From: a virus
Lineage: Duplodnaviria; Caudoviricetes
DNA length: 64,000 nucleotides
Direction: 5' to 3' (one strand)
Virus record (IMG/VR): IMGVR_UViG_3300028048_003161
A model generated the notes under the pieces. The model was not told the origin of the DNA, ran no database searches, and saw only the letters and a list, made by a program, of their open reading frames with translations. Numbering within the stretch: position 1 is the first letter of the stretch; each line of letters starts with the position of its first letter. Of the stretch, positions 1 through 64,000 are shown one piece after another. Both the position numbers and the translations under genes were made by a program.

Positions 1-213
1 TGTATAGGCACATGTAATACAGGATGTATGACAGGATGTAAGACAGGTTGTAAAGAGGCATGTGCAGGAACTTGTTTAGGTGGATGCACCGGTTCATGTA
101 AGATGACAGCCCAAAGTACAACACCTGGTGGAGGAAATGGTGGGACAGTTGTGCCTGGTGAACAACCTGGAAGCACTAACAGAGATAGAATACATACAGT
201 AATAGTAAATTAA
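1..213 (+). CDS. 3' end of a Cys-xxx repeat protein/peptide (probable radical-SAM modification target); runs off the left edge
   Basis: Frame 1 is open from base 1: CIGTCNTGCMTGCKTGCKEACAGTCLGGCTGSCK, 9 Cys at exact period 4; stop at 211-213. Confidence 0.7.
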   Translation, partial: CIGTCNTGCMTGCKTGCKEACAGTCLGGCTGSCKMTAQSTTPGGGNGGTVVPGEQPGSTNRDRIHTVIVN

Positions 214-229
214 ACAAAGTGTTTATAAG

Positions 230-266
230 TAGGACATGTCATATAAAAGGCATGTCCTATTTTTAT
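230..266 (+). terminator. Rho-independent terminator
   Basis: TAGGACATGTC-atataaaa-GGCATGTCCTA followed by TTTTT. Confidence 0.75.
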
Positions 267-322
267 GCATAGAAGTATAAAAAGAGAATTTTTATTTTTA
301 ATTAAAGTTGGGAGGAATAAGC

Positions 323-1662
323 ATGTCTGATGTAATTGAGCAGTTATATGGAGATAGGGTACCTGGTACAAATATAGTGTTTACACCTGAAAATGTTGTA
401 GAGGAAATGATGAGTAGACTTCCTGAAGATTTCTGGACACCTGACAAAAGAATATTGGACATATGCAGCAAGTCAGGTAGATTTCTGAAATATGCATTTA
501 ACAAATTATATAAATCACCTTATTTAAGTGAAATGACACCTAATGAGAGAAAGAGGCATATAATTGAAAATCAGTTGTTTGGACTGTCAAATGACTTTAC
601 ATGTCTAGTTTTGGCAGAAACAACACTATATGGTTTTGCACAGTATGGAAAAAGAAACATTAAGCTTGTATCAAATTTAGAGGCAGTAGTAAAAAGAGTA
701 GATAGACAGAGTGAACTTGGAAAGGAGACAGGTTTTGATATGCATTTCGACTTAGTAATTGGAAATCCCCCTTATAATAAGGGCATGGATATTGATTTCA
801 TAGATCTTGGCTATGAATTAAGTAAACAGTATACAGTGATGATAGTGCCTGCAAAGTGGCAAACAGCAGATGCAAATCAGAGGATCAGTAGTAAAATGAG
901 TTATGGACAGTTCAGAGAGAAGCTAGTCCCTCATATGAAATATGTATGTTTTTACCCTGACTGCTTAGACGTTTTTGGTATTCAAGAGCAGTCTGGGGTT
1001 AGCTGGTTTATTTTAGATAAGAGCAATACATATGAGGATAGTTGCACAGTAGAAAATAAGTGTAACTTACAGAAATATGCTAATGGCATTGAGAAAAGAG
1101 ATATAACTCACAGACAAACCTTATGGAACATAGGAAATAAAATAATTGAGCACTTAAATAGGGGGGGCAGTACAAATCATATGAGTTTAGTCCTATAGAA
1201 AATAGAAAAGCATACACACTTAACATGAATACACAAATGGCACTTGGTACATGTTCATCTGGTGCATGGGATTTCGACATGGGTGGAATAAAGAAAAGCT
1301 TTATAGGCAAAGGTGGAGTATTGTTTAATCAGAGTGGACAATTGAATCTAACAAATAAAGCACGCTTATTAAGAGGGGTTGAAAAGTCAGGCATAAGTGC
1401 ATCAAAAGATGTCTTTACTTCTGATGACATAGACGAGTGTAAATCTTTTTATACATGGATAAATAGCAAATTTACAAGGTTTTTTATACTGATCAACATT
1501 AGTTCATTAACAATTTTAAATGACAACACATTCAGGTTTGTCCCTTGTCCTCCTCATAATTCCTTTGATCACCTGTATACAGATAAGGAGCTGTATGATT
1601 GGTTTAACCTACCAGAGGAATATAGGGAAGTCATAGATAGTATCCTACGAGACCGTAAATAA
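323..1662 (+). pseudogene. N6-adenine DNA methyltransferase (Eco57I/type IIG-like MTase plus TRD), split by a frameshift at G7 (1161-1167)
   Basis: Motif I-like DICSKSGRF and motif IV IGNPPY. ORFs 308-1198 and 1225-1662 join in frame with G8 (~446 aa). Both halves align with the intact paralog at 30685. RBS GGAGG at 311. Confidence 0.85.
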
Positions 1663-1809
1663 TAAAATCACAAGCAGTATAATAAATTTAGTTTAACAGG
1701 TTGTAAAAAGAGAGATTCATAAATAAAAGAAGATACACAGATATGAAAATAAGATATAGCATTTGTATAAAATAATATACATTGAGTTATAGGTCTGATA
1801 TGCAATAGG

Positions 1810-1838
1810 TTGATTTTTATAGAAAAACATGGTATAAT
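1810..1838 (+). promoter_or_regulatory. sigma-A-type promoter
   Basis: TTGATT-17 bp-TATAAT with extended -10 TG, ~40 bp upstream of ORF 1880. Confidence 0.6.
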
Positions 1839-1879
1839 ATAAATAGAGATTGGAAGAGAGTTAAGCGAGGGACTCAAGA

Positions 1880-3280
1880 ATGAAAATAAGCAGTTCAGAA
1901 TTAGCAAGAGTACAAGGACAATTATGTGTAAGTGCATATAGATATTTAAGAGGACTTAACAGAGAAATAAGTGATAGTTCTGAGGATAAACTCTTAGATG
2001 ATTTCAATGATGCATATAGAGAATATGCTAAGGTCATGCATGATGAGTTTAATACATTAACTCCTGCAACAGCACCAGAGATTGCTAAAACAATCGTAGA
2101 AGAGTGTAATAGATGCAGCCTTGACTTGAGTGCATTCTGGGAAAGAAGGATAAGTGATGCAGTAAAAATCAAGTATGGAACATTCAAGAGAATAATACCT
2201 GACATAAGTAGATATGAGTTTACAGTGATTTGTGAAATTGATCATGTGGATTACGAGATCGGATGCATTGACATTTGGAGAAATAGTTGGAAATTCTATA
2301 ACATTGCAGATGAGGCAATGGAAGTTGATGACACAATTACAGTAATGATAGACGGAAGGGCACATGATATTTGTAAAGTACACTTTTTAAGTGTAAAAGA
2401 TCCTTTCTGTAAAAATAACATAGCAATGTATAACAGTTATTGCATAAAAGTTGAAAGTTACATTTACAATTATGATTATGCAATAGGCTTTAATAGTCAG
2501 GAGGCTTTAATTAGAGAAATACTTAAGGAAAATTACTTTACAAATAAAGTAGAGGAAAAGGCATATAAACATATACTTAGATTCGAAAGTTTATTTGGAA
2601 ATATATCAGAGGAACAGTTTTTGGACATTATGGATGTTAGAAAAGACTCTGAAAGAAAGAACCCTGTAAAATTTATTGATCATGAGATGAAATTTGTAAG
2701 TGACGTATGTGATAATGAAGTTGCAGAAGAGTGGTATGACCCTGGCAGTCAATGGGTTTATATAAACTTATGTGATGGAATATATGACGTATCCTTATTA
2801 AGTATATGCATGTTAAAGGATAAAGATGAGGCAGTAGAGAAGATCATGGAAATGGTCGATCTGCAGACCTTAAGCTTGATAGACAAGTATGGTATACGCT
2901 ACGAAACAATAGTTTATGATATTGGCAATAAGAATACTACAAATAGAATGTATACAGGCATTGATGATCATATCATACACGTATCAAATAAAGAGATTGA
3001 GCGTTGGTTAACACCTGATGAGCAAAGGATGTTTGATTATAGACATAAGTTAGGCGATGAGGCAATGTCACTAACTTGCATAAGTCTAGCAATGGCATAC
3101 TACAGAATGTGTAAATACTTTATGCAAGATGCAATTGCATATGCAGTTAATAATGAAGACATGGTTCAAAGAATGTGGGGAGTTAAGGGCAGAGTTCAAG
3201 ACTTCATTACTAAAGGGGTATGTGATGAAAAGACATTGAAGAAAATACTATATCGTAGAAGTTTAAACATTGATAAATAA
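1880..3280 (+). CDS. hypothetical protein (466 aa)
   Basis: Long ORF with promoter and typical codon usage; no motif recognised. Confidence 0.75.
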   Translation: MKISSSELARVQGQLCVSAYRYLRGLNREISDSSEDKLLDDFNDAYREYAKVMHDEFNTLTPATAPEIAKTIVEECNRCSLDLSAFWERRISDAVKIKYGTFKRIIPDISRYEFTVICEIDHVDYEIGCIDIWRNSWKFYNIADEAMEVDDTITVMIDGRAHDICKVHFLSVKDPFCKNNIAMYNSYCIKVESYIYNYDYAIGFNSQEALIREILKENYFTNKVEEKAYKHILRFESLFGNISEEQFLDIMDVRKDSERKNPVKFIDHEMKFVSDVCDNEVAEEWYDPGSQWVYINLCDGIYDVSLLSICMLKDKDEAVEKIMEMVDLQTLSLIDKYGIRYETIVYDIGNKNTTNRMYTGIDDHIIHVSNKEIERWLTPDEQRMFDYRHKLGDEAMSLTCISLAMAYYRMCKYFMQDAIAYAVNNEDMVQRMWGVKGRVQDFITKGVCDEKTLKKILYRRSLNIDK

Positions 3281-3499
3281 AGGAAAGCATGTGAAAATGG
3301 AAACAGATGATGAGACACTAGATAGGGTATTATATAGTCATATGTTTTATAATAATAAAAGATAAGACCAAAAGCGGACAAGTTGTTAATGTGGTGTAAG
3401 CAAAGGATATGAATAAGACATTGGCTATTTGAAAATATGCAAAGTTTATTTTAGTATAAAAAGCAGTGTTTGAACGAGAAATAAGCATAGGTAGAAAAA

Positions 3500-3545
3500 T
3501 GGTGTAGACACTGGGGGTCAAATCTGGTGTCTACATTATTTATTA
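3500..3545 (+). terminator. Rho-independent terminator
   Basis: TGTAGACACTGG...CTGGTGTCTACA followed by a T-rich tail. Confidence 0.55.
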
Positions 3546-4144
3546 TTAAAATGAATAAATGATAAATGAAAGGTTAAAATAAGGAGTGTAAAAAGCTAAT
3601 CACAAAATAGAAATTAGCATTGAAAAGTGGTATCTGCATGTGATTTCGACATTGAAAAATTTAGGCGCGACAGTGGGTGAAAATTTGATAGACAGTCCCT
3701 TGTATGCATTGGTTTTGAAAATCTTGAAAAATTAGAGGGGTTGAGAGACATTGTAAAAAGAGAGATGCAGTGAGGTATAAAGTTAGACATATAAAATGGG
3801 ATTGACATGTGGTTTATAGAAAGAATGACATAGACCAAGAGAGTCTAAACATATAGACACAAGTAAGCATATAAGAATAAAAATCGTGCAGATATAATGA
3901 CATATAAGACAATTAGAAATAAAAAGATTATTTTTTAATTAAAGAATAAATTCAGGTAAATAGGCATTGAGAAAATTGATATGCATTGGATTTATTGTTC
4001 AATTAAAATATAAACAAAACGAGGTACAAGTATAAAAGATTGGGTAATACATGAGTGTTTATCCTCAACTTGAATAAAACACAAATTAACATGACAAAAT
4101 GAATAGAATACTTAAAAATCAAGTCAGTTAAATTGGAATCACAT

Positions 4145-4285
4145 ACACTGGGAGGAAACAGGGGCAGTCATAGGGGAGGAAACAGTGGACATTGGGGGAT
4201 ATAGGGGAAGTCATGGAGGATAAAAGGGAGAGTCCTTGGATGATAAAAGAGGTTCATTAGGGAATAAGGGACTTGTCATAGCAGT
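4145..4285. repeat. G-rich degenerate ~21-bp periodic array
   Basis: GTCAT/GACAT/GTCCT/TTCAT cores at about 4168, 4188, 4210, 4232, 4253, 4275, separated by purine runs; GGGAGGAAACAG occurs twice. Confidence 0.5.
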
Positions 4286-4331
4286 AAAAGTGGATTAGCA
4301 TAACAAACTAAAAGGAGGTACTTATATTAAA

Positions 4332-5192
4332 ATGTTAGTAACATGTATAAATAGAGAGCGCAACAGTAGTGGACAAATATTATACTATGATATAATGGAT
4401 GAAAGCAATAATAAAATTAGGTTAACATCTGAACAACTGAAGAGTGCAATTAGGAATAAAAAGTTCATCTGTACAAATTTAACATTAACAAAGAATAATA
4501 GGCTAATGCTTACTAAAACAAAAGCAATTGCATATGAAAATAGTGAAAATAGACACCTAGCAAATAATTTGTCACAGTTGGATTTAAGCAAGCTAACACT
4601 AGATGAAATAAAAGCACACATGGAAAGAGTAATGCAGGCATATATAAAAGTAATGTTTAGGTCAAATAATCAGTTAACTTGTTGTGTAGGGCATTTACCT
4701 TTAATAATGGATAGGCTTGAGGATGGTGGTGTAGGGTTTGACATACCCTTACCTCTAAAAGATATAGACAATAAATACTTGAAGGGCTTTGACAGAGATG
4801 GGGAGTTCATCTATATGGAAATAAGTCCTGCACAGCCTAATTTGCTATATAACATATGTGACTTATATAGGCATTATTCACTCAAGACTACAGTGATACC
4901 TAATTATGATACAGTATTTGACTTACTAGGTAAAGCACTAGGAAAAGCTTGGGGCAGTAGTTTCGTAATAGATGAGCTGTGGTCACAAGATGCTGGACAA
5001 TATTGTTTAGTTTATAACATAGATGCTAAAAATGCAGTAGCATCACTAAAAAGTACCTTGCATGGATATGAGTGCATTATTGAGAAAGATAGTCATAGTA
5101 AAAGTGTAAGGATAGACACACTTACAAAAAATATATCACAGCAGAAAAATGTGTATACATTATTATATTGTTTAGCACAGCAGATAAAGTGA
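4332..5192 (+). CDS. orphan family A member 1 (shared N-terminal module plus CCxGH domain)
   Basis: RBS AGGAGG; shares TC..R..G.I.YY...D...T..LK...C.NL.LT...RL, CCVGHLP, PLP and HGYE with 6024 and 6966/7189. Confidence 0.8.
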   Translation: MLVTCINRERNSSGQILYYDIMDESNNKIRLTSEQLKSAIRNKKFICTNLTLTKNNRLMLTKTKAIAYENSENRHLANNLSQLDLSKLTLDEIKAHMERVMQAYIKVMFRSNNQLTCCVGHLPLIMDRLEDGGVGFDIPLPLKDIDNKYLKGFDRDGEFIYMEISPAQPNLLYNICDLYRHYSLKTTVIPNYDTVFDLLGKALGKAWGSSFVIDELWSQDAGQYCLVYNIDAKNAVASLKSTLHGYECIIEKDSHSKSVRIDTLTKNISQQKNVYTLLYCLAQQIK

Positions 5193-5204
5193 ATGCAGTG
5201 GAGG

Positions 5205-5935
5205 ATAAGTAGGAGATGCATAGGAGTAAAAAGGGAGACACAGTGGTACTTAAGAACAGTTGCATAGGAGTAAAAAGAAAGTTGCATCACTAAACAAGTG
5301 GTTTAATCATATACAATAAAGCAGATGCATAGGAGTAAAATGGTGGATTCCTAGCAAATACTAAATAGGTGCACTGGTATAAAAGGGTTGATGTACCACT
5401 ATTGAAGGATAGTTGCATAGCAATAAAGTGGGTGATGCATAGCAAATAAAAAGCTGATACATAGTTGAATGATAAGTTTAACTCCTCTATTAAAACAGAT
5501 GCACTAGTGGAAAAAGCTGATGCATCACAGAGTAAAAATTGAGACATAGGTGAAAAAGAGCAGATGCATCACTTTGTTAGTTGTTTAGCTTTACTATTAA
5601 GGGTTGATGCAATACAGAGTAAAAATGCTAGCATAGGAGGATATGGGTTGATGCATAGCAAAACCAAAATAGATGCATTACTAAAATAAAGCTAATGCAT
5701 CGCTAACAGATGGTTTAGCATAGGAGGATATGGGATAATAAACATATGTACATTGGAAGATAGGTGCTAATACATAGCTAACTTAAAATTGATGCATAGC
5801 AACTTTAAAATTGATGCATAGCAACTTTAAAATTGATGCATAGCAACTTTAAAATTGATGCATAGCAACTTTAAAATTGATGCATAGCAACTTTAAAATT
5901 GATGCATAGCAAGCTTAAAACTTGTGCATTACAAT
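5205..5935. repeat. GATGCA-core array I, ~22-bp period, ending in 6 near-perfect copies of AAAATTGATGCATAGCAACTTT
   Basis: GATGCATAGC at 5791, 5813, 5835, 5857, 5879, 5901; degenerate cores at 21-22 bp spacing back to ~5215. Confidence 0.9.
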
Positions 5936-6023
5936 AAAATTGGTTTAACTCTTATAACTTAAGGTTAAGCATAGAAACAAAAACTTATAAACATAGCAAA
6001 TTGGGAAAGGCAAGGTACAAACT

Positions 6024-6944
6024 ATGAGATTAACATGTACAAATAAGTTTAGAAACATGAATGGTAAAATCATGTACTATGAAGTTAAGGATGAGCATAA
6101 CAGTTATTACACAGTGACACCTCAAGATTTAAAGAATAAATTGAGACAGCCTGGAGTTACATGTACAAATTTGAAACTTACATCAAATGGTAGGTTAATA
6201 AGCAGTGGTTCAAGTAATATGTTTAGCAAGTTGAATCTTGAGGAGCATGTATCTGGAGATGCTCTTGCAATAGCATTAACTAAGGCTTTGAGGCAGAATA
6301 TAAAAATTCCTTCTAATGGATACGTTGATCACTGTTGTTTTGGTCATTTGTTAATGATAGCTGACTGGGATGATCCTGTTGACAGATATGATGAATATGG
6401 GGATATGTACACCGTAACAATAGATATGCCATTACCTACAAATGAGATAGACCCTAATTTGTTAAGGAATTACACAATTAAAAATGGAATGGTACAGTCA
6501 ATGTACAATAATAACAATAAGGAAATGTTAGCTGACTTGTGTGCAATTTATAATACATATGCACTAAAGAGTACAGACATTATAGGGTATAGTACAATGA
6601 GTGTATTATTAGAAAAGGCACTAGTAAAGTCAGTAGAGGGTTTAAAGTATAAGAGTAATGGCAGAATGTGGGAAATGGAAGCATATGGAGGAGGACCTTG
6701 TGGTGCAGCAGCTCTGGGAGGTTGGACCTGTGATACTTGGGAGGCAGGCGATCTGTTAATAAAGCTGATGAGTCATGTTTGGGGATATGAGATAGTAGTA
6801 GAGGATGAAGATCATCCTGGAAGGTTTAGACAGACAATGCAGATAAAAAGAGGTACATTGGATAAGAAAAAAGTGACAATTGAAATGTATAACTTCTTTA
6901 GAAGGACAATATCAAATTATGTAAGAATGACAAATAACGACTAA
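6024..6944 (+). CDS. orphan family A member 2
   Basis: Same N-terminal module; CCFGHL, MPLP and SHVWGYE motifs. Confidence 0.8.
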   Translation: MRLTCTNKFRNMNGKIMYYEVKDEHNSYYTVTPQDLKNKLRQPGVTCTNLKLTSNGRLISSGSSNMFSKLNLEEHVSGDALAIALTKALRQNIKIPSNGYVDHCCFGHLLMIADWDDPVDRYDEYGDMYTVTIDMPLPTNEIDPNLLRNYTIKNGMVQSMYNNNNKEMLADLCAIYNTYALKSTDIIGYSTMSVLLEKALVKSVEGLKYKSNGRMWEMEAYGGGPCGAAALGGWTCDTWEAGDLLIKLMSHVWGYEIVVEDEDHPGRFRQTMQIKRGTLDKKKVTIEMYNFFRRTISNYVRMTNND

Positions 6945-6965
6945 AGTAGTTGGAGGACAGCATAA

Positions 6966-7884
6966 ATGATGAAAACAACCTGCATTGAAAAACAAAGATA
7001 TAAAGGTGGAAAGATTGTCAAATACATCATTAAAGACCTTAAGTCAGGTCAATATTTTGAGTTTACACCTGCTGAATTAAAGAGTGTCATTAGTTCAGGA
7101 AATATGGAATGTGATAACCTAATGTTGACAAAAGACAATAGACTTATGGATAAGAAAAAAACCACATCAATGTAAAGCAGAAGATGCAATGTGGGATACA
7201 TTTAATAAAATAGGCATTACTGATATGAGCATTGCAAAATTAAGAAAGTACTTACAGAGTAGACTTGGACTTCCTATGAAGCCTTTGAAAACGAAGGTGA
7301 GTGGTGAATATTGTTGTGTGGGTCATTTACCTATGTACATTGAGATTCTCAATGATCAATATGATGGAGTTTATTTTGAGTGTCCTTTACCTGTAGTTGA
7401 GATCAGTAACAAATATTTAGAAGGCTTCATATATAATGCTAAGTCATGTAATTTTATAGTTTATGGGGAGGACTTAGAACAAATAGACAAGGTTTTGGCA
7501 ATATACAAGCAGTATGCATTAGGTGATAAGGTAATTGCAGGCTTTGATGAAATAGTGAGTATTGCATCAAAGGCAGGAAAGTACATATCAAATCACTATG
7601 GGATTGGCATGAGTTGTAACATAGAAAATTGTGATGGACAGTTAGCATGTAAAGTAATGGTTGGTTTAGAGGAGGATTTTCCTGCATACTTAATCATTAA
7701 GAGTCATACATGGGGATATGAGATGAATGTACATTATAAACCACTCAATGGCAATGAAGAAATCAGAGAGACAGTTAAAATTAAGGGGAAAGATAACAGA
7801 GACATTAAGGAGGACCGAATGGACATTTATAGAAAGATGGTAAGAATGTTGGAAAGAGCAGTAGTAGAGCAGTGGACAGCATAA
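6966..7884 (+). pseudogene. orphan family A member 3, split at A7 (7155-7161)
   Basis: 6966-7175 is the N-terminal module and 7189-7884 has CCVGHLP and SHTWGYE. Removing one A gives a ~305-aa ORF, matching the 306-aa paralog. Confidence 0.75.
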
Positions 7885-7980
7885 GGGTTGCAGCAGGGTT
7901 GCAATGTGTTTAGTGCGACTAGCAGCCCTGTATAAAGTTAATCACTAAAAAAATAATTAAGCAAGCGGGAGGAATTAAGA

Positions 7981-9551
7981 ATGCTAGCAACTCATAGAGT
8001 GAGAGACAATAATAAAACAATTGGGTTTATAGTGAATGGAGTGTTTGCATCAAATATAACCATTAGACAGAATATAGGGCTGATTGACAATTTAAAAATC
8101 ACTAAGAATGGAGTAATCAAGGCAAAAAGAGATTACCCGAAGTTACTTATAGGGACAGTGTAATAAGGAGTCTGTACAATAAACTAATGAAGAATAATCC
8201 TTTTGTAAGAGATATTCAAAAGGACTTAACGCGCTGGAAACAAGACCCTGAGCATGGAATTTTACAGTTAGAGGGAGCAAGACAAATAGGCAAAACAACA
8301 GAAATATTGAAATTTGCATACAGAAATTATAAGTATGTTATCTATGTAAATTTAGCTAGTGACATGTATAAGTTTCAAAAAGCATGCGAGCAGGACATTA
8401 ATTACTTTACAATGCTTGACTATACAGAAAGAGCACATTTACCAGGGTATGTTGACAATAGGGATACAATACTAATTATTGATGAGATTCAAGAGAATAT
8501 GGAAATGTATAACAACATTAGAACATTTGCAAATAATCTAAATTGTGAAATCGTAGTAACAGGAAGTTACTTGGGCAGATTGTTAGCTGGGCTAAAGAAA
8601 CCAGATGAGGACACAGATAAAAAGGCATTTATACCTACTGGAATAGACCTATTAAATATGTATCCTTTATCATTTGCAGAGTTTTGCAGAGTTTTTAATG
8701 CAGAGGACACATTAATGAGCATAAGTTTATATGGAGAGTCATCTGACAGGAAATATAAGAAACTTGATAAGCTGTATGATATATACAGACAAATAGGGGG
8801 TTATCCAGCAGTTATAAAAGAATATATTAAGACACAGGATATAAGTGCATGTCATATGAGAATTGGAAACTTACTTGAATTATTCAAGGCAGAGTCTAGA
8901 GAATATTTTCATGATGAGGTGGAGATAGAAATATTTGACATGGTATATGATTATACACTTTATGAAATGTGTTCAAATCATGCTGGAACAGCTAAGAGGA
9001 CCATAAAAGATGTGACAAGAATAGTAGAAGATAAAACAAAAGGCATGACATCAACTAGGGAGTTGAGAAATGCAATCACTTGGCTAAGGTATTCGGGTAT
9101 ATTGGGTACTTGTATATTGGCAGAAAATGGAGAGACATCATTCTCTACAGTAAAAAAGTTTTACTTTTTTGATTGTGGCGTTACATCTTATTTGGCTAAG
9201 AGAGCAAATATAGATGCTAGCAGTCTAGATGGAATAATTACAGAGACATTTGCATTTGATGAGTTGATAAGATTATACAGTAAAAATACAAAAGATCCAA
9301 AAGTTAGACCTTATTTGTACTATGGTAGACTTGGTAATTACGAATTAGACTTTTTGGTTTGCAGTACAGACAATAAGAAGTATGGAATAGAAATTAAAAC
9401 TAATACAGGAGATCCTAAATCTCTAAAGCAGTTTTTGAATAAAAGGCTTGTAGATAAGGGGATAGTTGCAAAAAGAACAAAGGGTGGGCACTCTGAAAAA
9501 TTGGATACAATACCAATATACACAGTTGGTTGCAGATTTCCTTATAAATAA
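7981..9551 (+). CDS. AAA ATPase (AAA_14-like) plus DUF4143-like PD-(D/E)xK domain; upstream leader ORF 7981-8163 separated by a frameshift at A5 (8124-8128)
   Basis: Walker A GARQIGKTT, Walker B LIIDEIQ, VTGS, GGYP, C-terminal ELDF...IEIK. Adding one A reads AKKRLPEVTYRDSVIRSLYNKLMKNN into ORF 8187. Confidence 0.8.
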
Positions 9552-9576
9552 CAAATAAGTAGGAGGATTTGATAAT

Positions 9577-9913
9577 ATGTCATCATACAAAGTAGTAACA
9601 GCTCAGGGAAAAGTTGAGGTAGTTGAAGCAAATTCACCTTTAGCAGCAGTGGAAAAAATATACTAGCACTGTATTAGATTTAAGCATAAAAGCAATAAGA
9701 CTAACAACAGAAGAAGCAATGAACAGTGGTTGGCAGTTTAGAGCAGAGCTATTAGAGAATGGGGCTAAGGCTAAAAAGAGTTATTACAGAGTAGAGGATA
9801 GAGAGGAATATGAAATTAGCATAAACAATTTTTTTTACCGGACAAGATCGGAAATGAATAAAAATTATATAAATATGTATAATATACAGTTTCAAGTCAG
9901 AACTATACATTAA
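9577..9913 (+). pseudogene. small hypothetical gene split at A6 (9653-9658)
   Basis: AGGAGG RBS plus ATG 9577 (MSSYKVVTAQGKVEVVEANSPLAAVEK); removing one A joins it to ORF 9719. Confidence 0.55.
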
Positions 9914-10212
9914 GAACACTTTTCTGAAAAGGGAGTAAATTAGCAACAGGCAGACATTAACACCCTACACTATTGTGATTATTTGATTCTACATTACAAT
10001 TAGATTCTGATATAAGAATATAGCACTCAATGTTGATTGTGTTTTAAAATTTAGAAATCTACATTAAAAATTGGTATTTTGACATAAAAATAAAAGTCAT
10101 TATACATGAAATGTGATTTTCAAGTAATACATTAAGTGTTAAATGTGAGATTCAAATACACATAGATAAATTAGATAAGCGTTAGATAAAAATTAAATAA
10201 CATGAGTAAATT

Positions 10213-10275
10213 ATGAGTGCAGTATAAGGTTATTGTTTAGACACAACAATAATTCTATATTGCACTTATTTTATT
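10213..10275 (+). terminator. long hairpin/terminator
   Basis: GAGTGCAGTATA...TTATTGTT...AACAATAA...TATATTGCACTT followed by ATTTT. Confidence 0.5.
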
Positions 10276-10318
10276 ATGTAATACATTAGTAACTGCATTG
10301 AGATTGTGATATTTGTCC

Positions 10319-10347
10319 TTGACAAATGATGGAAAATGTGCTATAAT
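10319..10347 (+). promoter_or_regulatory. consensus sigma-A promoter upstream of the family B cluster
   Basis: TTGACA-17 bp-TATAAT with TGn extension. Confidence 0.85.
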
Positions 10348-10497
10348 GATAATAGAAATTTTAGAGAAGTTTTATGGGCTATATGAAAACTAGTTATCAA
10401 TTATGCTTAGCATGAAATAAAAATAACTAGACACCTAGCAGTTATAGTATCATTAAAAATAGTAGTTTGCATTGATTAAATTAACATAGTCATTACT

Positions 10498-11142
10498 ATG
10501 TTAAGGTTTAACAGTGGATATAGCAGGAGTAGTTTAATGTTAGAACTTCAAATAGTAGAGAATGGACAAGAAAAAATAAAGATAGAATTATTGCAGAGGT
10601 TAGTTAGGTGTCCTATAGAGAATCCTCACAGTATTAGATACACTATGATTAAGGATAATGTACCTACAAATGTTTATGTTGACATGTGGGGTGATGAGAA
10701 CATCACATATAGTAAGTTAGCAACTTCTTTTGGTACAATAGATTTATGCTTAGACTTTGTGATGGGGCGTATAGCAATTGTTGATTTTAACAGTACAAAA
10801 GAGACAGAACAGAGATTAAATAAGCAGTTGCAATGTTTGTCAGATGAGGACAATATTCTAGTAAAGACAGACAATGAGATATTTAATGTTAGCAGTTTAT
10901 TTGATGTTATGCTAATTACAAGTAATGATAATTTCAGTACAGAAGTTAAGACTGCAGGTGGTGTAGCTAAGATGTACTTGGAAATAATAGATAGAAATAC
11001 ATTTATAAGAAATCATTGGGCATATTATTGTATAAATAATATAAAGGTAGAACAGTTAGAAGAGACTTTCTACTTTTTGGATATAAGAGGACTTTCGAAT
11101 ATTACAGTGGAGCAAGGACAGGATGAAAATGAGCAGTATTAA
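10498..11142 (+). CDS. orphan family B member
   Basis: LQIVENGQEKIKIEL ... NILVKTDNEIFNVSSLFDVMLI. Confidence 0.7.
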   Translation: MLRFNSGYSRSSLMLELQIVENGQEKIKIELLQRLVRCPIENPHSIRYTMIKDNVPTNVYVDMWGDENITYSKLATSFGTIDLCLDFVMGRIAIVDFNSTKETEQRLNKQLQCLSDEDNILVKTDNEIFNVSSLFDVMLITSNDNFSTEVKTAGGVAKMYLEIIDRNTFIRNHWAYYCINNIKVEQLEETFYFLDIRGLSNITVEQGQDENEQY

Positions 11143-11806
11143 AGAGAAGTTAAACATGGCAAGATTGAGCATCACTAAAAAGAAAAATAAATTAGATAGT
11201 TGTACATTAACAATTATTGAGAATAGCAGAGTCAAAGTGGTGTTTGACTTCAATAAACCCCTTTGGAATGGTAGGTTTATTAGCAATCACAATATTGTAG
11301 GTTTACATACACTAATAAATGGTAGGAAAGGCATAAAATTTGTTACAGCAACCACTAGTTCAAGGTGTGTATTCACCAAAGATTGTGATCACTACTTACA
11401 ACTAACATATAACTTTGGTACAATACTCGTGGAGTTTAATAGTAGAGGCATTGTCTATGGACTTTGGATGTCTAATAAACCTTTTTGGTTTACAGAGAAA
11501 TACACATGGAAAATAAAAGATAAGCATGCAATTACAGAGAAGGACAATATAATTTTAGAGGTCAACGGTGATAAATATGACTTGTTTAATGATATGGACA
11601 ATACAATGGTAATGCAGGTGATTGGACGAGATGTAAATAATACATATAGATTGGTGAATGAAGAATGTGAAGTTTGTTTGGAAATTGATTCAGATAAACA
11701 AGACACAGAGGATAAAAAGGGTATACCTTATTTCTTTAGGGCGCAACTTGGCAGGGATTCAAGAGGAGCATTTACTAATGGGTGGCTTTTAAGTAAATGT
11801 AAATAG
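11123..11806 (+). CDS. orphan family B member
   Basis: LTIIENSRVKVVFDF ... NIILEVNGDKYDL..MVMQVIG. Confidence 0.7.
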   Translation: MKMSSIKEKLNMARLSITKKKNKLDSCTLTIIENSRVKVVFDFNKPLWNGRFISNHNIVGLHTLINGRKGIKFVTATTSSRCVFTKDCDHYLQLTYNFGTILVEFNSRGIVYGLWMSNKPFWFTEKYTWKIKDKHAITEKDNIILEVNGDKYDLFNDMDNTMVMQVIGRDVNNTYRLVNEECEVCLEIDSDKQDTEDKKGIPYFFRAQLGRDSRGAFTNGWLLSKCK

Positions 11807-11848
11807 ACATATAGAAAAGAATAAGGGGCATAGGAAGTAGAACATAGT

Positions 11849-12347
11849 ATGGAAATAACGAGACTTAAGGTAATTGAGAATGGACAATTAACATATAACC
11901 TGGACTTATCAGAAAAAAGTGTTTATACACAGAGGAATGGTTGGAATGGTTTGCAACATACCTGCAGTTGTGAATGGTAAGAAGCAAATATTAGAAATAA
12001 CAAGCATTAAGGTTTTTGATTTATTAAATTGTCAAATAAATTTGTCATTTGGTAATTTGTTCATAAGATTTAATAAAAATGGCATACTGACTAGTGTGTG
12101 TCTTGAGAATTATGTTCCTTATGGACATGTTCAAAAAGTGTATAGACTTGATAAAGATAACAATGTGCAAATAGAAACAGACGAAGGTACATATGACATT
12201 GATGAGACAATCAGTGTAAAGTTTATGTTGGACAATGTAGAGTATGATAAGTTCATACACCTGGATGCTAACTCAACATTAAAACTTTTTAAGGAGTCAA
12301 GTAAATGTGGATTTCCTGCACTAATGTGGGAAGTTGAAAACTGGTGA
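11849..12347 (+). pseudogene. orphan family B member split at A6 (11913-11918)
   Basis: ATG 11849 gives MEITRLKVIENGQLTYNLDLSEK (family N-terminal motif); removing one A joins ORF 11919 (NVQIETDEGTYDIDETISVKFML). Confidence 0.7.
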
Positions 12348-12410
12348 TTAAGAAGTGAGGACAGACAGTACTAGAAAATGGTATGACAGGATAATGGAAA
12401 AGATGGACAG

Positions 12411-12935
12411 GTGGAAAAGATGTTTATATTTAATAGAAAGAAAGATTGGGACACTGCAAAGTATACATTGACAATGATATTAGATGGGCAAGAAGTTTTT
12501 ACAGTGGACCTTACTGAAAAGTTGAACAAGCATAAAATTAAGAATTGGATCCGATGTTCTAAAGAAGTAAAGGAACGAATTGAGTTTATCATGGATGGTG
12601 TGCAAGTATCACTTCTATTTGTTGGTATCATCATTACATTTAACTTGAATACCTTGGGTTATGTGACAGGGATAAGCATATGGGGAAGTTTTAATTTTGC
12701 AGACTTAGATGAGGCTAGTGATATAATTTTAAGACTTAACGATGAGGAGTTTAGTGCATATGACATAATAAACATGGCTAATATGTTGGGTATGAGAAAT
12801 GGATATAAAGCAGATGGCAGTTACTTCACAGTGAATACACATGATGAAATACTTCTTGACAGTTTGACAATTAACTTTGGCAGTACTATAAAGTGGTCTG
12901 ACATGATCAATCAGAAGATGCAGCATGAGGGATAG
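12411..12935 (+). CDS. orphan family B member
   Basis: LTMILDGQEVFTVDL ... IILRLNDEEFSAYDIINMANMLG. Confidence 0.7.
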   Translation: MEKMFIFNRKKDWDTAKYTLTMILDGQEVFTVDLTEKLNKHKIKNWIRCSKEVKERIEFIMDGVQVSLLFVGIIITFNLNTLGYVTGISIWGSFNFADLDEASDIILRLNDEEFSAYDIINMANMLGMRNGYKADGSYFTVNTHDEILLDSLTINFGSTIKWSDMINQKMQHEG

Positions 12936-13179
12936 GATCAGGGAGAATAAAAAGATTGACCTTAATGAAATAGTTAGTTTGGCTCAAATGTTGGGTGCTG
13001 GCTATGATAAGGAGTATGTTACAGAGTATAATAATGCAGTTGCACGATTGGCTATGACTAGACTTAACTATTCAAACAGAGATGCAATAAAGCTTGAGAT
13101 TGATATTGATTATACTAAGTTAGACAAAGAGGAAGAAGAGTGGTTTAATAAAGTAATAGGAGAAACATTGGGAGTTTAG
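12925..13179 (+). CDS. orphan family B, C-terminal half only
   Basis: KKIDLNEIVSLAQMLG matches the family C-terminal motif. Confidence 0.55.
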   Translation: MRDRIRENKKIDLNEIVSLAQMLGAGYDKEYVTEYNNAVARLAMTRLNYSNRDAIKLEIDIDYTKLDKEEEEWFNKVIGETLGV

Positions 13180-13261
13180 ACAATAGACAGGAGGATAAAT
13201 AGTGGACAGGGGATAGTAAAATAGACATGAAGGATAATGAAACAGACAGGAGGATAAATAG

Positions 13262-13822
13262 TTGATATCATTAAAAGTGTTTAGCGATACGAAAGAAATG
13301 AATTTTGATATAGGTAAAAGGGTCAAAATGCAGACAAATGGTGGACTAGTAGAGACAGATACTGGACAGATAGAAATGAATTATAGACATATAACATGTT
13401 CTAAGCATATAAGTAAACTCCTTGGCTGTAAGTATATTCATGAGTTCCTTGGTTCTTCTGTATTGTCATTTAGAATAGATGAGACAGGCAGTATTAAAGC
13501 TATTTATTTTACATTTGGAGTTGATTCTTATGCATCACATAAAGTAGGACAAGCAATGGGAAATGGAGAGATACAGAGGAGTTCAGAGTTTATAATTATA
13601 ATAAATGATGAGGTCATTGACATAAATGAAGAATTGGCAGTGTTTAATATGTTAGGATATACTGAAGGAGTTTATGACATTGATAGTAAATATGTCACAG
13701 CAACATATGAGGTAAAGAAGAGTCCTTCCATAGGTAGTATGTATAAGACACTTGTTACAGTGGAGATAAAATGTGAGCAGGGTTTTGACAAGTTAGAAAA
13801 TTTGGAGGACAAACAGGTTTGA
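13262..13822 (+). CDS. orphan family B member
   Basis: AGGAGG RBS, TTG start; IIIINDEVIDINEELAVFNMLG. Confidence 0.7.
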   Translation: MISLKVFSDTKEMNFDIGKRVKMQTNGGLVETDTGQIEMNYRHITCSKHISKLLGCKYIHEFLGSSVLSFRIDETGSIKAIYFTFGVDSYASHKVGQAMGNGEIQRSSEFIIIINDEVIDINEELAVFNMLGYTEGVYDIDSKYVTATYEVKKSPSIGSMYKTLVTVEIKCEQGFDKLENLEDKQV

Positions 13823-14209
13823 TGGTTTGGTGTAGTTGTGCTTTGTTGTTATGAAAACAGACACACTAAGGATAAGTTGAGATTTAATTTGTTATGACAG
13901 TGCTAATTTAATAGAGTTGGCATGACCAATAAAGTGTAATAGCATTATAGATAAAAATGAAAGTAATTAAATTAGAAGAAAACTAGGACAATTTGTAAGC
14001 AAGTATTAAAAAGAATTAGACAATGGACTAATATGATAAATACACTTGAAATTTAGAGTGGACAATGAATATCAATAGGGATAGCATTGCAATTAAATGC
14101 TATAGACAATAGTAGTTTAATTTGGTTTGGATAAATAGACAGAAAATAGTATCAAGCGATACACAAGATTTGAAAATAGATAAGCATTTAGGTTTGGAGG
14201 TATAGACAC

Positions 14210-14695
14210 TTGGAAATGAAAGGCAGTTGTAACTTAATGAAAGACAGTGTAGAAAAAGACATTGATAAAGATTTCATAGAACTTATAGAAAATGGTAAGG
14301 TACTCCTAAGGTTAAATTTGGAACAAGAAATAGGGTTAATTGCTACAGACAACCTTTATACTAGTTTTGAATATGATTTAACATTTGATAAAATTTGTGG
14401 TAAAATAGTAAAGAAACCTAGTAAGCTCAGGTTTGGAGATACCAGCATAAGATATGAAATCAATGGACACGGGTTTAATGTGTACGCAACAATGAGACAG
14501 ATTAAGACCATTGAAGTTAAAGACATACTTGGGTTAGATATGAGATTACATATAAATGGTAATGATGCATTGGTGTCAGACCTTATGGAAGTAAGTAGTT
14601 TAGTTTCAGGAGATTTAGATACATTGTTTGAAAATAAGTGGAGACTTTCAGAGATTGATTCAACAGTGATATTAAGTAGAGAAAAGCAGTGTTAA
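14210..14695 (+). CDS. orphan family B member
   Basis: IELIENGKVLLRLNL ... LHINGNDALVSDLMEVSSLV. Confidence 0.7.
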   Translation: MEMKGSCNLMKDSVEKDIDKDFIELIENGKVLLRLNLEQEIGLIATDNLYTSFEYDLTFDKICGKIVKKPSKLRFGDTSIRYEINGHGFNVYATMRQIKTIEVKDILGLDMRLHINGNDALVSDLMEVSSLVSGDLDTLFENKWRLSEIDSTVILSREKQC

Positions 14696-14717
14696 GTTGA
14701 AAGGAGATTGAGACAAA

Positions 14718-15233
14718 ATGACCGATAGCATTGAAAGAAAAGAGAAAGACACAGAGAGAAAAATGGGTTACCTTGCTGCTAAATATAAGGGCAAAGAGGT
14801 ATTTAGAATGTACATGTATGGAGATAAGAATAGACTTGTGAAAAATGAGGATAACACAGACCTTAAGGAAGAAGGCTTTGAGATTAAGACAAAGAAGGCA
14901 GTGGATGGAGAAGTATGTTCAGAGGTAATTGAGGTTAAGCAGGACGAAGTTTGTATGCTTGCAGTGACTAATGTGTATGTGCAGGGTAAGGTTTCATATA
15001 GACTTTTAGTGACCTTGAAAGACAGTTTAATCGTTGACATTGAATATGTAGACAGTAATGGAAATATCAATGACTTTAAGAGCATGAAAGATGTGCAGGC
15101 AATGTTGGGTAGCAGTACAGAGAATGGTTTGTACAGAGACAGTAATGTTATAGTTGAGGACTATAGTGGTAATGCTGGGCAGTTTGGATATAGGTATATG
15201 TTTGAAATAAATGGCATTGGTAATGTGTTATAA
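14718..15233 (+). CDS. orphan family B member (divergent)
   Basis: RBS AAGGAG; LAAKYKGKEVFRM ... NGNINDFKSMKDVQAMLG. Confidence 0.65.
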   Translation: MTDSIERKEKDTERKMGYLAAKYKGKEVFRMYMYGDKNRLVKNEDNTDLKEEGFEIKTKKAVDGEVCSEVIEVKQDEVCMLAVTNVYVQGKVSYRLLVTLKDSLIVDIEYVDSNGNINDFKSMKDVQAMLGSSTENGLYRDSNVIVEDYSGNAGQFGYRYMFEINGIGNVL

Positions 15234-15244
15234 CAGGGGTCTAA

Positions 15245-16155
15245 AAACCAGATGCAGTGGGCGATTAAAGGGGGATGCAGTGGACAGTTTGAGGGTGAAC
15301 CATAGGAGATAGTAGGGTTGATGCATAGCGATTAAAAAGAGTGATGCATAGGGATTAAAAAGGTTGATGCACTGGAAATAATGAGGGTTGATACATAGTA
15401 AAATTAGTGTGTTGATGCATAGGTAAAATAAAAATTGAGTCATGGGTGTTAAATTTGATAATGCACTGGTGGAAATTTAGATGCTTGGGTAGGAAAATTT
15501 AATATACATAGTAAATTTAGGAAAAATGATACCATTGGTGCTAAAAGGGATGCAGTGGTCTAAAAGGGTGTTGCATGGGTATAAGAGAATGATATCATTG
15601 AAAAGGTATTGTGATACCAGTGGTATAAAAAAGATGATACCTTGGTATTGTGTTTAGTACCATAGTTTGAAAAAGTGAGGTACCATTGGTATAAAACTTG
15701 ATGCTCTGGTAGAAAAGGATAATACCAGTGGTCTAAAGGAATATACCATTGGTATAAGGTTGTTTGTATCATTGGTATAAGGTTGTTTGTATCATTGGTA
15801 TAAGGTTGTTTGTATCATTGGTCTAAGAGGATAATACCAGTGGTCTAAAAAGTGGATGCTTAGGTCTAAAATGGTTTGTAACATTGAGAGGATAGGAGTG
15901 TAGCACTGGTTAAAATGGAGATACTAGGGCATAAGAGAGTGATGCTTTAGTATAAAATGGTAATACCATTGGAAAGATGTGGTGATACCAGTGGTGGATA
16001 AGGGTGATACCAGTGGTATAAAGTGATAATACCATTGGTGAAAAAAGGTAGATACTTTGGTATTAAATAAATGTACCATTGTTGTAAAAGGTAGATGCTT
16101 GGTTAAACAGTAAGGTGAGGCACTGCCTTTGTGAGAGATGCCATTGGTCTAAAAG
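15245..16155. repeat. GATGCA/GATACC-core array II, 21-23 bp period, including 3 perfect 23-mers CATTGGTATAAGGTTGTTTGTAT (15747-15815)
   Basis: Cores at about 15251, 15274, 15297, 15320, 15343, 15366, 15390, 15414, 15437, 15460, continuing to ~16140. Confidence 0.85.
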
Positions 16156-16194
16156 AGTTATAACAGGTTGGTTTATTGAGAGGACTATTGTAAA

Positions 16195-16635
16195 ATGGAT
16201 AATAGACTTACAATTAAAAAGAATGACAATAAAATTATAGAAATAGACCTTAATGATAAGTTTGTGGTACAACAGGCAATTGGAAAGAGATATGAAATTA
16301 AGTATCAGTTCCCTGTTTGTTATAGAGATAAACTTTTGGAGATAGAGAATAATGCAAGTGGTACTGGGTTATACTATGGAAAGTTAACTGTATACGTGAA
16401 TAAAAAGTCTTTTGACGATAGTATTGGAGATATAGCCATATATAATTGTACCAAGGACTTTGATTTAGAGGTTGTGTGGAAAAATGAAGTGATAAATGTA
16501 CAGGAGTTATTGGATATTAGGACTATGGTTGGAATGGATAATAGCATTACTATTGATAGGCAGGGTTTTAGAATGTATTGTATGAGGCAGGGTTTGTTTA
16601 GAATTAGTCTATATAATAGTAATATGTTACAATAA
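16195..16635 (+). CDS. orphan family B member
   Basis: LTIKKNDNKIIEIDL ... VVWKNEVINVQELLDIRTMVG. Confidence 0.7.
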   Translation: MDNRLTIKKNDNKIIEIDLNDKFVVQQAIGKRYEIKYQFPVCYRDKLLEIENNASGTGLYYGKLTVYVNKKSFDDSIGDIAIYNCTKDFDLEVVWKNEVINVQELLDIRTMVGMDNSITIDRQGFRMYCMRQGLFRISLYNSNMLQ

Positions 16636-16649
16636 GTAAAAGGAAATGA

Positions 16650-19600
16650 CTTATGGATTAAATTGTGTGGACATCCAGTAGTATAGATAATATGATAAAT
16701 TGGTATGTTATTAGACAATGAAGGCTCTAGTTTTGTAATGTAATAAACAATAAGAAAAAGAGAATGACATATGAAAGTTTAGTTGTATGTGTGTTAGGAT
16801 AAATTGGTGTGTTATTGGACAATAAAAGGTCTAGTTTTGTAATGTGAGTGACAATGAGAGAGTGGAGTATAGACAGATAGGAAATAAAAAGAATTATGAG
16901 TGAGATTATGTGGACATTTAGGTGTTTGTGTATTATGATAAATTGGGTTGTTATTGGACAATGAGAGGTCTAGTTTTATGGAATAAATGACAATAAGAAA
17001 AAGAGGTATAGACAGGTAGAAAAGGTTATGAATAATAGTAGTTTAGATAGAACTTTTATAAAATAGTAATAGGCATTTAGATGTGAATAATAAGAGAAAA
17101 AGTGCGCTTATTGGTCTTTTGTTGATCAGGTTTTGTGAATAAAATCACATGCAGTATTAAGGGATAGATAAGTAATGATTTGGTGTAATAACATTCGATA
17201 GGATAAAAGAGATTGAAAGTATATTGAATAGACAATTTGATAAGTGAGAGTTGTCTTTAGTTAAAAGAGAATTGACCTTTGATTGTGATATAGACAATTA
17301 AGAAAGAATAGGAGATTGAATTATGTGGAATAGACATTGGTTTTAATATATGAAATAAAATAATGAAGTATATGGACTTAGGTGTTTTGGTTGATATGCT
17401 TTGATTTTGGTATTAGGTATTTGTGGTTTATTGGATCAGACAATGATTTTGTGTGTAGACTATGTGTGTGGACAATTAGAAAAATGGAAGTAACTTTTGG
17501 TTAAAAAATAAGTTGCTTTTATTAGGAAATAAAGTATAAAATAGTTAATGAGAGGAACAATTGTGTTGTGTTATATACAATTGTTTTTTATTGCTAAGAG
17601 ATAAAGAAAATTAGATAACCAGTGACTAAATTGTTGAGGTGTTGAATATGTGTGAATTAGGCACTGATAGGTTTGGGAGTGACTTTTGTTAAAATAGATA
17701 GAGATAGGAAAGAAGGATAATAGACTTTTATTTTGATTAAGTAAGATAAAGGAAAAGAGTGGATGGCTTTGATTATGATTGAAAGAGATAATGAAAAGGG
17801 TAGATGGACATTTATTAGAATTGAAGGAGATAAGGGAAAAGATAGAATGGCTTTGGTTATGATTGAAAGAAATATAAGAAAAATTGAAAGAGATATGATA
17901 AAAGAGTGAAGGACTTTTGTGTTGTAATATGGAGTTAGAAATGTTTGGTTTATATTTGGAATAAATTGTAAAGGACTTTGATTGAAAGATAATAGGACTT
18001 TGACTAAAAGAGAAAGAGATAAGAGGACTTTGACTAAAAGAGAAAGAGATATAAGAAAAGAGAGAGGATCTTTGATTAAAATTGAAGTGTTTTGTGTTTA
18101 ATTGAAACTACTTTTGAAAATTGAAATTGGTTTTGAATGAAAGATAATAGGTCTTTTGATAAATGAAAAGGACTTTTTGGAATTTGAAAGAGAAATTGGA
18201 ATTGGTTCAGGACGTTTTATTTTTGAAAATGATTAGGAAATAGACATTGTTTTTATTAAAGTTAGAAAAATATTTAATAATAAAATTTGTGGTATGTTAT
18301 AGGATTTTGAATTGGTTGGGAGATATGTTCCAGATTTAAAATTTAAGGGATTTAAGGGATTTTTGGTGGATTTTGATATAAATGTATGGGTGGGGGATAT
18401 TGGTTGAAACGTGAGTATAACAAGAAATTTTTATTTTATTTTAGTTAAAAAATTAGTTAATTTTGTTATGTAATTTGAAAAATGAACGACGTTTTGATTT
18501 TTGTTGTAGGTCTTGATTAAAAAATTGAATGTGCTTTTTGTAAAAATTGAAAGAGAATTTGAAAAATGAATTAGACTTTTGTTTTGTGAATTGATGTTTT
18601 GGAGAAAGTGAAAGAGATTGAAATAAAATGGAAAGACTTTGATTAAAAGTGAAAGAGATTGAAATAAAATGAAAAGACTTATGTTAAGTGAGGTAGTTGT
18701 TTTGATTTGTGGAATTAGACTTTTGTGGAAGTGATAGGTGTTGAAATGTTGAATAGTTAGTCTTTTATTAAAAGTGGTGGAGATTGAAAGAAAATGTGAT
18801 AGACTTTGGTTAATAAGTGATTGTGTTGGAATATATGGGATAGGTCAATGATTGTTTATGGTGAGTGTTGGGAAAATATGAATTGGACTTTTGTATTAAA
18901 GATAGGAGATTGAAATGATTGTTAATGGACTTTTGTATTAAAGATATGTACAATTAGTTAATGAGATAGTGTTTAAAGGTAGGTGGATAGATCAATGGTG
19001 TTTGTGATAGGATTGTTAGAATAATGGTATTGACCTTAGTGTTTTGATATGAGGGCTTTTGGTATTTTGATAGGTATTGAAAATAGTATAGGGTAGACAA
19101 TAGGGAAGTGGTAAAGAGATTGAAGTTGGGTGGGAATAGACAATAGGAAAGTGAATGGTTTGGTGGTTTGTTTAAGTGGACAATTGAAATGAAAGTAAGG
19201 TATGAGAGTTAGTGTGAATAGACAATTAAATTATGATAAGGAGTTTTAATAAAATAATAAGTTACTTTGATTAGATATGTATGGTGTTTTAGAAAAGAGT
19301 AATAGACAATAGCAAGTGTGATAAAGTAGGTGTGTGGACAATGAGTAAAAATTGAGAGAGATAAAAAAATTGATAGATAGACAATGTGGAAATAGTGATA
19401 TACCTTGTGATAGTTGATAAGTGTTTTAAAAAGATAGAATAGGCAATGAATATGGTTGATAGATTGTTGTGGTGTTTGAGGTAGACAATAACTTTTGTGA
19501 TAGTCGACTTTTATATGAATTGTGGGATATGAGAAATAAAATAAATAGCAATTATATTTGTATTTAGACAATTGAAAATATAGATAGATTTGATAGTAAT

Positions 19601-20010
19601 TTATGTATAGACATTGATATGAGTAATTGAATATTTTATGATAGATAGAATAGACAATTTAGTGTCTAGTTTTGAATTGAAATAGACAATGTTAATTGTA
19701 AGTAGGTGTTGTTAAAATTGATAGATATACATTTGATTTGAAATATGTCAATGACTAGTTTATTTAGACATTTAAGAAAGGAGTTGAATTAAAATAAACG
19801 AGATAGAGTAGACAATTTTAGGTCAAGTTTTGAAAATTGGTTGACATTTGAAAGTGGGTGAAAGATATGGGAATTTAAGTATAGACACTTAAGGTAAATA
19901 GAGAGTAAGAAATAATGTCTTTTTGGCTGACTAGTTATGAAAAGATATAGACATTAGCTAGTTAAATAGACAATAAAATAAAGAGTGACTTTAGAAAAGG
20001 AGAGATAGAC
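16650..20010. repeat. ~3.3-kb non-coding, C-poor region of phased GAC(A/T)(A/T)T boxes; candidate origin/partition site
   Basis: No + strand ORF of 60 aa or more; dozens of TAGACAAT/GGACTTT boxes at ~21, 32, 42-43 and 62-63 bp spacings; ~70-bp unit x3 near 16692, 16797, 16935. Confidence 0.65.
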
Positions 20011-20697
20011 ATGGCTAAGAATTTATTAGACGAGAGTAAGGTATATTTACCTAATTTTTATAACAATGGAGAATGGGTTGAAAACCCTACTTTGAAAGTG
20101 GCAGGCAAAGATATAGATAAGAGAGTCATTGAGTTTATGGAAGAATACTATAGATTTTTGTTTAATAGCACATTTTTAACAATGGCATCTTTGTTGTGGT
20201 TAGAGAGTAACCTGTCAAGTGTGAAAAAGACCATTGAATTGTATAATGAGAGTTGTTATGAGGTTGATAGATTGAATATGAACACATCTCAAACTAACAT
20301 TATGCATGATAAAAAGAGACTGGAAAAGTACTTTAGCCCTGAATTGTTTAAGAATATCATGTATTATCCAGAGGAGCATTTGGAACAGGCATTTGAGACC
20401 CTTGCTCAGCTTGAGTTAAAGTATATGAAGAAAAGTAAAGAGTATAGAGAGTCTTTGGTGGTTAAGGTGCCTAGGACAGTGTTGTGTAAGAGTGTTGACG
20501 ATAATACATGGGGGTTATTGAAGCAGTTTATTAACTGTTATAGTAAGGAACGTATTAAAAAGATTGAAAGACTTGAGGACGAAACAGTTGTACCTGCTGT
20601 AATTGGTTATTACAATTATTTGATTAGTAATAACAGGTTAAGTGAGGTAGATAAGCAGAGGTTACATGAAATTAGACAATTATTGTGTTTGGAGTAA
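20011..20697 (+). CDS. hypothetical protein, paralog of 21362
   Basis: RBS AAGGAG; C-terminal IGYYNYLISN. Confidence 0.75.
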   Translation: MAKNLLDESKVYLPNFYNNGEWVENPTLKVAGKDIDKRVIEFMEEYYRFLFNSTFLTMASLLWLESNLSSVKKTIELYNESCYEVDRLNMNTSQTNIMHDKKRLEKYFSPELFKNIMYYPEEHLEQAFETLAQLELKYMKKSKEYRESLVVKVPRTVLCKSVDDNTWGLLKQFINCYSKERIKKIERLEDETVVPAVIGYYNYLISNNRLSEVDKQRLHEIRQLLCLE

Positions 20698-20811
20698 GAG
20701 AGGGAAATAAAATGGGCAGACTTATTGTAAAGGTATTAGACAGTGTTGAGAATTTTCTAACAGTAGTGTCTGATTGGTTTTATGAATAGAAAGATAGGAG
20801 GCACATGAGAA

Positions 20812-21090
20812 ATGTTTAGGAAAGTAAGAAGATTGTGTATGGACCCTAGAAAGGATAAGGAGCCTAAAATGCACTCTTTGTATGAATGTACAGGCAAGGT
20901 AGGTACAGGCCCAAGCACTATGATTTGGTTTTTGGACGAACCAAAAGTAGGTGAGACAGTGTATGGAGTAAGTAGTGATGATAGGGTGTCACCTTATATG
21001 GGAGGACAGGCATTTAGATATGATGAGTTTCATCCTTATGTGATCGACAATGTTTATATGACAGGCTTTGTGATTTGTCATTATTCATAG
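20812..21090 (+). CDS. hypothetical protein
   Basis: AGGAGG RBS upstream. Confidence 0.55.
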   Translation: MFRKVRRLCMDPRKDKEPKMHSLYECTGKVGTGPSTMIWFLDEPKVGETVYGVSSDDRVSPYMGGQAFRYDEFHPYVIDNVYMTGFVICHYS

Positions 21091-21317
21091 AGAAAAGATT
21101 GATAGACAATGGTAAAGGAGTGAATACAGTGAGTAATGTAAGATACTATTTGATAATTGGACTTATATTGTTGATTATGATACTTCCAACAATTATGGTG
21201 TTCTTTAATACATCAATACACATTGATTGTTTAGTGGCACGTATTGTTTTAATTTGTTGGGCAGCTTTTATTATTCTTCTTGTTTTACCTGATAAAAAGA
21301 ATAAGACAAATAAGTGA
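21075..21317 (+). CDS. small two-TM membrane protein
   Basis: Two hydrophobic segments; start uncertain (AAGGAG precedes GTG near 21129). Confidence 0.5.
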   Translation: MSLFIEKRLIDNGKGVNTVSNVRYYLIIGLILLIMILPTIMVFFNTSIHIDCLVARIVLICWAAFIILLVLPDKKNKTNK

Positions 21318-21361
21318 CTAGTTATTGGAAAGGTAAGCATTAAGAAAGAGAGGTAAGTACA

Positions 21362-22126
21362 GTGCATACAGACGCGGTCAAGGTATTAAAGAAATACTAC
21401 AGTGATATTGAGAAATATAAGCTGACAGGTGCCAAAGAAGGCATTATGAATTATGTGGACGAGACACGATTGGGAAAGATTGAAACACTCTTTGACATTG
21501 TGTTCAATAGTGACAACATTACAGACGAGACTAAGTTCTTTATTAAAACAGATATGTCATTAGCTGAGGTTAATAGGGAAGTAAATAGGTTGCGTACAGA
21601 AGTATCTAGGAGACTTAAGAAAAATATAAGAGAGACATCTTATAATAATACAACGACAGTTGTTAAGAGAGATTGTACTAAATTAGAGAGTGTATTGACA
21701 GATAAGTTTTTAAGGTCAATCGCTTATGATGAAGTACTTGACCAAGAGGAATATAAAGAGACATTATTAAAAATGTTAGATACTTTTGGAGAGAGAAATA
21801 ACCTTAGAAATAATTTGAATATACCTATTGATACAGACATATGTGAAAAGAGCGACAATGTTGATAGTTCAGACTTCTTTGAAATGTTAGAAAGTCTGCA
21901 GGTTTATTTGAGTAAGAGAATTGACTTAATTATTAAGGCAGTTAATGATGACAGGGACTTTGTTGGGTATTTTAACTATCTCTTGAGTAATAAAGGATTG
22001 CTTGACGAAACAGTGCAAGAGGACAGAAAGAAGTTGATTAAGTTCTTGAATAATGAACCTATCGACAGTGACGAAGATAGTGAGCATTTAGAAGAAAGTG
22101 ATAACAGCGAGGGTATAGAGGTTTAA
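21362..22126 (+). CDS. hypothetical protein, paralog of 20011
   Basis: C-terminal VGYFNYLLSN; acidic tail. Confidence 0.75.
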   Translation: MHTDAVKVLKKYYSDIEKYKLTGAKEGIMNYVDETRLGKIETLFDIVFNSDNITDETKFFIKTDMSLAEVNREVNRLRTEVSRRLKKNIRETSYNNTTTVVKRDCTKLESVLTDKFLRSIAYDEVLDQEEYKETLLKMLDTFGERNNLRNNLNIPIDTDICEKSDNVDSSDFFEMLESLQVYLSKRIDLIIKAVNDDRDFVGYFNYLLSNKGLLDETVQEDRKKLIKFLNNEPIDSDEDSEHLEESDNSEGIEV

Positions 22127-22177
22127 TTAAGAAGTACATATAATATGTACATAACAGCAACTAGTTGTTAAAAATTA

Positions 22178-22328
22178 TTGACATTTGGAAAAATGTAGTA
22201 TAAAATAGAAATAAATGGAAATAATCAAGGAGTTTGTGCAAATAGCATGAAAGGAAAGAAATAATTTTGTAGAATTTCGTAGGAATTTGCTACATTATGT
22301 TGACAAAATTTGGCAGATAGTATATAAT
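22178..22328 (+). promoter_or_regulatory. tandem sigma-A promoters for the uvrD operon
   Basis: TTGACA-17-TAAAAT (22178-22206) and TTGACA-17-TATAAT (22300-22328); palindromes GTACATA-taa-TATGTAC and CAACTAGTTG just upstream. Confidence 0.75.
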
Positions 22329-22365
22329 ATTAGGGTAGACATTTTATGGTGCAAGTTGTAGAAAG

Positions 22366-23682
22366 TTGAGGTCGTTCATGTTAAAAAAGAAGTTAAAGGA
22401 AATTTATAGTGTAGACACTATAAGTCAAAATAAAAGTTGGGAAAAAGTAGAGGAACAGTTAAAGCAGTTTGAGGGGCAGGAGATGGAATTGGATATGACA
22501 GGGGTAAATGTAATTGACCCTTGGAATTGTGATTCGTTCAAGAATATTATTAAGAATGACAATCTGTATTTGAAATTTACTAATGCAGAGGATACAGCGA
22601 ACAAGATTAAAATGATATATGTGCTTCAGGGTTTAGACCATAGACATGTAATCAACGAGGTAATTGAGACAGAAGCGGAAAAGACACCTGAAGAAATTAA
22701 GATAGAAACATTTGGAAAAGCTTTGATGCCTTATTTTAAGAAGGACGAGCAGACAGGAATTGTGACCTTTGTAGTTGCAGATAAGTTCAGTCAGTTGCAT
22801 AACACACTAACAGCGAATTATGTGAAATATGTAGTTGGAGAAATGAGCAGGGAGCAGGGAGTTACTGATTTTATCATTGATTTAGGTAAGCTAAGCATCC
22901 TTGATAATGTCATTGAGGCATTCGTTGAGGTTATTACATATTATGAAAAGTTGGGTATCACAATTGAAGTGAATACCGACATTCCTGACACACAAAAGCA
23001 ATTCAAGTTATTTTTATACAAGAGTAAAGCAAAGAATTATACAGAGGCAGAAAGATTGCAGGAGTTTAAGAAGTTGAAGCCTGGCACTGCTGGTATACTC
23101 ATTAAGTATAAAAAGAGTAGAGCACTTGATGATTTTGGTAGACATGGTAAAGGTGAGGTAGTGTCTAGTAGAATAGCAAGATTCTTGGGCATTACAAATA
23201 GTAAGCGTGGACCTATGTTTTCTGTGGAGACATATAATCAGAATACTTTCTACACACATTTGAATTGGGCACTTGAGCATGATATGGAACAGCCTACAGA
23301 ATTAAAGTCAGACAAGCTGGATATTGCATTGGAACAGATTGGTTTTGACAATAAGTTTATGGGTAGTAGCTATCATTTTCTGTTTCCTGTGCAGAGGGAT
23401 AAGTCAGAAAGCATCAATGTTATTGTGGACATTGATGAAAATGGTTATAACATCAAAAAGTTAATGACAATACCTGAAAGAATGAAAGAAGTCTTTGATG
23501 ATTGGGAGATTGAATATGATCATGAGTCATTGGACAAGTTTATTGGGCAGACAAAAGAGAAGTTAGCTCAGGCAGAAAAAGAGGAAGAGCAGGGCGAAGA
23601 TAAAGAGACACAAACAGAAATGGGACAAGTTGCATTGGACAATGAAGGACAAGCAGACTTAAATAAGAATGGACAGGTATAA
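22366..23682 (+). CDS. hypothetical protein (438 aa)
   Basis: Long ORF directly upstream of the helicase gene. Confidence 0.75.
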   Translation: MRSFMLKKKLKEIYSVDTISQNKSWEKVEEQLKQFEGQEMELDMTGVNVIDPWNCDSFKNIIKNDNLYLKFTNAEDTANKIKMIYVLQGLDHRHVINEVIETEAEKTPEEIKIETFGKALMPYFKKDEQTGIVTFVVADKFSQLHNTLTANYVKYVVGEMSREQGVTDFIIDLGKLSILDNVIEAFVEVITYYEKLGITIEVNTDIPDTQKQFKLFLYKSKAKNYTEAERLQEFKKLKPGTAGILIKYKKSRALDDFGRHGKGEVVSSRIARFLGITNSKRGPMFSVETYNQNTFYTHLNWALEHDMEQPTELKSDKLDIALEQIGFDNKFMGSSYHFLFPVQRDKSESINVIVDIDENGYNIKKLMTIPERMKEVFDDWEIEYDHESLDKFIGQTKEKLAQAEKEEEQGEDKETQTEMGQVALDNEGQADLNKNGQV

Positions 23683-23694
23683 AGGAGAATAGAT

Positions 23695-25971
23695 ATGAGT
23701 GAGTATCTGGACAAATTGGAACAAGAGTTGAGGTCAGAGGGCGTTGGGGCATCTCTGACATCTTCTAGTGCATGTGTATCTCCAAGTGACTTTGATTTAA
23801 GAACTATACTTGAGATTGAACAGATTACAGGGTTTAAGTATAGTGACGAGCAGAAAGAAATTCTTAAGTACAGAGGTAATGCTTGTATTCTTGCATGTGC
23901 AGGTAGTGGAAAGACAAGTACAACAGTACACTTGATTGCAAAGAGAATCAAGACAGGAGAGATTAAAGATGTCAACAAGTTGGTTTATGCAACTTATAGT
24001 AAAGCTGGCAAAGATGAAATGAAAGATAGACTTGACAAGTTACTCAAGCAGCTTGGAGTAAATAAGCAAGTCAAGGTTTGTACATTACACTCTTTCTTTT
24101 TGAATATATTAAGACTCTTTGGTGTTACAGCAGACATTATCAAAGATGGGGATAGACGCAGAATGATTTTAGAGTCATGTAAAGATGCAGGGTTTATTCC
24201 TAAGGATGATGAATTGATGACAGTTGATAATTTAATTTCATATCAGATTAACTGCTTGTTATCAGATAGGAAAGCCATTGAATGTCCTGTGAATACACTT
24301 GAAGATTTGACTCTTGAGCAGTATTCTGCTATTAGGGCAGGGTATACTAATAGGAAAACAGCAGCTAAGTTAATTGATTATGATGATATGCAAACTTATC
24401 TCTACTTGTGGGTGGTCAAGTTTGCAAAAAGTCCTAACCCTCAACAAAGTGAGACAGCACGTCAGATTAGACAGTATTGTCAGGCAATGTGGCATGACTT
24501 CTACATTGATGAGGCTCAGGACGTCAGTAAGATTCAATTTGCTATACTTAAGGGATTGATTACTAATCCTGAAGAACCTAATAAGTTGGTTGTGAATTTG
24601 ACACTGATTGGTGATGATGATCAGTGTATTTATGCATGGAGAGGTAGTGACCCGAGTATTATTTTAACAGCAGCACCTATGTTCAATATGAGAAACTTTG
24701 TGTTAAGTACAAACTACAGGTGTAAGAGTGAGATTGTCAATTATGCAGCTACAGGCATTGTGTTTAATGACAAGAGGTTTAATAAGGGGATGTCAGCTCA
24801 TGAAGAGGGTGGACAGGTCAAAATTGCAGTATCACGTAGAAAAGATTTGTGTTCATTAAGTATTGTAGGGCTTAACCAGATTAAGAAATGGATTGAGCAG
24901 GGAGATAAAGAATCAGACATTGCAGTACTGGTAAGAAATAACTTTCAAGCATCTATTTTGAGTAATATGTTGCTTAGGGAAGGAATATATTGTGCATGTA
25001 CAGAGGAATCTAAACTTACAAAGAGTAGTATGTATGCAGATATTAAGATGCTGATTGAAATGTGCGAGCCTTGTTGGAAAACAGCAGTATTGAGCAATAT
25101 GCTTTGGAAAATGTGTAAGTACATGAATACTGGTACAGCTAGGGCAATTGCTAACTTTCAGGATTCAAGTGCATTGAGCATTAAAGATGCTCTTGGTTGG
25201 CTAATTAAAGAGTTTATTGACACTTCAATTCAGTTTAATGCAAAGGTCACAGTTAGCCTGCAGTCAAAAGAGAAAATGAGATACTACATTAACAGAATGA
25301 TGAATGACACTAAGGCTGATATGATTGCATTATACAATGCATTATGCTGTGAGGATAAGGCACAGTGTTTAAGAACCTTAACTACATTCTATTTAACTTC
25401 AACAGGTTTCTTGTACAAAACAGAGGATAAACAGAGGTCAATAACTGGACTAGTTGTGTATATTAACAACCTTGTGAAAAAAGATGGGTTTGATAACATG
25501 AAAGACTTCTTGAGAGTGACCGAGCAGTATGAATCAGGTAGAATGGGTATTATTGGAGATAAATTGACCATTTCAACAATTCACAGTGCAAAGGGTAGAG
25601 AGTGGAAAGACGTGATCATGCTTGCATGTGATAATGTGAGTCAACCATCATTTGATGGAATAGTCAAGATGATAGATGACGGTGTACCTGTTGCTGATAT
25701 ATGTGACAGATTGGATGAGGATAGACGTCTGTTCTATGTAGGTAATACAAGAGCAAAAGAAAACCTGCTTATTGTTACTTATGTAGAGCCTAGTGTATTT
25801 ATTCTTGAAGCATTAGGTTTATTCAAGGCAAAAGATGGATTTTCAAACAACAGTAAAATTGTTGAATTAGCAAGTGCAGGAGAGGGGCTTGGACCTTTCA
25901 AGGGTGTTGCCGACGACCTGTTATTAAAGAAAGACAGTAAGTATTTTTATGAGATAGACTGGCAGAAATAG
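23695..25971 (+). CDS. SF1 ATP-dependent DNA helicase, UvrD/PcrA family
   Basis: ACAGSGKT, IDEAQD, IGDDDQCIYAWRG, NYRC, AVLVRNN, STIHSAKGREW, RRLFYVGNTRAK. Confidence 0.95.
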   Translation: MSEYLDKLEQELRSEGVGASLTSSSACVSPSDFDLRTILEIEQITGFKYSDEQKEILKYRGNACILACAGSGKTSTTVHLIAKRIKTGEIKDVNKLVYATYSKAGKDEMKDRLDKLLKQLGVNKQVKVCTLHSFFLNILRLFGVTADIIKDGDRRRMILESCKDAGFIPKDDELMTVDNLISYQINCLLSDRKAIECPVNTLEDLTLEQYSAIRAGYTNRKTAAKLIDYDDMQTYLYLWVVKFAKSPNPQQSETARQIRQYCQAMWHDFYIDEAQDVSKIQFAILKGLITNPEEPNKLVVNLTLIGDDDQCIYAWRGSDPSIILTAAPMFNMRNFVLSTNYRCKSEIVNYAATGIVFNDKRFNKGMSAHEEGGQVKIAVSRRKDLCSLSIVGLNQIKKWIEQGDKESDIAVLVRNNFQASILSNMLLREGIYCACTEESKLTKSSMYADIKMLIEMCEPCWKTAVLSNMLWKMCKYMNTGTARAIANFQDSSALSIKDALGWLIKEFIDTSIQFNAKVTVSLQSKEKMRYYINRMMNDTKADMIALYNALCCEDKAQCLRTLTTFYLTSTGFLYKTEDKQRSITGLVVYINNLVKKDGFDNMKDFLRVTEQYESGRMGIIGDKLTISTIHSAKGREWKDVIMLACDNVSQPSFDGIVKMIDDGVPVADICDRLDEDRRLFYVGNTRAKENLLIVTYVEPSVFILEALGLFKAKDGFSNNSKIVELASAGEGLGPFKGVADDLLLKKDSKYFYEIDWQK

Positions 25972-25985
25972 AAAGGGCATTTAGG

Positions 25986-26441
25986 GTGAGTACAGAGTTT
26001 ATAAAAGAACTAGTAAGGTCTGTATCAAGTTGGATTGCACTCGTTGCAATTGTGGTTTTAAGTTTAATTGTTATAATTGGCACTGATTATTTTGCAATAA
26101 GACATGTAATCACTGAAAGCATGGAACCTGCAATTGAGAAAGACAGTATAGTTGTGATTAAGAAATGCGATATTGACAGTATAAAAGAGAATAACATTAT
26201 TTGTTTTAAGTATGGAGATAATGACATTATTCATCGAGTGATGAGCATTGACAAAAATAAAGAGATACAGACAAAAGGGGATAATAACAAAAGAAATGAT
26301 GATATTTTGGTATCATCTGATATGCTAGTTGGTGTAGTTATATGGCATGCCAAAATAAGTGATATAACAAGGGTAATACTTGGGGCAATCTTTGTAGTAT
26401 TTATACTTGCAGTAAGTTTTATAAATGGAGGTAAAAAATAA
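25986..26441 (+). CDS. signal peptidase I, SipW/ER-type (S26B)
   Basis: N-terminal TM, SMEP catalytic Ser, IIHRV, TKGDNN..D, C-terminal TM. Confidence 0.9.
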   Translation: MSTEFIKELVRSVSSWIALVAIVVLSLIVIIGTDYFAIRHVITESMEPAIEKDSIVVIKKCDIDSIKENNIICFKYGDNDIIHRVMSIDKNKEIQTKGDNNKRNDDILVSSDMLVGVVIWHAKISDITRVILGAIFVVFILAVSFINGGKK

Positions 26442-26916
26442 AATGAAAGAGCATAGTAGTGGTGGAACAGCATTCAAAGTAAAGTTGTTCATTGGAGTAA
26501 TGTGTGTAATGCTTGTACTATTAGTTGTTTGTACCTTTAGTCTTATGTATGACCGTCATACAAATGTAGAGGTATTCAATAATGATGGAATGGCTTGCAT
26601 TAAATTGAATAGGACTAAACAGGTATGCAAATTACTTGACAAAGATGGAAAGTATTTGACATACAAAGAGTATAAGGATGACCAGAATAAGAATAAGACA
26701 AAGCATGAGTTTGAGATCAATAAAGCCAATAATTTGGTAGTAGTCACAGATACAGCAACAGGAAATACATATATTAGCTTTGATAAAAGTAAAAAGCACA
26801 TTAAGTCAAGTGGAAACATTGCTGTAATGTATGATGGCAATGAGAAAGATGTATTTGACAGTACAAATAAAGTAGAAGATACAGAGACAAAGGTAGAGGA
26901 TGCAGAGAGGAAATAG
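26425..26916 (+). CDS. membrane-anchored hypothetical protein
   Basis: Single N-terminal TM; overlaps neighbouring genes in an operon. Confidence 0.65.
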   Translation: MEVKNKMKEHSSGGTAFKVKLFIGVMCVMLVLLVVCTFSLMYDRHTNVEVFNNDGMACIKLNRTKQVCKLLDKDGKYLTYKEYKDDQNKNKTKHEFEINKANNLVVVTDTATGNTYISFDKSKKHIKSSGNIAVMYDGNEKDVFDSTNKVEDTETKVEDAERK

Positions 26917-27370
26917 CATGGAAAAAGAAAATGAAAAGGAACTTGAGTTAATTACACTCAAAATAAATGGTGTTACATTTGGAATCGACTCTGATTATGT
27001 GGTGTCTATTGATAAGGAATTATTAAGTGAAGATATTCCAAGTGATAGTGCATTGGTAGAAAGAATGGTTGCATTCAGAGGTCAAATTATACCTCAAGTA
27101 AGCCTTGGCAAGATTTTGTTCGGACTTACATCAGCAGAAAATGACAAGTGTGTTGATATAGTTTGTACAGTGAATGGAAACATGGTTGCCTTAAGAACAG
27201 AGAGTGTTGACAGTATTATTAAAAGTGATACTTCAAAGATTATTGAGAGAGGTCCAATACTTAGTTCACATGCTCATGAAGTAAGTGGCTTCTTGCAGGA
27301 GAAAGACAAGACAATCGTTGAAATTCTTGATATTGAACAGGTGGTTAAGGAACTTGGACATGAGGGATAA
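26900..27370 (+). CDS. CheW-like domain protein
   Basis: FGIDSDYVVSI, FRGQIIPQVSL, VALRTESVDSI, ILDIEQV match the CheW fold pattern. Confidence 0.8.
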   Translation: MQRGNSMEKENEKELELITLKINGVTFGIDSDYVVSIDKELLSEDIPSDSALVERMVAFRGQIIPQVSLGKILFGLTSAENDKCVDIVCTVNGNMVALRTESVDSIIKSDTSKIIERGPILSSHAHEVSGFLQEKDKTIVEILDIEQVVKELGHEG

Positions 27371-27536
27371 GAAACAGCATACAAGCAAGAAAAACAAGTG
27401 CAGTGAGGATATTGAGGGCTGCACTTGTTTAGATTGTTTAAGAATAAGAAAATATGAAAGACCTAGGTTTGACGACCTTGAGCAATTTGACAATCTTGAT
27501 ATATTTAAGAAAGACAACATCTTATTTAAGAAGTAA
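27360..27536 (+). CDS. small Cys-containing hypothetical protein
   Basis: ATG overlaps the end of cheW; C-x6-CxCxxC. Confidence 0.4.
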   Translation: MRDKKQHTSKKNKCSEDIEGCTCLDCLRIRKYERPRFDDLEQFDNLDIFKKDNILFKK

Positions 27537-27564
27537 AACAGGGGGTAATAGGAGGACAGATAGA

Positions 27565-28026
27565 GTGGAAAAAGCAAAGGTAGTTGAAGGAGACATTGGT
27601 TTAGACTATGATCAGGTGTTTAATGACCTGAGACATAAGTTAAGAGTACATAACAGAGACAAATGTACATGGTTGAAAGAAAATTCACCTGTAAATTCAA
27701 ATGGGGACAAGAGAATTAACTTCATATACCATAATGGGAAAGATAATGCAGTTCTTGGCGGTTTGTTTGGTCATATGGAGTATAATTGGATTCACTTAGA
27801 GCAGTTGTATGTAGATGAAGGGTATAGAGGTCAGGACATTGGTACAGAACTTATGAAAAGTGCAGAGACATATGCAAAAGAGAAAGGTGCAACAGGTATT
27901 GTATTTGAGACATGGAGTTTTCAGGCAAAACCTTTCTATGAGAAGCTTGGGTATGAGGTCTTTGCAGAGTTAAAGGATTGTCCTCCTGGAACAGTAATGT
28001 ACCTGTTGAGAAAAGAACTTGCATAA
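27565..28026 (+). CDS. GNAT family acetyltransferase
   Basis: LYVDEGYRGQDIG (motif A), SFQAKPFYEKLGY; GGAGG RBS before GTG 27565. Confidence 0.9.
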   Translation: MEKAKVVEGDIGLDYDQVFNDLRHKLRVHNRDKCTWLKENSPVNSNGDKRINFIYHNGKDNAVLGGLFGHMEYNWIHLEQLYVDEGYRGQDIGTELMKSAETYAKEKGATGIVFETWSFQAKPFYEKLGYEVFAELKDCPPGTVMYLLRKELA

Positions 28027-28052
28027 AAATAGGATAGGAGGACACTGAATAA

Positions 28053-29018
28053 ATGGAAGATGTACTTAATATTGTAAAGACAGATCTTGGTGTTTATTTG
28101 TTAGATATAATGGAAAAGAATGAATGTACAGAGAAAAGTTTAGCAAAGAACATTGAAGCATTTTTACAGAAAGATAAAGTAAAGGCATACAGTGACAGGA
28201 CAGACATTGGGGCATTTGTAAATGCATTTCTATATAAAGTGCATTGCACTATCAACAATGAGAATGTACAGCAGGCAGTTGTGGATTCAGTTGTGGATAT
28301 GGACTTGGTTGAGAAATTAAAAAGCATGAAAGTAAGAGTTGGACATAACTTGCATTTGGATAATACACATGATATGGTAAAAGAAATCATGGTTATTAAA
28401 GATGATCAGACAGTTTCTGAATACAAGGCATATGATAACCTTATTTTAATGGGAATACCCAGTGAACACTTGAATGAGCAGTGGGAACTTGATATGGAGT
28501 ATTCTGCAATTAAAGCAGGACTTGAGTTAAGAAATGTGATTTACAAATACATGTTCAACGTAAGAATAAGATACGGTACAGAGGTAAATGATAAAGAAAG
28601 CATTCTTGGTCAGGTGTTTAACAGTGACAAATACAAGATTACACAGCCAATGACATTTGAGGGCATGGCAAGTATTCCTGATTGGGTTTATTTCAACATG
28701 GATACTCATTTACCAGATACAAAGAAAAGCAAGAGCATTTCCAAAGCAAGTTTTGTATATGAACTTGCATCTAAATTCAAACTGTATGCGATTGGAGACA
28801 ATTTAGTACCAGAGGATGTATTGGAGAGTGACATTGAATTTGAAAGGGCACTTGCTGAATGTTCAGATAACATCACAGTTAATACATTCTACAAAATTCT
28901 TGAGAATAATGTGTTTAAGGGGTATGACACCTTGTTAAGTATTAGTGACAAGATTGGTGCAAAGTCTAACATCAAATTAAAGAAATTTCAGCAAGAATTA
29001 AGGCTTAGGCAGGATTAA
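28053..29018 (+). CDS. hypothetical protein
   Basis: 321-aa ORF with AGGAGG RBS. Confidence 0.75.
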   Translation: MEDVLNIVKTDLGVYLLDIMEKNECTEKSLAKNIEAFLQKDKVKAYSDRTDIGAFVNAFLYKVHCTINNENVQQAVVDSVVDMDLVEKLKSMKVRVGHNLHLDNTHDMVKEIMVIKDDQTVSEYKAYDNLILMGIPSEHLNEQWELDMEYSAIKAGLELRNVIYKYMFNVRIRYGTEVNDKESILGQVFNSDKYKITQPMTFEGMASIPDWVYFNMDTHLPDTKKSKSISKASFVYELASKFKLYAIGDNLVPEDVLESDIEFERALAECSDNITVNTFYKILENNVFKGYDTLLSISDKIGAKSNIKLKKFQQELRLRQD

Positions 29019-29130
29019 AAATAGAGTATACATTTATATCTACTGTTGTAACCTGTCCAAGTACACTTGATATAAGAAAAGATATATTTATTAAAATTAT
29101 TTTGGGCTGGTTATTACAGATGGAGGAAGC

Positions 29131-30588
29131 ATGGAAGCAGTTAGATTGTACAGATTATCAGGAATAGAGACCTTAAGAGAAAGATTTAGGGCAGTAAGAG
29201 TAATTACAAATACATATGGAGCGCCTCTTTCAGACGAGGATATTACATTGTGGCTAGTTAATCTTTTTACAGGTGCAAGTGGTTTCACAGTGGACATTTG
29301 GAATAAACTCAACATCAATGGTTTAACTGAAGAAAGCTTCACTAATGATATAAATGTTGGTACTAGAATATCAGGTGGCATATATTTTTATAATATGTTA
29401 CAGGATAAAATTAGTAATAAGGAGATAAACTCAACAGAGGACTTTAGGGAGTTTGTCACTTACTTTAAGAATGATGTACTAACCGAATTGGAGTCTAAAG
29501 CACTTCTTGACCAGTTCATACTTGATAGATATAGTATTGAGCAGATTAGTCAGGAGGTACCTACAGTGGATTTAGATTCGCAAGTATATGTTCATTATCC
29601 TTATGATAGTGAGACAGATGTCTTGGCAGTTTATGACCTGGACTCTGGAGTAATTGTTAAGACCATTAAGGGTTCAGAGCATGAGACTGTTATTGAGGAA
29701 GATCAGACAGCTGAATCAGTGATGAGTCAGAAGCAATTAGAGGATATGGAGCATCAGGCAAAGAAAGAGACAGAGGAATTGCAGGAACTAATGAAGAGGG
29801 ATAAAGCAGTGGACAGTGAAAATAAGACAGAGAGCAATGAAAATAAAGTTGAATCAGTAGCTCATTTTGGACCTACAGTCAAAAAGGAAGATAGGAAAAA
29901 GTTTGATTTTAGTACTGCACAGGAATTAGTATTGTATGACAAGCAGTTGAAAAGTAAGTACATAGAAATTTATATTATTGGAGCTAAGAAATATGAAGTA
30001 CTTGGTACAGGTAAAGTGTATGAGACAGGCAGAGTGTTTGTATACAATGACCTTGGTAGTGGTACATGGCATAGTAATTTAAGTTCAGCATATACAGAAT
30101 TATGTAATCAGAAGCTGGGTGAATTTGCATCTTATAATTATTTCAAGTATACTTGTGATATAGAGGGTCAACCAGTGGATAACTATAGAGTCAATGAGAG
30201 TTACAAGCGACTTCGTGTTAGGGACGCAATTCAAAATTATTGCCTCTTTAGGGTTGATTTTACACCTATAGCTAAGGGTTTAGGCACCATTGAATTAAGG
30301 TCTGATGAACTTAACAAGTATGTTAAGATAAAAGATATAGACAGTGATCGTTGTACATATGAAAATGACTACAACTATGACAGTGGTTGGTATACATTGT
30401 ATTATATCATTGAAAAAATGTGCAAAGACATGAAATGCGCAATCAATAAGTTTAGAGTAGAGGCAATATTAAAGACTTTCAAACCGTCAGATATGAGGTT
30501 TAGTCTTTCAGACTTAATCACAATAAAGTATGAAAAAGTGATTGATGACATAACAGAGTTTATACCTGATTATGAGTTTGAATTTTAA
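29131..30588 (+). CDS. hypothetical protein
   Basis: 485-aa ORF with GGAGG RBS; central acidic coiled linker. Confidence 0.75.
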   Translation: MEAVRLYRLSGIETLRERFRAVRVITNTYGAPLSDEDITLWLVNLFTGASGFTVDIWNKLNINGLTEESFTNDINVGTRISGGIYFYNMLQDKISNKEINSTEDFREFVTYFKNDVLTELESKALLDQFILDRYSIEQISQEVPTVDLDSQVYVHYPYDSETDVLAVYDLDSGVIVKTIKGSEHETVIEEDQTAESVMSQKQLEDMEHQAKKETEELQELMKRDKAVDSENKTESNENKVESVAHFGPTVKKEDRKKFDFSTAQELVLYDKQLKSKYIEIYIIGAKKYEVLGTGKVYETGRVFVYNDLGSGTWHSNLSSAYTELCNQKLGEFASYNYFKYTCDIEGQPVDNYRVNESYKRLRVRDAIQNYCLFRVDFTPIAKGLGTIELRSDELNKYVKIKDIDSDRCTYENDYNYDSGWYTLYYIIEKMCKDMKCAINKFRVEAILKTFKPSDMRFSLSDLITIKYEKVIDDITEFIPDYEFEF

Positions 30589-30595
30589 GAGAAAG

Positions 30596-30633
30596 TAATA
30601 GGGCATGGCAATAAAAGTCATGCCCTATTTTAT
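30596..30633 (+). terminator. Rho-independent terminator (homologous to the one at 230)
   Basis: ATAGGGCATGGC-aataaaa-GTCATGCCCTAT-TTT. Confidence 0.8.
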
Positions 30634-30684
30634 GCATATAAATATATTAAATGTATTTTAATAATTTAATTTGGAGGCTATTCA

Positions 30685-32124
30685 ATGTTATTAGGTAATG
30701 ATTATAGGAATGATGCTGTAGAAAAATTGTATGGAGACAGAATCGGAGATAGTTCAATCATCTTTACTCCTTGGGATACAGTAGAAAATATGTTAGATCT
30801 AATACCAGAGGACTTCTGGACACCTGATGTTACTATATTAGATATGTACTGTAAGTCAGGTAGGTTTCTTGTTGGGGCATTTAGAAAATTATATAATTCA
30901 CCTTATTTGGCATACTTGTCAGAGAGCGAGAGAACACTACATATCTTAAATAAGCAGTTATTCGGTTTGTGTGCTGACATGACATGTATGTTATTGTCAG
31001 AGGCTAATTTATATGGTCATGCTCAATATGGTAAAAAGCATATTAAATTAGTTGACACATATGATTATAACAGTGTAGTTAAGCAAAGAAAAGATGGTAT
31101 TATCAATAGGACATTAGAAGGGAAGTTTGGACAAATGAAGTTTGATCTGGTCATTGGAAATCCTCCATACAATAATGATGCATACATAGATTTCGTAGAG
31201 ATTGGACATAAATTAGCCACACAGTATAGCTGTTGGGTAACACCTGCAAAATGGCAAGCCAAAGCAGATAAAAAGAACGACATGTTCAGAAAAGCAATAG
31301 TGCCTTATATGAGTAAGATACTATTTTATAAGGACAGTCATGATATATTCAGCATACAAGAATGGGGTGGCATATCATACTATTTAGTAGATAAGAGTCA
31401 AAAAAGTAATAAAGTACAGATAAGGACAACCTGTAATAGTAATGATAATCTTAATTCAAGCTTTGAAGAACATGATGAGTTAAGTCCTGTACTATACAAT
31501 AGAAAAATTTTGCAACTAATTGGCAAAGTTGGTACACTTGGGGAAGGATTTAAGCAGTCGTTGTATGTAAAAAATACAGATCATGGGGAGAGTTGCATCG
31601 CTGGTACACTTGGGTTTAAACGACAGACATTTGTACATGAACAGGACAGAGGTGAATCTGCTATGAACAGTAACTATGTGGAGATAATGCAGGGAGATCA
31701 AGTATGTGGATACAAAAATAAAAAAGATTTATATACTCAATTGAACATTGATAAATGGAAGTGCATATGTTCAATTATGCCTGGTGCAGTATCACAGTTT
31801 GATCAAAACGGTCAAGTGCTGGGCATGATTAAGATAAGCATTATTGGACCTAATCAAGTACCTAAGGGCAGTTTTCCTGTGTTAAAATATTTTGACAGTA
31901 AGGAAGAATGCTATTCATTTGTGAGTTATTGTAATACAAGGTTAGTTAGTTTTCTGTTCTATTTGGGTGTATGCGGAACAACCTTAACTAAAGAGTTCTT
32001 TAGATTCATACCTGACCCTGTTAAATATGATCATATATTTACAGATGATGAGCTTTATAAGAAATATAACTTGACACAGGATGAAATAAGTATCATTGAA
32101 TCAATAATTAAAGAACGTAAGTAA
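30685..32124 (+). CDS. N6-adenine DNA methyltransferase (Eco57I/type IIG-like MTase plus TRD)
   Basis: DMYCKSGRF, IGNPPY, PAKWQ; C-terminus FRFIPD...TDDELYKKYNL paralogous to 323-1662. Confidence 0.9.
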   Translation: MLLGNDYRNDAVEKLYGDRIGDSSIIFTPWDTVENMLDLIPEDFWTPDVTILDMYCKSGRFLVGAFRKLYNSPYLAYLSESERTLHILNKQLFGLCADMTCMLLSEANLYGHAQYGKKHIKLVDTYDYNSVVKQRKDGIINRTLEGKFGQMKFDLVIGNPPYNNDAYIDFVEIGHKLATQYSCWVTPAKWQAKADKKNDMFRKAIVPYMSKILFYKDSHDIFSIQEWGGISYYLVDKSQKSNKVQIRTTCNSNDNLNSSFEEHDELSPVLYNRKILQLIGKVGTLGEGFKQSLYVKNTDHGESCIAGTLGFKRQTFVHEQDRGESAMNSNYVEIMQGDQVCGYKNKKDLYTQLNIDKWKCICSIMPGAVSQFDQNGQVLGMIKISIIGPNQVPKGSFPVLKYFDSKEECYSFVSYCNTRLVSFLFYLGVCGTTLTKEFFRFIPDPVKYDHIFTDDELYKKYNLTQDEISIIESIIKERK

Positions 32125-32144
32125 AAAGTAGGAGGAATATAAAA

Positions 32145-33674
32145 ATGTTAAAGGTAAACATTCCAGAAAAAGAGGATATGTTAGTGTTTAGAAATGAGAG
32201 CACTAAAGAGTTGGTTACAGTGTTTAAAAATGGTAGAGTGGCTACTAAAGAAATTTCATACCCTTCCATTGATGCTTTCTTAAAAGCAACAGGAATTGAG
32301 TATTCAGACAGCAACTTGGTAGTTATAGACTGCAATAATAAATCAGCAGGAACTTTAGCAGATTATATAATCACAGATGAGACTAGTGATGAAAAAGACA
32401 CAGCAGCTGAAACAGACACACAAGCAGCTGACACAGACACACAAGCAGAGGAAACAGACACACAAGCAGTTGAAGCAGAAGAAAAAGCAGCTGACACAGA
32501 AGAGTCAGCAGAGGAAGTTGCAGATATAGACAGTATGATTTTAGAGGCATACAGGGATAAAGAGAAGAGGACAAATCAGATGACACATCAGATGTCTATA
32601 ACAGACAGTGAGATTGTAAATAACTTGTCTGATGTAGACAGGGATATGTTTATTGGTCAGACAGATGCAATTGGTAAGGGCATTGCAGAAGTTGCAAACA
32701 ACCTAGAAAAGATCAACAGTCAGTTAAGCGAAAAGTCATCTTCATCTAATAAAAGCAGTGACACAGAAGTTGAGCAGTTCGCTGATGCTGAATTACATCA
32801 CAAACCTTTTGACAGCATTTGGTTACCTGGAGAATATACAAAAGATAGCTTAATTACAATTCTAAAAATTAGAAAAGCAGTGATGTTTTATTCAGCTCCT
32901 GGTATGGGAAAGACAACTACAGCAATTGCACTTGCAAATGAGTTTGCAGGTGATGCATCAAGAGTAACTATTGTGCAGTTTAGTGAAAATTATAGTTACA
33001 CTGATTTCATTGGTGGACTTAGACCAAGTGAGGATACAAAGAGTGGTTTCAAGTATACAGATGGAATTTTTACTAAACTTTGTAAAAAGGCATACAGTGA
33101 CAGTGATAATAGATATGTACTTGTGATTGATGAGATCAACAGAACAAAAGTTGAGGAAGTCATTGGAGAAATGATGAATCTCATGGAAAGACGTGGTGAG
33201 CCTATTACAATTAGGAATGGTTCTAAACTGGTGATGCCTGATAACTTGTTTATTGTAGCAACAATGAATGCAATGGATAATGGAATTCATAAGATGTCAG
33301 CAGCTACTATTGATAGATTTGCAGTGATTGATATGAGTGAAGCAAGGATTAACATTGACAGCATTAAACCTGATTGTGATAGTTTATTGAAATCAGCAAT
33401 GAAAAAGGTATATGAGGCAGTGGTTACTATAAATGAATACTTGGAGAAAGATATCAAAGGCAAACAGAATATTATTGGACCTAGGTTCTTGTTTACTGAT
33501 TATTCAAGTGTGTCAGAATTAAAATTGATTGTAGACACTAGTGTTAAGCCTTCAATTTCAAAGAAAGAGCAGTCATTAAATGAGACAGACAAGGAAAGAA
33601 TTGTAGGACTTGTAGCAAAAATGGATGCACAGTTAGAGAATTACATTGAGCAGGAAAAGGACATGACAGAATAA
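32145..33674 (+). CDS. mcrB: McrB-family AAA+ GTPase motor
   Basis: APGMGKT, VQFSENYSYTDFIGG, LVIDEINR, TMNAMD (NxxD), RF; followed by mcrC. Confidence 0.88.
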   Translation: MLKVNIPEKEDMLVFRNESTKELVTVFKNGRVATKEISYPSIDAFLKATGIEYSDSNLVVIDCNNKSAGTLADYIITDETSDEKDTAAETDTQAADTDTQAEETDTQAVEAEEKAADTEESAEEVADIDSMILEAYRDKEKRTNQMTHQMSITDSEIVNNLSDVDRDMFIGQTDAIGKGIAEVANNLEKINSQLSEKSSSSNKSSDTEVEQFADAELHHKPFDSIWLPGEYTKDSLITILKIRKAVMFYSAPGMGKTTTAIALANEFAGDASRVTIVQFSENYSYTDFIGGLRPSEDTKSGFKYTDGIFTKLCKKAYSDSDNRYVLVIDEINRTKVEEVIGEMMNLMERRGEPITIRNGSKLVMPDNLFIVATMNAMDNGIHKMSAATIDRFAVIDMSEARINIDSIKPDCDSLLKSAMKKVYEAVVTINEYLEKDIKGKQNIIGPRFLFTDYSSVSELKLIVDTSVKPSISKKEQSLNETDKERIVGLVAKMDAQLENYIEQEKDMTE

Positions 33675-33709
33675 AAAATTGGACAGCAGATGTTTAATTG
33701 GAGGACAGG

Positions 33710-34741
33710 ATGCAATTAGAAAACATTGAGTGGAAAAACATATATCATATGTTGTGTTACGCTGTTGATGAATTAAGATACTTCAATGAGAATTGGATTG
33801 ACTATGAAGAAATCAATGGTGAGCATGATTTACTGGCTGAACTTTTGTGTAGCAGTTTCAAGTTAGTTTATGACAATGGTTATTTGTATGAATACATTTC
33901 AAAAGAAATTGTTACAGATAAACCTTATGGAGACATTAACATTGAAAAGAGCATTGAGACAGGAGTTCTTGCAGACAGGAAATTGGTTTGTACAGTGAAT
34001 AGTTCAGACATTGATAATAGATATAATCAGCTTATTAAGCTAGCATTTAATTTGTTATTGGAGTCAAACAATGTGATTAGTAAGAAGATTAGTATAAAGT
34101 TGGTTGCACGTCTAAAACAGTATGTTATGTTACTAGATGAGGTGACTGACATAGAGCCTAGTAGAGAGGTACTTATAGGTTTAGATGAGGCGACAGAGTG
34201 GTATAGACCTGTACTATCAGTTTGTAATTTAATTGTGAACGATTGGCTAGCATGGGATGAAAGTGGTGAGCAGAGACTTCTTAGTTTGGAGGATGGTGCA
34301 AGATTAAGATACATATATCAAAAGGCAACTAAAAACTACTACAGACAGTGGGGTAAGTACAAAGTCATTACAGAAACTTATAAGGCAGATGATAATGACG
34401 ACGACAGTAACTTTTTGTTAATACCTGATTGTGTGCTTGTAAACGAGAGAAAGAAAAAGTTATTAATTATTGATAACAAATGGTATGAGCGCAGTGATCC
34501 TAGGTCATCAATGGGAAAGACATTAACTTATGGTATTAGGGCAAAGAAAACAAAAAGAAAAGACTATGAGATTAGTGCAGTTACATTGGTTGCAAGTTCA
34601 AATAAAAGTGGACCTGCTTGTGTAGATAAAAGGACACCAGATATTGATGTTGAGTCATCATTATATTTTCAGAAAATGAACACTGATTTTGAAAGTATTA
34701 AGCAGTCATGGAATGACTTGGCAGACAAATACTTGAATTAG
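33710..34741 (+). CDS. mcrC: McrC-family PD-(D/E)xK nuclease subunit
   Basis: N-terminal NIYHMLCYA, G.INIEKS, DNRYNQLIK, PD...IIDNKWY. Confidence 0.82.
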   Translation: MQLENIEWKNIYHMLCYAVDELRYFNENWIDYEEINGEHDLLAELLCSSFKLVYDNGYLYEYISKEIVTDKPYGDINIEKSIETGVLADRKLVCTVNSSDIDNRYNQLIKLAFNLLLESNNVISKKISIKLVARLKQYVMLLDEVTDIEPSREVLIGLDEATEWYRPVLSVCNLIVNDWLAWDESGEQRLLSLEDGARLRYIYQKATKNYYRQWGKYKVITETYKADDNDDDSNFLLIPDCVLVNERKKKLLIIDNKWYERSDPRSSMGKTLTYGIRAKKTKRKDYEISAVTLVASSNKSGPACVDKRTPDIDVESSLYFQKMNTDFESIKQSWNDLADKYLN

Positions 34742-34867
34742 GGCATATAATTAAGTGAATAAGGCATAGGCAATAATGGGGAGTTGCAGCTTATATTAAG
34801 ATGTGGCAATAGTTAATAACCTTTTTGACACTACAAAATTAAAAGATCAGAAAGGAGATTTTGTTTA

Positions 34868-35545
34868 ATGCAGTTAACAATTTTAATGCCATGCTTAAAC
34901 GAGTCTAGGACAGTGGGTAAATGTGTGGATGATGCACACAAGTTTTTACAAAAGAACAATATTGACGGAGAAGTAATTGTAGCAGACAGCAGTAGTGATA
35001 TGTCAGCCGACATTGCTGAATCACATGGGGCAAGAGTAGTAAGTTGCAAGTCTAAAGGATATGGGGCACGAATTAAAAGAGGTTTATCATGTTCAAGAGG
35101 TAAATACATCATAGTTGCTGATTGTGATGGCAGATATGACCTTAGACATTTGGAAAGTTTATATAAAGCACTAAAGAATGGATTTGACTTTGTAGTAGGT
35201 GATAGGTTTGCGTGCTATATTGAAAAAGGTACACTATCAATTAGGCATAAGTTTGGTGCAAAGTTTGTTTCATTTATGGGCAGAAAAATGTTTCATAATG
35301 ACATTCAAGATTATACTTGTGGACTTAGAGGAATGAGCAAGGAGTCAGCTGATAATTTGGACTTTCATAGTGATTCTGGAGCACTTGCAACAGAAATGGT
35401 TGCAGACTATGAAAAGAGTGATTACAGTATGTGTCAGGTACCTGTATTTTTGTATAATAAACATGAGGTAATAGACACATTTACACCTAGTAAATGGTTT
35501 ACACACTTAAAAATGATGTTTAAAGTAAAACACAGTACAATATAG
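34868..35545 (+). CDS. glycosyltransferase family 2 (polyprenol-phosphate GT-like)
   Basis: ILMPCLNE, VIVAD, GYG, DCD (DxD), VGDRF, CGLRG. Confidence 0.85.
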   Translation: MQLTILMPCLNESRTVGKCVDDAHKFLQKNNIDGEVIVADSSSDMSADIAESHGARVVSCKSKGYGARIKRGLSCSRGKYIIVADCDGRYDLRHLESLYKALKNGFDFVVGDRFACYIEKGTLSIRHKFGAKFVSFMGRKMFHNDIQDYTCGLRGMSKESADNLDFHSDSGALATEMVADYEKSDYSMCQVPVFLYNKHEVIDTFTPSKWFTHLKMMFKVKHSTI

Positions 35546-35610
35546 ATTGAAAATGGATAGACGTAAAAAGAATAAAAACTAGCATAAGCTAAAAAGCACA
35601 AGAAAACTGA

Positions 35611-35660
35611 AAATAGTGGACAGCAGTGGTAATTAAATCTGTTGTTCACTATTTTTATTT
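35611..35660 (+). terminator. Rho-independent terminator
   Basis: AAATAGTGGACAGCAG...CTGTTGTTCACTATTTTT. Confidence 0.7.
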
Positions 35661-35737
35661 ATGCACTAATATAAAAAGGTCCAGATTGTAGGGCAGTTAG
35701 ATATAATAAATAAAAGAAAAATTTAGGAGGCTGGAAA

Positions 35738-37894
35738 ATGGTTGATGCAGTATATATGTATATTAGGGGCTTATGGTTTAATACACAGGTCAATAGGTAT
35801 GTAAGAATTAGACCTTCTGATATCAAGTCTAACAATACAGAAGAGAATAACAAGCAGGTTGAGGAATATATTGACAGGATTGATGAGTTACTTGACCTTC
35901 ATCATAGAGTTAAGATGCTTGGTAAAATAGTTTGTATGCTCGGTCAGGTTCCTCTTGTAGACTTGGATGAAGAGGGAGATAACATCCCTAATTTGACCTT
36001 TAACCTTGTAGCTTGCATAGAATCAACATCAGACAGATTGACACATCATACAAGAAATATAAGAAGGGCATTAAAGAAATATGGATTAGACAGTACAGAT
36101 GGAGAAATCAGCACTTGTATAAAAGACAGTATTGATTGGATGGAAAATAAGCAAAACAAACAAATTGAACTTGCATTGAATTTCATCAAGGATCTTGGAC
36201 TACAGGGAGTGCTGGACACTATTAAAGAGACAAGTGGTTTAGGTTTAATAGAGGATATGCAGGCTACTATTGGACGAGACAGTAGATGGATTAAGTCATA
36301 CATGACTAAAATGAGAAATATTGCATATGATAATAACATTCCTTGGATCAAACTTCATGGTGATTTAGTAGAGTATCAGCATAAGAAGCAAAAGGAACTT
36401 GACTATAATTTGGACAGTGCATTACATAAAGGGATTAAGCAGTTCAAAGAGGCAAAGAAAGCATTAAGAATATCTGAAAGCAACATTAAACATATGATTG
36501 CTAACAACTACAATGAGCCTAAAGAGGCATTTAGTGACCTTTCAAATTATAGTGAGGACATTGTGGCGGAGAGTAAGTACAATGTTTATTTGATACAGGG
36601 TTTAGATCAGCAAAATCAGTTGAGATTTGTCAGCTCATCATTTGGAAAAGAGACAAGACGTTACAGAGATTATATGATGAACAATGGTGATGGGCATACA
36701 ACACCTGAAAAGGCAGAGAAGTTCAGATATGGAAAGCAGTTTACTGCAACTGATAGTTTTGATGCTAAACTCTTCTTAACAAGAGAGGACGCAGAGATGT
36801 TTATCTTTGAGCAGGAGTTAGAAATGAATGACTTCTTTAAGACAGAAGAGGTCCTTGAAATAAATGTGAAAGTCTTGTATGATAGATACAATAACAAGTA
36901 TAAGGAAATGAGATACAGTGATCCTACTAACCTCGGCTTAATGAAAGATGGGATACTTGTAGGGAATATTGATGGTGCAGCTAGTGATATCTATGATTTG
37001 CTTTCAAAATGGGCTGGTACAGCTGATCGAGTAAAAGTAGAGAATAAAATAAAAGAAGCAATAACTGAACAAGTTGACAAATCAATTAACATAGGATTTG
37101 ATAATTTTAACATTGAGAAGTTTATCAACAAACATGGAGTAGGAAAGGTAAGCTTCAAATTAAATGGGTACTCATTGGTTTATGCTGACAGGACAGCAGA
37201 TGGAACATTTAACATTTATGTCAAGCATTTCACAATTGGCAGGGTTAAAGACAAGAAGGGCTCAGAGAGAATGTTGATTGACATACTTGATAGTGGAGAG
37301 ATCAATGAGGGAAATGTTTGGGACTACTTGGTAGATACTAAAGCATATTCAGAAAGAGCAATTAGACATAACTTGACTAGTTTGTACGAGGGATATAGTA
37401 GATGGAGCATCCTTGTAAAAACATCTGTACATGGGGCAGACATTACAGACGTAGCAGTAAATTGTGAGATTGCATTAAAGAAAGTCAAACAGACACTGAA
37501 ATTGTTAGATAGTACATATGAAAGTTTAACAAATAAGGAAAAGAGTGGTACCATTGAGGAAAAAGGATTGGTCAGTAGGATAAACAGGGCGAAAGCAGAG
37601 ACAGGAAAAGCATACATAGTGGGAAGATGCAACATCAGTACAGTTAAACCTGGAGACATTGAGAAAATTGGCAGAGGAACAGGAATTACATTGTATTCAG
37701 AGGACGATGTATTTTCATCATCAATGAACAAAATAAAAGTGTTTAGTAGCTTCGCTGATGCAAAGAAAACCACAGATCAAGTTAGAGGTAAGCATTGGGA
37801 TAAGAGGTTTATCATGGAGGTTGGACATGAGAAAGAGTGCAAGATCACAGGTAAAATTGGGTTTAGCATAGAGAAAAAGGAACAATTAGCATAG
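35738..37894 (+). CDS. hypothetical protein (718 aa)
   Basis: Long ORF with AGGAGG RBS. Confidence 0.75.
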   Translation: MVDAVYMYIRGLWFNTQVNRYVRIRPSDIKSNNTEENNKQVEEYIDRIDELLDLHHRVKMLGKIVCMLGQVPLVDLDEEGDNIPNLTFNLVACIESTSDRLTHHTRNIRRALKKYGLDSTDGEISTCIKDSIDWMENKQNKQIELALNFIKDLGLQGVLDTIKETSGLGLIEDMQATIGRDSRWIKSYMTKMRNIAYDNNIPWIKLHGDLVEYQHKKQKELDYNLDSALHKGIKQFKEAKKALRISESNIKHMIANNYNEPKEAFSDLSNYSEDIVAESKYNVYLIQGLDQQNQLRFVSSSFGKETRRYRDYMMNNGDGHTTPEKAEKFRYGKQFTATDSFDAKLFLTREDAEMFIFEQELEMNDFFKTEEVLEINVKVLYDRYNNKYKEMRYSDPTNLGLMKDGILVGNIDGAASDIYDLLSKWAGTADRVKVENKIKEAITEQVDKSINIGFDNFNIEKFINKHGVGKVSFKLNGYSLVYADRTADGTFNIYVKHFTIGRVKDKKGSERMLIDILDSGEINEGNVWDYLVDTKAYSERAIRHNLTSLYEGYSRWSILVKTSVHGADITDVAVNCEIALKKVKQTLKLLDSTYESLTNKEKSGTIEEKGLVSRINRAKAETGKAYIVGRCNISTVKPGDIEKIGRGTGITLYSEDDVFSSSMNKIKVFSSFADAKKTTDQVRGKHWDKRFIMEVGHEKECKITGKIGFSIEKKEQLA

Positions 37895-37984
37895 ACGAGA
37901 AAGAGCATGCAGAGGCATAACAAGGGCTAAGCATTAAAGAAGGCAAGCTTCAAGATTATACAAAAGAATAGGGCATATGACAAT

Positions 37985-38026
37985 AAAGCAAGCACACCAT
38001 ATATTAAGTAGGATGTGCTTGTTTTA
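37985..38026 (+). terminator. Rho-independent terminator
   Basis: AAAGCAAGCACA...TGTGCTTGTTTT. Confidence 0.6.
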
Positions 38027-38099
38027 GATCATAGGGTACAAATAAAAATATGTTTTTATTAAAATTTAAAATAAAAAGAGAAGGCAGAGGGTTTTAATG

Positions 38100-38790
38100 A
38101 ACATGCATAGCAAAAAGAAAGCAGCATCATAGAGAAATTGAATGGTACAGATAGTACAAAGAGATATACACTTGGGGGATAATGTTTAGCATAGGAATAT
38201 GTGCTGGGGGATGCATAGAGAAATAAAAAGCTGATGCATCACTAAATTTAAGGTGGTGCATCGCTAGTTTTGAGTGATGCATAGAAATATGAAATGTTTA
38301 GCACTCAAATGGATGTATGCATAGGAGAAGTGGGAAACAATGATGCATCTATGATTTTTGGGGGATACACTGACAAATTGAGAGGGGATACATCGCTTAA
38401 TAAAACAAAGATGCATAGAAAAACAGGAAAAATTGATGCACCTCTAAAAAGAAGGATACACCTATGGTAGAGGGATGATGCATAGCAACATGAAGGGTAA
38501 TGCATCACTTGTTTCAGGGGGATTCATTGGTGGAAAAAGGGTGATGCACAGCTATGAAAAGTTGATACATAGTGAACTAAATGGTTTAATCACCTCTATA
38601 AAAGTTGATGCATAGCAAATTAAAAGAGTGATGCACCACTATAAAAGTTATATCATCGCTATAAAAATTGATATCATAGGACAAAAAGAGATGATGCATC
38701 ACTATGAAAAGCAGATGCCTCACTATTTAAGAAGATAATGCATCACTATGAAAATTGCATCATATACAAAATCAATATATTTAGCATACA
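38100..38790. repeat. GATGCA-core array III, ~22-bp period
   Basis: Cores at about 38210, 38233, 38254, 38276, 38342, 38364, 38386, 38410, 38434, 38455, 38477, 38499, 38521, 38543, 38564, 38607, 38629, 38694, 38714, 38737. Confidence 0.85.
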
Positions 38791-38820
38791 ATGATAATTG
38801 AGTCATAGGAGGATAAAAAT

Positions 38821-39315
38821 ATGAACATTAAGATTTATACAGATGGAGCATGTTCAGGAAACCCTGGACCTGGTGGTTGGGGTTGTGTATTACAGGCATT
38901 TTTACCTGATGGACAGCTCTTTCAAAGAGAGCACAGTGGTGGATATAGGATGACTACAAACAATAGGATGGAGCTAGCAGCTATAATCAATGGTTTGACT
39001 TACATCAATGGAGTAGGTCATGATGTAGAAATCATTTCAGACAGTGGCTATGTTTGTAATGCATTTAACGAGGGATGGATAGATAATTGGAGAAGAAACA
39101 ATTGGACAAAGGGCAAAAATGGTAGACTACCTAATGCTGATATGTGGCGGACACTATGGAATTTAGTGACCATGCAGAGAAATGTTAAGTTTACATTGGT
39201 AAAAGGACATGAGAACACAGAGTTGAACAATAGATGTGATAAGATGGCAGTAGCAGCAAGAAAAGATACAGCTCATTTGGAATTGGACTTTGGATATGAA
39301 CAGGGACTAGCATAG
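38821..39315 (+). CDS. rnhA: ribonuclease HI
   Basis: YTDGACSGNPGPGGWG, TTNNRMEL, SDSGYV, NADMW, VKGH..N.RCD. Confidence 0.97.
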   Translation: MNIKIYTDGACSGNPGPGGWGCVLQAFLPDGQLFQREHSGGYRMTTNNRMELAAIINGLTYINGVGHDVEIISDSGYVCNAFNEGWIDNWRRNNWTKGKNGRLPNADMWRTLWNLVTMQRNVKFTLVKGHENTELNNRCDKMAVAARKDTAHLELDFGYEQGLA

Positions 39316-39330
39316 AGGTCAAGTTGGTTT

Positions 39331-40155
39331 ATGCAGAATAAAAATAAAATCAAGCAGGAACTAAATGAAAAGCTTTACAAAATGTATAATGCTAAGCATT
39401 GGCAAGATTACAATGGTTCAATTGAGAAGTATGAATGCACTATCAACAAAGAGCATGGACTTTTCAAAGAAAGAGTAAGCAAACAAAGTAAAGATCACAT
39501 CATGGAGCAAGTTGCATATGAGATAGCAAATGTACTTGGGGTCAGATGTTGTAAGGCATCATGCAGGAAAGTAAATAGTTTATATGGAGCATTTTCAAGG
39601 TTTGAGGTACAAGATATAAGAAATATAATACCTTATGAAAGTATAATTGGTACAGTTGAATTAAGTGCAGATGAACTTATGAAAAGGACAATAGTACTTA
39701 CAAAAGGTAGGTATAACAGTTTTGTTTTGGAGTTATATCAGTTTATAATATTTGACTACATCTTAGGACAGATGGACAGACACATGGAGAACTTATCTGT
39801 ATACAGGAATAATAAAAGACAGACAATATGGTATCCTTTGTATGACAATGGGTTATGTTGTTTTTCTACATTTGGTAATGATGCAGCTGTGAAATATATG
39901 GACATGGGGTATTTCTCATCAAGACTAGGATTTAGTGAGGAAATACTTCAGTGTTTAGTAGAGTATAGGCATTTGATTTATCCTGGTGACCTTAGAGAAA
40001 TAGTGAGGTATCATCTACTAAATGAAAATGTACTTGGTGAAATAATAGATAAGTCTAACAAATACAATCAACTTACATTAGAAAGAAGAAACTGTACAAT
40101 TAAGTTTATTATGAATAACATCAGAGAAATTGATAGGCTCAATATGACAGCATAA
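39331..40155 (+). CDS. HipA-like Ser/Thr kinase (catalytic domain only)
   Basis: LFK, EQVAYEIANVLG, FDYILGQMDRHMENL, PLYDNG. Confidence 0.85.
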   Translation: MQNKNKIKQELNEKLYKMYNAKHWQDYNGSIEKYECTINKEHGLFKERVSKQSKDHIMEQVAYEIANVLGVRCCKASCRKVNSLYGAFSRFEVQDIRNIIPYESIIGTVELSADELMKRTIVLTKGRYNSFVLELYQFIIFDYILGQMDRHMENLSVYRNNKRQTIWYPLYDNGLCCFSTFGNDAAVKYMDMGYFSSRLGFSEEILQCLVEYRHLIYPGDLREIVRYHLLNENVLGEIIDKSNKYNQLTLERRNCTIKFIMNNIREIDRLNMTA

Positions 40156-40192
40156 ATCATAGAAATTGTACAATTAAAATAAAGGAGAGGCA

Positions 40193-40774
40193 ATGGGAGT
40201 TTATTATAAGAGCAAGTTCACAGATTTTGCAGCATCTGAACCTCCTTACACAGACACAGTTTATTGTAAGGATGAGAATAGAACAGTTTGTATAATACAT
40301 ATAGATGAAAATTGGAACATGTACGGAGAAGTAATTGACCCTTACGATTTGTTTATTAGTCCTGTAAAACCTATATTTGGACCATTAAATCAAGAGCAGT
40401 GTGAGCGTATGTTGATGAAAGATGCACCTAAATCTAACAGGGTGGATGTAATGAGAGAACTTGATATGGAGTTTATGGACTATGCAAAATTGATGTATTG
40501 CACTAGGTTAATAAATCTCATTAACAATTATTGGCTAGCATGGTCAGAGGATGATAAGGTTGAGGACTATCATCCTAGGTTTAATAAAGAGATCATGAAG
40601 GAAAGAGAGGCAAGCATGATAAAACTTGACCCTGAGCCTGAAGATTTGGAACCTAGCACACCTTATTGGGTGCCTGACTGGAGTAAGAGTATGGAAAACT
40701 TTGATAGACCAGAGATCAACAGTGAGATTGATACATCAGACATGGAATTTGGTAGTTCAAGGTTTGACACATAA
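40193..40774 (+). CDS. putative partner of the HipA-like kinase (resembles the N-terminal coupling domain)
   Basis: Follows the kinase; R.DV...L...D..KLM..TR..NL.NNYWL resembles the N-domain end of Firmicute HipA-like kinases. Confidence 0.5.
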   Translation: MGVYYKSKFTDFAASEPPYTDTVYCKDENRTVCIIHIDENWNMYGEVIDPYDLFISPVKPIFGPLNQEQCERMLMKDAPKSNRVDVMRELDMEFMDYAKLMYCTRLINLINNYWLAWSEDDKVEDYHPRFNKEIMKEREASMIKLDPEPEDLEPSTPYWVPDWSKSMENFDRPEINSEIDTSDMEFGSSRFDT

Positions 40775-40804
40775 TACATCAAGAAGAAAAGGTAAACACT
40801 AGAA

Positions 40805-41065
40805 ATGGAACTATTTTGCATTGTATATTATATTTGCAGCTATATTGCAGGAATACCTGCTATAGTAAAATTGATTAAGACAAAGAAAAGTAATGACTAT
40901 TCATTAGCAGAGGCAATTATAACAATAGTTGGAACAACTTCATGGACAATATACATTTTCAGTACAAGTCAAAGCATATGGGTTTATGTGGGCACAATAC
41001 TAGATCAAGTTATTGTACTTGTCTGGGATGGATTAATCATTAAATATTTCAAGAAAGAGCAGTAA
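40805..41065 (+). CDS. PQ-loop/SemiSWEET-type 3-TM transporter
   Basis: 86 aa, 3 TMs, IPAIVKLIKTKKSNDYS, W.IY. Confidence 0.7.
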   Translation: MELFCIVYYICSYIAGIPAIVKLIKTKKSNDYSLAEAIITIVGTTSWTIYIFSTSQSIWVYVGTILDQVIVLVWDGLIIKYFKKEQ

Positions 41066-41076
41066 CAAATGAGGGA

Positions 41077-42465
41077 ATGAACATGAGTAGAGCAAGGACA
41101 CAGTATAAACTTGTTGGAAGATACTTAAATGGTAATGACACTAAATACTATGGTTTAGTATCAGAGGATAATAAACAGGTTAAATATACAAGTGAGCAAA
41201 TGGCATTTGCTGTAGGTAGAGAACAAGTAATAAATGTTAAAGCACAGTTATATAATGGCAAAGTACTGTTTAGAGGAACAGACTGTGACATTAGAAATTT
41301 ACCTACTATACAATTGAATAATAATGTAGTAACTAAGGTAAGTAATAGTAAGAAAAAAGAAATAACTAAAACTACAATGACAAAAGAACTATATATGATA
41401 ATTTGTAGTAACAAAAGTATAGGTATACTCGAAGATTACTTATTTTCATGCAAGTACAATGATGAAAATAACTCTATGTATATTACTGAACAGTACAAGC
41501 ATTCATATGGAAGTGATTTAACACAATATTTCTTTGGTGATGACGAAAAAGTACAAAGGTTTATACTGACAGATGATAATGATTATTTCTATTTAAAATA
41601 TGCAGACACTAATGAAACACTAGTAAAGACTAAAGATAAAATGCTAATTCTAAATTTATTAAATATAACAGACAAGCAAATAAAATCGGTATCAACACTA
41701 GAAGATTCATTGGATTTTATAAAACAGTCTTTTTCAGACTTCTGTGGGTCAGCAAATTATGCAGTTATTACATCTGCAATGCGAGGAGAAGATTATCAAA
41801 GCTTTAGCTTTGATACAGCATTACAGTTAATGGAAATATGTATAATGGAAATGAAGTATGTAAATATTACGAAGAATAAAAGTTTAGACAGTACATATAA
41901 GAGCTACATATTTAGAGGACAAGGAATACAGAAAGGAAGTATTGAGGACCATTCATTTAAGAGTACTACAACAAGTTTAAATGTTGCAAAAGAATATGGA
42001 AAAAATGGCATTATACTTGCAATTAAAAATGTAAAGATACGTGATATTATAAATGTACAAAGCGTAGCAGGATATGATAAAGATTTTATTTACTACGAAC
42101 ATGAATTATTATTAAGGGACTTTAGTATTTTACATATTGAAAATCAAATAGGTGTAATATCAAATATTCCTGTATATTCAGCTAGACTAGAAATGCCTGA
42201 CTACACTACTAGATTAAAGATGATACTAAAACAATTCACTGATGCATATGGAAAAAATGTACAGTTCGAAATCATTAAGCTTATACTAGGTAATCTAAAA
42301 TCACTATGTAACATAACTATAAATTGGGATGGTCTAGAATTAGAGGCACTAAATGGTAATTTTGTGAATATAGCATTCACAAATGATAAAAACACAATTA
42401 TAATAGATGATATAACATATAATAATTATGATGTGATAAATGTATTAAGAAACAAACTAATGTAA
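41077..42465 (+). CDS. ADP-ribosyltransferase (R-S-E, VIP2/C3-like) with shared N-terminal module
   Basis: IFRG, FKSTTTSLNVAKEY, EHELLL catalytic pattern. Confidence 0.75.
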   Translation: MNMSRARTQYKLVGRYLNGNDTKYYGLVSEDNKQVKYTSEQMAFAVGREQVINVKAQLYNGKVLFRGTDCDIRNLPTIQLNNNVVTKVSNSKKKEITKTTMTKELYMIICSNKSIGILEDYLFSCKYNDENNSMYITEQYKHSYGSDLTQYFFGDDEKVQRFILTDDNDYFYLKYADTNETLVKTKDKMLILNLLNITDKQIKSVSTLEDSLDFIKQSFSDFCGSANYAVITSAMRGEDYQSFSFDTALQLMEICIMEMKYVNITKNKSLDSTYKSYIFRGQGIQKGSIEDHSFKSTTTSLNVAKEYGKNGIILAIKNVKIRDIINVQSVAGYDKDFIYYEHELLLRDFSILHIENQIGVISNIPVYSARLEMPDYTTRLKMILKQFTDAYGKNVQFEIIKLILGNLKSLCNITINWDGLELEALNGNFVNIAFTNDKNTIIIDDITYNNYDVINVLRNKLM

Positions 42466-42602
42466 ACAAGTAATTGTATAAAGAAACATTACAAGGATTC
42501 ACTTTTAGATTAAATCAGCAGGGCATAAAAAGGAGAGGCATAGCAAGTAAGGCATAGTTAAGTAGAATTAGACATTAAACATTATGAAAGGAGCACTAGC
42601 AG

Positions 42603-43169
42603 ATGATAGTTTATCATGGTAGTAACAGCAACTTCAGGAAGTTAAAAATAAGCAAGTCCTTGGTTAAGCATACTAGTACATTGGGTAATGAGGGGTTAGG
42701 AATTTATTTCAGTACAGATCCAAGTGTAGCTAATTCATATGGAAAATACTTATATACATTGGAGATAAATGACAGAGCCTTTGTTGATATGAGAAAGAAA
42801 ACAAATTGTACAAAATACATTAGGAAAATAATAGGAGCAGTTTACAAGGAAACAGGTGTCAATATAGGTATGTATTTTGACTTTCAATCTACTATAGACA
42901 GACTCTATTATGGTGGACAAGCAGTGTTTTCAGTAGGGCATGACATAGCTGAAGTGCTAGATAACACAGATGAATTTTATGATAGTGGTTTAAGTCAAAC
43001 AAAGAAAAGCAATGTTTATAGAGTATTAAGACATATGGACAAGGAATGTCCTAAAGCTTATATGTTTAATTATCACATTAAGAACATTGGAGTTATAAAG
43101 GATGTCTCTGAAGAATATGTGAGAATCATTAAAAGAGAAAACATAGGCTTTGGAGTAATAAGTGGGTAA
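42603..43169 (+). CDS. ADP-ribosyltransferase-fold protein (H-Y clade, DUF3990/PolyVal-ART-like)
   Basis: VYHGS, G.GIYFS, A.SYG. Confidence 0.7.
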   Translation: MIVYHGSNSNFRKLKISKSLVKHTSTLGNEGLGIYFSTDPSVANSYGKYLYTLEINDRAFVDMRKKTNCTKYIRKIIGAVYKETGVNIGMYFDFQSTIDRLYYGGQAVFSVGHDIAEVLDNTDEFYDSGLSQTKKSNVYRVLRHMDKECPKAYMFNYHIKNIGVIKDVSEEYVRIIKRENIGFGVISG

Positions 43170-43233
43170 CAATTAGACATGAAAAGAGGCATTTGGAAAT
43201 CAGAAAGGCACATGTGAGAAAGAGGTATTTGAC

Positions 43234-44112
43234 ATGAAAATTTTAGTTGTAGTCACTAACATATTTGTGTTTCTCGAGGAAACATCAGTGATTAAACAGT
43301 TAGGTTTAGCAAGGAACAGGGTTTATTATACAATCAATCCTAATTATGTTAAGTCAAGAACAACTAAAAACAACTTAATACATGATATTAACAGACTTGG
43401 TCTTGGTTTAGAATATATAACATGGGGCAGAATAAATGAGAGTACCTGGGATGTAATGTTATGTTCATCATATGCAGGTGATGGTACATATGAGAAATTG
43501 ATTAATACAAGAGTAAAAGTGAATGTACTCGTAGAGGATGGTAGCTATGACTACTTCACAGAGAATGTGTCGCATCCTGATTTTGTAAGGGGAAAGAATT
43601 TGTTTTTGTTTAGACCTCAAAACAGTGTGGCTGGTAGCATTTACAGATCAGTAAGACCTATAAAAATTGATGCTGATATGCAAAGAAGAATTATGAGTTT
43701 GTACAGTGATCAATTGAATGTCTTTAATAGATTACCTAATGGGTCATGTATTTTGTTTACTAGTCCATTGGAATCAGACTTTGGTATCATGGATCATGAG
43801 AAACAGGCAGTTGAGTTTATGGAAAAGAACTTTAGAAATAGAGTAGTAATACTTAAGAAACATCCAAGAGACTTAAGTGAGTACAAGTCAAGGCATCTTG
43901 ACATTGTGGAATGTAGCACTAATGTCCCTGGTCAGATACTTGATATTTTGTTTAATGGACCTAAGGTATTTACTTTCCCTTCAACAATATGTTTTATGAG
44001 TGGTAAGGTAAATGATATGCTTTTATTAAGAATGAAAACACATAATAAAAATTACAATGACTTCTATGAAAAAGTAGGTAGACTAAATTGTTTTAGGACA
44101 GTCATGATTTAG
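43234..44112 (+). CDS. GT-B sialyltransferase-like glycosyltransferase
   Basis: VEDG..DY and KKHPRD, the (D/E)(D/E)G and HP motifs of bacterial sialyltransferases; FPST. Confidence 0.65.
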   Translation: MKILVVVTNIFVFLEETSVIKQLGLARNRVYYTINPNYVKSRTTKNNLIHDINRLGLGLEYITWGRINESTWDVMLCSSYAGDGTYEKLINTRVKVNVLVEDGSYDYFTENVSHPDFVRGKNLFLFRPQNSVAGSIYRSVRPIKIDADMQRRIMSLYSDQLNVFNRLPNGSCILFTSPLESDFGIMDHEKQAVEFMEKNFRNRVVILKKHPRDLSEYKSRHLDIVECSTNVPGQILDILFNGPKVFTFPSTICFMSGKVNDMLLLRMKTHNKNYNDFYEKVGRLNCFRTVMI

Positions 44113-44138
44113 AAAAAGTAAGCATGGAGGCTTAGACA

Positions 44139-44564
44139 ATGGGCATATTTGAAATGTTTAGTAGCAGAAAAGATTACAAGAGAGAAGAAGAGATTGAACG
44201 TAGTAGGTCTGGAATAATACAAGAGGTTGAGAGAGGAAACCTTAGTATGAAAGACCTAGACAGGAGACAAAAGTTGTGCAACAAGATTGTTACTGTAGAA
44301 AAGACAGGTAAGATTGGTCAATGTCATATAGTTGCAGTAGTGATTAGCATGGCAGATGGTGACGACTACATAGTAGAGGATTGTACAGGTAAGAGGTTTA
44401 TTGTTGATAAGGCATCAACTTTTGAATTAGCAAAGAATAAAAAGATTGAAAACATTAAGTTTGTGAAAGATCACATTCAAGGTTATAATGGTTTTAGGTT
44501 GGGTTCATTACCTCATGTCTATTATAAAGAGGCATTGGAAATGTTAAAACAACATAAAAAATAA
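44139..44564 (+). CDS. hypothetical protein carrying the shared module
   Basis: IVAV...YIVEDCTGK...TFELAKNKKIENIK...RLGSLP. Confidence 0.65.
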   Translation: MGIFEMFSSRKDYKREEEIERSRSGIIQEVERGNLSMKDLDRRQKLCNKIVTVEKTGKIGQCHIVAVVISMADGDDYIVEDCTGKRFIVDKASTFELAKNKKIENIKFVKDHIQGYNGFRLGSLPHVYYKEALEMLKQHKK

Positions 44565-44600
44565 AAGAAAGGATAATGAAACAAAAGGAGGAAAGACATA

Positions 44601-45662
44601 GTGAAGAAAAGGCTAGTAATTTTAGGAGTGATTTGTACAATGTTGTTTAGTTGTACAGCTTGTTCAGATTCAAGTTCAACATTGAATGGAGCAGTTGATG
44701 CAAGTGTAAGTAGTGGTTCAAATGCATTTGGTGTTGCTGAGAAAAGTGAAAGCAGTGATAATTACGAATATGACAGTGGAGATAGTGATTATGACAGCAA
44801 TAGTGATGAGAGCGACACAGGTGATAATGAGAACAACAGCAAGACTGAAGAGGCAAACATTGACACAAAGGCTAAAAACATTAATGATAAACTAGTATAC
44901 AGTTATGATATTGAGTATACAGTTTATGGAGAAAAGAATAAGAACAAAGCAATTAAGAAAGTAGATGATGCAATTGAAAATTACAATGGCTTCATTGAAA
45001 ATTCAACTAGTTCAGAGTATAATTGCAGAGTGACAGTAAGAATCCCTAGTGAATACAGAGATAAGTTTGTTGAGGCATTAACAAACAAGTTAGATAAAGA
45101 GAATTATAGGATAAACAAGCAGGTTGAGAATTTGAAGTCAACATATGCTGATTACAAGAGACAGTATGAGATTGCTAAATCAAATTATGAAGCATACAGT
45201 AAATTGTTAAAGCAGGCAGATGAATTAAAAGATGTGCTTGAGATAACTAATTATGTGAACACTGCTAAACAAACAATGGACGATATGGAAAGACAGATGC
45301 AGGATATTGATACTGATGTAGCATATTCAACTATTGTGGTAGACATTAACTTTAATAGTGATGACATTAGGAGGTCAGAAGATGAGCCATTGATAAATCA
45401 AGCAATACATGCCTTTAAAGATGGAATAAGATCATTCTTTTTATTGATTGTTAATTTATTGTTATTCATTATTGGTAATCTGTTATACTTATTAGTATTT
45501 GGTTTAATCATTTGGTTTATTGTGGCTAAACACAAGAAGAAAAAGAGACAGAAACAAGAAAAGAATTCAGCAGTGGAAAATAAAGAAAGCACAGAGAATG
45601 AGAAAGCAAATACATCTGAAGTTGAAACAATTACAGTGGATATGAATGAGAACAGTAAATAA
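44601..45662 (+). CDS. DUF4349-like lipoprotein
   Basis: Lipobox CTAC, acidic linker, TVRIP, DVAYSTI, C-terminal TM. Confidence 0.75.
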   Translation: MKKRLVILGVICTMLFSCTACSDSSSTLNGAVDASVSSGSNAFGVAEKSESSDNYEYDSGDSDYDSNSDESDTGDNENNSKTEEANIDTKAKNINDKLVYSYDIEYTVYGEKNKNKAIKKVDDAIENYNGFIENSTSSEYNCRVTVRIPSEYRDKFVEALTNKLDKENYRINKQVENLKSTYADYKRQYEIAKSNYEAYSKLLKQADELKDVLEITNYVNTAKQTMDDMERQMQDIDTDVAYSTIVVDINFNSDDIRRSEDEPLINQAIHAFKDGIRSFFLLIVNLLLFIIGNLLYLLVFGLIIWFIVAKHKKKKRQKQEKNSAVENKESTENEKANTSEVETITVDMNENSK

Positions 45663-45681
45663 TTAAATACAACATATAAGT

Positions 45682-45752
45682 AAAAGACATATACATTTGG
45701 TTTAGTGTATATGTCTTTTTATATTGAAAAATAGGGTAATAAGTGTTATAAT
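45682..45752 (+). promoter_or_regulatory. terminator followed by a sigma-A promoter for the NADAR gene
   Basis: AAAAGACATATACA...TGTATATGTCTTTTT; TTGAAA-17-TATAAT at 45724-45752. Confidence 0.7.
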
Positions 45753-45783
45753 ATAAGTAAAGAGTTAGGAAAGGAGATAAGAC

Positions 45784-46263
45784 ATGATCAAGTTCAGTCG
45801 GGCGCATGGTAAATACGCGTGTTTCAGTAATTTTTATCCTTGTGAGATTTTGTTCGGTGGTATGCACTTCAAGAACAGTGAAGCAGCTTGGCAGGCATTA
45901 AAGACACTTGATGAGAATGAGAGACTTTCATTTCAGAATTTAGGACCTTCTGAAGCAAAGAAAAAGGGAAGAAGTGTTAAGTTGAGAGAAGATTGGGAAC
46001 TTGTTAAGTACAAGTTGATGGTTGCAGTCTGCTTGGCTAAGTTTAGGCAAAATCCTGATTTAGGAAAGATTCTGCTTGAGACAGGCGATGAGGAGATTCA
46101 GGAGAACACTACAGGTTGGCATGACAACATCTGGGGTCATTGTGAGTGTCCTAAGTGCAGAGATAAGAGTTACACTAACTTACTTGGTAAAGCACTCATG
46201 GAGGTCAGAGACTTTCTGAAAACAATGGATGACATGGGAAAAGGTTGGAAAGTAGAAGACTAA
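45784..46263 (+). CDS. NADAR family protein (YbiA-like)
   Basis: FSNFY, SEAAWQA.K, AKKKGR.V.LREDW, AKFRQN, LLETG, DNIWG, NLLGKALMEVR. Confidence 0.93.
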   Translation: MIKFSRAHGKYACFSNFYPCEILFGGMHFKNSEAAWQALKTLDENERLSFQNLGPSEAKKKGRSVKLREDWELVKYKLMVAVCLAKFRQNPDLGKILLETGDEEIQENTTGWHDNIWGHCECPKCRDKSYTNLLGKALMEVRDFLKTMDDMGKGWKVED

Positions 46264-46293
46264 ACAGTAGAGAAAAGGAATAGGACAGTTAAA

Positions 46294-46950
46294 ATGAAAA
46301 ACAAGACATGAAGAAAGAACAAACTTGTCATGGTAGTTGCAATTTGTTTAATGATGTGTACACTGGTTGGTGGTTGCGGTATCCTTGATTCAAAGGTAAA
46401 TGACATTAAAGGTAAGCTTGTAGGAAATGACTACAACATTTACTTTTATGATAACTTTGGTAACAAGACAGGGTTTGTGTCAGGTGAAAAAGTAGGTATG
46501 ACGGGTAATCCGATTAAGGTGCAGAGTGTATCTGATAGCGGAGACATCATTACTACATATCAGCTCTCATCAATTATTACACTTAACATTGATGGTCATG
46601 AACTGGAGACTTGTGGAGATACAATGATCTGTGCTCAGAAAGGACTTGAGCCTGATGTAGATTTTAAGTCATCTGATATTATCAGTGAGTCATCAGGAAA
46701 ATTAACAGACAATGCTGCAATTTCAGGGTTTGTCAATAAGTACAAGAATATGTTTGGCAAGTCACGTGTAATTGTGGTTAAGTCACAGTTAGGACAACCT
46801 ATTACAGCATATTCAGGAGAAAAGGTCTATTGGGAGGCTCCTGAGGACCTTCCTAAAATGACAAAGCTTATGATTGATGGTAAGGCTTTATATGTGCATA
46901 GAGATAACTTTCAGATTATAGATAAAGGCTTATTGAAAAATGCAGAATAA
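46294..46950 (+). CDS. DUF5052-like lipoprotein; signal n-region interrupted by TGA at 46309
   Basis: Lipobox VGGC; KSQLGQPI.AYSG, LPK.TKLMIDGKALYVHR.NFQIID. Confidence 0.7.
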
Positions 46951-46963
46951 GCACTAAGGCAGA

Positions 46964-47001
46964 GCACCCTGCAGTGAAAACTGTGGGGTGTAATTTTGTT
47001 T
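46964..47001 (+). terminator. Rho-independent terminator
   Basis: GCACCCTGCAG-tgaaaa-CTGTGGGGTGT followed by a T-rich tail. Confidence 0.75.
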
Positions 47002-47066
47002 ATAGCTGTGGCATTGATAAAAATTGGGTATGCAGTATAAGATGTGCATTGGTAATTTTAGGTATA

Positions 47067-47095
47067 TTGACAATTTATTAAATTTGTGATATAAT
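47067..47095 (+). promoter_or_regulatory. consensus sigma-A promoter
   Basis: TTGACA-17-TATAAT with TGn. Confidence 0.85.
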
Positions 47096-47273
47096 ATGGT
47101 AAATGAAAGACCTTATGTAAGAAAGAAAGTTGACTAGCCACAAAGTAAGAAAATACATAATTTTTGAGTGACATGCATATGTCAAAAAATTAGATATGCA
47201 GTGGGGTCAAAATTGGGTACGACATAGGAGTTAAAAAATTAAAAATTTTTAATAGGTTGGAGGTACATATGAT

Positions 47274-47603
47274 ATGCTAGTGGACATTAAGGAAGTGAGG
47301 GATGGACTAAGGATAAGAGGGGCAACACCTTGGAAATCTTTTGACTATGGTGTTTGTGATGACTACACTTAGGTACTGGAGAAATACAAAGAGGAAATTA
47401 AGAGTAACAAGAAATATGTGGTTGTGTTACAGGTCATTCATAAACAAGGGAAATCTAGTTTAGATGGGTGGAAATGGAGTAAGCATGGTCCATATATTGG
47501 TAAGCAGAAACAAGAAGCAGAGTACTTGTTTAATGAACCTTTAATCACAGAGGTTTATGAATATAGCATTTTTGAATTAGGAGGACATGAAAATGAAAAG
47601 TAA
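47274..47603 (+). pseudogene. small phage-type hypothetical gene with internal TAG (47370)
   Basis: GGAGGT RBS; MLVDIKEV...YGVCDDYT*VLEKYK... in frame with ORF 47418 (GWKWSKHGPYIG). Confidence 0.6.
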
Positions 47604-47952
47604 AAGCAATGTAGCAGGAAGAATGAAAAGTAAAAGCAATGTAGCAGGAAGAATGGACAGCAAGATTGTTGCAATGAACAACAGAAGAAAAGTAACTGAC
47701 ATGAGCGAAGAGAATAAGAGACAGGCATGGAAATGGATTGGTATTTTTGTAGGTGTTATGTTACTTTTGATTGTAGGTGGTTACTTTGCAGTTCCTGCAA
47801 TCAGACAGGCAGAAATAGGTGTTTGGCAGGCATTTATGAGAAAGTCAATTGGAGACAAAGTTGACTGCATCTTGATTGTTGTTTGTGCATTTGCATTTTT
47901 AATTTCAATCAATAGGACATTAAGAAAGGCAAGGCTCAACAGAGGGAAATAA
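47587..47952 (+). CDS. two-TM membrane protein with a 30-bp tandem duplication
   Basis: MKSKSNVAGR x2; two hydrophobic helices. Confidence 0.65.
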   Translation: MKMKSKSNVAGRMKSKSNVAGRMDSKIVAMNNRRKVTDMSEENKRQAWKWIGIFVGVMLLLIVGGYFAVPAIRQAEIGVWQAFMRKSIGDKVDCILIVVCAFAFLISINRTLRKARLNRGK

Positions 47953-48010
47953 AGGCAAGCAATAGAAAAATAAAGAGATTGCAATTAAAATAAAATAATA
48001 ACATTATTAA

Positions 48011-48052
48011 GAAACTAGTATACACAGCAATTTGGCGTATACTAGTTTTTCA
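48011..48052 (+). terminator. Rho-independent terminator
   Basis: AAACTAGTATAC...GTATACTAGTTTTT. Confidence 0.75.
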
Positions 48053-48206
48053 ATTTTATTGTAACTATAGGTGTACATGTGTATAAACTGGGCATACATT
48101 ATGGTTTATCTAAAGGAATATTAAATATAGGATTGACCCTCCTGTTGGCATAAAGTGGAAACAGAAATAAGTTTTTATTTATTTTTAATTTATGGGAGGT
48201 ATCTTT

Positions 48207-48935
48207 ATGTATATACTTGTTGCACGTATATTTGACAAGAGGGAGCTTGTTGGATATAAGATGAAAGACATGACAAATGGGGAGGCTCATCTTGTCACAA
48301 AAGGGGATGCATGTAGATTAGCAGCTAATGAGCAAATAGTTGATGTCAAGTGCATTCAGTCAAAATTAGGTTCAGATAGTTTAGTAAGTACTGGCAGTAC
48401 TAGATTGAGGGATTTGCCTAGGATTGATGCAAAGGACATTAAGAAAAAGTCAGTATCATCTAGTAAGTTCAAATACAGTGATAGGATAGCGTGTGTGATT
48501 AGGGATACCTGTAATAATAGAAAAATGAACACAGTGTATACAGAATCACACATTAAGGAAATTATTAAACAGGATGTAAATAGGGGAGTCATTGATATAA
48601 GTGAAAAGAACTCATTAAGTATGGGTATACTCATTAGAAAATGTGGGAGCAATGAGTATATGGTGCTTAATGAAAATGATTATGACCTGCCTTTTCATAG
48701 AATAGCAGATGATAAGGATAAAATAAAGCAAGTTGAGACATTGGGTAGCCATGATCAGCAGTTATTAAGTAAAGGTGAACTTGTATTATTGAGTTCTAAT
48801 CCTAAAATAAATTGTATATTCAGTAATGCACTTGTGATAGGTCCTACTAAATTTAGTAGATACACAGGTGGTTTAGAGGATTGGCTGAATCAGTTTAGTA
48901 TAGTATTTGGAAATAATGACGGACAGGATATATAA
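48207..48935 (+). CDS. hypothetical protein with shared N-terminal module
   Basis: YILVARIF..GYKMKD..GE..VTK...LA..EQIVDVK...RLRDLP; GGAGG RBS. Confidence 0.7.
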   Translation: MYILVARIFDKRELVGYKMKDMTNGEAHLVTKGDACRLAANEQIVDVKCIQSKLGSDSLVSTGSTRLRDLPRIDAKDIKKKSVSSSKFKYSDRIACVIRDTCNNRKMNTVYTESHIKEIIKQDVNRGVIDISEKNSLSMGILIRKCGSNEYMVLNENDYDLPFHRIADDKDKIKQVETLGSHDQQLLSKGELVLLSSNPKINCIFSNALVIGPTKFSRYTGGLEDWLNQFSIVFGNNDGQDI

Positions 48936-49000
48936 TATTACATAAACTAGACAAGTTATGAAAAGAGTAGTACAGTGGAAAATAAAATGAACATTAGATG

Positions 49001-49090
49001 ATTAAGCTTTACTTATAATAATTTAAGTAGGGCTTAATTTTTTAGATTTTGGGCATCAGTATTGACAAAATAGGGTTTATGTGGTAATAT
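49001..49090 (+). promoter_or_regulatory. terminator followed by a sigma-A promoter
   Basis: ATTAAGCTTTACTTA...TAAGTAGGGCTTAATTTTT; TTGACA(49062)-17-TAATAT. Confidence 0.6.
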
Positions 49091-49180
49091 AATATTTGTA
49101 GTTAAGAAGTAAATATGTAGTACGTAGTCTTAATTACTCTACAAAATTTAGTGCGTGAGAAACGCAAGGAGGACAGTGCT

Positions 49181-49507
49181 ATGGCATTTGAAAACGAAAT
49201 CAATGAACAGGTGGCTCAGATCGACAAGAATAATCGTGGAGATTACATGGTAGTTTCTAAGATCACCAACAAGAACACAGGAACAGTGAGTGCAGACATT
49301 AGACAGTTTTACACTGACGAAAATGGAAAGGTAGCTCCTACTCGAAAGGGTACCCGTGTCAACACAGAAATCTTACCTGACGTGATTAAAGCATTACTTC
49401 AGATTCTGGAGCCTGATGAACTGGAGGACATTGGAGAGTTTGTCGAAAACATGGGTGCTGATGAACTTGAGGATCCTGAGGACACTACAGAAGAGGAAGA
49501 GGCATAA
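49181..49507 (+). CDS. PC4/YdbC-family ssDNA-binding protein with acidic tail
   Basis: DIRQFYTDENGKVAPTRKG matches the PC4 core; D/E-rich C-terminus; AAGGAGG RBS. Confidence 0.75.
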   Translation: MAFENEINEQVAQIDKNNRGDYMVVSKITNKNTGTVSADIRQFYTDENGKVAPTRKGTRVNTEILPDVIKALLQILEPDELEDIGEFVENMGADELEDPEDTTEEEEA

Positions 49508-49781
49508 GCCTCAATGTAGAAATAGGAGATGCAGGTCATTAAATCTTAAATTGACATTGTGTATGATTGAAATTACATAAAACAAGGTAATCATTTATGG
49601 TTGTGATTGTCTTGGTATAAACCGACTAACAACATATGTGATTGAGATTGTAGACATTGGAAATTTTAAGGTTTATCCTTTAAGAAGAAAAATTGAATAT
49701 TGTGGACTTCTGACATAACTAGGAAAGCAGAGTTGGTGACTGATTGAACAGTTTAAGCAGAGGTCAAAGCTGCGGAAAAAA

Positions 49782-49823
49782 GTAAGGGAACAGTACTTAA
49801 TTGTATTGTTTCCTTATTTTTTG
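49782..49823 (+). terminator. Rho-independent terminator
   Basis: GTAAGGGAACAGTAC...GTATTGTTTCCTTATTTTTT. Confidence 0.7.
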
Positions 49824-49871
49824 CATTAAAATAAAAATAAGGAAATTTATTTTAATTAGGAGTGTGGTAAA

Positions 49872-52106
49872 ATGTTAATGAGTAGGACATTGTGTTCAAT
49901 GGTGATGGCAAGTTTATTATTAACATCTACAAGTACAATAACAGTTAAGGCAGAGAAAATTGAAAATACAGTAGAGACAAATGGACAAGGCGTACAAGGC
50001 GTAGAGAATACACTAATTAACATCAAGAGTTTAGATGATCAGTTGGACGAACTCTACAGTAAGATTGGTGAGCACTTGGGAGTAGACAAAAGCATAGTTA
50101 AACAAATTCATGCACTTTGTGGAAGTAAAGCAGTTTATGCAGATAAGAAGCCTAGCATCTATAACGATTTGACAACATATAAGCCAATGGGTATATACAG
50201 AGGAAAAGGTGAGCAGGGTATTTTACAGAAAGCAGACTTCATAGAGTGTGGAGATGATAACATAGATAGACCTTCAGAGTATTTTTTACCTGATGCACTA
50301 TATAGTGTGTCTTATGACATAGTATCCTTAATGAGTCAGAGGTTTAATTGTGATAGAGGACCTATGCAAGAATACTTTGACAACTTAAAAGAGGATGTTA
50401 AGCAGAGGATTGTGTTCTATGAGGCAGTAATGGAATATACAGATTGCAAGGAAGATACAGTTGATGAAATTTTCAAAGCATATGAAAAGTGTTTATATGA
50501 CAAGCAGAAAGATGAGAATGTCGTTGAGACAAATAAAGATGGACAGTTAGAAATTAAAAGCAAGTTTAGAAAGATATTCAATGACATTGGAATTAAGAAT
50601 GAGACAAGATTAAATTATTTAGCTATCATTTTAAGTTATGATAAGGATTTGGCAGTTAATGATAATACAGAGAGTACAAAAGATGAGTACATTGTACCAT
50701 ACAAACTCAACTATACAAGTAGAGAGAATATGATGTTAGCAGCGGCTTGTTTAGTTGGAAAAGTCAGGTATGTTTGGGCTGGTGGACATAGTGGTGCATC
50801 TTACATAGATGGAATAAATCCTGCATGGGAAATGTGGAGTGACTTGTACACAGGAGATAATTATGAGAAATGTATACAGCCTCATGGTTCTTGGTGTCCT
50901 GAACATGGACAAAGCAGTGGTGAGTGTACACAGGGAGGAATCATAAGAAGTTTAGATGATTACATTAGTAAAAGGTCAAAGACATTTGGAACAGATGAAT
51001 TAGATCAGGATAAATACAGAAAGCTTTTAGCAAAAGTTAATTACAGTAATGGAATTAGTACTCATACATTGGATGGTTTAGATTGCAGTGGATTTGCATC
51101 TTGGCTATACAATCAAATTACAGATAAGTACAATGTCAACTCAACAGCTAGATGCTTTACTAAACAGTCAGGGATTAAAGAAGTTGCATTTGGAAGTAAG
51201 ATGTTACCTGGAGATGTGTTTTCATGGACATCACATATAGTAGTAATTGTTGGACAGGTAAGAAAAGGAAGTAAGGCATATGTGACAGTTGAGGAAACAC
51301 CTCATGTATTGAAATATGGAGTAGTTTATTATGCAGGTGCAAGTTCAGCTGACATAGAATATGGAAAGAAGATAGCATCTGAAGCAAACACCTTGATTGG
51401 TGGAATACCTTCTGGAAAAGAAACACCTCATGTTTATTGTATGAATAACGTAGGGCACTATACAGAGGAAGAAGAGGTTGAGGTCACAGATGAAAAAGGA
51501 AAGAACAAGCATAAAAAGAAAAAGGCAGGAAAAGGGTCAGGAAAGAAAAAGGTAGACGTGTCAGTTGTAGACAATGACTTGAGTTTATTAGCAAGTGCAC
51601 TTGAAAGTACAGAAGAGAGCACTGAACAAGAAACAGAGACAGAGGAAAGTACAACAGAGGACAATACAGAAGAAAAAGCTGACAGCAAAAAAGAAAACAC
51701 AACAGAGAAGTCTGACAGCACTGACAGTGAAAAAGAAAATAAGACAGAGGATAAAGAAAACAAGACAACGGATAAAAAGGACAAGGGCAGTTCAGATAAA
51801 AAGGACAAGAACAGCAAAAAAGATAAGAAAGACAGGAAGAAAAATAAGAGAGACAAGCACAAAAAGAAAAAGACAAAGAAAGTTAAGGTTGATAAGCAGT
51901 ATATTTCAATTGGTAGGTTTGAAGGAACATTCATTGATGAACAATTTGGACATGAGAGTTTTGAGGACTTGACAGCACTGGAAATTATAAGACATACAAT
52001 TAAGAAATTACCTATGAGTTATATAAGTGGTTACAACATTTATAAGGGTAAGCTTTTTGATAAAAAGACAGTTGCATCAGAATTAGGAGTAAAAGTAAAT
52101 GAATAA
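49872..52106 (+). CDS. secreted NlpC/P60 peptidoglycan hydrolase-like protein
   Basis: Signal peptide (VKA|E); YVWAGG ... GLDCSGF ... PGDV ... HIVI; long K/E/D low-complexity insert. Confidence 0.8.
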   Translation: MLMSRTLCSMVMASLLLTSTSTITVKAEKIENTVETNGQGVQGVENTLINIKSLDDQLDELYSKIGEHLGVDKSIVKQIHALCGSKAVYADKKPSIYNDLTTYKPMGIYRGKGEQGILQKADFIECGDDNIDRPSEYFLPDALYSVSYDIVSLMSQRFNCDRGPMQEYFDNLKEDVKQRIVFYEAVMEYTDCKEDTVDEIFKAYEKCLYDKQKDENVVETNKDGQLEIKSKFRKIFNDIGIKNETRLNYLAIILSYDKDLAVNDNTESTKDEYIVPYKLNYTSRENMMLAAACLVGKVRYVWAGGHSGASYIDGINPAWEMWSDLYTGDNYEKCIQPHGSWCPEHGQSSGECTQGGIIRSLDDYISKRSKTFGTDELDQDKYRKLLAKVNYSNGISTHTLDGLDCSGFASWLYNQITDKYNVNSTARCFTKQSGIKEVAFGSKMLPGDVFSWTSHIVVIVGQVRKGSKAYVTVEETPHVLKYGVVYYAGASSADIEYGKKIASEANTLIGGIPSGKETPHVYCMNNVGHYTEEEEVEVTDEKGKNKHKKKKAGKGSGKKKVDVSVVDNDLSLLASALESTEESTEQETETEESTTEDNTEEKADSKKENTTEKSDSTDSEKENKTEDKENKTTDKKDKGSSDKKDKNSKKDKKDRKKNKRDKHKKKKTKKVKVDKQYISIGRFEGTFIDEQFGHESFEDLTALEIIRHTIKKLPMSYISGYNIYKGKLFDKKTVASELGVKVNE

Positions 52107-53058
52107 ATTAGGACAATTAAAAAAGAAAGAGAATACAAAGGAAAAAGAAGCAAAGAACACAGCAAAAGAAAGGAAAGAGCCTTATGACATAGTTGATACA
52201 GCATTTGCAATGTCAATTGGGTTTATAGTGGTCATACTTTTAATGCTTGGTTTGGCATCTGTCTGGAAAGATAGCATTGAAGAAAAATATGAAAAGCAAT
52301 TTAATATAGCTGATGCACAATATACAAAACTAGACATTAAGTTCAATGACTTAATCACAAGCAAAGAAGTTTATAACAAGTTGAATAAGAGTTGTAAACA
52401 GTTTGTGAGTGAAGGAGATAATGAGGATACAGATAAGGTAAGTAATGGTTACACAAAGAGCAATGGAAAATACATTGATACAGAAAAGCAGACAAGTTCA
52501 GAAAAAGAAGAGACAAGCAAAGATGGCTTGGATGAAATGAATGAGACAGGTCCTATTTATCTGAATGACATGCTAGTAATGAGATACATTAGTGATTCTG
52601 GAGAAATGAAAGTAGTTGCAGCTAAAATAAATGAGAGTACAGGAGAAATTAAGACAAGCGCACTTAATGATTTAGAGACAGGGGAGGTCAATGATTGGAA
52701 AAGCAATAATAGAGATACAAAGATTACAGGTACAATTACAGAGGATGCATACTTACAAGATGTAATGACAATATTTGTTAGCTTAGTAACACAGAAAGAC
52801 ATTGATTATACATTGAAAAGAGAAGCATTACAGTTCTTTACAGAGGATGGTTACAATAGTATGATTAAGAATCCTAACAGATTGTTGGTAGATAAAAACA
52901 GTTTGGAGGTTAAAAACATTGTAGCAGGTAAATCATCATTGGAAAATAAGAATAAAGACAGGGTATTGTTACAAATGGTAGTTGGTAAAGACAGTTATGT
53001 TAATGTGGTGATCAAGTTAAATAAAAACAATAAAATCTTTGACATTGATATAGTTTAG
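52099..53058 (+). CDS. bitopic membrane protein, possibly transfer-associated
   Basis: One TM; start overlaps the NlpC/P60 stop. Confidence 0.65.
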   Translation: MNKLGQLKKKENTKEKEAKNTAKERKEPYDIVDTAFAMSIGFIVVILLMLGLASVWKDSIEEKYEKQFNIADAQYTKLDIKFNDLITSKEVYNKLNKSCKQFVSEGDNEDTDKVSNGYTKSNGKYIDTEKQTSSEKEETSKDGLDEMNETGPIYLNDMLVMRYISDSGEMKVVAAKINESTGEIKTSALNDLETGEVNDWKSNNRDTKITGTITEDAYLQDVMTIFVSLVTQKDIDYTLKREALQFFTEDGYNSMIKNPNRLLVDKNSLEVKNIVAGKSSLENKNKDRVLLQMVVGKDSYVNVVIKLNKNNKIFDIDIV

Positions 53059-53130
53059 TGATGGCATACGAATGGGCATATAGTTCATTGAAAAGAAATT
53101 AAATTATTTATGAAATGAGGAAAATTAAAA

Positions 53131-54804
53131 GTGGCGATCATATGTAATAATGAGGTAGTGCCTGAAGAAAAGAATATATTACTTGACAAATGGAAGTTTC
53201 CTTCAGTGGATGGAGAGTGTGAACCTGAAAAACCTCCTATGTGCATGTTTTATAATACAGCAAGAGCATTACAGTTATTATTTAAGCATATAAAAAATAA
53301 TAACAAGATAGTTTTAGGAACAGACGTAGACGTTGATGGAATTGGAACAACTTATATATTAAAGAAAGCACTCATATATTTAGGTTCTAACAACCATGTG
53401 ATTTTGATAAATCAGGAGAAAACTCATGGTATACAGGAGAATCAGGTGAGGTTCTTTAATGAGAAATATAAGGTTGATTTGGTAATCATTACTGATTCAA
53501 GTAGTAACGAGTTGGAATTGATAAAAGCACTTAAATGTGATGTATTGGTCATTGACCATCATGATATATTGCATGAAGAGTATTTTGGTAAATGCAATGA
53601 TGGAATACATAACTTTGTAATTGTTAACAACAATGTTGATAATTTTCAACAAAGTATTGATATTGAGTGGCTTAACAAGATTAAACCTGGAGCATTTGAT
53701 AATATAAGAGAGTACAAAGCAGAACCTGATATGTCTTGTGGTTTGGTAGTATATGAACTTATGAGGGTTTGTTTTAGGGCAGTAGGTGATGAGCGTACCA
53801 TTGAAAATTCTCTTTTGTATCAATGGGCTGGTGTGACATTGTTTACTGATGTAATCAATACCTTAAATGACAGGAATCAGTATTATTTGAATAAGACAGT
53901 GTTTAGTAGAGAAACAGAAAGAGCACTTGGTTCAATACTTAGGGCAATGAATAAATTCAAAGCAACATTGGATAAATCATTTATTACATACTCATTAGCA
54001 CCAATAATAAATAAGGCAATACGTGCTGGAAAGGGTGCAGAAGCAGTTGATATTGTTTTGAATAATCCTGATAACATATTGGAACTTAAAAAGTATGCTG
54101 AACTACAGGAGATTGCAATTAAGAAAGCAACAACAGTTGAGGTAATAGACAGTGATACTGGGTTAAGGACATTAGCACCTAGAGTGTTTACAGGGAAAAC
54201 AATAGTGATGGATGTAACAAAGATTGGTGTGCATCGTAACTATAATGGAGTAATTGCGGGGCGGTTGTCCGGAGATACACATAAAGATGCTGCTGTTTAC
54301 TCTGTTCTTGAGAATGGGATTTGTTCAGGGTCATTCAGAGGAATTTACAAAGACGTGAATTACAGAAAATACTTTGCAGATTTTTCAAGTGACATATATG
54401 CACAAGGTCATCCTCCTGCATTTGGTTTCAAATGTACAAAAGAGCAGTTGGACGAAATAATGAATACATTGTATACTATTGAGCCTACAGAGGATCCTAG
54501 ACCTTGGATTACAGCTGGGAACATTAAACCTGAGGCAAGAGGTATATATCATATAGACAACATGGACGAGTTTAGGAGGGCAGGATATGTTTGGAGGATA
54601 GCAACAGGAAATTCAAAAGTACCATCACAAGATGAAATTAGTATTAGAGTGAGTGCACTTGATGTTACATTGAGAGAAACAAAAGGAAAATTGTTTATCT
54701 ATGATGCACTTGGTTTTGAATGTAAAGCATTTAAACCATTGAGTGGCAGTTATTTTGACATTTACCTTGAATACACAAATGAAATAACTGCATATATAAG
54801 GTAA
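53131..54804 (+). CDS. recJ: RecJ-like DHH/DHHA1 ssDNA exonuclease
   Basis: DVDVDG, ITD, IDHH, APIIN..R, GSFR, GH..AFG. Confidence 0.85.
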   Translation: MAIICNNEVVPEEKNILLDKWKFPSVDGECEPEKPPMCMFYNTARALQLLFKHIKNNNKIVLGTDVDVDGIGTTYILKKALIYLGSNNHVILINQEKTHGIQENQVRFFNEKYKVDLVIITDSSSNELELIKALKCDVLVIDHHDILHEEYFGKCNDGIHNFVIVNNNVDNFQQSIDIEWLNKIKPGAFDNIREYKAEPDMSCGLVVYELMRVCFRAVGDERTIENSLLYQWAGVTLFTDVINTLNDRNQYYLNKTVFSRETERALGSILRAMNKFKATLDKSFITYSLAPIINKAIRAGKGAEAVDIVLNNPDNILELKKYAELQEIAIKKATTVEVIDSDTGLRTLAPRVFTGKTIVMDVTKIGVHRNYNGVIAGRLSGDTHKDAAVYSVLENGICSGSFRGIYKDVNYRKYFADFSSDIYAQGHPPAFGFKCTKEQLDEIMNTLYTIEPTEDPRPWITAGNIKPEARGIYHIDNMDEFRRAGYVWRIATGNSKVPSQDEISIRVSALDVTLRETKGKLFIYDALGFECKAFKPLSGSYFDIYLEYTNEITAYIR

Positions 54805-54838
54805 AGAAAAGAAGTAGAAAGGAAGGAATTAAAAGGAC

Positions 54839-55684
54839 ATGAAGATTGGAAAGAAAGCACAAAATAAGGAGTTATCTACAAGACCTGAAAAGAATAACTC
54901 CAAGAAGAGTATGGCATTGATCATTGTCATTGCAATAACCGCAGTACTTATTTTATGGGTCTATACCATGGGTAGAAAAGCAGAAGAGACAGTGGATGTT
55001 GTAATGTTATCTGACAATGTTTATAAGAATCAGGTAATTACAGAGAGTGTACTTAAGAAATATCCGATGCTCAAGGGAGAATTTGAGAAATATGCAACTA
55101 CTACAGATAGTGGTGAAAAGAAAAGACGTATTTTACTTTGGAGTGAAAAAGATATGATCATTAACTCATTCGCAGCATATCCATTAAAGTCAGATACAGT
55201 TGCAATGTATAATGATTTCATTACTTCTAAAGTAGATAACAGTGATTCAGTATTGTATTCATTCCCTGGTAAAAACATTGTTTCACTTGATGCAGGTCAG
55301 CAGGATTTGGAGTCATTCAAAGCATACCTTCAGCCTGGAGATAGAATCAATGTAACAGCTATTTACAAAACAGACGAGGCTGTAAAAGAGGGGGACACAA
55401 GTACAACAGTAGAGACATATAAAGAGGAACCTGTGTTTGTAGGAATTATGTTAGCTGACCTATTAAATTCACAGGGAGATTCAATTCTTGATCTGTATCA
55501 GCAGTATAATGACATGTCAACTTATGAACAGGCAAACTTAGATGCTTCTGAATCATGGATACAGAGCGTTACACCTGCAAATATTATGGTAGCATTAACA
55601 CCTGAAGAAGAGTCAGAGTATTACAAATACTTAAGCAAAGACAGCGTAACATTTAAGATTTCTCTGCCTCAGAGGTCTAACTAA
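54839..55684 (+). CDS. CpaB/RcpC-like SAF-domain pilus assembly protein
   Basis: N-terminal TM, SAF-like segment, LQPGDRINV, VALTPEE; first gene of the Tad locus. Confidence 0.75.
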   Translation: MKIGKKAQNKELSTRPEKNNSKKSMALIIVIAITAVLILWVYTMGRKAEETVDVVMLSDNVYKNQVITESVLKKYPMLKGEFEKYATTTDSGEKKRRILLWSEKDMIINSFAAYPLKSDTVAMYNDFITSKVDNSDSVLYSFPGKNIVSLDAGQQDLESFKAYLQPGDRINVTAIYKTDEAVKEGDTSTTVETYKEEPVFVGIMLADLLNSQGDSILDLYQQYNDMSTYEQANLDASESWIQSVTPANIMVALTPEEESEYYKYLSKDSVTFKISLPQRSN

Positions 55685-55732
55685 TAACAGTTAAAGTTTG
55701 AGAAGTTTATGTTTAGAGTTTAGATAGGAGGC

Positions 55733-56656
55733 ATGGAAATGGCATTTGGTTTTTTCAAAGAAAAAGTTAGGCAGCTTGAAAAAATGGATCCTAACGACAC
55801 TTCAGGAGTGAATTTAGCAAAGGAAACATCTGATAAAGCAGTTGAGATTATTAAAGAGCTGTCAGGTAGAGATATAGACACAAAGGTAAAAGTAATAGAC
55901 AACTTGATTGTGTTTACTAATGCAGCTGGTGGTGCTGGAGCATCTACAATAGCTACGAATGTAGCATATGAAGCTATTCAAAAGGGATTGAAAGTTGTGC
56001 TTTTAGACTTGAATTTACTTTGTCCTGTACAGCATACATATTTAGGAGTTGAGCAGCAAATGACAAAACCTGACTTGGTGGGATATTTACTTGGTCAGAA
56101 CTCATTGAGTGATAGCATTGATACTTCTAATAAGATCAATTTGATTTTTGCAAACAACAGAACAATCAATGATTTAATCAATTGTAATGATGCAATTGCA
56201 ATTGAGAATTACAAAGACATGTTAACAAAGTTGAGGCAGTTTTATGATCTTGTAATTGTTGATTGTCCTATGCGAATTGATGATATGCTCTGCAATACAA
56301 CATTGTATTACGCAGATGCAATCTACATGGTTTGGGATGAGGGTGTTGGTTCTGTAATCAACACAGAGAAATTAAGAAGGAACATGGCAGCAACTGGTAT
56401 TGACAGTTTCACAAAAATGAGAGTCATTTTGAATAAGAGAACATCAATTCATTTTTCTGATTATCCATTGACAAAAATGAATATTGAACTTATGGGAGTA
56501 TTACCTTTCAGTGTTGATATCATTGATAACTCCTTAAGAGAGAGAATCTTCTGTGAAAAGGGTTCAAGTAGCAATGAGGAATCAAATGAGTTTGCACGTA
56601 AAATGATAGGTTTATCAAATAAGATACTTAGTATTGCAGGATATACAGGAAAGTAA
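55733..56656 (+). CDS. CpaE/TadZ-like MinD/ParA-family protein
   Basis: Degenerate Walker A AAGGAGAST, LLDLN, YDLVIVDCP, ILNK. Confidence 0.8.
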   Translation: MEMAFGFFKEKVRQLEKMDPNDTSGVNLAKETSDKAVEIIKELSGRDIDTKVKVIDNLIVFTNAAGGAGASTIATNVAYEAIQKGLKVVLLDLNLLCPVQHTYLGVEQQMTKPDLVGYLLGQNSLSDSIDTSNKINLIFANNRTINDLINCNDAIAIENYKDMLTKLRQFYDLVIVDCPMRIDDMLCNTTLYYADAIYMVWDEGVGSVINTEKLRRNMAATGIDSFTKMRVILNKRTSIHFSDYPLTKMNIELMGVLPFSVDIIDNSLRERIFCEKGSSSNEESNEFARKMIGLSNKILSIAGYTGK

Positions 56657-56677
56657 ATTTAAGGAGGCATAGGGTTT

Positions 56678-58195
56678 ATGAACACTAAAGAGTTGCTTGA
56701 ACTCCAGTCAAAAAGAGGAGCAAGACTTACAGCTATTAGTGATGGCTTTACAAAGACACTTGAAAGCGTTACTAATGATTGTCGTAAGGCAATAGAGGAA
56801 CAGTCAGACAAGTACAGAGACTTGGATGCAGTTAACAAGAAAGAAGCAATTAAGAAAATCATCATTGATTTTGTAATGAATACAAAACCTCTTGTTGAAG
56901 GGTACATTGATGGTGAAAATAAGCCTGATACAGTTAAGTTGGTAGATAAGTTAATTGAGGACATTACTAACTATGGTATACTTACTCAGGCAATGATGGA
57001 TGAGAAAGTATATGAGATTCGTTGTAATGGTAAAGAGCTCAAGGTAGAGATTGAAGGTCATGTACAAGACTTACTGGACAAGGAAGGAAACATCATTTCA
57101 TTTGAATCACCTGAACAGCAGGAAGTAATTATTCGTAAGCTTTTGGGTGATGTGAGATTGACACCTAAGGATTGCTTGGTCAACGCTAGAACAATTGAGG
57201 GATACAGAATCGCAGCTATTCACTCATCTGGTTTAAGTCCTGACCCTAATGATCCTACAGGCGAGCATTATCATGCTTTTGTATTACGTAAGTTTCGTAA
57301 GAGTAAAATGAAACTTGGAGAGATAGTACTTAAGCACACAATGTCAGACAATATGGCAAGATTGTTAGCATTATGTACTGCAGGTGGTTTAACATTCTTC
57401 ACAGTTGGACCTACAGCTTCAGGTAAAACAACAACAAACAATGCTATTTTACAGTCAGTACCAGCAACAACGAGAACAGTTCTTATTCAGAACCCTTCAG
57501 AGATTGATCTGCGTTTTAAGGACGACTCAGGTCGTGTTTATAATGATGTGCTTCATTTGGAGGCAACAGAGAAAGAGCATCCGACAGAAAAAGACCCGAC
57601 AATGACAAACTGTATGGACATGACATTGAGATTGTCTCCTACATTTGTTTGTTTTGGTGAGGTTCGTACAAATGGTGAGTTTAAGCAGTGTATGAAAATC
57701 ATGCAGGCAGGTCACCCAATCAATACTACATTCCATGCAGAGAGTAGTGAGGGTGCAATTAAGCGTTTCCAGACAGCATATCTTGCAGAGTCAGGCAATG
57801 AGCCTTCACACTTAGCATTGAGTACAATTGTTGGTCTTGTAAATATCATAGTTGTACAGAAGATTATGAGAGATGGTACACGTAAAGTAATTCAAATATC
57901 AGAGGTTGTAGGGGTTGATCCTAACAATAATGAAAAAGCATTACTTAATGACCTTTACATATTTGATATCAATGGTGAGCCTGAATATGATGAGGCAGGC
58001 AATGTTGTTAAAATTAGAGGTCAGCATAGGAGAGTTGGAAAGCTTTCAGAAAGAACAATTAGGAAATTCCAGCTTGAGGGTGTATCACAGAAAAGATATG
58101 ACTTCCTGCTTAAGGATGTGAAAGAGGCAGAGAACGAGGTTGAGGTTTATACAGGTAATGACATTGATAGATATGGAATGCCTAAAGTAGTATAA
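56678..58195 (+). CDS. CpaF/TadA pilus assembly ATPase
   Basis: GPTASGKTT, LRLSP..FGEVR, AGH...TTFHA, DGTRKV.QISEV. Confidence 0.92.
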   Translation: MNTKELLELQSKRGARLTAISDGFTKTLESVTNDCRKAIEEQSDKYRDLDAVNKKEAIKKIIIDFVMNTKPLVEGYIDGENKPDTVKLVDKLIEDITNYGILTQAMMDEKVYEIRCNGKELKVEIEGHVQDLLDKEGNIISFESPEQQEVIIRKLLGDVRLTPKDCLVNARTIEGYRIAAIHSSGLSPDPNDPTGEHYHAFVLRKFRKSKMKLGEIVLKHTMSDNMARLLALCTAGGLTFFTVGPTASGKTTTNNAILQSVPATTRTVLIQNPSEIDLRFKDDSGRVYNDVLHLEATEKEHPTEKDPTMTNCMDMTLRLSPTFVCFGEVRTNGEFKQCMKIMQAGHPINTTFHAESSEGAIKRFQTAYLAESGNEPSHLALSTIVGLVNIIVVQKIMRDGTRKVIQISEVVGVDPNNNEKALLNDLYIFDINGEPEYDEAGNVVKIRGQHRRVGKLSERTIRKFQLEGVSQKRYDFLLKDVKEAENEVEVYTGNDIDRYGMPKVV

Positions 58196-58238
58196 GAATA
58201 AGACAGATTAAAGTAAGTGATAGCAGGGAGGAAAGGAA

Positions 58239-59237
58239 ATGAGTTCATCATTATTTGCTAATATAGCAAGTGGAAACGGTGCAACGCCTATCACAATTAT
58301 CTTCATCATCCTGTTAGCAATAATGTTGCTTGTGCAGATAACTAATCTGCCTATGATAGCATTGTTGCACAGAGGTTTAGGTTTACTGAAAACAGGGTTT
58401 GGTAAATTCATACATAAGAGAGAAGATAACTACCATAGAGATTTGGAGATAGGCAAGATAAATGAAAAGAGGACAAAGGTTAAATTGTATAAGTTCCTTA
58501 GCGAATTGATTATAGACCTTAACCTTTATTCCACAGGAATCTTACCATATGAGTTGTTGACAATGGTAGTTATCATAGTCGCAGTGGTGGTTACAGTTAT
58601 CTGCAAGATCTTGTTTGGATCAATCGCTATGACTTTTATAATGACACCTATCGCAATTATAGCAACATTCTGTGTAATGTATACTAAAGCAAATGTAGCT
58701 CATGATACTCGTATTGAATCAGTAATTGATGCAGAGAACATTATCTGTAATAACATTAAAATTGGTGTGGTTGCAGCTGTTAAAGATAGTATTAACGTTA
58801 TACCTAAGAACATTAGACCTGCTTTTAGAGACTTCATTGACAATGTTGAGCAGAAAAACTATCATATCAAGACAGCATTGTTAGAGTTGAATCAGCAGTT
58901 AGGAAGTGTAGCAGATGACTTCATAAAGAAATGTATTGTCTTTGAATTGGAGGAAGAGCATGGTATTGCAAATATGTTTCAGGATGTTGTAGAGATCAAC
59001 AACATCAATATGGAGTTTAGAACAGATATGAAACGTAGTTTCGAGGAAGTAAAAACACAGTTCATTACTGGTGTTAGTATGATACTCGTATTCCTGTTCG
59101 GTGTCATTGCTATTTATGATGTAGTCAGAAATTTCTATTTCAAGACAGCAATTGGAAATGCAATACTTGCAGCTGATGCTTTAATAATTGTTATTGAGTT
59201 TATGTACATTACATACTTAAGAGCAAAAGAGCTTTAA
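58239..59237 (+). CDS. TadB-like inner-membrane platform protein
   Basis: Multi-TM T2SSF-like topology directly after TadA. Confidence 0.7.
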   Translation: MSSSLFANIASGNGATPITIIFIILLAIMLLVQITNLPMIALLHRGLGLLKTGFGKFIHKREDNYHRDLEIGKINEKRTKVKLYKFLSELIIDLNLYSTGILPYELLTMVVIIVAVVVTVICKILFGSIAMTFIMTPIAIIATFCVMYTKANVAHDTRIESVIDAENIICNNIKIGVVAAVKDSINVIPKNIRPAFRDFIDNVEQKNYHIKTALLELNQQLGSVADDFIKKCIVFELEEEHGIANMFQDVVEINNINMEFRTDMKRSFEEVKTQFITGVSMILVFLFGVIAIYDVVRNFYFKTAIGNAILAADALIIVIEFMYITYLRAKEL

Positions 59238-59245
59238 TAAAGGAG

Positions 59246-60304
59246 GTGAGAACATTGGATACAAAGAATGGTACAGCTGGTGGTGGGGAGATACTTCAGT
59301 ATATTGGGAATAACAATGGTTCTTCATCACAAATGGATGAGGGAGTACTTAAACAATTTGCAATGTTACCTTGGGTGAGATTGATTGTTATTGCACTCAT
59401 AATTGTGGCAGCATTTCTAATAATCATTAGGATGTTTAAGGTCAAGAATCCTCTAAGGGGTAAGGCTATCACACATGAGTTAGATAACATGGACAAAATC
59501 AGAAAGCATGATGAGTCTATTGTTAGAGCAAACAGAATTATTTCAGCAATCACTAACCTTGTTGAGAGAACACCTTTTGCCTTGAGTAAGTCCTATATAG
59601 AGTATTGGAACTACAATTTATATAGGGCAAATGTAAGAATACCTGGCAAGGCAAGAGTAATGAAGGCAATAGAGTTTAATGCATTGGTTAAAGCTACTGA
59701 AGCTTTTGTTGTATTACTTGGACTCTTGGTATCAGTATTCTTCAATGGTCCTCTTGGTTTACTACTTATAATTTCAGCAATAGTAATGTGCAATACATTT
59801 CCTATGATGATTGTAAGACAGACAGTAAAAGCAAAAGACATGGAAATTATTGAGAACTTTGCACAGTTCTATTTGATGATACATTATGTATTATTAGCAA
59901 GTTCAGGTACTCCTATTAGTGGTACAATGAAGTCTTATGATAAGACAACTGATAGTGAGGAAATGCACAGGTTTGTTGACACATGTATTCATTATATTGA
60001 TACATATGGTGAATATGAAGCTACAAACTATATTGCTAAACAATACAGAGAAATTCCTCAAGTTGGCAAGTTAATGAGATTGATCAGACAGGCTAACGAG
60101 GGTGGTGATGTAAGAGCAGAGCTTATTGGTTTTAGAAACGAGCTTCTTGAAGCAAAGAAGTACACACTTCAAAAACATAAAGAGAAGCTTGTAATGAGAG
60201 CACAACTCTCATTCAATATATTGTTGCCTATTTTGATTCAGGCAATCATAAGTGCAACTGCTATATATCTGCCAGATATTATGGGAGCAGCTAGTGTATT
60301 CTAG
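59246..60304 (+). CDS. TadC-like inner-membrane platform protein
   Basis: Multi-TM, LIRQANEGG, position after TadB. Confidence 0.7.
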   Translation: MRTLDTKNGTAGGGEILQYIGNNNGSSSQMDEGVLKQFAMLPWVRLIVIALIIVAAFLIIIRMFKVKNPLRGKAITHELDNMDKIRKHDESIVRANRIISAITNLVERTPFALSKSYIEYWNYNLYRANVRIPGKARVMKAIEFNALVKATEAFVVLLGLLVSVFFNGPLGLLLIISAIVMCNTFPMMIVRQTVKAKDMEIIENFAQFYLMIHYVLLASSGTPISGTMKSYDKTTDSEEMHRFVDTCIHYIDTYGEYEATNYIAKQYREIPQVGKLMRLIRQANEGGDVRAELIGFRNELLEAKKYTLQKHKEKLVMRAQLSFNILLPILIQAIISATAIYLPDIMGAASVF

Positions 60305-60373
60305 TAGACCAGAATATAGGCATGAGAATTATAGAAAAGAAAAATTATTTAATTAAAAGTGGAGGTAGAAGAG

Positions 60374-60646
60374 ATGAAAGTAAGTAAAATTTTCGTTGTC
60401 TTAATTACAGTCGTTGTTTGTGTTATTATTGGTGCCTTTGTTATCAATATCTTAATGCCAAACACAGTAACATCAGTGGTTGATACAGTTGAGAATCAGA
60501 TTCAGCATGCAACTGGTATTTCGCTTGACCTGAATGGTAATGGTGTAGCAGGTGCATCTGGTAACAACATTGCTAAAATGAAGAGCAGTAACAAGGATAA
60601 GTCTAACTCAACTAGCAGTAGTAAGACAGTTGATGGTTTCCAGTAA
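60374..60646 (+). CDS. putative major pilin (non-canonical Flp-like)
   Basis: Short protein, N-terminal hydrophobic helix, GGAGG RBS, followed by a strong hairpin. Confidence 0.6.
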   Translation: MKVSKIFVVLITVVVCVIIGAFVINILMPNTVTSVVDTVENQIQHATGISLDLNGNGVAGASGNNIAKMKSSNKDKSNSTSSSKTVDGFQ

Positions 60647-60686
60647 ATCATTTAAGGAATGGTAACAATCGTAAAGTAAAATTAGG

Positions 60687-60720
60687 GGTACCTGGGACAA
60701 TGGTCCCAGGTGCTTTTAGG
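60687..60720 (+). terminator. intra-operon hairpin after the pilin gene
   Basis: GGTACCTGGGAC-aatg-GTCCCAGGTGCT-TTT. Confidence 0.75.
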
Positions 60721-60734
60721 TTTGGGAGGCAACA

Positions 60735-61607
60735 ATGGCAGAGAATGTTAAGTTTATATTTAAGTCACTGATTAAAGTACCAATCTTTATACTTGTTGCA
60801 TTCTTCATATTTAACATCTTTACTTTCTTTTTCATTTACTTCAAAATGTTGGGAATATCATATGTGGTTATGCAAACAGCAGTAGAGAATAATTACTTGC
60901 CTCAACAGGAGTTAACAACACTCAATAAGTACATGAAAAATCTGAATAAGATTTCATATGTAGAGAATGCACACGTAGTTGTAGATAATGATACATCAGG
61001 AGCAACATTATACAATGGTTCAGGAAATTACCTTGATGAAAATGGTAATGCAAAGGCTCTTAAGTCTGATGGACATAACTCAGTAACTCGTAGACAGTAT
61101 GGAAATTATATTGTCACAGGTGTTTATTGTAAATACAGAATAATTTGGCCTCTGCAGTATGTCGAAACAATGCATGACACTAATGCAGGTGTAGCTGGTA
61201 CAAATAGTAATAATAACAATACAGTAGAAACAAGTAACACTACATTGGCAAATAGGAGAAGTGATTCAAAACATGCAGTCTTGATACCAATTAAATTGGT
61301 TTATACAATACCTGGTTTGAAGTACTATCCTGATTTGGGTGTAGACTATACTAATAATGTATTTGACATAGATGAGAATCCAGACATCAACGATGATGAT
61401 ATCAACAATGGCAATTGGGATGACATTGATGATGGATATGACGATGATGATGGAGACTATGTTGATAGGGATACATCTGGGGACGAGAACTACAATGGAG
61501 ATATATCAGATGGACTAGACGACAATTTGGATGGCGACGATGGCGACGACTTTGATAACGGTGATGACGGCGACTTTGGAGACCTTGACGACAGTGATTT
61601 TGAGTAA
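60735..61607 (+). CDS. TadE-like minor pilin with Asp-rich tail
   Basis: N-terminal TM; C-terminal D/G-rich region. Confidence 0.55.
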   Translation: MAENVKFIFKSLIKVPIFILVAFFIFNIFTFFFIYFKMLGISYVVMQTAVENNYLPQQELTTLNKYMKNLNKISYVENAHVVVDNDTSGATLYNGSGNYLDENGNAKALKSDGHNSVTRRQYGNYIVTGVYCKYRIIWPLQYVETMHDTNAGVAGTNSNNNNTVETSNTTLANRRSDSKHAVLIPIKLVYTIPGLKYYPDLGVDYTNNVFDIDENPDINDDDINNGNWDDIDDGYDDDDGDYVDRDTSGDENYNGDISDGLDDNLDGDDGDDFDNGDDGDFGDLDDSDFE

Positions 61608-61622
61608 TAAGGAGTAAAGAAT

Positions 61623-62870
61623 ATGACAGTAAAAACAATATTTAGGACTCTGATAGGTACAATAATCATTATGGTTGTTGGGTCACTGCTTGTTGAGGTA
61701 TTTAATATCTCTGTAATTTCTTTACAGATCACACAGTTATCAAAAGAGGCAGCCAAGCAAGCTTGTGAGTTATTTTCACAGGAGTCATATAGACAGTTAT
61801 CAAATGAAGACGAGACAGCTGTTTATGGTGGTATGTACAGTATGAATGATGTGAAAGCAGAAGATGGTCATACATACATATCTGGTAAATTTTATGGAGC
61901 ACTCACAGATGATGCTGACAAGGATGCAAAAACTATATGGGCAAAGATTTATAAGAATAGTGACTTTGATAGTTTTTGCAGAGGTACCTTATCAACTAAC
62001 AGTAGAGGAACAAAGTTTAGCATAGACTCAGGTATTCAGGCATTAACAAATTTACAGTTGCTCGATAGAGGAATATTTGGAGATACAACTCAATCAAGTA
62101 CAGTAGATGAAGGTTGGGGTCATGATGATTATAGTGACGAGGCTCAGGTAGCTTCTGATAAAGCAAAAGCTAAGCAGTATGCAAATGAAATGTATACAGC
62201 AGTTAACTTGGGTGTGCCTTATATGGATGATGAGATACTCAATAAAATGTATCAGTGGAATTTAGCACAGTTACTTTCAAATTGTAATCCTGCTAACATT
62301 CATAAATCCGATGAGCCAACTGATCCTTCTAGCTATTACGTTGAGTTTAAGGGATTCAAGGTATTTTGTGACAAGGCAAGAATAACAGAGTACAGATACA
62401 ATGTGTTCAGCATTTTACCTAATACACCTTCAGAGTTGACAAATGCATTTAATGTTGGAGATTCACTTGATTTGTATAATTTAACACATATTCAATATAA
62501 TCCTAGCAGTGGTCAACTTGGTAATACAAATTTGAAAGAGCAGTTGGAAAAGAATGGAACTTCATTAGTTCAAGAGAGTGCTCCTTCATCATTTATAGGA
62601 GGTGCAGGTAGATTAAGTAATAGATATGACAATGCACTTGTAACTACAGTTAGTTTAAATTACAATGCACCTCTTACTTATGCAGGAATCACTCCAATTA
62701 AAAATATATTCAATTGGGTAAACAGCTATAGCGTTTCAGGTGTGGATAATGCAAGTAATTCACATTCAGGTGCAAAGTGGAATACCAGGGTTGCATATTT
62801 TGATGCTGATACAGCAGCAAGTGATGGATACTCTTCAACTGGAGAGTATGTATTTACTCTTATTAAGTAA
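61623..62870 (+). CDS. TadG/TadE-like minor pilin
   Basis: N-terminal TM followed by AAKQA helix typical of pseudopilins. Confidence 0.55.
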   Translation: MTVKTIFRTLIGTIIIMVVGSLLVEVFNISVISLQITQLSKEAAKQACELFSQESYRQLSNEDETAVYGGMYSMNDVKAEDGHTYISGKFYGALTDDADKDAKTIWAKIYKNSDFDSFCRGTLSTNSRGTKFSIDSGIQALTNLQLLDRGIFGDTTQSSTVDEGWGHDDYSDEAQVASDKAKAKQYANEMYTAVNLGVPYMDDEILNKMYQWNLAQLLSNCNPANIHKSDEPTDPSSYYVEFKGFKVFCDKARITEYRYNVFSILPNTPSELTNAFNVGDSLDLYNLTHIQYNPSSGQLGNTNLKEQLEKNGTSLVQESAPSSFIGGAGRLSNRYDNALVTTVSLNYNAPLTYAGITPIKNIFNWVNSYSVSGVDNASNSHSGAKWNTRVAYFDADTAASDGYSSTGEYVFTLIK

Positions 62871-62882
62871 AGGAGACAGTTT

Positions 62883-63749
62883 ATGGGTAATGAGAAAGAA
62901 TTAGAAAATGAAGCTCTTGACTTTGATGTTGAAGAGAATACACTTGGAGATATGGAAGTTGCAGAGGAAAGTTTAGATGAGCAGACAGAAGAGGCAACAC
63001 AGGACTTAGGTAGTACAGTTGATAATTCAGAAGAGACTAATGAAGTAGAAACTGACAGCACTAGTAATAAAAAAGATAAAAAGAAAAAGGAAAAGAAAGC
63101 TAAGGCTAATAAGAAAAAGACAGCTAAGGAAAGTGAAAATGCAGAAGAAAAACCTGTTGAGCAGGTTGAAGATGTTGTGCTATACATCATAACTGATAGA
63201 CATTTACCGAATATGATACAATACTATAGAGAAAGGGGTGTAAACGTATCAAATATTTTTGATAGCATAGAGGATGCCAGGTCAGCATTGATTTTGAATA
63301 TTGAGAAATCAAGACTTGTAATTTTAGACACAGGAATGGGTCAGTTCTCAAATATGGGAACACGTAGACAAATTATTGACCTCATTGGTATTAGTGATGA
63401 GGAAAACAGAATTTCTGTTTATTACACTGATAGTGTAATCAAGTCAGAGGTTGAGTATTCTGACGAGGTTATGGGAAGAGAGATCAGTTGGCATAAGTAT
63501 AGATCTACAGCTGATGTTATAGCACACATTTTGAAACATAAAAATGAGCATTATGTATTGAATTTCAACGCTGACAAAGATGGTTCAGACTCAAAACCAG
63601 TTTATATGGACAGACCTGGATTTAAGGTTGACGTTGAGAAAGTACCTGTAATTGGGACAATGGCTTTCACATCTAAAGATGTTATGAGACATTTAGATGA
63701 GGAGAGTGCAGAAGTTAATCAATTAGAGGCATATGAAGTTCATATGTAA
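62883..63749 (+). CDS. hypothetical protein (acidic N-terminus, receiver-like alpha/beta domain)
   Basis: AAGGAG RBS; LVILD segment reminiscent of a receiver fold. Confidence 0.6.
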   Translation: MGNEKELENEALDFDVEENTLGDMEVAEESLDEQTEEATQDLGSTVDNSEETNEVETDSTSNKKDKKKKEKKAKANKKKTAKESENAEEKPVEQVEDVVLYIITDRHLPNMIQYYRERGVNVSNIFDSIEDARSALILNIEKSRLVILDTGMGQFSNMGTRRQIIDLIGISDEENRISVYYTDSVIKSEVEYSDEVMGREISWHKYRSTADVIAHILKHKNEHYVLNFNADKDGSDSKPVYMDRPGFKVDVEKVPVIGTMAFTSKDVMRHLDEESAEVNQLEAYEVHM

Positions 63750-63778
63750 TAACTCATAATTTTAGGAGGGAACAGATT

Positions 63779-64000
63779 ATGAGAAAGAAATTGACAAGTT
63801 TAATGTTGGTTCTTGCATTTGTAATTACTTCAATACTTGGAGTAATGGGTGGAACTACAGAGGTACAAGCAGAGGACTGCATACCTTTTAAGTCAGCTCA
63901 CTCAATCAAAGTTGATGGAGTAATTTACAGGACAGCACCTTTACCTGATGGAGATGCAGAGAGTGTAGATTCAGACAAGGTTTATGGAGTTACAGCAATA
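63779..64000 (+). CDS. 5' end of a secreted protein (runs off the right edge)
   Basis: AGGAGG RBS; MRKKLTSLMLVLAFVITSILGVMGGTTEVQA|ED signal peptide; open to the window end. Confidence 0.75.
   Translation, partial: MRKKLTSLMLVLAFVITSILGVMGGTTEVQAEDCIPFKSAHSIKVDGVIYRTAPLPDGDAESVDSDKVYGVTAI

Follow-up and report, generated by a model that had tools for sequence, protein, structure and literature searches.

Like the modules described here, DUF3892 (Pfam PF13031) is a small domain that occurs by itself or in fusion with effector-like domains, in conflict and mobile-element contexts. The literature places it in Min-Wnt-DUF3892 fusions and in operons regulated by CapH/CapP, and in one report it is proposed to sense RNA or ribosomes in fusion with effectors (eLife 10.7554/eLife.108061). 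A similar layout is found in the trafficking domains of polymorphic toxins (LXG, PAAR, MIX), in which, as in the module proteins, a constant N-terminal domain is followed by a linker and an exchangeable C-terminal domain. Polyvalent proteins, another group of mobile-element proteins, were reportedly described in phages and conjugative elements by Iyer et al. in 2017.

We analyzed a stretch of 64,000 nucleotides (here named the window), in which genes are called by the position of their first nucleotide. On sequence evidence, a small basic domain distantly related to DUF3892 is present in many copies in a giant gut mobile element and in its relatives, with a different partner each time. Seven segments of the window (Table 1) are copies of this one domain of about 65-80 aa, built from a three-stranded meander plus a helix and one or two more strands, the copy at 7981 being marginal. 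We hold the identity of the domain and its modularity to be highly probable. The sequence-only reading had proposed a shared module of N-terminal type in two subtypes, A (4332, 6024, 6966, 7981) and B (41077, 44139, 48207), and both are indeed significant by profile, 7981 being the marginal copy. The N-termini of the three A proteins share 37-44% pairwise identity and match a 156-sequence A profile at about E 9e-26 to 1e-28 among 528 window frames; in the same frames, a 24-sequence B profile matches the three B copies at E 6e-38 to 3e-17. Each profile recovers its own copies, and the best non-self matches are those of the other subtype. The proposed placement at or near the N-terminus holds for most copies and fails for 44139, in which the module follows a charged leader of about 50 aa and no cargo is present.

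Table 1. Coordinates of module copies, cargo domains, and the neighboring ATPase in the window.
Feature	Position	Strand	Basis
Subtype A module, N-terminus of 286-aa protein 4332-5192	4332..4526	+	A profile E 9e-26; AlphaFold model
CCxGH cargo domain of 4332, no known family	4527..5192	+	Motifs in 6-sequence alignment
Subtype A module of 306-aa protein 6024-6944, remainder is CCxGH cargo	6024..6221	+	A profile E 1e-26; alignment A9
Subtype A module, front half of frameshift-split A+CCxGH gene	6966..7175	+	A profile E 7e-28
CCxGH cargo half of split gene	7129..7884 (annotated ORF 7189-7884; frame open from 7129)	+	Alignment, frame analysis
60-aa ORF, probably degenerate subtype A copy (marginal)	7981..8163	+	hhalign vs A; HMM E 0.04 in window
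AAA_14 + DUF4143 ATPase, neighbor of module genes, not cargo	8187..9551	+	Pfam E 4e-17 and 2e-10
Subtype B module, N-terminus (residues 2-83) of 462-aa protein 41077-42465	41080..41325	+	B profile E 6e-38; AlphaFold
Low-complexity linker and ART-like cargo of 41077	41326..42465	+	R-S-ExE motif only
Subtype B module, residues 56-132 of 141-aa protein 44139-44564	44301..44531	+	B profile E 3e-17
Subtype B module, N-terminus of 48192-48935 (from Met6)	48207..48437	+	B profile E 8e-22

Current libraries do not contain this module: Pfam, PHROGs, and NCBIfam have no model for it, and no copy reaches a Pfam cut-off. With the Pfam model of DUF3892 (gathering score 22.3 bits), 44139 scored 18.9 bits (E 0.0022), under the cut-off, and 4332, 6024, 6966, 7981, 41077, and 48192 gave no match at E up to 1. 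When the same model was applied at E up to 0.001 to the metagenome-assembled genome G001, which carries 13 A and 14 B copies, it recovered one true DUF3892 and none of either subtype. An ESM Atlas search returned nothing usable for the A or B module. Plasmid and phage records gave no megablast match to 20 kb of the window, and plasmid records and cultured phage records gave none by tblastn to a typical A protein.

The A and B profiles were aligned to each other by hhalign with a probability of 82-89% (P 1e-5 to 3e-6) and a score of 31.7, about 10 SD above 150 column shuffles, which are a lenient null (9.6±2.1, maximum 17.9); the alignment covers 33 columns only (A14-46 to B20-52). The best cross-matches of the two HMMs were reciprocal in three independent sequence sets. 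Subtype B aligned to true DUF3892 end-to-end, terminal L..LP motif included (95.7%, E 1e-8, 71 columns, score 47.1, null 9.9±2.0), so that the resemblance to DUF3892 noted in the sequence-only reading is borne out at the superfamily level. The direct alignment of A with DUF3892 was weak (23.7%, P 8.5e-4, score 22.9, null maximum 17.1), and the three scores were all above every one of 150 column shuffles. The C-terminal hairpin and N-L-x-x-L-P ending are present in B, with L..LP kept in a 24-sequence alignment; subtype A ends in NLTLTSDNRL[IV]D, without hairpin or LP. As judged by these alignments, B is a divergent full-length form of the DUF3892 superfamily, and A, which is well linked to it by way of B, is probably a shorter one, carrying NLTLTSDNRL in place of the last hairpin.

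The AlphaFold models of A and B, which are predictions and not solved structures, have in common three strands followed by a helix. The A model (residues 1-70 of 4332, pLDDT 88) shows strands at 2-10, 16-23, and 28-32, a helix at 33-41, and strands at 50-52 and 58-60, and the B model (41077, pLDDT 84) shows a strand-strand-strand-helix core followed by a hairpin and a last strand. The A14-46/B20-52 alignment pairs strand 2, strand 3, and the helix of these independent models with a constant offset of +6. The matches obtained by Foldseek (PDB and BFVD) and by VIA-align (48,161 chains) were too weak for a fold family to be named, and a PDB sequence-profile search gave nothing for A and only noise for B. 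The weak PDB match lists of both models overlap heavily (8tch_B, 6fto_B, 6m32_D, 6k9c_A, chromo/Tudor folds), and their best structural neighbors, though weak, are chromo, chromoshadow, and Tudor-like domains and the N-terminal domain of SaPIbov1 Rep (8tch), which show the same succession of three strands and a helix. Could A and B nevertheless be unrelated small beta-rich domains, alike by chance or composition, with only B being DUF3892-like? The shortness of their alignment, the leniency of the shuffle null, and the probability of just 24% between A and DUF3892 speak for it, but the distance of the score from the shuffles, the reciprocal cross-matches in three sequence sets, the exact alignment of secondary-structure elements, and the shared PDB neighbor lists make this highly improbable.

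The module had been described as joined to differing cargoes. Inside the window this does not apply to subtype A: all three copies carry the CCxGH domain, whose CC.GH, PLP, and GYE motifs are invariant in a 6-sequence alignment and which has no Pfam, PHROG, NCBIfam, or PDB sequence/profile match. ORF 6966, previously read as cargo-less, is the front half of a frameshifted A+CCxGH gene completed by 7189; the frame changes inside a poly-A run (about 7150-7165), and reading through it gives a product that matches P0032, an intact 306-aa form. The attribution of an ATPase-nuclease cargo to 7981 also falls, as a fusion with the ATPase 8187 is ruled out by separate ORFs in different frames and by a normal ATPase N-terminus. 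Since 6966 and 7189 make one A+CCxGH gene and 7981 is unfused, the A copies of the window carry one cargo type only. As to the membership of 7981 itself, hhalign against A gave a score of 18.5 (P 0.0026), above all of 100 shuffles (10.0±2.1, maximum 16.8), in an alignment that contains a 9-residue deletion; it is probably a degenerate A copy, at the margin of detection.

Among the B proteins, the cargo of 41077 had been called an ADP-ribosyltransferase. Across 13 homologues, R280 and S296/S300 are fully conserved and E341/E343 almost so, in favor of this assignment, and against it the cargo has no Pfam, PHROG, NCBIfam, or PDB sequence/profile match; we call it ART-like. The C-terminal region of 48192 (about 165 aa) is a cargo without assigned family, with no match in Pfam. 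An ART-PolyVal-like gene is located at 42603 and NADAR at 45784.

In public data the cargoes do differ. An exhaustive profile search, clustered at 50% identity, counted 1232 protein clusters matching subtype A. The module was N-terminal in 133 of the 148 top matches (90%), and the cargoes fell into at least 81 unrelated groups among 126, the largest of which consists of DUF285 leucine-rich repeats encoded in tandem gene arrays. The B module of the 41077 type is 71-86% identical in 26 proteins with at least three unrelated cargoes, and subtype B also occurs C-terminally, in tandem pairs, or alone (architectures in the fetched loci: A-x 59, BB 8, A 7, B 5, x-A 3, B-x 3, BB-x 2, x-BB 2, AA 1). 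One weak SprT-like match was seen among the cargoes, a Pfam search of module proteins revealed no known secretion-marker family, and no NTPase or other signaling core was fused to the module in the sample. The proposal of a shared module with diverse cargo is thus upheld: because A and B are homologous and carry unrelated cargoes at database scale, we do not find two unrelated subtypes tied to one cargo type each.

Subtypes A and B are confined to a class of giant low-GC extrachromosomal elements in Clostridia of the rumen, gut, and digesters. They are amplified in these elements, where the carrier genes are tandemly duplicated and the part past a flexible linker is swapped. Subtype A is nearly absent from sampled Clostridia (2 of 400 genomes). 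The 268-kb relative G152, for which the searches supported neither a phage identity nor membership in the element family of the window, carries 5 A and 5 B copies, and A and B occur together in three further loci (L031, L033, L054) and more weakly in L047. Close relatives P0003, P0006, and P0010 sit on contigs of 450-550 kb.

The median pI of the modules is 9.46 for A and 9.20 for B, compared with 6.37 and 5.71 for their own cargoes and 6.10 for window proteins; a basic module on acidic or neutral cargo predicts polyanion binding. Such basicity is not seen in chromosomal DUF3892 proteins (pI 6.1), and therefore it may be newly acquired in the module. The polar motif N-L-x-L-T-S-D-x-R-L is invariant in A and points to a putative functional surface. 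We give a probability of roughly 55% to what we consider the best explanation overall, a DUF3892-superfamily docking domain with exchanged partners, and we place the putative docking mechanism itself slightly below even odds. The conserved basic surface would bind a single intracellular target common to all copies. Nucleic acids and nucleoproteins are the likeliest candidates (the ribosome, for instance, or DNA of the element itself), in keeping with the RNA or ribosome sensing proposed for DUF3892. The docked module would hold its variable partners there, among them leucine-rich-repeat binders, the CCxGH domain, the ART-like enzyme, and what may be a SprT-like peptidase. Stand-alone forms and B-B tandems would fill the same target without cargo. 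Against docking, the positive charge also fits membrane or acidic-protein binding and may be newly acquired, the direct match of A to DUF3892 is weak, and the 90% N-terminal bias of A fits an addressing signal too. Docking on phased DNA arrays, suggested from the sequence alone, was rejected as unsupported: no GATGCA array was found in about 35 other module-bearing loci checked, most of them short.

An addressing signal could be read in two ways. In one, a machine of the element (conjugation or Tad-like transfer, virion packaging, or export) would move module-bearing cargo to another cell or compartment. The N-terminal position of A ahead of a linker and very diverse cargo recalls polymorphic-toxin trafficking domains, some cargo is effector-like (the ART-like motif, the weak SprT-like match), the module is limited to mobile giant elements, and the window contains a Tad locus. 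Nevertheless, C-terminal, tandem, and stand-alone B forms would be uncommon in an export signal, the chromosomal DUF3892 relatives are cytoplasmic and stand alone, no known secretion-marker family was found in the module proteins, and A most often carries leucine-rich repeats and not an enzyme or toxin, all of which make delivery unlikely. No finding ties the module to a transport machine. The routing link to Tad that had been suggested finds no support, as G152 has 10 modules and no detectable homologue of the window's Tad ATPase; Tad systems are not known to translocate proteins. In the other, A and B would be address labels of a private sorting system in which one element-encoded receptor or machine reads the basic module, dozens of variable proteins would be gathered at one place or sent with the element to a new host, and B-B proteins that stand alone would serve as regulators or as competitors. 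We regard this as rather improbable; if true, the module would define a new effector-sorting system.

Modules might also bind each other (A-A, B-B, A-B), like effector-associated or death-like domains, which would bring the variable proteins together in a single complex or link leucine-rich-repeat sensors with enzyme effectors. The many paralogues per element, the co-occurrence of A and B, the stand-alone and tandem forms, and the presence of sensor-like and enzyme-like cargo on related modules agree with such an adaptor, but the high net positive charge of all copies disfavors simple homotypic packing, and the sampled module proteins have no fused signaling core, leaving it a small chance. 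Smaller still is the chance that A fixes variable leucine-rich-repeat receptor-binding proteins to a phage particle, as the N-terminal anchors of tail fibers and tailspikes do. Tandem A+DUF285 arrays with constant N-terminus and variable C-terminus, and one carrier contig classed as viral (CheckV completeness 89%), are consistent with it; against it, there is no structural PHROG in the window, G152 has no HK97 capsid match and only a weak terminase match, its A genes neighbor a NERD nuclease, an M15 peptidase, a class A PBP, a DUF4349 protein, and an AAA protein and no tail genes, cultured phage records have no match, and enzyme cargo is unsuited to such a role.

Two large domain families missed by current libraries are now tied to DUF3892, a widespread mobile-element and defense-linked domain, and a binding result for the module would inform the role of DUF3892 in defense operons. 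The A and B families also provide a sequence handle for recognizing poorly known giant low-GC elements of rumen and gut Clostridia, and for listing the variable proteins of these elements, the majority of them without a known domain.

Compared with polymorphic toxins, most module cargo is not toxin-like, and among 149 proteins no toxin families were found except isolated matches. The A genes of the L035 array, which carry DUF285 repeats, are separated by gaps of just 3-71 nt, and a polymorphic-toxin reading was rejected because such tightly packed arrays leave no space for immunity genes. No Pfam family of the LXG, PAAR, or MIX kind was found in module proteins, and B is also C-terminal and tandem. 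Polyvalent proteins share with the module carriers the mobile-element setting and overlapping effector types (the ART-PolyVal-like gene, NADAR, and the weak SprT-like cargo), but the module proteins are short (200-600 aa) and bear one cargo each, without multi-effector chains. In comparison with DUF3892, to call this an undescribed system was too strong, as DUF3892-effector fusions are already described. The differences are nevertheless clear: no Min-Wnt is present in our cargo set, A is devoid of the last hairpin and LP motif, the modules are basic whereas chromosomal DUF3892 is not, and they are amplified to 10-27 copies per element, with A in tandem arrays with DUF285 repeats.

The small basic module that recurs in proteins of the window (named here by their start nucleotide) occurs in two subtypes, A and B, which the sequence-only reading had taken to be homologous and to resemble DUF3892. 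When a small HMM was built for each subtype from its copies in the window, the best non-self matches were members of the other subtype. We deepened the A profile by adding 153 module segments retrieved in an exhaustive search and the B profile with the 41077 family plus 11 further distinct modules from the Lachnospiraceae MAG G001, and the comparison of the deepened profiles by hhalign gave a probability of 82-89% (P 1e-5 to 3e-6). Ten true DUF3892 proteins, picked by the Pfam model from Lachnospiraceae genomes, were aligned with B at 95.7% (E 1e-8) over 71 columns, including the terminal L..LP, but with A at P 8.5e-4 only. The scores (A-B, 31.7; B-DUF3892, 47.1; A-DUF3892, 22.9) were each above all 150 column-shuffled controls (about 10±2, maximum 18), shuffling being a lenient null. 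AlphaFold models made independently for A (pLDDT 88) and B (pLDDT 84) have an identical order of elements, and the A-B sequence alignment pairs strand 2, strand 3, and the helix of both models at a constant +6 offset. The homology of the two subtypes was thus upheld, while the likeness to DUF3892 held well for B and less directly for A, and no window copy passed the Pfam DUF3892 cut-off of 22.3 bits (the nearest, 44139, reached 18.9 bits). Neither PHROGs nor NCBIfam gave a match to the module. From these profile comparisons and predicted models, we conclude that A and B are probably divergent branches of the DUF3892 superfamily, unmodelled in Pfam, PHROGs, and NCBIfam, and that the last hairpin was lost in A.

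In the window, subtype A stands at the N-termini of 4332, 6024, and 6966, with pairwise identities of 37-44% and 18 invariant positions in common, and subtype B is found in 41077, 48192 (starting at Met6), and 44139. An N-terminal module had been proposed for seven segments; these six match the deeper family profiles with high significance, but the module of 44139 spans residues 56-132, and the seventh segment, 7981, is marginal. Against A, 7981 gave P 0.0026 by hhalign, better than any of 100 shuffles, and its alignment has a gap of 9 residues that spans strand 3 and the beginning of the helix; it is probably a shortened A copy. Its supposed ATPase partner (AAA_14/DUF4143, at 8187) is a separate ORF whose N-terminus looks complete. 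Frames 6966 and 7189 form a single gene with a frameshift in a poly-A run around 7150-7165; reading through it gives a match to P0032, an intact protein of 306 aa. Therefore, 6966, previously considered to lack a cargo, is the front part of a gene in which A is joined to the CCxGH domain (no known family), and the window holds three such paralogues, with a single cargo type for A here rather than the differing cargoes first described. The poly-A run reads ...GATAAGAAAAAAACC... (window 7140-7175); the frameshift could reflect a sequencing error or the decay of a paralogue, or it could be a switch prone to slippage.

Diversity of cargo appeared beyond the window. The A profile retrieved 1232 clusters (50% identity) at E ≤ 0.001, 156 of them at E ≤ 1e-10. 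Among the top 148 matches, the module is N-terminal in 133, and 126 top-match proteins carry a cargo of at least 60 further residues, falling into 81 BLAST clusters (67 singletons). The only recurrent Pfam cargo was the DUF285/BspA-type leucine-rich repeat (18 proteins), together with LRR_5, and up to six consecutive A+DUF285 genes form tandem arrays in metagenome loci; no Pfam domain was found in ten A-bearing frames tested, nine from G001 and one from another Clostridia genome, G295. The 41077-type B module, 71-86% identical over 26 proteins, is followed by low-complexity linkers and by C-terminal parts of three unrelated groups (ART-like, weakly SprT-like, and other). The claim that one module is joined to unrelated cargoes was therefore confirmed for A in public data and for 41077-type B. 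As the linkers (window 41326-41400; homologues P0006-P0029) differ in composition with cargo class, being N/K/T-rich or P/V/K/A-rich, recombination at the linker of these genes is suggested. B was also observed in C-terminal position, alone, or as tandem B-B proteins. Stand-alone tandem proteins of ~185 aa are encoded at L005:1549-2106, L031:29-595, L033:1648-2211, and L054:1664-2215, unrelated metagenome loci in which A genes often adjoin, and may represent a core protein conserved in these elements.

The two subtypes occur side by side: the window has 3-4 A and 3 B copies, G001 has 13 and 14, and the 268-kb IMG/VR contig G152 has 5 of each; both are present in L031, L033, and L054, and L047 shows weaker B matches. 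Among 400 species-representative Clostridia genomes, A was detected in G001 and, once, in G295 only, which, with the co-occurrence of A and B, indicates that the families mark a certain kind of large element and not a host lineage. Related loci were recovered from metagenomes of rumen, gut, and digester, most with a G+C of 28-35% (window, 33.7%), and close relatives of window proteins are carried by contigs of 457-550 kb. All long ORFs of the window lie on the + strand, and its gene set is of the mobile-element type (see table); no phage structural families were found in it, and it matched no cultured plasmids or phages.

Genes of the window outside the module families
Feature	Position (nt)	Match	Remark
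Two Eco57I-type methylases, UvrD helicase, McrBC pair			
HipA-like kinase			
ART-PolyVal-like gene	42603-43169	E 3e-5, below cut-off	between B-module genes, no module of its own
NADAR gene	45784-46263	E 1.5e-26	between B-module genes, no module of its own
RecJ-like exonuclease			
Tad-type locus	55733 (TadZ/ParA-like gene); 56678 (CpaF-like ATPase)		

Although G152 carries a viral classification (CheckV 89%), an HK97 capsid match was not found in it, and its terminase match was weak only. A NERD nuclease and a VanX-like M15 peptidase are encoded in it (L022:3464-13561), as is a class A penicillin-binding protein of 830 aa that, with DUF4349, is among the neighbours of the G152 A genes. G152 may be a giant plasmid-like element and not a phage. 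A DUF4349 membrane protein adjoins module genes in G152 (L022:13680-14834) as well as in the window, where it directly follows the B gene 44139 (44601-45662). Otherwise good module matches with single in-frame stops (TAG and TAA) were seen at G152:C1:267056-267277 and G001:C461:1846-2019 and may be decayed copies or reflect recoding. A 263-aa ORF adjoining G001 B genes (L001:1158-1949) has a module-like strand-turn-strand start, with E ~0.75-1 against the B and DUF3892 profiles.

The modules are basic, with a median pI of 9.46 for A and 9.20 for B, compared with 6.37 and 5.71 for their own cargo and 6.10 for window proteins, and A has an almost invariant polar motif, N-L-x-L-T-S-D-x-R-L. The sequence-only reading had seen the module as a tag routing the attached cargo to a common destination, for example by co-transfer through the conjugation/Tad machinery or by docking on the phased DNA arrays, and such a role would agree with the bias of A towards N-termini. 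However, the GATGCA array was absent from every other module-bearing locus checked, no Tad ATPase homologue was detectable in G152, and tandem, C-terminal, and stand-alone B forms are ill-suited to a signal; the delivery tag, a less likely reading, thus gains nothing from these tests, and neither proposed link was borne out. A homotypic adaptor and a virion anchor are minor rivals. The best reading, we infer, is a shared docking domain that would keep its variable partner domains at a polyanionic target by binding to it. DUF3892 itself is a meander-plus-helix domain fused to effectors and proposed as a sensor of RNA or ribosomes (eLife 10.7554/eLife.108061), and it is included in operons controlled by CapH/CapP (bioRxiv 10.1101/2022.04.27.489752).

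Follow-up and report, generated by a model that had tools for sequence, protein, structure and literature searches.

A C-poor tract of helically phased boxes in a giant plasmid-like element of gut bacteria is a candidate cis-acting protein platform

The plus strand of the 64-kb window (the whole stretch of DNA analysed, 64,000 nucleotides) contains a non-coding, C-poor tract with phased boxes at 16636–20010, characterised by ORF, composition, motif, Fourier and spacing analyses, which is most likely a cis-acting platform where sequence-specific proteins assemble on one face of the helix. Roughly 60–70 short boxes occupy the tract, every one of them in plus-strand orientation. Giant extrachromosomal elements of gut Firmicutes have been recognised only recently, and the tract is the clearest cis-acting candidate for the replication or partition of the element that carries it, as well as a natural start toward a mini-replicon or stability cassette and the genetics of an uncultured element class.

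Composition, coding status and helical phasing of the tract

No other non-coding region of the window is as large as the tract (~3.3–3.4 kb). Its host is a giant uncultured plasmid-like element of gut bacteria, ~450–500 kb in size and 33% GC. No plus-strand ORF of at least 50 aa lies within 16636–20010, and tblastn with 98 ORF products (from the window and its relatives) gave a best E value of 0.054 in the tract, bearing out the ORF-free region described in the initial annotation. The decayed gene that the same annotation had named as a counter-explanation was checked for and rejected, as tblastn gave no match at E < 0.05 in the tracts of the window and of L001 (a related 465-kb human-gut contig, ORTT01000003), and the tract has no 3-nt periodicity (period-3 power ≤4.8). 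No conserved small ORF with an RBS was found in the tract either, and an RNA gene was rejected, with no match to Rfam covariance models at E ≤ 1 and no tRNA or tmRNA detected by ARAGORN. When single-stranded, both strands of the tract are nearly without secondary structure; predicted folding of plus-strand RNA amounts to −18.6 kcal/mol per 150 nt, compared with −25.6 kcal/mol for the rest of the window.

The base counts for 16650–20010 (A 1265, C 132, G 804, T 1160) correspond to a C share of 3.9%, against 11.3% for the whole window and 10.0% for the remaining intergenic DNA. GAC accounts for 63 of the 132 C, in line with the earlier description of a C-depleted plus strand with C retained in boxes. 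The boxes are of two types arranged in zones, aaTAGACAAT and GGACTTTtg, rather than of one, with TAGACAAT and GGACTTTG among the array words. The degenerate motif RGACWWT occurs 40 times, compared with 2.9 ± 1.7 in 500 dinucleotide-preserving shuffles, and TAGACAAT 14 times against an expectation of 0.14 from shuffles. The uniform orientation noted earlier is reflected in a ratio of 40 plus-strand to 1 minus-strand RGACWWT, and the boxes do run up to the next gene as claimed, the final one lying after the ribosome-binding site (RBS) of ORF 20011 and before its ATG.

Spacings close to multiples of 10.5 bp had also been proposed, and the Fourier check agrees: the spectrum of all C in the tract has a single dominant peak at 10.49 bp with a power of 32.8 (maximum of 12.4 in 300 random sets). 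Measured between G[AGT]C[AT][AT]T boxes, 45 of the 57 spacings deviate by no more than 1.5 bp from k × 10.5 bp (chance fraction 0.33; binomial p = 2e-12). The commonest spacing is four turns (42 bp, n = 22); spacings of 2, 3, 6 and 8 turns are also seen, and 5 or 9 turns never. At periods of 21.0 and 42.0 bp, the global power amounts to just ~0.6, because the 3-turn (32-bp) spacings break the 21/42-bp register and not that of 10.5 bp. At the 10.49-bp period the C of CA-type and CT-type boxes have phases of 6.7 and 6.6 bp, the same helical phase, and linkers retain ~0.1 bit of information whereas the box core is kept. No equally strong 10.5-bp signal was found elsewhere in the window, where other arrays have periods of 21–22 bp. 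Intrinsic curvature was rejected as the source of the periodicity: the power of AA/TT/A-tracts at 10.5 bp is weak (~5), and the C-boxes carry the signal. Whole-tract coherence does not clearly exceed that expected from local quantisation (p = 0.016 in the window and 0.47 in L001), such that a single rigid phase across 3.3 kb is marginal in the former and absent in the latter once local quantisation is allowed.

Zoned layout and conservation

The zones are nested in the order GACAAT array, GACTTT array, box-free core, GACTTT array, GACAAT array. Zone A (16693–17010, plus strand) comprises three copies of a ~65-bp element starting at about 16693, 16797 and 16936, each containing GACAAT-N5-GTCTAGTTTTG-N10-GACAAT with the paired boxes 32 bp (3 turns) apart; this composite unit reappears at 19655–19687 and 19813–19845. 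Zone B (17040–17500, plus strand) mixes TAGACAAT-type and GTCTTT-type boxes and is 88–94% identical to L001, and the conserved block at 17400–17660 is 94–97% identical. Within this block the palindrome ACAATTGT occurs twice, 21 bp apart (arms at 17556–17564 and 17577–17585), in what looks like an operator-like arrangement. Array C1 (17683–18245, plus strand) follows a 42-bp lattice of GGACTTT(T)G boxes, five of them exactly 42 bp apart from 17683 to 17851; its units also carry AAAGAGAT(T)GAAA, and it varies among relatives by indels of 233 and 63 bp. The box-free core (18250–18560; ~0.3–0.5 kb) is AT-rich and easily melted. Two of the six 60-mers with the lowest stability in the entire 64 kb belong to it (18227–18286 and 18416–18475), as do GGGATTT repeats 9–10 bp apart and ATGGGTGGGGG, which is common to the relative L004 (44% identity). 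Beyond it, Array C2 (18576–19056, plus strand) resumes the 42-bp lattice with GGACTTT-type boxes, six of which lie exactly 42 bp apart from 18720 to 18930; both C arrays are detectable as tandem repeats with periods of 42, 21 or 30. Array D (19098–20010, plus strand) holds 22 boxes of (a)aTAGACAAT/TAGACATT form, separated by whole turns in 16 of 21 cases; Tandem Repeats Finder (TRF) detects no repeats in it, and its linkers have no mutual similarity.

The conservation check proposed at the outset was run against L001 (78–93% nucleotide identity), which has a matching five-zone layout. The core block at 18090–18590 is 93–99% identical, compared with 82–93% for the flanking genes. Parts of the arrays are unalignable (46–60% identity), with indels of 21, 42, 63 and 233 bp, and Array C2 is likewise unalignable at 46–62% identity; nevertheless, 47 of 59 box spacings in L001 are whole helical turns, and Array C2 is phased in both elements despite the loss of alignability. 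Cytosines inside boxes are conserved between the two in 34 of 35 cases and other cytosines in 38 of 54 (Fisher p = 0.0017). The retention of phasing after unit turnover and the conservation of box C thus support the notion that purifying selection acts on both box and spacing, consistent with the earlier interpretation of the phased C as selected for a protein-binding scaffold. The tract in effect forms a natural spacing experiment, in which units turn over fast while whole-turn spacing and a word of 8–10 bp are kept, and C depletion flags the constrained bases. The tests described above leave a decayed gene or an RNA gene unsupported.

Relatives at 40–44% protein identity retain a ~550-bp non-coding core upstream of their ORF 20011 homologues and lack the box arrays; conservation of the boxes at this distance was rejected, with no enrichment in the non-coding DNA of L003 or L004. 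The arrays thus represent a lineage-specific expansion that is dispensable for the role of the core. Among known plasmids and phages, no blastn or tblastn match was obtained in PLSDB or INPHARED, and IMG/VR returned no protein or DNA-pattern matches, so that the term undescribed replicon used in the initial annotation is fair. The plasmid pXO16 was considered as a culturable relative of the locus and discarded, as PLSDB contains no homologue of ORF 20011 or ORF 22366.

These comparisons also weigh on two readings in which no protein platform is needed. A functionless satellite would consist of 21/42-bp tandem repeats expanded by slippage or unequal recombination and now decaying, the phasing being a mere memory of unit length. 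The tandem periods of Arrays C1 and C2 would suit it, as would the indels of 21, 42 and 63 bp that give the window and L001 different numbers of units, the lack of arrays in distant relatives, and a long-range coherence in L001 no better than local quantisation. Even so, we regard a satellite as very unlikely, because boxes and whole-turn spacing persist in Array D where the linkers have fully diverged and TRF is empty, the 3-turn spacings break the register that a 21/42-bp unit would leave, box C are preferentially conserved in a tract so poor in C, and the strict orientation and zoned layout are identical in both elements. An RNA-level element is more improbable still. In this case the tract would be transcribed into a long leader or non-coding RNA, C-free and unstructured, in which the repeated words would act as a sponge for an RNA-binding protein or the lack of C would allow escape from Rho. 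The co-oriented genes on either side, the absence of a predicted terminator upstream of the tract and its weakly structured plus strand are compatible with this, and RNA that is poor in C and rich in G is the reverse of what a Rho-utilisation site looks like. Against it, spacings of 2, 3, 4, 6 and 8 × 10.49 bp follow the helical repeat of B-DNA, which has no meaning for single-stranded RNA, and no Rfam family, tRNA or tmRNA gene was found.

Neighbouring genes

ORF 20011 (20011–20697, plus strand; 228 aa) is conserved directly downstream of the core in every relative found. Its orphan family comprises 333 clusters (50% identity), and the protein has an all-helical predicted model that lacks a fold match and a pI of 6.1. 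Two leads on this protein failed: a Fis-like match (E = 0.014 with an 11-sequence profile) disappeared with a 57-sequence profile, and matches to sigma region 4 reach just Z 3–3.9, below a useful threshold and no more than a lead. ORF 21362 (21362–22126, plus strand; 254 aa), which is acidic (pI 4.7), is its distant paralogue (22% identity, E = 4e-5). A sigma-A-type promoter with a perfect TTGACA-17-TATAAT at 22300–22328 (plus strand) serves the ORF 22366/helicase operon, and a TAGACATT box at 22336 coincides with its expected transcription start. ORF 22366 (22366–23682, plus strand; 438 aa) is a core gene of related giant contigs, with a family whose 92 clusters lie on contigs of up to 672 kb. 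The middle domain of the protein has a STAS-like fold (6jhk; Z 9.2, rmsd 2.9, 96 aligned), as in anti-sigma-factor antagonists; a further match, to CarD, is weak (Z 5.9), and the fold search gave no resemblance to replication initiators. It is followed at 23695–25971 (plus strand) by a superfamily 1 helicase of the UvrD/PcrA/Rep type, identified by domain search.

None of ORF 20011, 21362 and 22366 belongs to a Pfam, NCBIfam or PHROG family, and fold searches of all three for a Rep-like fold were negative. No gene of Rep, ParA, ParB or ParM type adjoins the tract, Pfam detects no ParA, ParB, ParM or ParR within 20 kb downstream of it, and the 64-kb window has no actin-like gene; its only ParA/MinD-like gene, at 55733, is part of a Tad-pilus cluster. 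On the other side of the tract, ORF 16195 was considered as an SSB and dropped, its NCBIfam match (E = 0.014) being unsupported by a PDB search.

Candidate functions of the platform

The platform may be the vegetative origin region of the ~450–500-kb element, with iteron-like arrays, the likeliest of the functions considered and one that we put forward tentatively. The core would be the site opened or loaded, and the flanking arrays would, in the manner of iterons, bind and oligomerise an element-encoded protein; the protein-bound arrays would bend or wrap the DNA, and might titrate the bound protein to provide copy control. Since the polarity of genes and of G>C skew is the same on either side of the tract, replication from it would have to be unidirectional, rightwards, along the direction of transcription. 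The binding of proteins to the boxes and the origin function are both what we infer from sequence patterns: the excess of motifs, their single orientation and a whole-turn spacing far above chance, the common helical phase of both box types amid linkers that are near information-free, the phasing of Array D where tandem similarity is gone, and the layout, post-turnover phasing and preferential box-C conservation shared with L001. The core, too, points to an origin, in being better conserved than the flanking genes and still recognisable at 40–44% identity, and in its low stability within a tract whose separated strands are unstructured, as do the sheer size of this non-coding region and the PcrA/Rep/UvrD-type helicase operon 2.3 kb downstream.

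Direct repeats at two- or four-turn spacing are the classical iteron geometry of R6K, RK2, P1 and Rep_3 plasmids. Iteron origins (R6K gamma ori, RK2 oriV, P1 oriR/incA, lactococcal Rep_3) resemble the tract in their direct repeats of one orientation, spaced at about two turns or multiples (here helically phased, at the 40:1 and 45 of 57 given above), in the AT-rich, easily unwound segment beside the repeats, and in their non-coding position upstream of a conserved gene; extra arrays at such origins can serve control. They differ from it in scale, with 3–15 iterons in 0.1–0.4 kb against ~60–70 boxes in 3.4 kb, and in construction, with iterons of 17–22 bp at two turns against boxes of 8–10 bp mostly at four turns; moreover, the tract has two nested box types, and no Rep_3, RepA or other recognisable initiator adjoins it. 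Should the tract turn out to serve as origin or centromere, it would widen the size range known for these arrays about tenfold. Among large elements, the Hodor megaplasmids of gut Bacillota carry an AT-rich non-coding region of >2 kb that was predicted to be oriV from context alone (PMC12934698), which adds to the case for an origin. These >300-kb extrachromosomal elements have 44–47% GC and an adjoining Rep_3 gene, with helical phasing unreported (PMC12934698), whereas the element here has 33% GC, no nearby Rep_3 and no sequence relation to them.

Several results count against an origin, and the candidate origin or centromere of the initial annotation is not upheld by the surroundings of the tract, in which no Rep or Par gene adjoins, the skew keeps its sign and DnaA boxes are not enriched. 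Family and fold searches of ORF 20011, 21362 and 22366 revealed no recognisable initiator next to the tract, although one of an unrecognised kind may be encoded there, and the pI values of the first two are unlike those expected of DNA-coating proteins. The suggested GC-skew check, as run on the window, gave positive skew on both sides of the tract, and all genes are on the plus strand; the lack of any change in skew or gene orientation at the tract excludes a bidirectional origin, and a unidirectional origin alone fits. An oriC-type origin was rejected, as the window holds 32 DnaA boxes (TTATCCACA, ≤1 mismatch) against 28 ± 5.5 expected, with four near-matches in the tract. Distant relatives have only the ~550-bp core, and other phased arrays (GATGCA type, ~22 bp) lie at several module boundaries of the element.

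A partition site is a less probable role. Here, a centromere-binding adaptor would occupy the phased boxes and wrap the DNA as a ring or solenoid, and the complex would be captured by an actin-type (ParM-like) or other segregation motor. Centromere repeats typically gain and lose units quickly while remaining in phase, as the units do here, and a presumably low-copy replicon of ~0.5 Mb requires active partition. The sopC site of the F plasmid consists of 12 tandem 43-bp units bound by SopB, and matches the tract in its four-turn (42–43-bp) lattice, its sites on one face and its variable copy number; yet sopC is 0.5 kb long, has one motif and directly follows sopAB, and its sites are 16-bp inverted repeats, whereas the boxes here are asymmetric, with no ParA or ParB nearby. 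ParR and omega sites are contiguous, unlike the sparse boxes of the tract (one per 2–4 turns). To our knowledge, centromeres adjoin their par operons, and the Pfam search downstream of the tract argues against such an operon, as does the assignment of the 55733 gene to the Tad-pilus cluster. In R1, parC comprises a core region with a set of iterons on each side (PMC2241845), and both the window and L001 have such direct-repeat sets (the GACTTT and GACAAT arrays) around a core. ParR binds the parC repeats and leaves the core free, but parC is ~160 bp of contiguous 11-bp iterons immediately upstream of parM, whereas the arrays here are ~20 times longer and are followed not by parM-parR but by ORF 20011, 21362, 22366 and the UvrD-type helicase. 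Equally speculative is a combination of roles, in which the tract would be a micrometre-scale, one-faced protein lattice serving replicon maintenance (origin firing with tethering or partition at one locus) through an unrecognised DNA-binding family belonging to the giant Firmicute elements; if true, this maintenance device would exceed every plasmid iteron or centromere array about tenfold in size and differ from them in construction.

Transcriptional control is in our view similarly doubtful. As a control or boundary platform, the arrays would bind a regulator (repressor, silencer, roadblock or decoy sink), set downstream expression and keep the ORF 20011/helicase module insulated from the cluster of paralogues upstream, with promoter and operators in the core. 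The TAGACATT box at the start site of the sigma-A promoter fits this role, and TAGACATT boxes also occur upstream of the genes at 14210, 42603 and 44139; boxes in general, however, are not enriched upstream of genes. The paired ACAATTGT palindromes, the STAS-like and CarD-like matches of ORF 22366 and the stretch of 7904–24627 with no predicted plus-strand intrinsic terminator are also in its favour. Protein roadblocks in place of absent terminators were rejected, as plus-strand hairpin terminators exist elsewhere in the element. Further against this role, ~60–70 sites in 3.3 kb exceed by far any operator region that we know of, promoter-like sites do not cluster in the tract (51 against 43.8 ± 6.5 expected), and the sigma-region-4 resemblance of ORF 20011 is too weak. 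A parallel lies in the GATGCAT arrays (~21.4–22 bp) that occupy three or more further intergenic gaps, always just 5′ of a gene. Phased arrays in other gaps point to a general habit at module boundaries of this element, whereas replicons have few origins, and suggest that these arrays have a broader role, perhaps in transcription. The GATGCA-type arrays, at 5.2–5.9, 15.25–16.15 and 38.1–38.8 kb of the window, differ from the tract in their length of 0.6–0.9 kb, their normal C content (8.5–12%), their roughly two-turn period of 21.4–22 bp with no 10.5-bp signal, and their lack of a conserved box-free core. Their motif, GATGCAT(AG/CAC), drifts to GATACCAGTGGTAT, and they share with the tract a non-coding location, a single orientation, a short core with free linkers and an end just 5′ of a gene.

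Base composition and boxes of the non-coding tract

The longest stretch without genes anywhere in the window lies at 16636-20010 and contains no + strand ORF of 50 aa or more. No tRNA genes, matches to Rfam families or codon periodicity were found in this tract, and none of 98 ORF products encoded by the window or by its relatives matched it in tblastn. Its + strand comprises 37.6% A, 3.9% C, 23.9% G and 34.5% T. As the remaining intergenic DNA of the window has 10.0% C (and 21.5% G), and four-fold degenerate sites over the whole window are ~50% A, 35% T, 8% G and 6% C, the tract is truly C-poor, even given the strong skew of the element. GC skew is ~+0.3 across the window, where all credible genes lie on the + strand, and does not change sign at the tract. 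The excess of G over C in coding DNA stems mainly from non-synonymous positions (purine-rich codons), since synonymous sites carry ~8% G vs 6% C; synonymous GC skew peaks (0.37) in the genes surrounding the tract.

Almost half of the C that remains (63 of 132) falls in GAC. There are two types of box: (a)aTAGACAAT/TAGACATT (n = 34, by our own rule) and (G)GACTTT(T)G (n = 33), the latter often followed ~21 bp further on by AAAGAGAT(T)GAAA. Against dinucleotide-preserving shuffles, RGACWWT occurs 40 times (2.9 ± 1.7 expected) and TAGACAAT 14 times (0.14 expected), with an orientation ratio for the boxes of 40:1. The initial annotation, which described an ORF-free kilobase region nearly devoid of C, with much of the remainder in GAC boxes of one orientation, is therefore borne out.

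Helical phasing and zoned layout

Fourier analysis of every C position in the tract gives one dominant peak, at 10.49 bp with a power of 32.8 (random position sets gave 12.4 or less), and nothing comparable at 10.5 bp was found elsewhere in the window. Correspondingly, 45 of the 57 box-to-box spacings are multiples of 10.5 bp to within 1.5 bp (p = 2e-12); four turns are commonest, then two, three, six and eight, and five and nine are never seen. The helical phase of the box C is the same for both box types. For periods of exactly 21 or 42 bp, the tract-wide power is ~0.6; exact 42-bp runs of boxes occur locally (17683-17851 and 18720-18930), and the three-turn (32 bp) and six-turn (63 bp) spacings shift the 21/42 register while keeping that of 10.5. 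Intrinsic curvature was rejected as the source of the periodicity because AA and TT periodicity in the tract is weak, leaving the phasing of the boxes themselves as the signal. Single-phase coherence over 3.3 kb is only marginally greater than the observed local errors would leave if they accumulated as a random walk (p = 0.016); in L001, a related locus from a human-gut contig, it is no better than such a walk. The safe statement is that adjacent boxes sit whole turns apart; one rigid phase over 3.3 kb would be an overstatement.

The boxes form nested zones in the order GACAAT, GACTTT, core, GACTTT, GACAAT, every box being in direct orientation. Zone A, at the left end of the tract, repeats a ~65-bp element three times, each copy holding a composite two-box unit of 32 bp, and zone B, to its right, carries mixed boxes and ends in a block 94-97% identical to L001. 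Inside this block (at 17556-17585) the 8-bp palindrome ACAATTGT occurs twice, 21 bp apart, an arrangement that resembles classic paired operators. Array C1 follows, with GACTTT boxes in 42-bp units, then the box-free core (about 18250-18560), array C2, again of GACTTT boxes, and array D, whose GACAAT boxes continue as far as the ATG of ORF 20011 (20011-20697, + strand). Of the window's six least stable 60-mers, two lie in the core, and either single strand of the tract is predicted to be almost without secondary structure. The last box before the core and the first one beyond it are 331 bp apart in the window (18245-18576) and 333 bp apart in L001 (8232-8565); as this gap amounts to ~31.5 helical turns, the flanking arrays may lie on opposite faces of the helix.

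Conservation and turnover among relatives

Relatives were traced via ORF 20011 homologues on large metagenomic contigs, and four loci were retrieved. L001, from a contig of 464,735 bp, is 78-93% identical to the window at the DNA level, and its counterpart of the tract (its 6266-10000) has the same five zones. In pairwise alignment, the block 18090-18590, which includes the core, is 93-99% identical; the flanking genes, at 82-93%, fall below both this block and the palindrome block. Alignment effectively fails over arrays C1 and C2 and part of array D (46-62% identity), with indels of 233, 63, 42, 21 and 21 bp. Across 16650-17700, substitutions are strongly strand-asymmetric (74 A<>G vs 9 T<>C, with A and T about equally common), and the best-conserved base is + strand T (95.6%).

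In L001, 47 of 59 box spacings fall on whole turns (p = 4e-13), and the unalignable segment by itself gives a Fourier power of 20.4 from 25 C. Where the loci can be aligned, 34 of 35 box C are kept, compared with 38 of 54 C outside boxes (p = 0.0017), and G-2, C and T+3 of the box are conserved at 0.91-0.97, with flanks at 0.66-0.86. Since the units turn over yet box and spacing persist, and since the linkers of array D have no information content (Tandem Repeats Finder detects no repeat there), the comparison argues for selection over mere repeat ancestry. The proposals that the boxes are phased at ~10.5 bp and under selection, both made in the initial annotation, thus hold up.

In the more distant relatives L004 and L003 (protein identity 44% and 40%), the non-coding DNA is limited to about 550 bp and retains a recognisable core of GGGATTT-like repeats, ATGGGTGGGGG and a TTCC(N)GGAA-like palindrome; neither shows box enrichment. 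In L004, the core is separated from the ORF 20011 homologue by three small genes (2172-3339) whose codon periodicity is clear, and which take the place of the window's arrays C2 and D. The core is ancient, and the arrays are an expansion particular to the lineage of the window and L001. Neither homologous DNA nor neighbouring proteins were found in PLSDB, INPHARED or IMG/VR.

Neighbouring genes and possible functions

ORF 20011 is a member of a large orphan family whose proteins, grouped in 333 clusters at 50% identity, mostly measure 220-235 aa and share an invariant GYxNYL motif; the protein is not basic, and its confidently predicted all-helical structure (pLDDT 89) has no fold match in PDB or BFVD. 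ORF 21362 (21362-22126, + strand) is a distant paralogue, 22% identical, and for the family of both, longer members included, neither Pfam nor fold searches gave a match. ORF 22366 (22366-23682, + strand) falls in an unannotated family of 92 clusters, on contigs of up to 672 kb, and many giant contigs carry it as a core gene. Its confident model (pLDDT 90) is STAS-like at residues 116-221 (RsbS 6jhk, Z 9.2, rmsd 2.9 over 96 residues), with a beta-rich C-terminal part that gives a weak CarD-like match (Z 5.9). Downstream of the tract it shares an operon with a PcrA/Rep/UvrD-type helicase, preceded by a sigma-A promoter of perfect consensus (TTGACA-17-TATAAT, within 22300-22343); the TAGACATT box at the predicted transcription start could be an operator for a box-binding protein. 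No recognisable initiator or partition protein was found near the tract, and DnaA boxes are not enriched.

The tract is a conserved, non-coding, zoned array of short one-orientation words at whole-turn spacing, with selection on both word and spacing, around a conserved meltable core. In the simplest mechanism, a sequence-specific protein would bind the boxes on one helix face and then oligomerise, bend or wrap the DNA. We tentatively read the tract as an origin region with iteron-like arrays, necessarily unidirectional, on the basis of its geometry, the conserved meltable core, the gap size, the nearby helicase and a parallel with Hodor megaplasmids, in which non-coding regions >2 kb were predicted as oriV from context only (PMC12934698). 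This origin reading is weakened by the lack of a visible initiator, the lineage-specific arrays, the unswitched skew and the similar arrays at other module boundaries. We consider it unlikely that the tract is a centromere or segrosome, and give a transcriptional boundary or control platform the same low standing. A neutral satellite is improbable, given that box and spacing are kept through unit turnover with information-free linkers in array D, and an RNA-level element is more improbable still; what probability remains goes to some other function.

Like iterons, sopC and parC, the tract is a phased array of (putative) protein-binding repeats. It differs from them in scale (about 3.4 kb and 60-70 sites), in its sparse, asymmetric 8-10-bp boxes at mainly four-turn spacing, in its two nested box types around a conserved box-free core, and in having no recognisable cognate gene. 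As it shares the geometric features of iteron origins and parC, while their genetic context is lacking or not recognisable here, we assign it to no named family.

The element seems to carry phased arrays at its module boundaries as a general trait. GATGCAT-type arrays occupy at least three further intergenic gaps (5193-6023, 15234-16194 and 37895-38820), each non-coding, in one orientation and directly upstream of a gene. Their period is 21.4-22 bp, with runs of perfect 22-23-mers, and at 15.5-16.15 kb their word, GATGCAT(AG/CAC), drifts into the palindromic GATACCAGTGGTAT.
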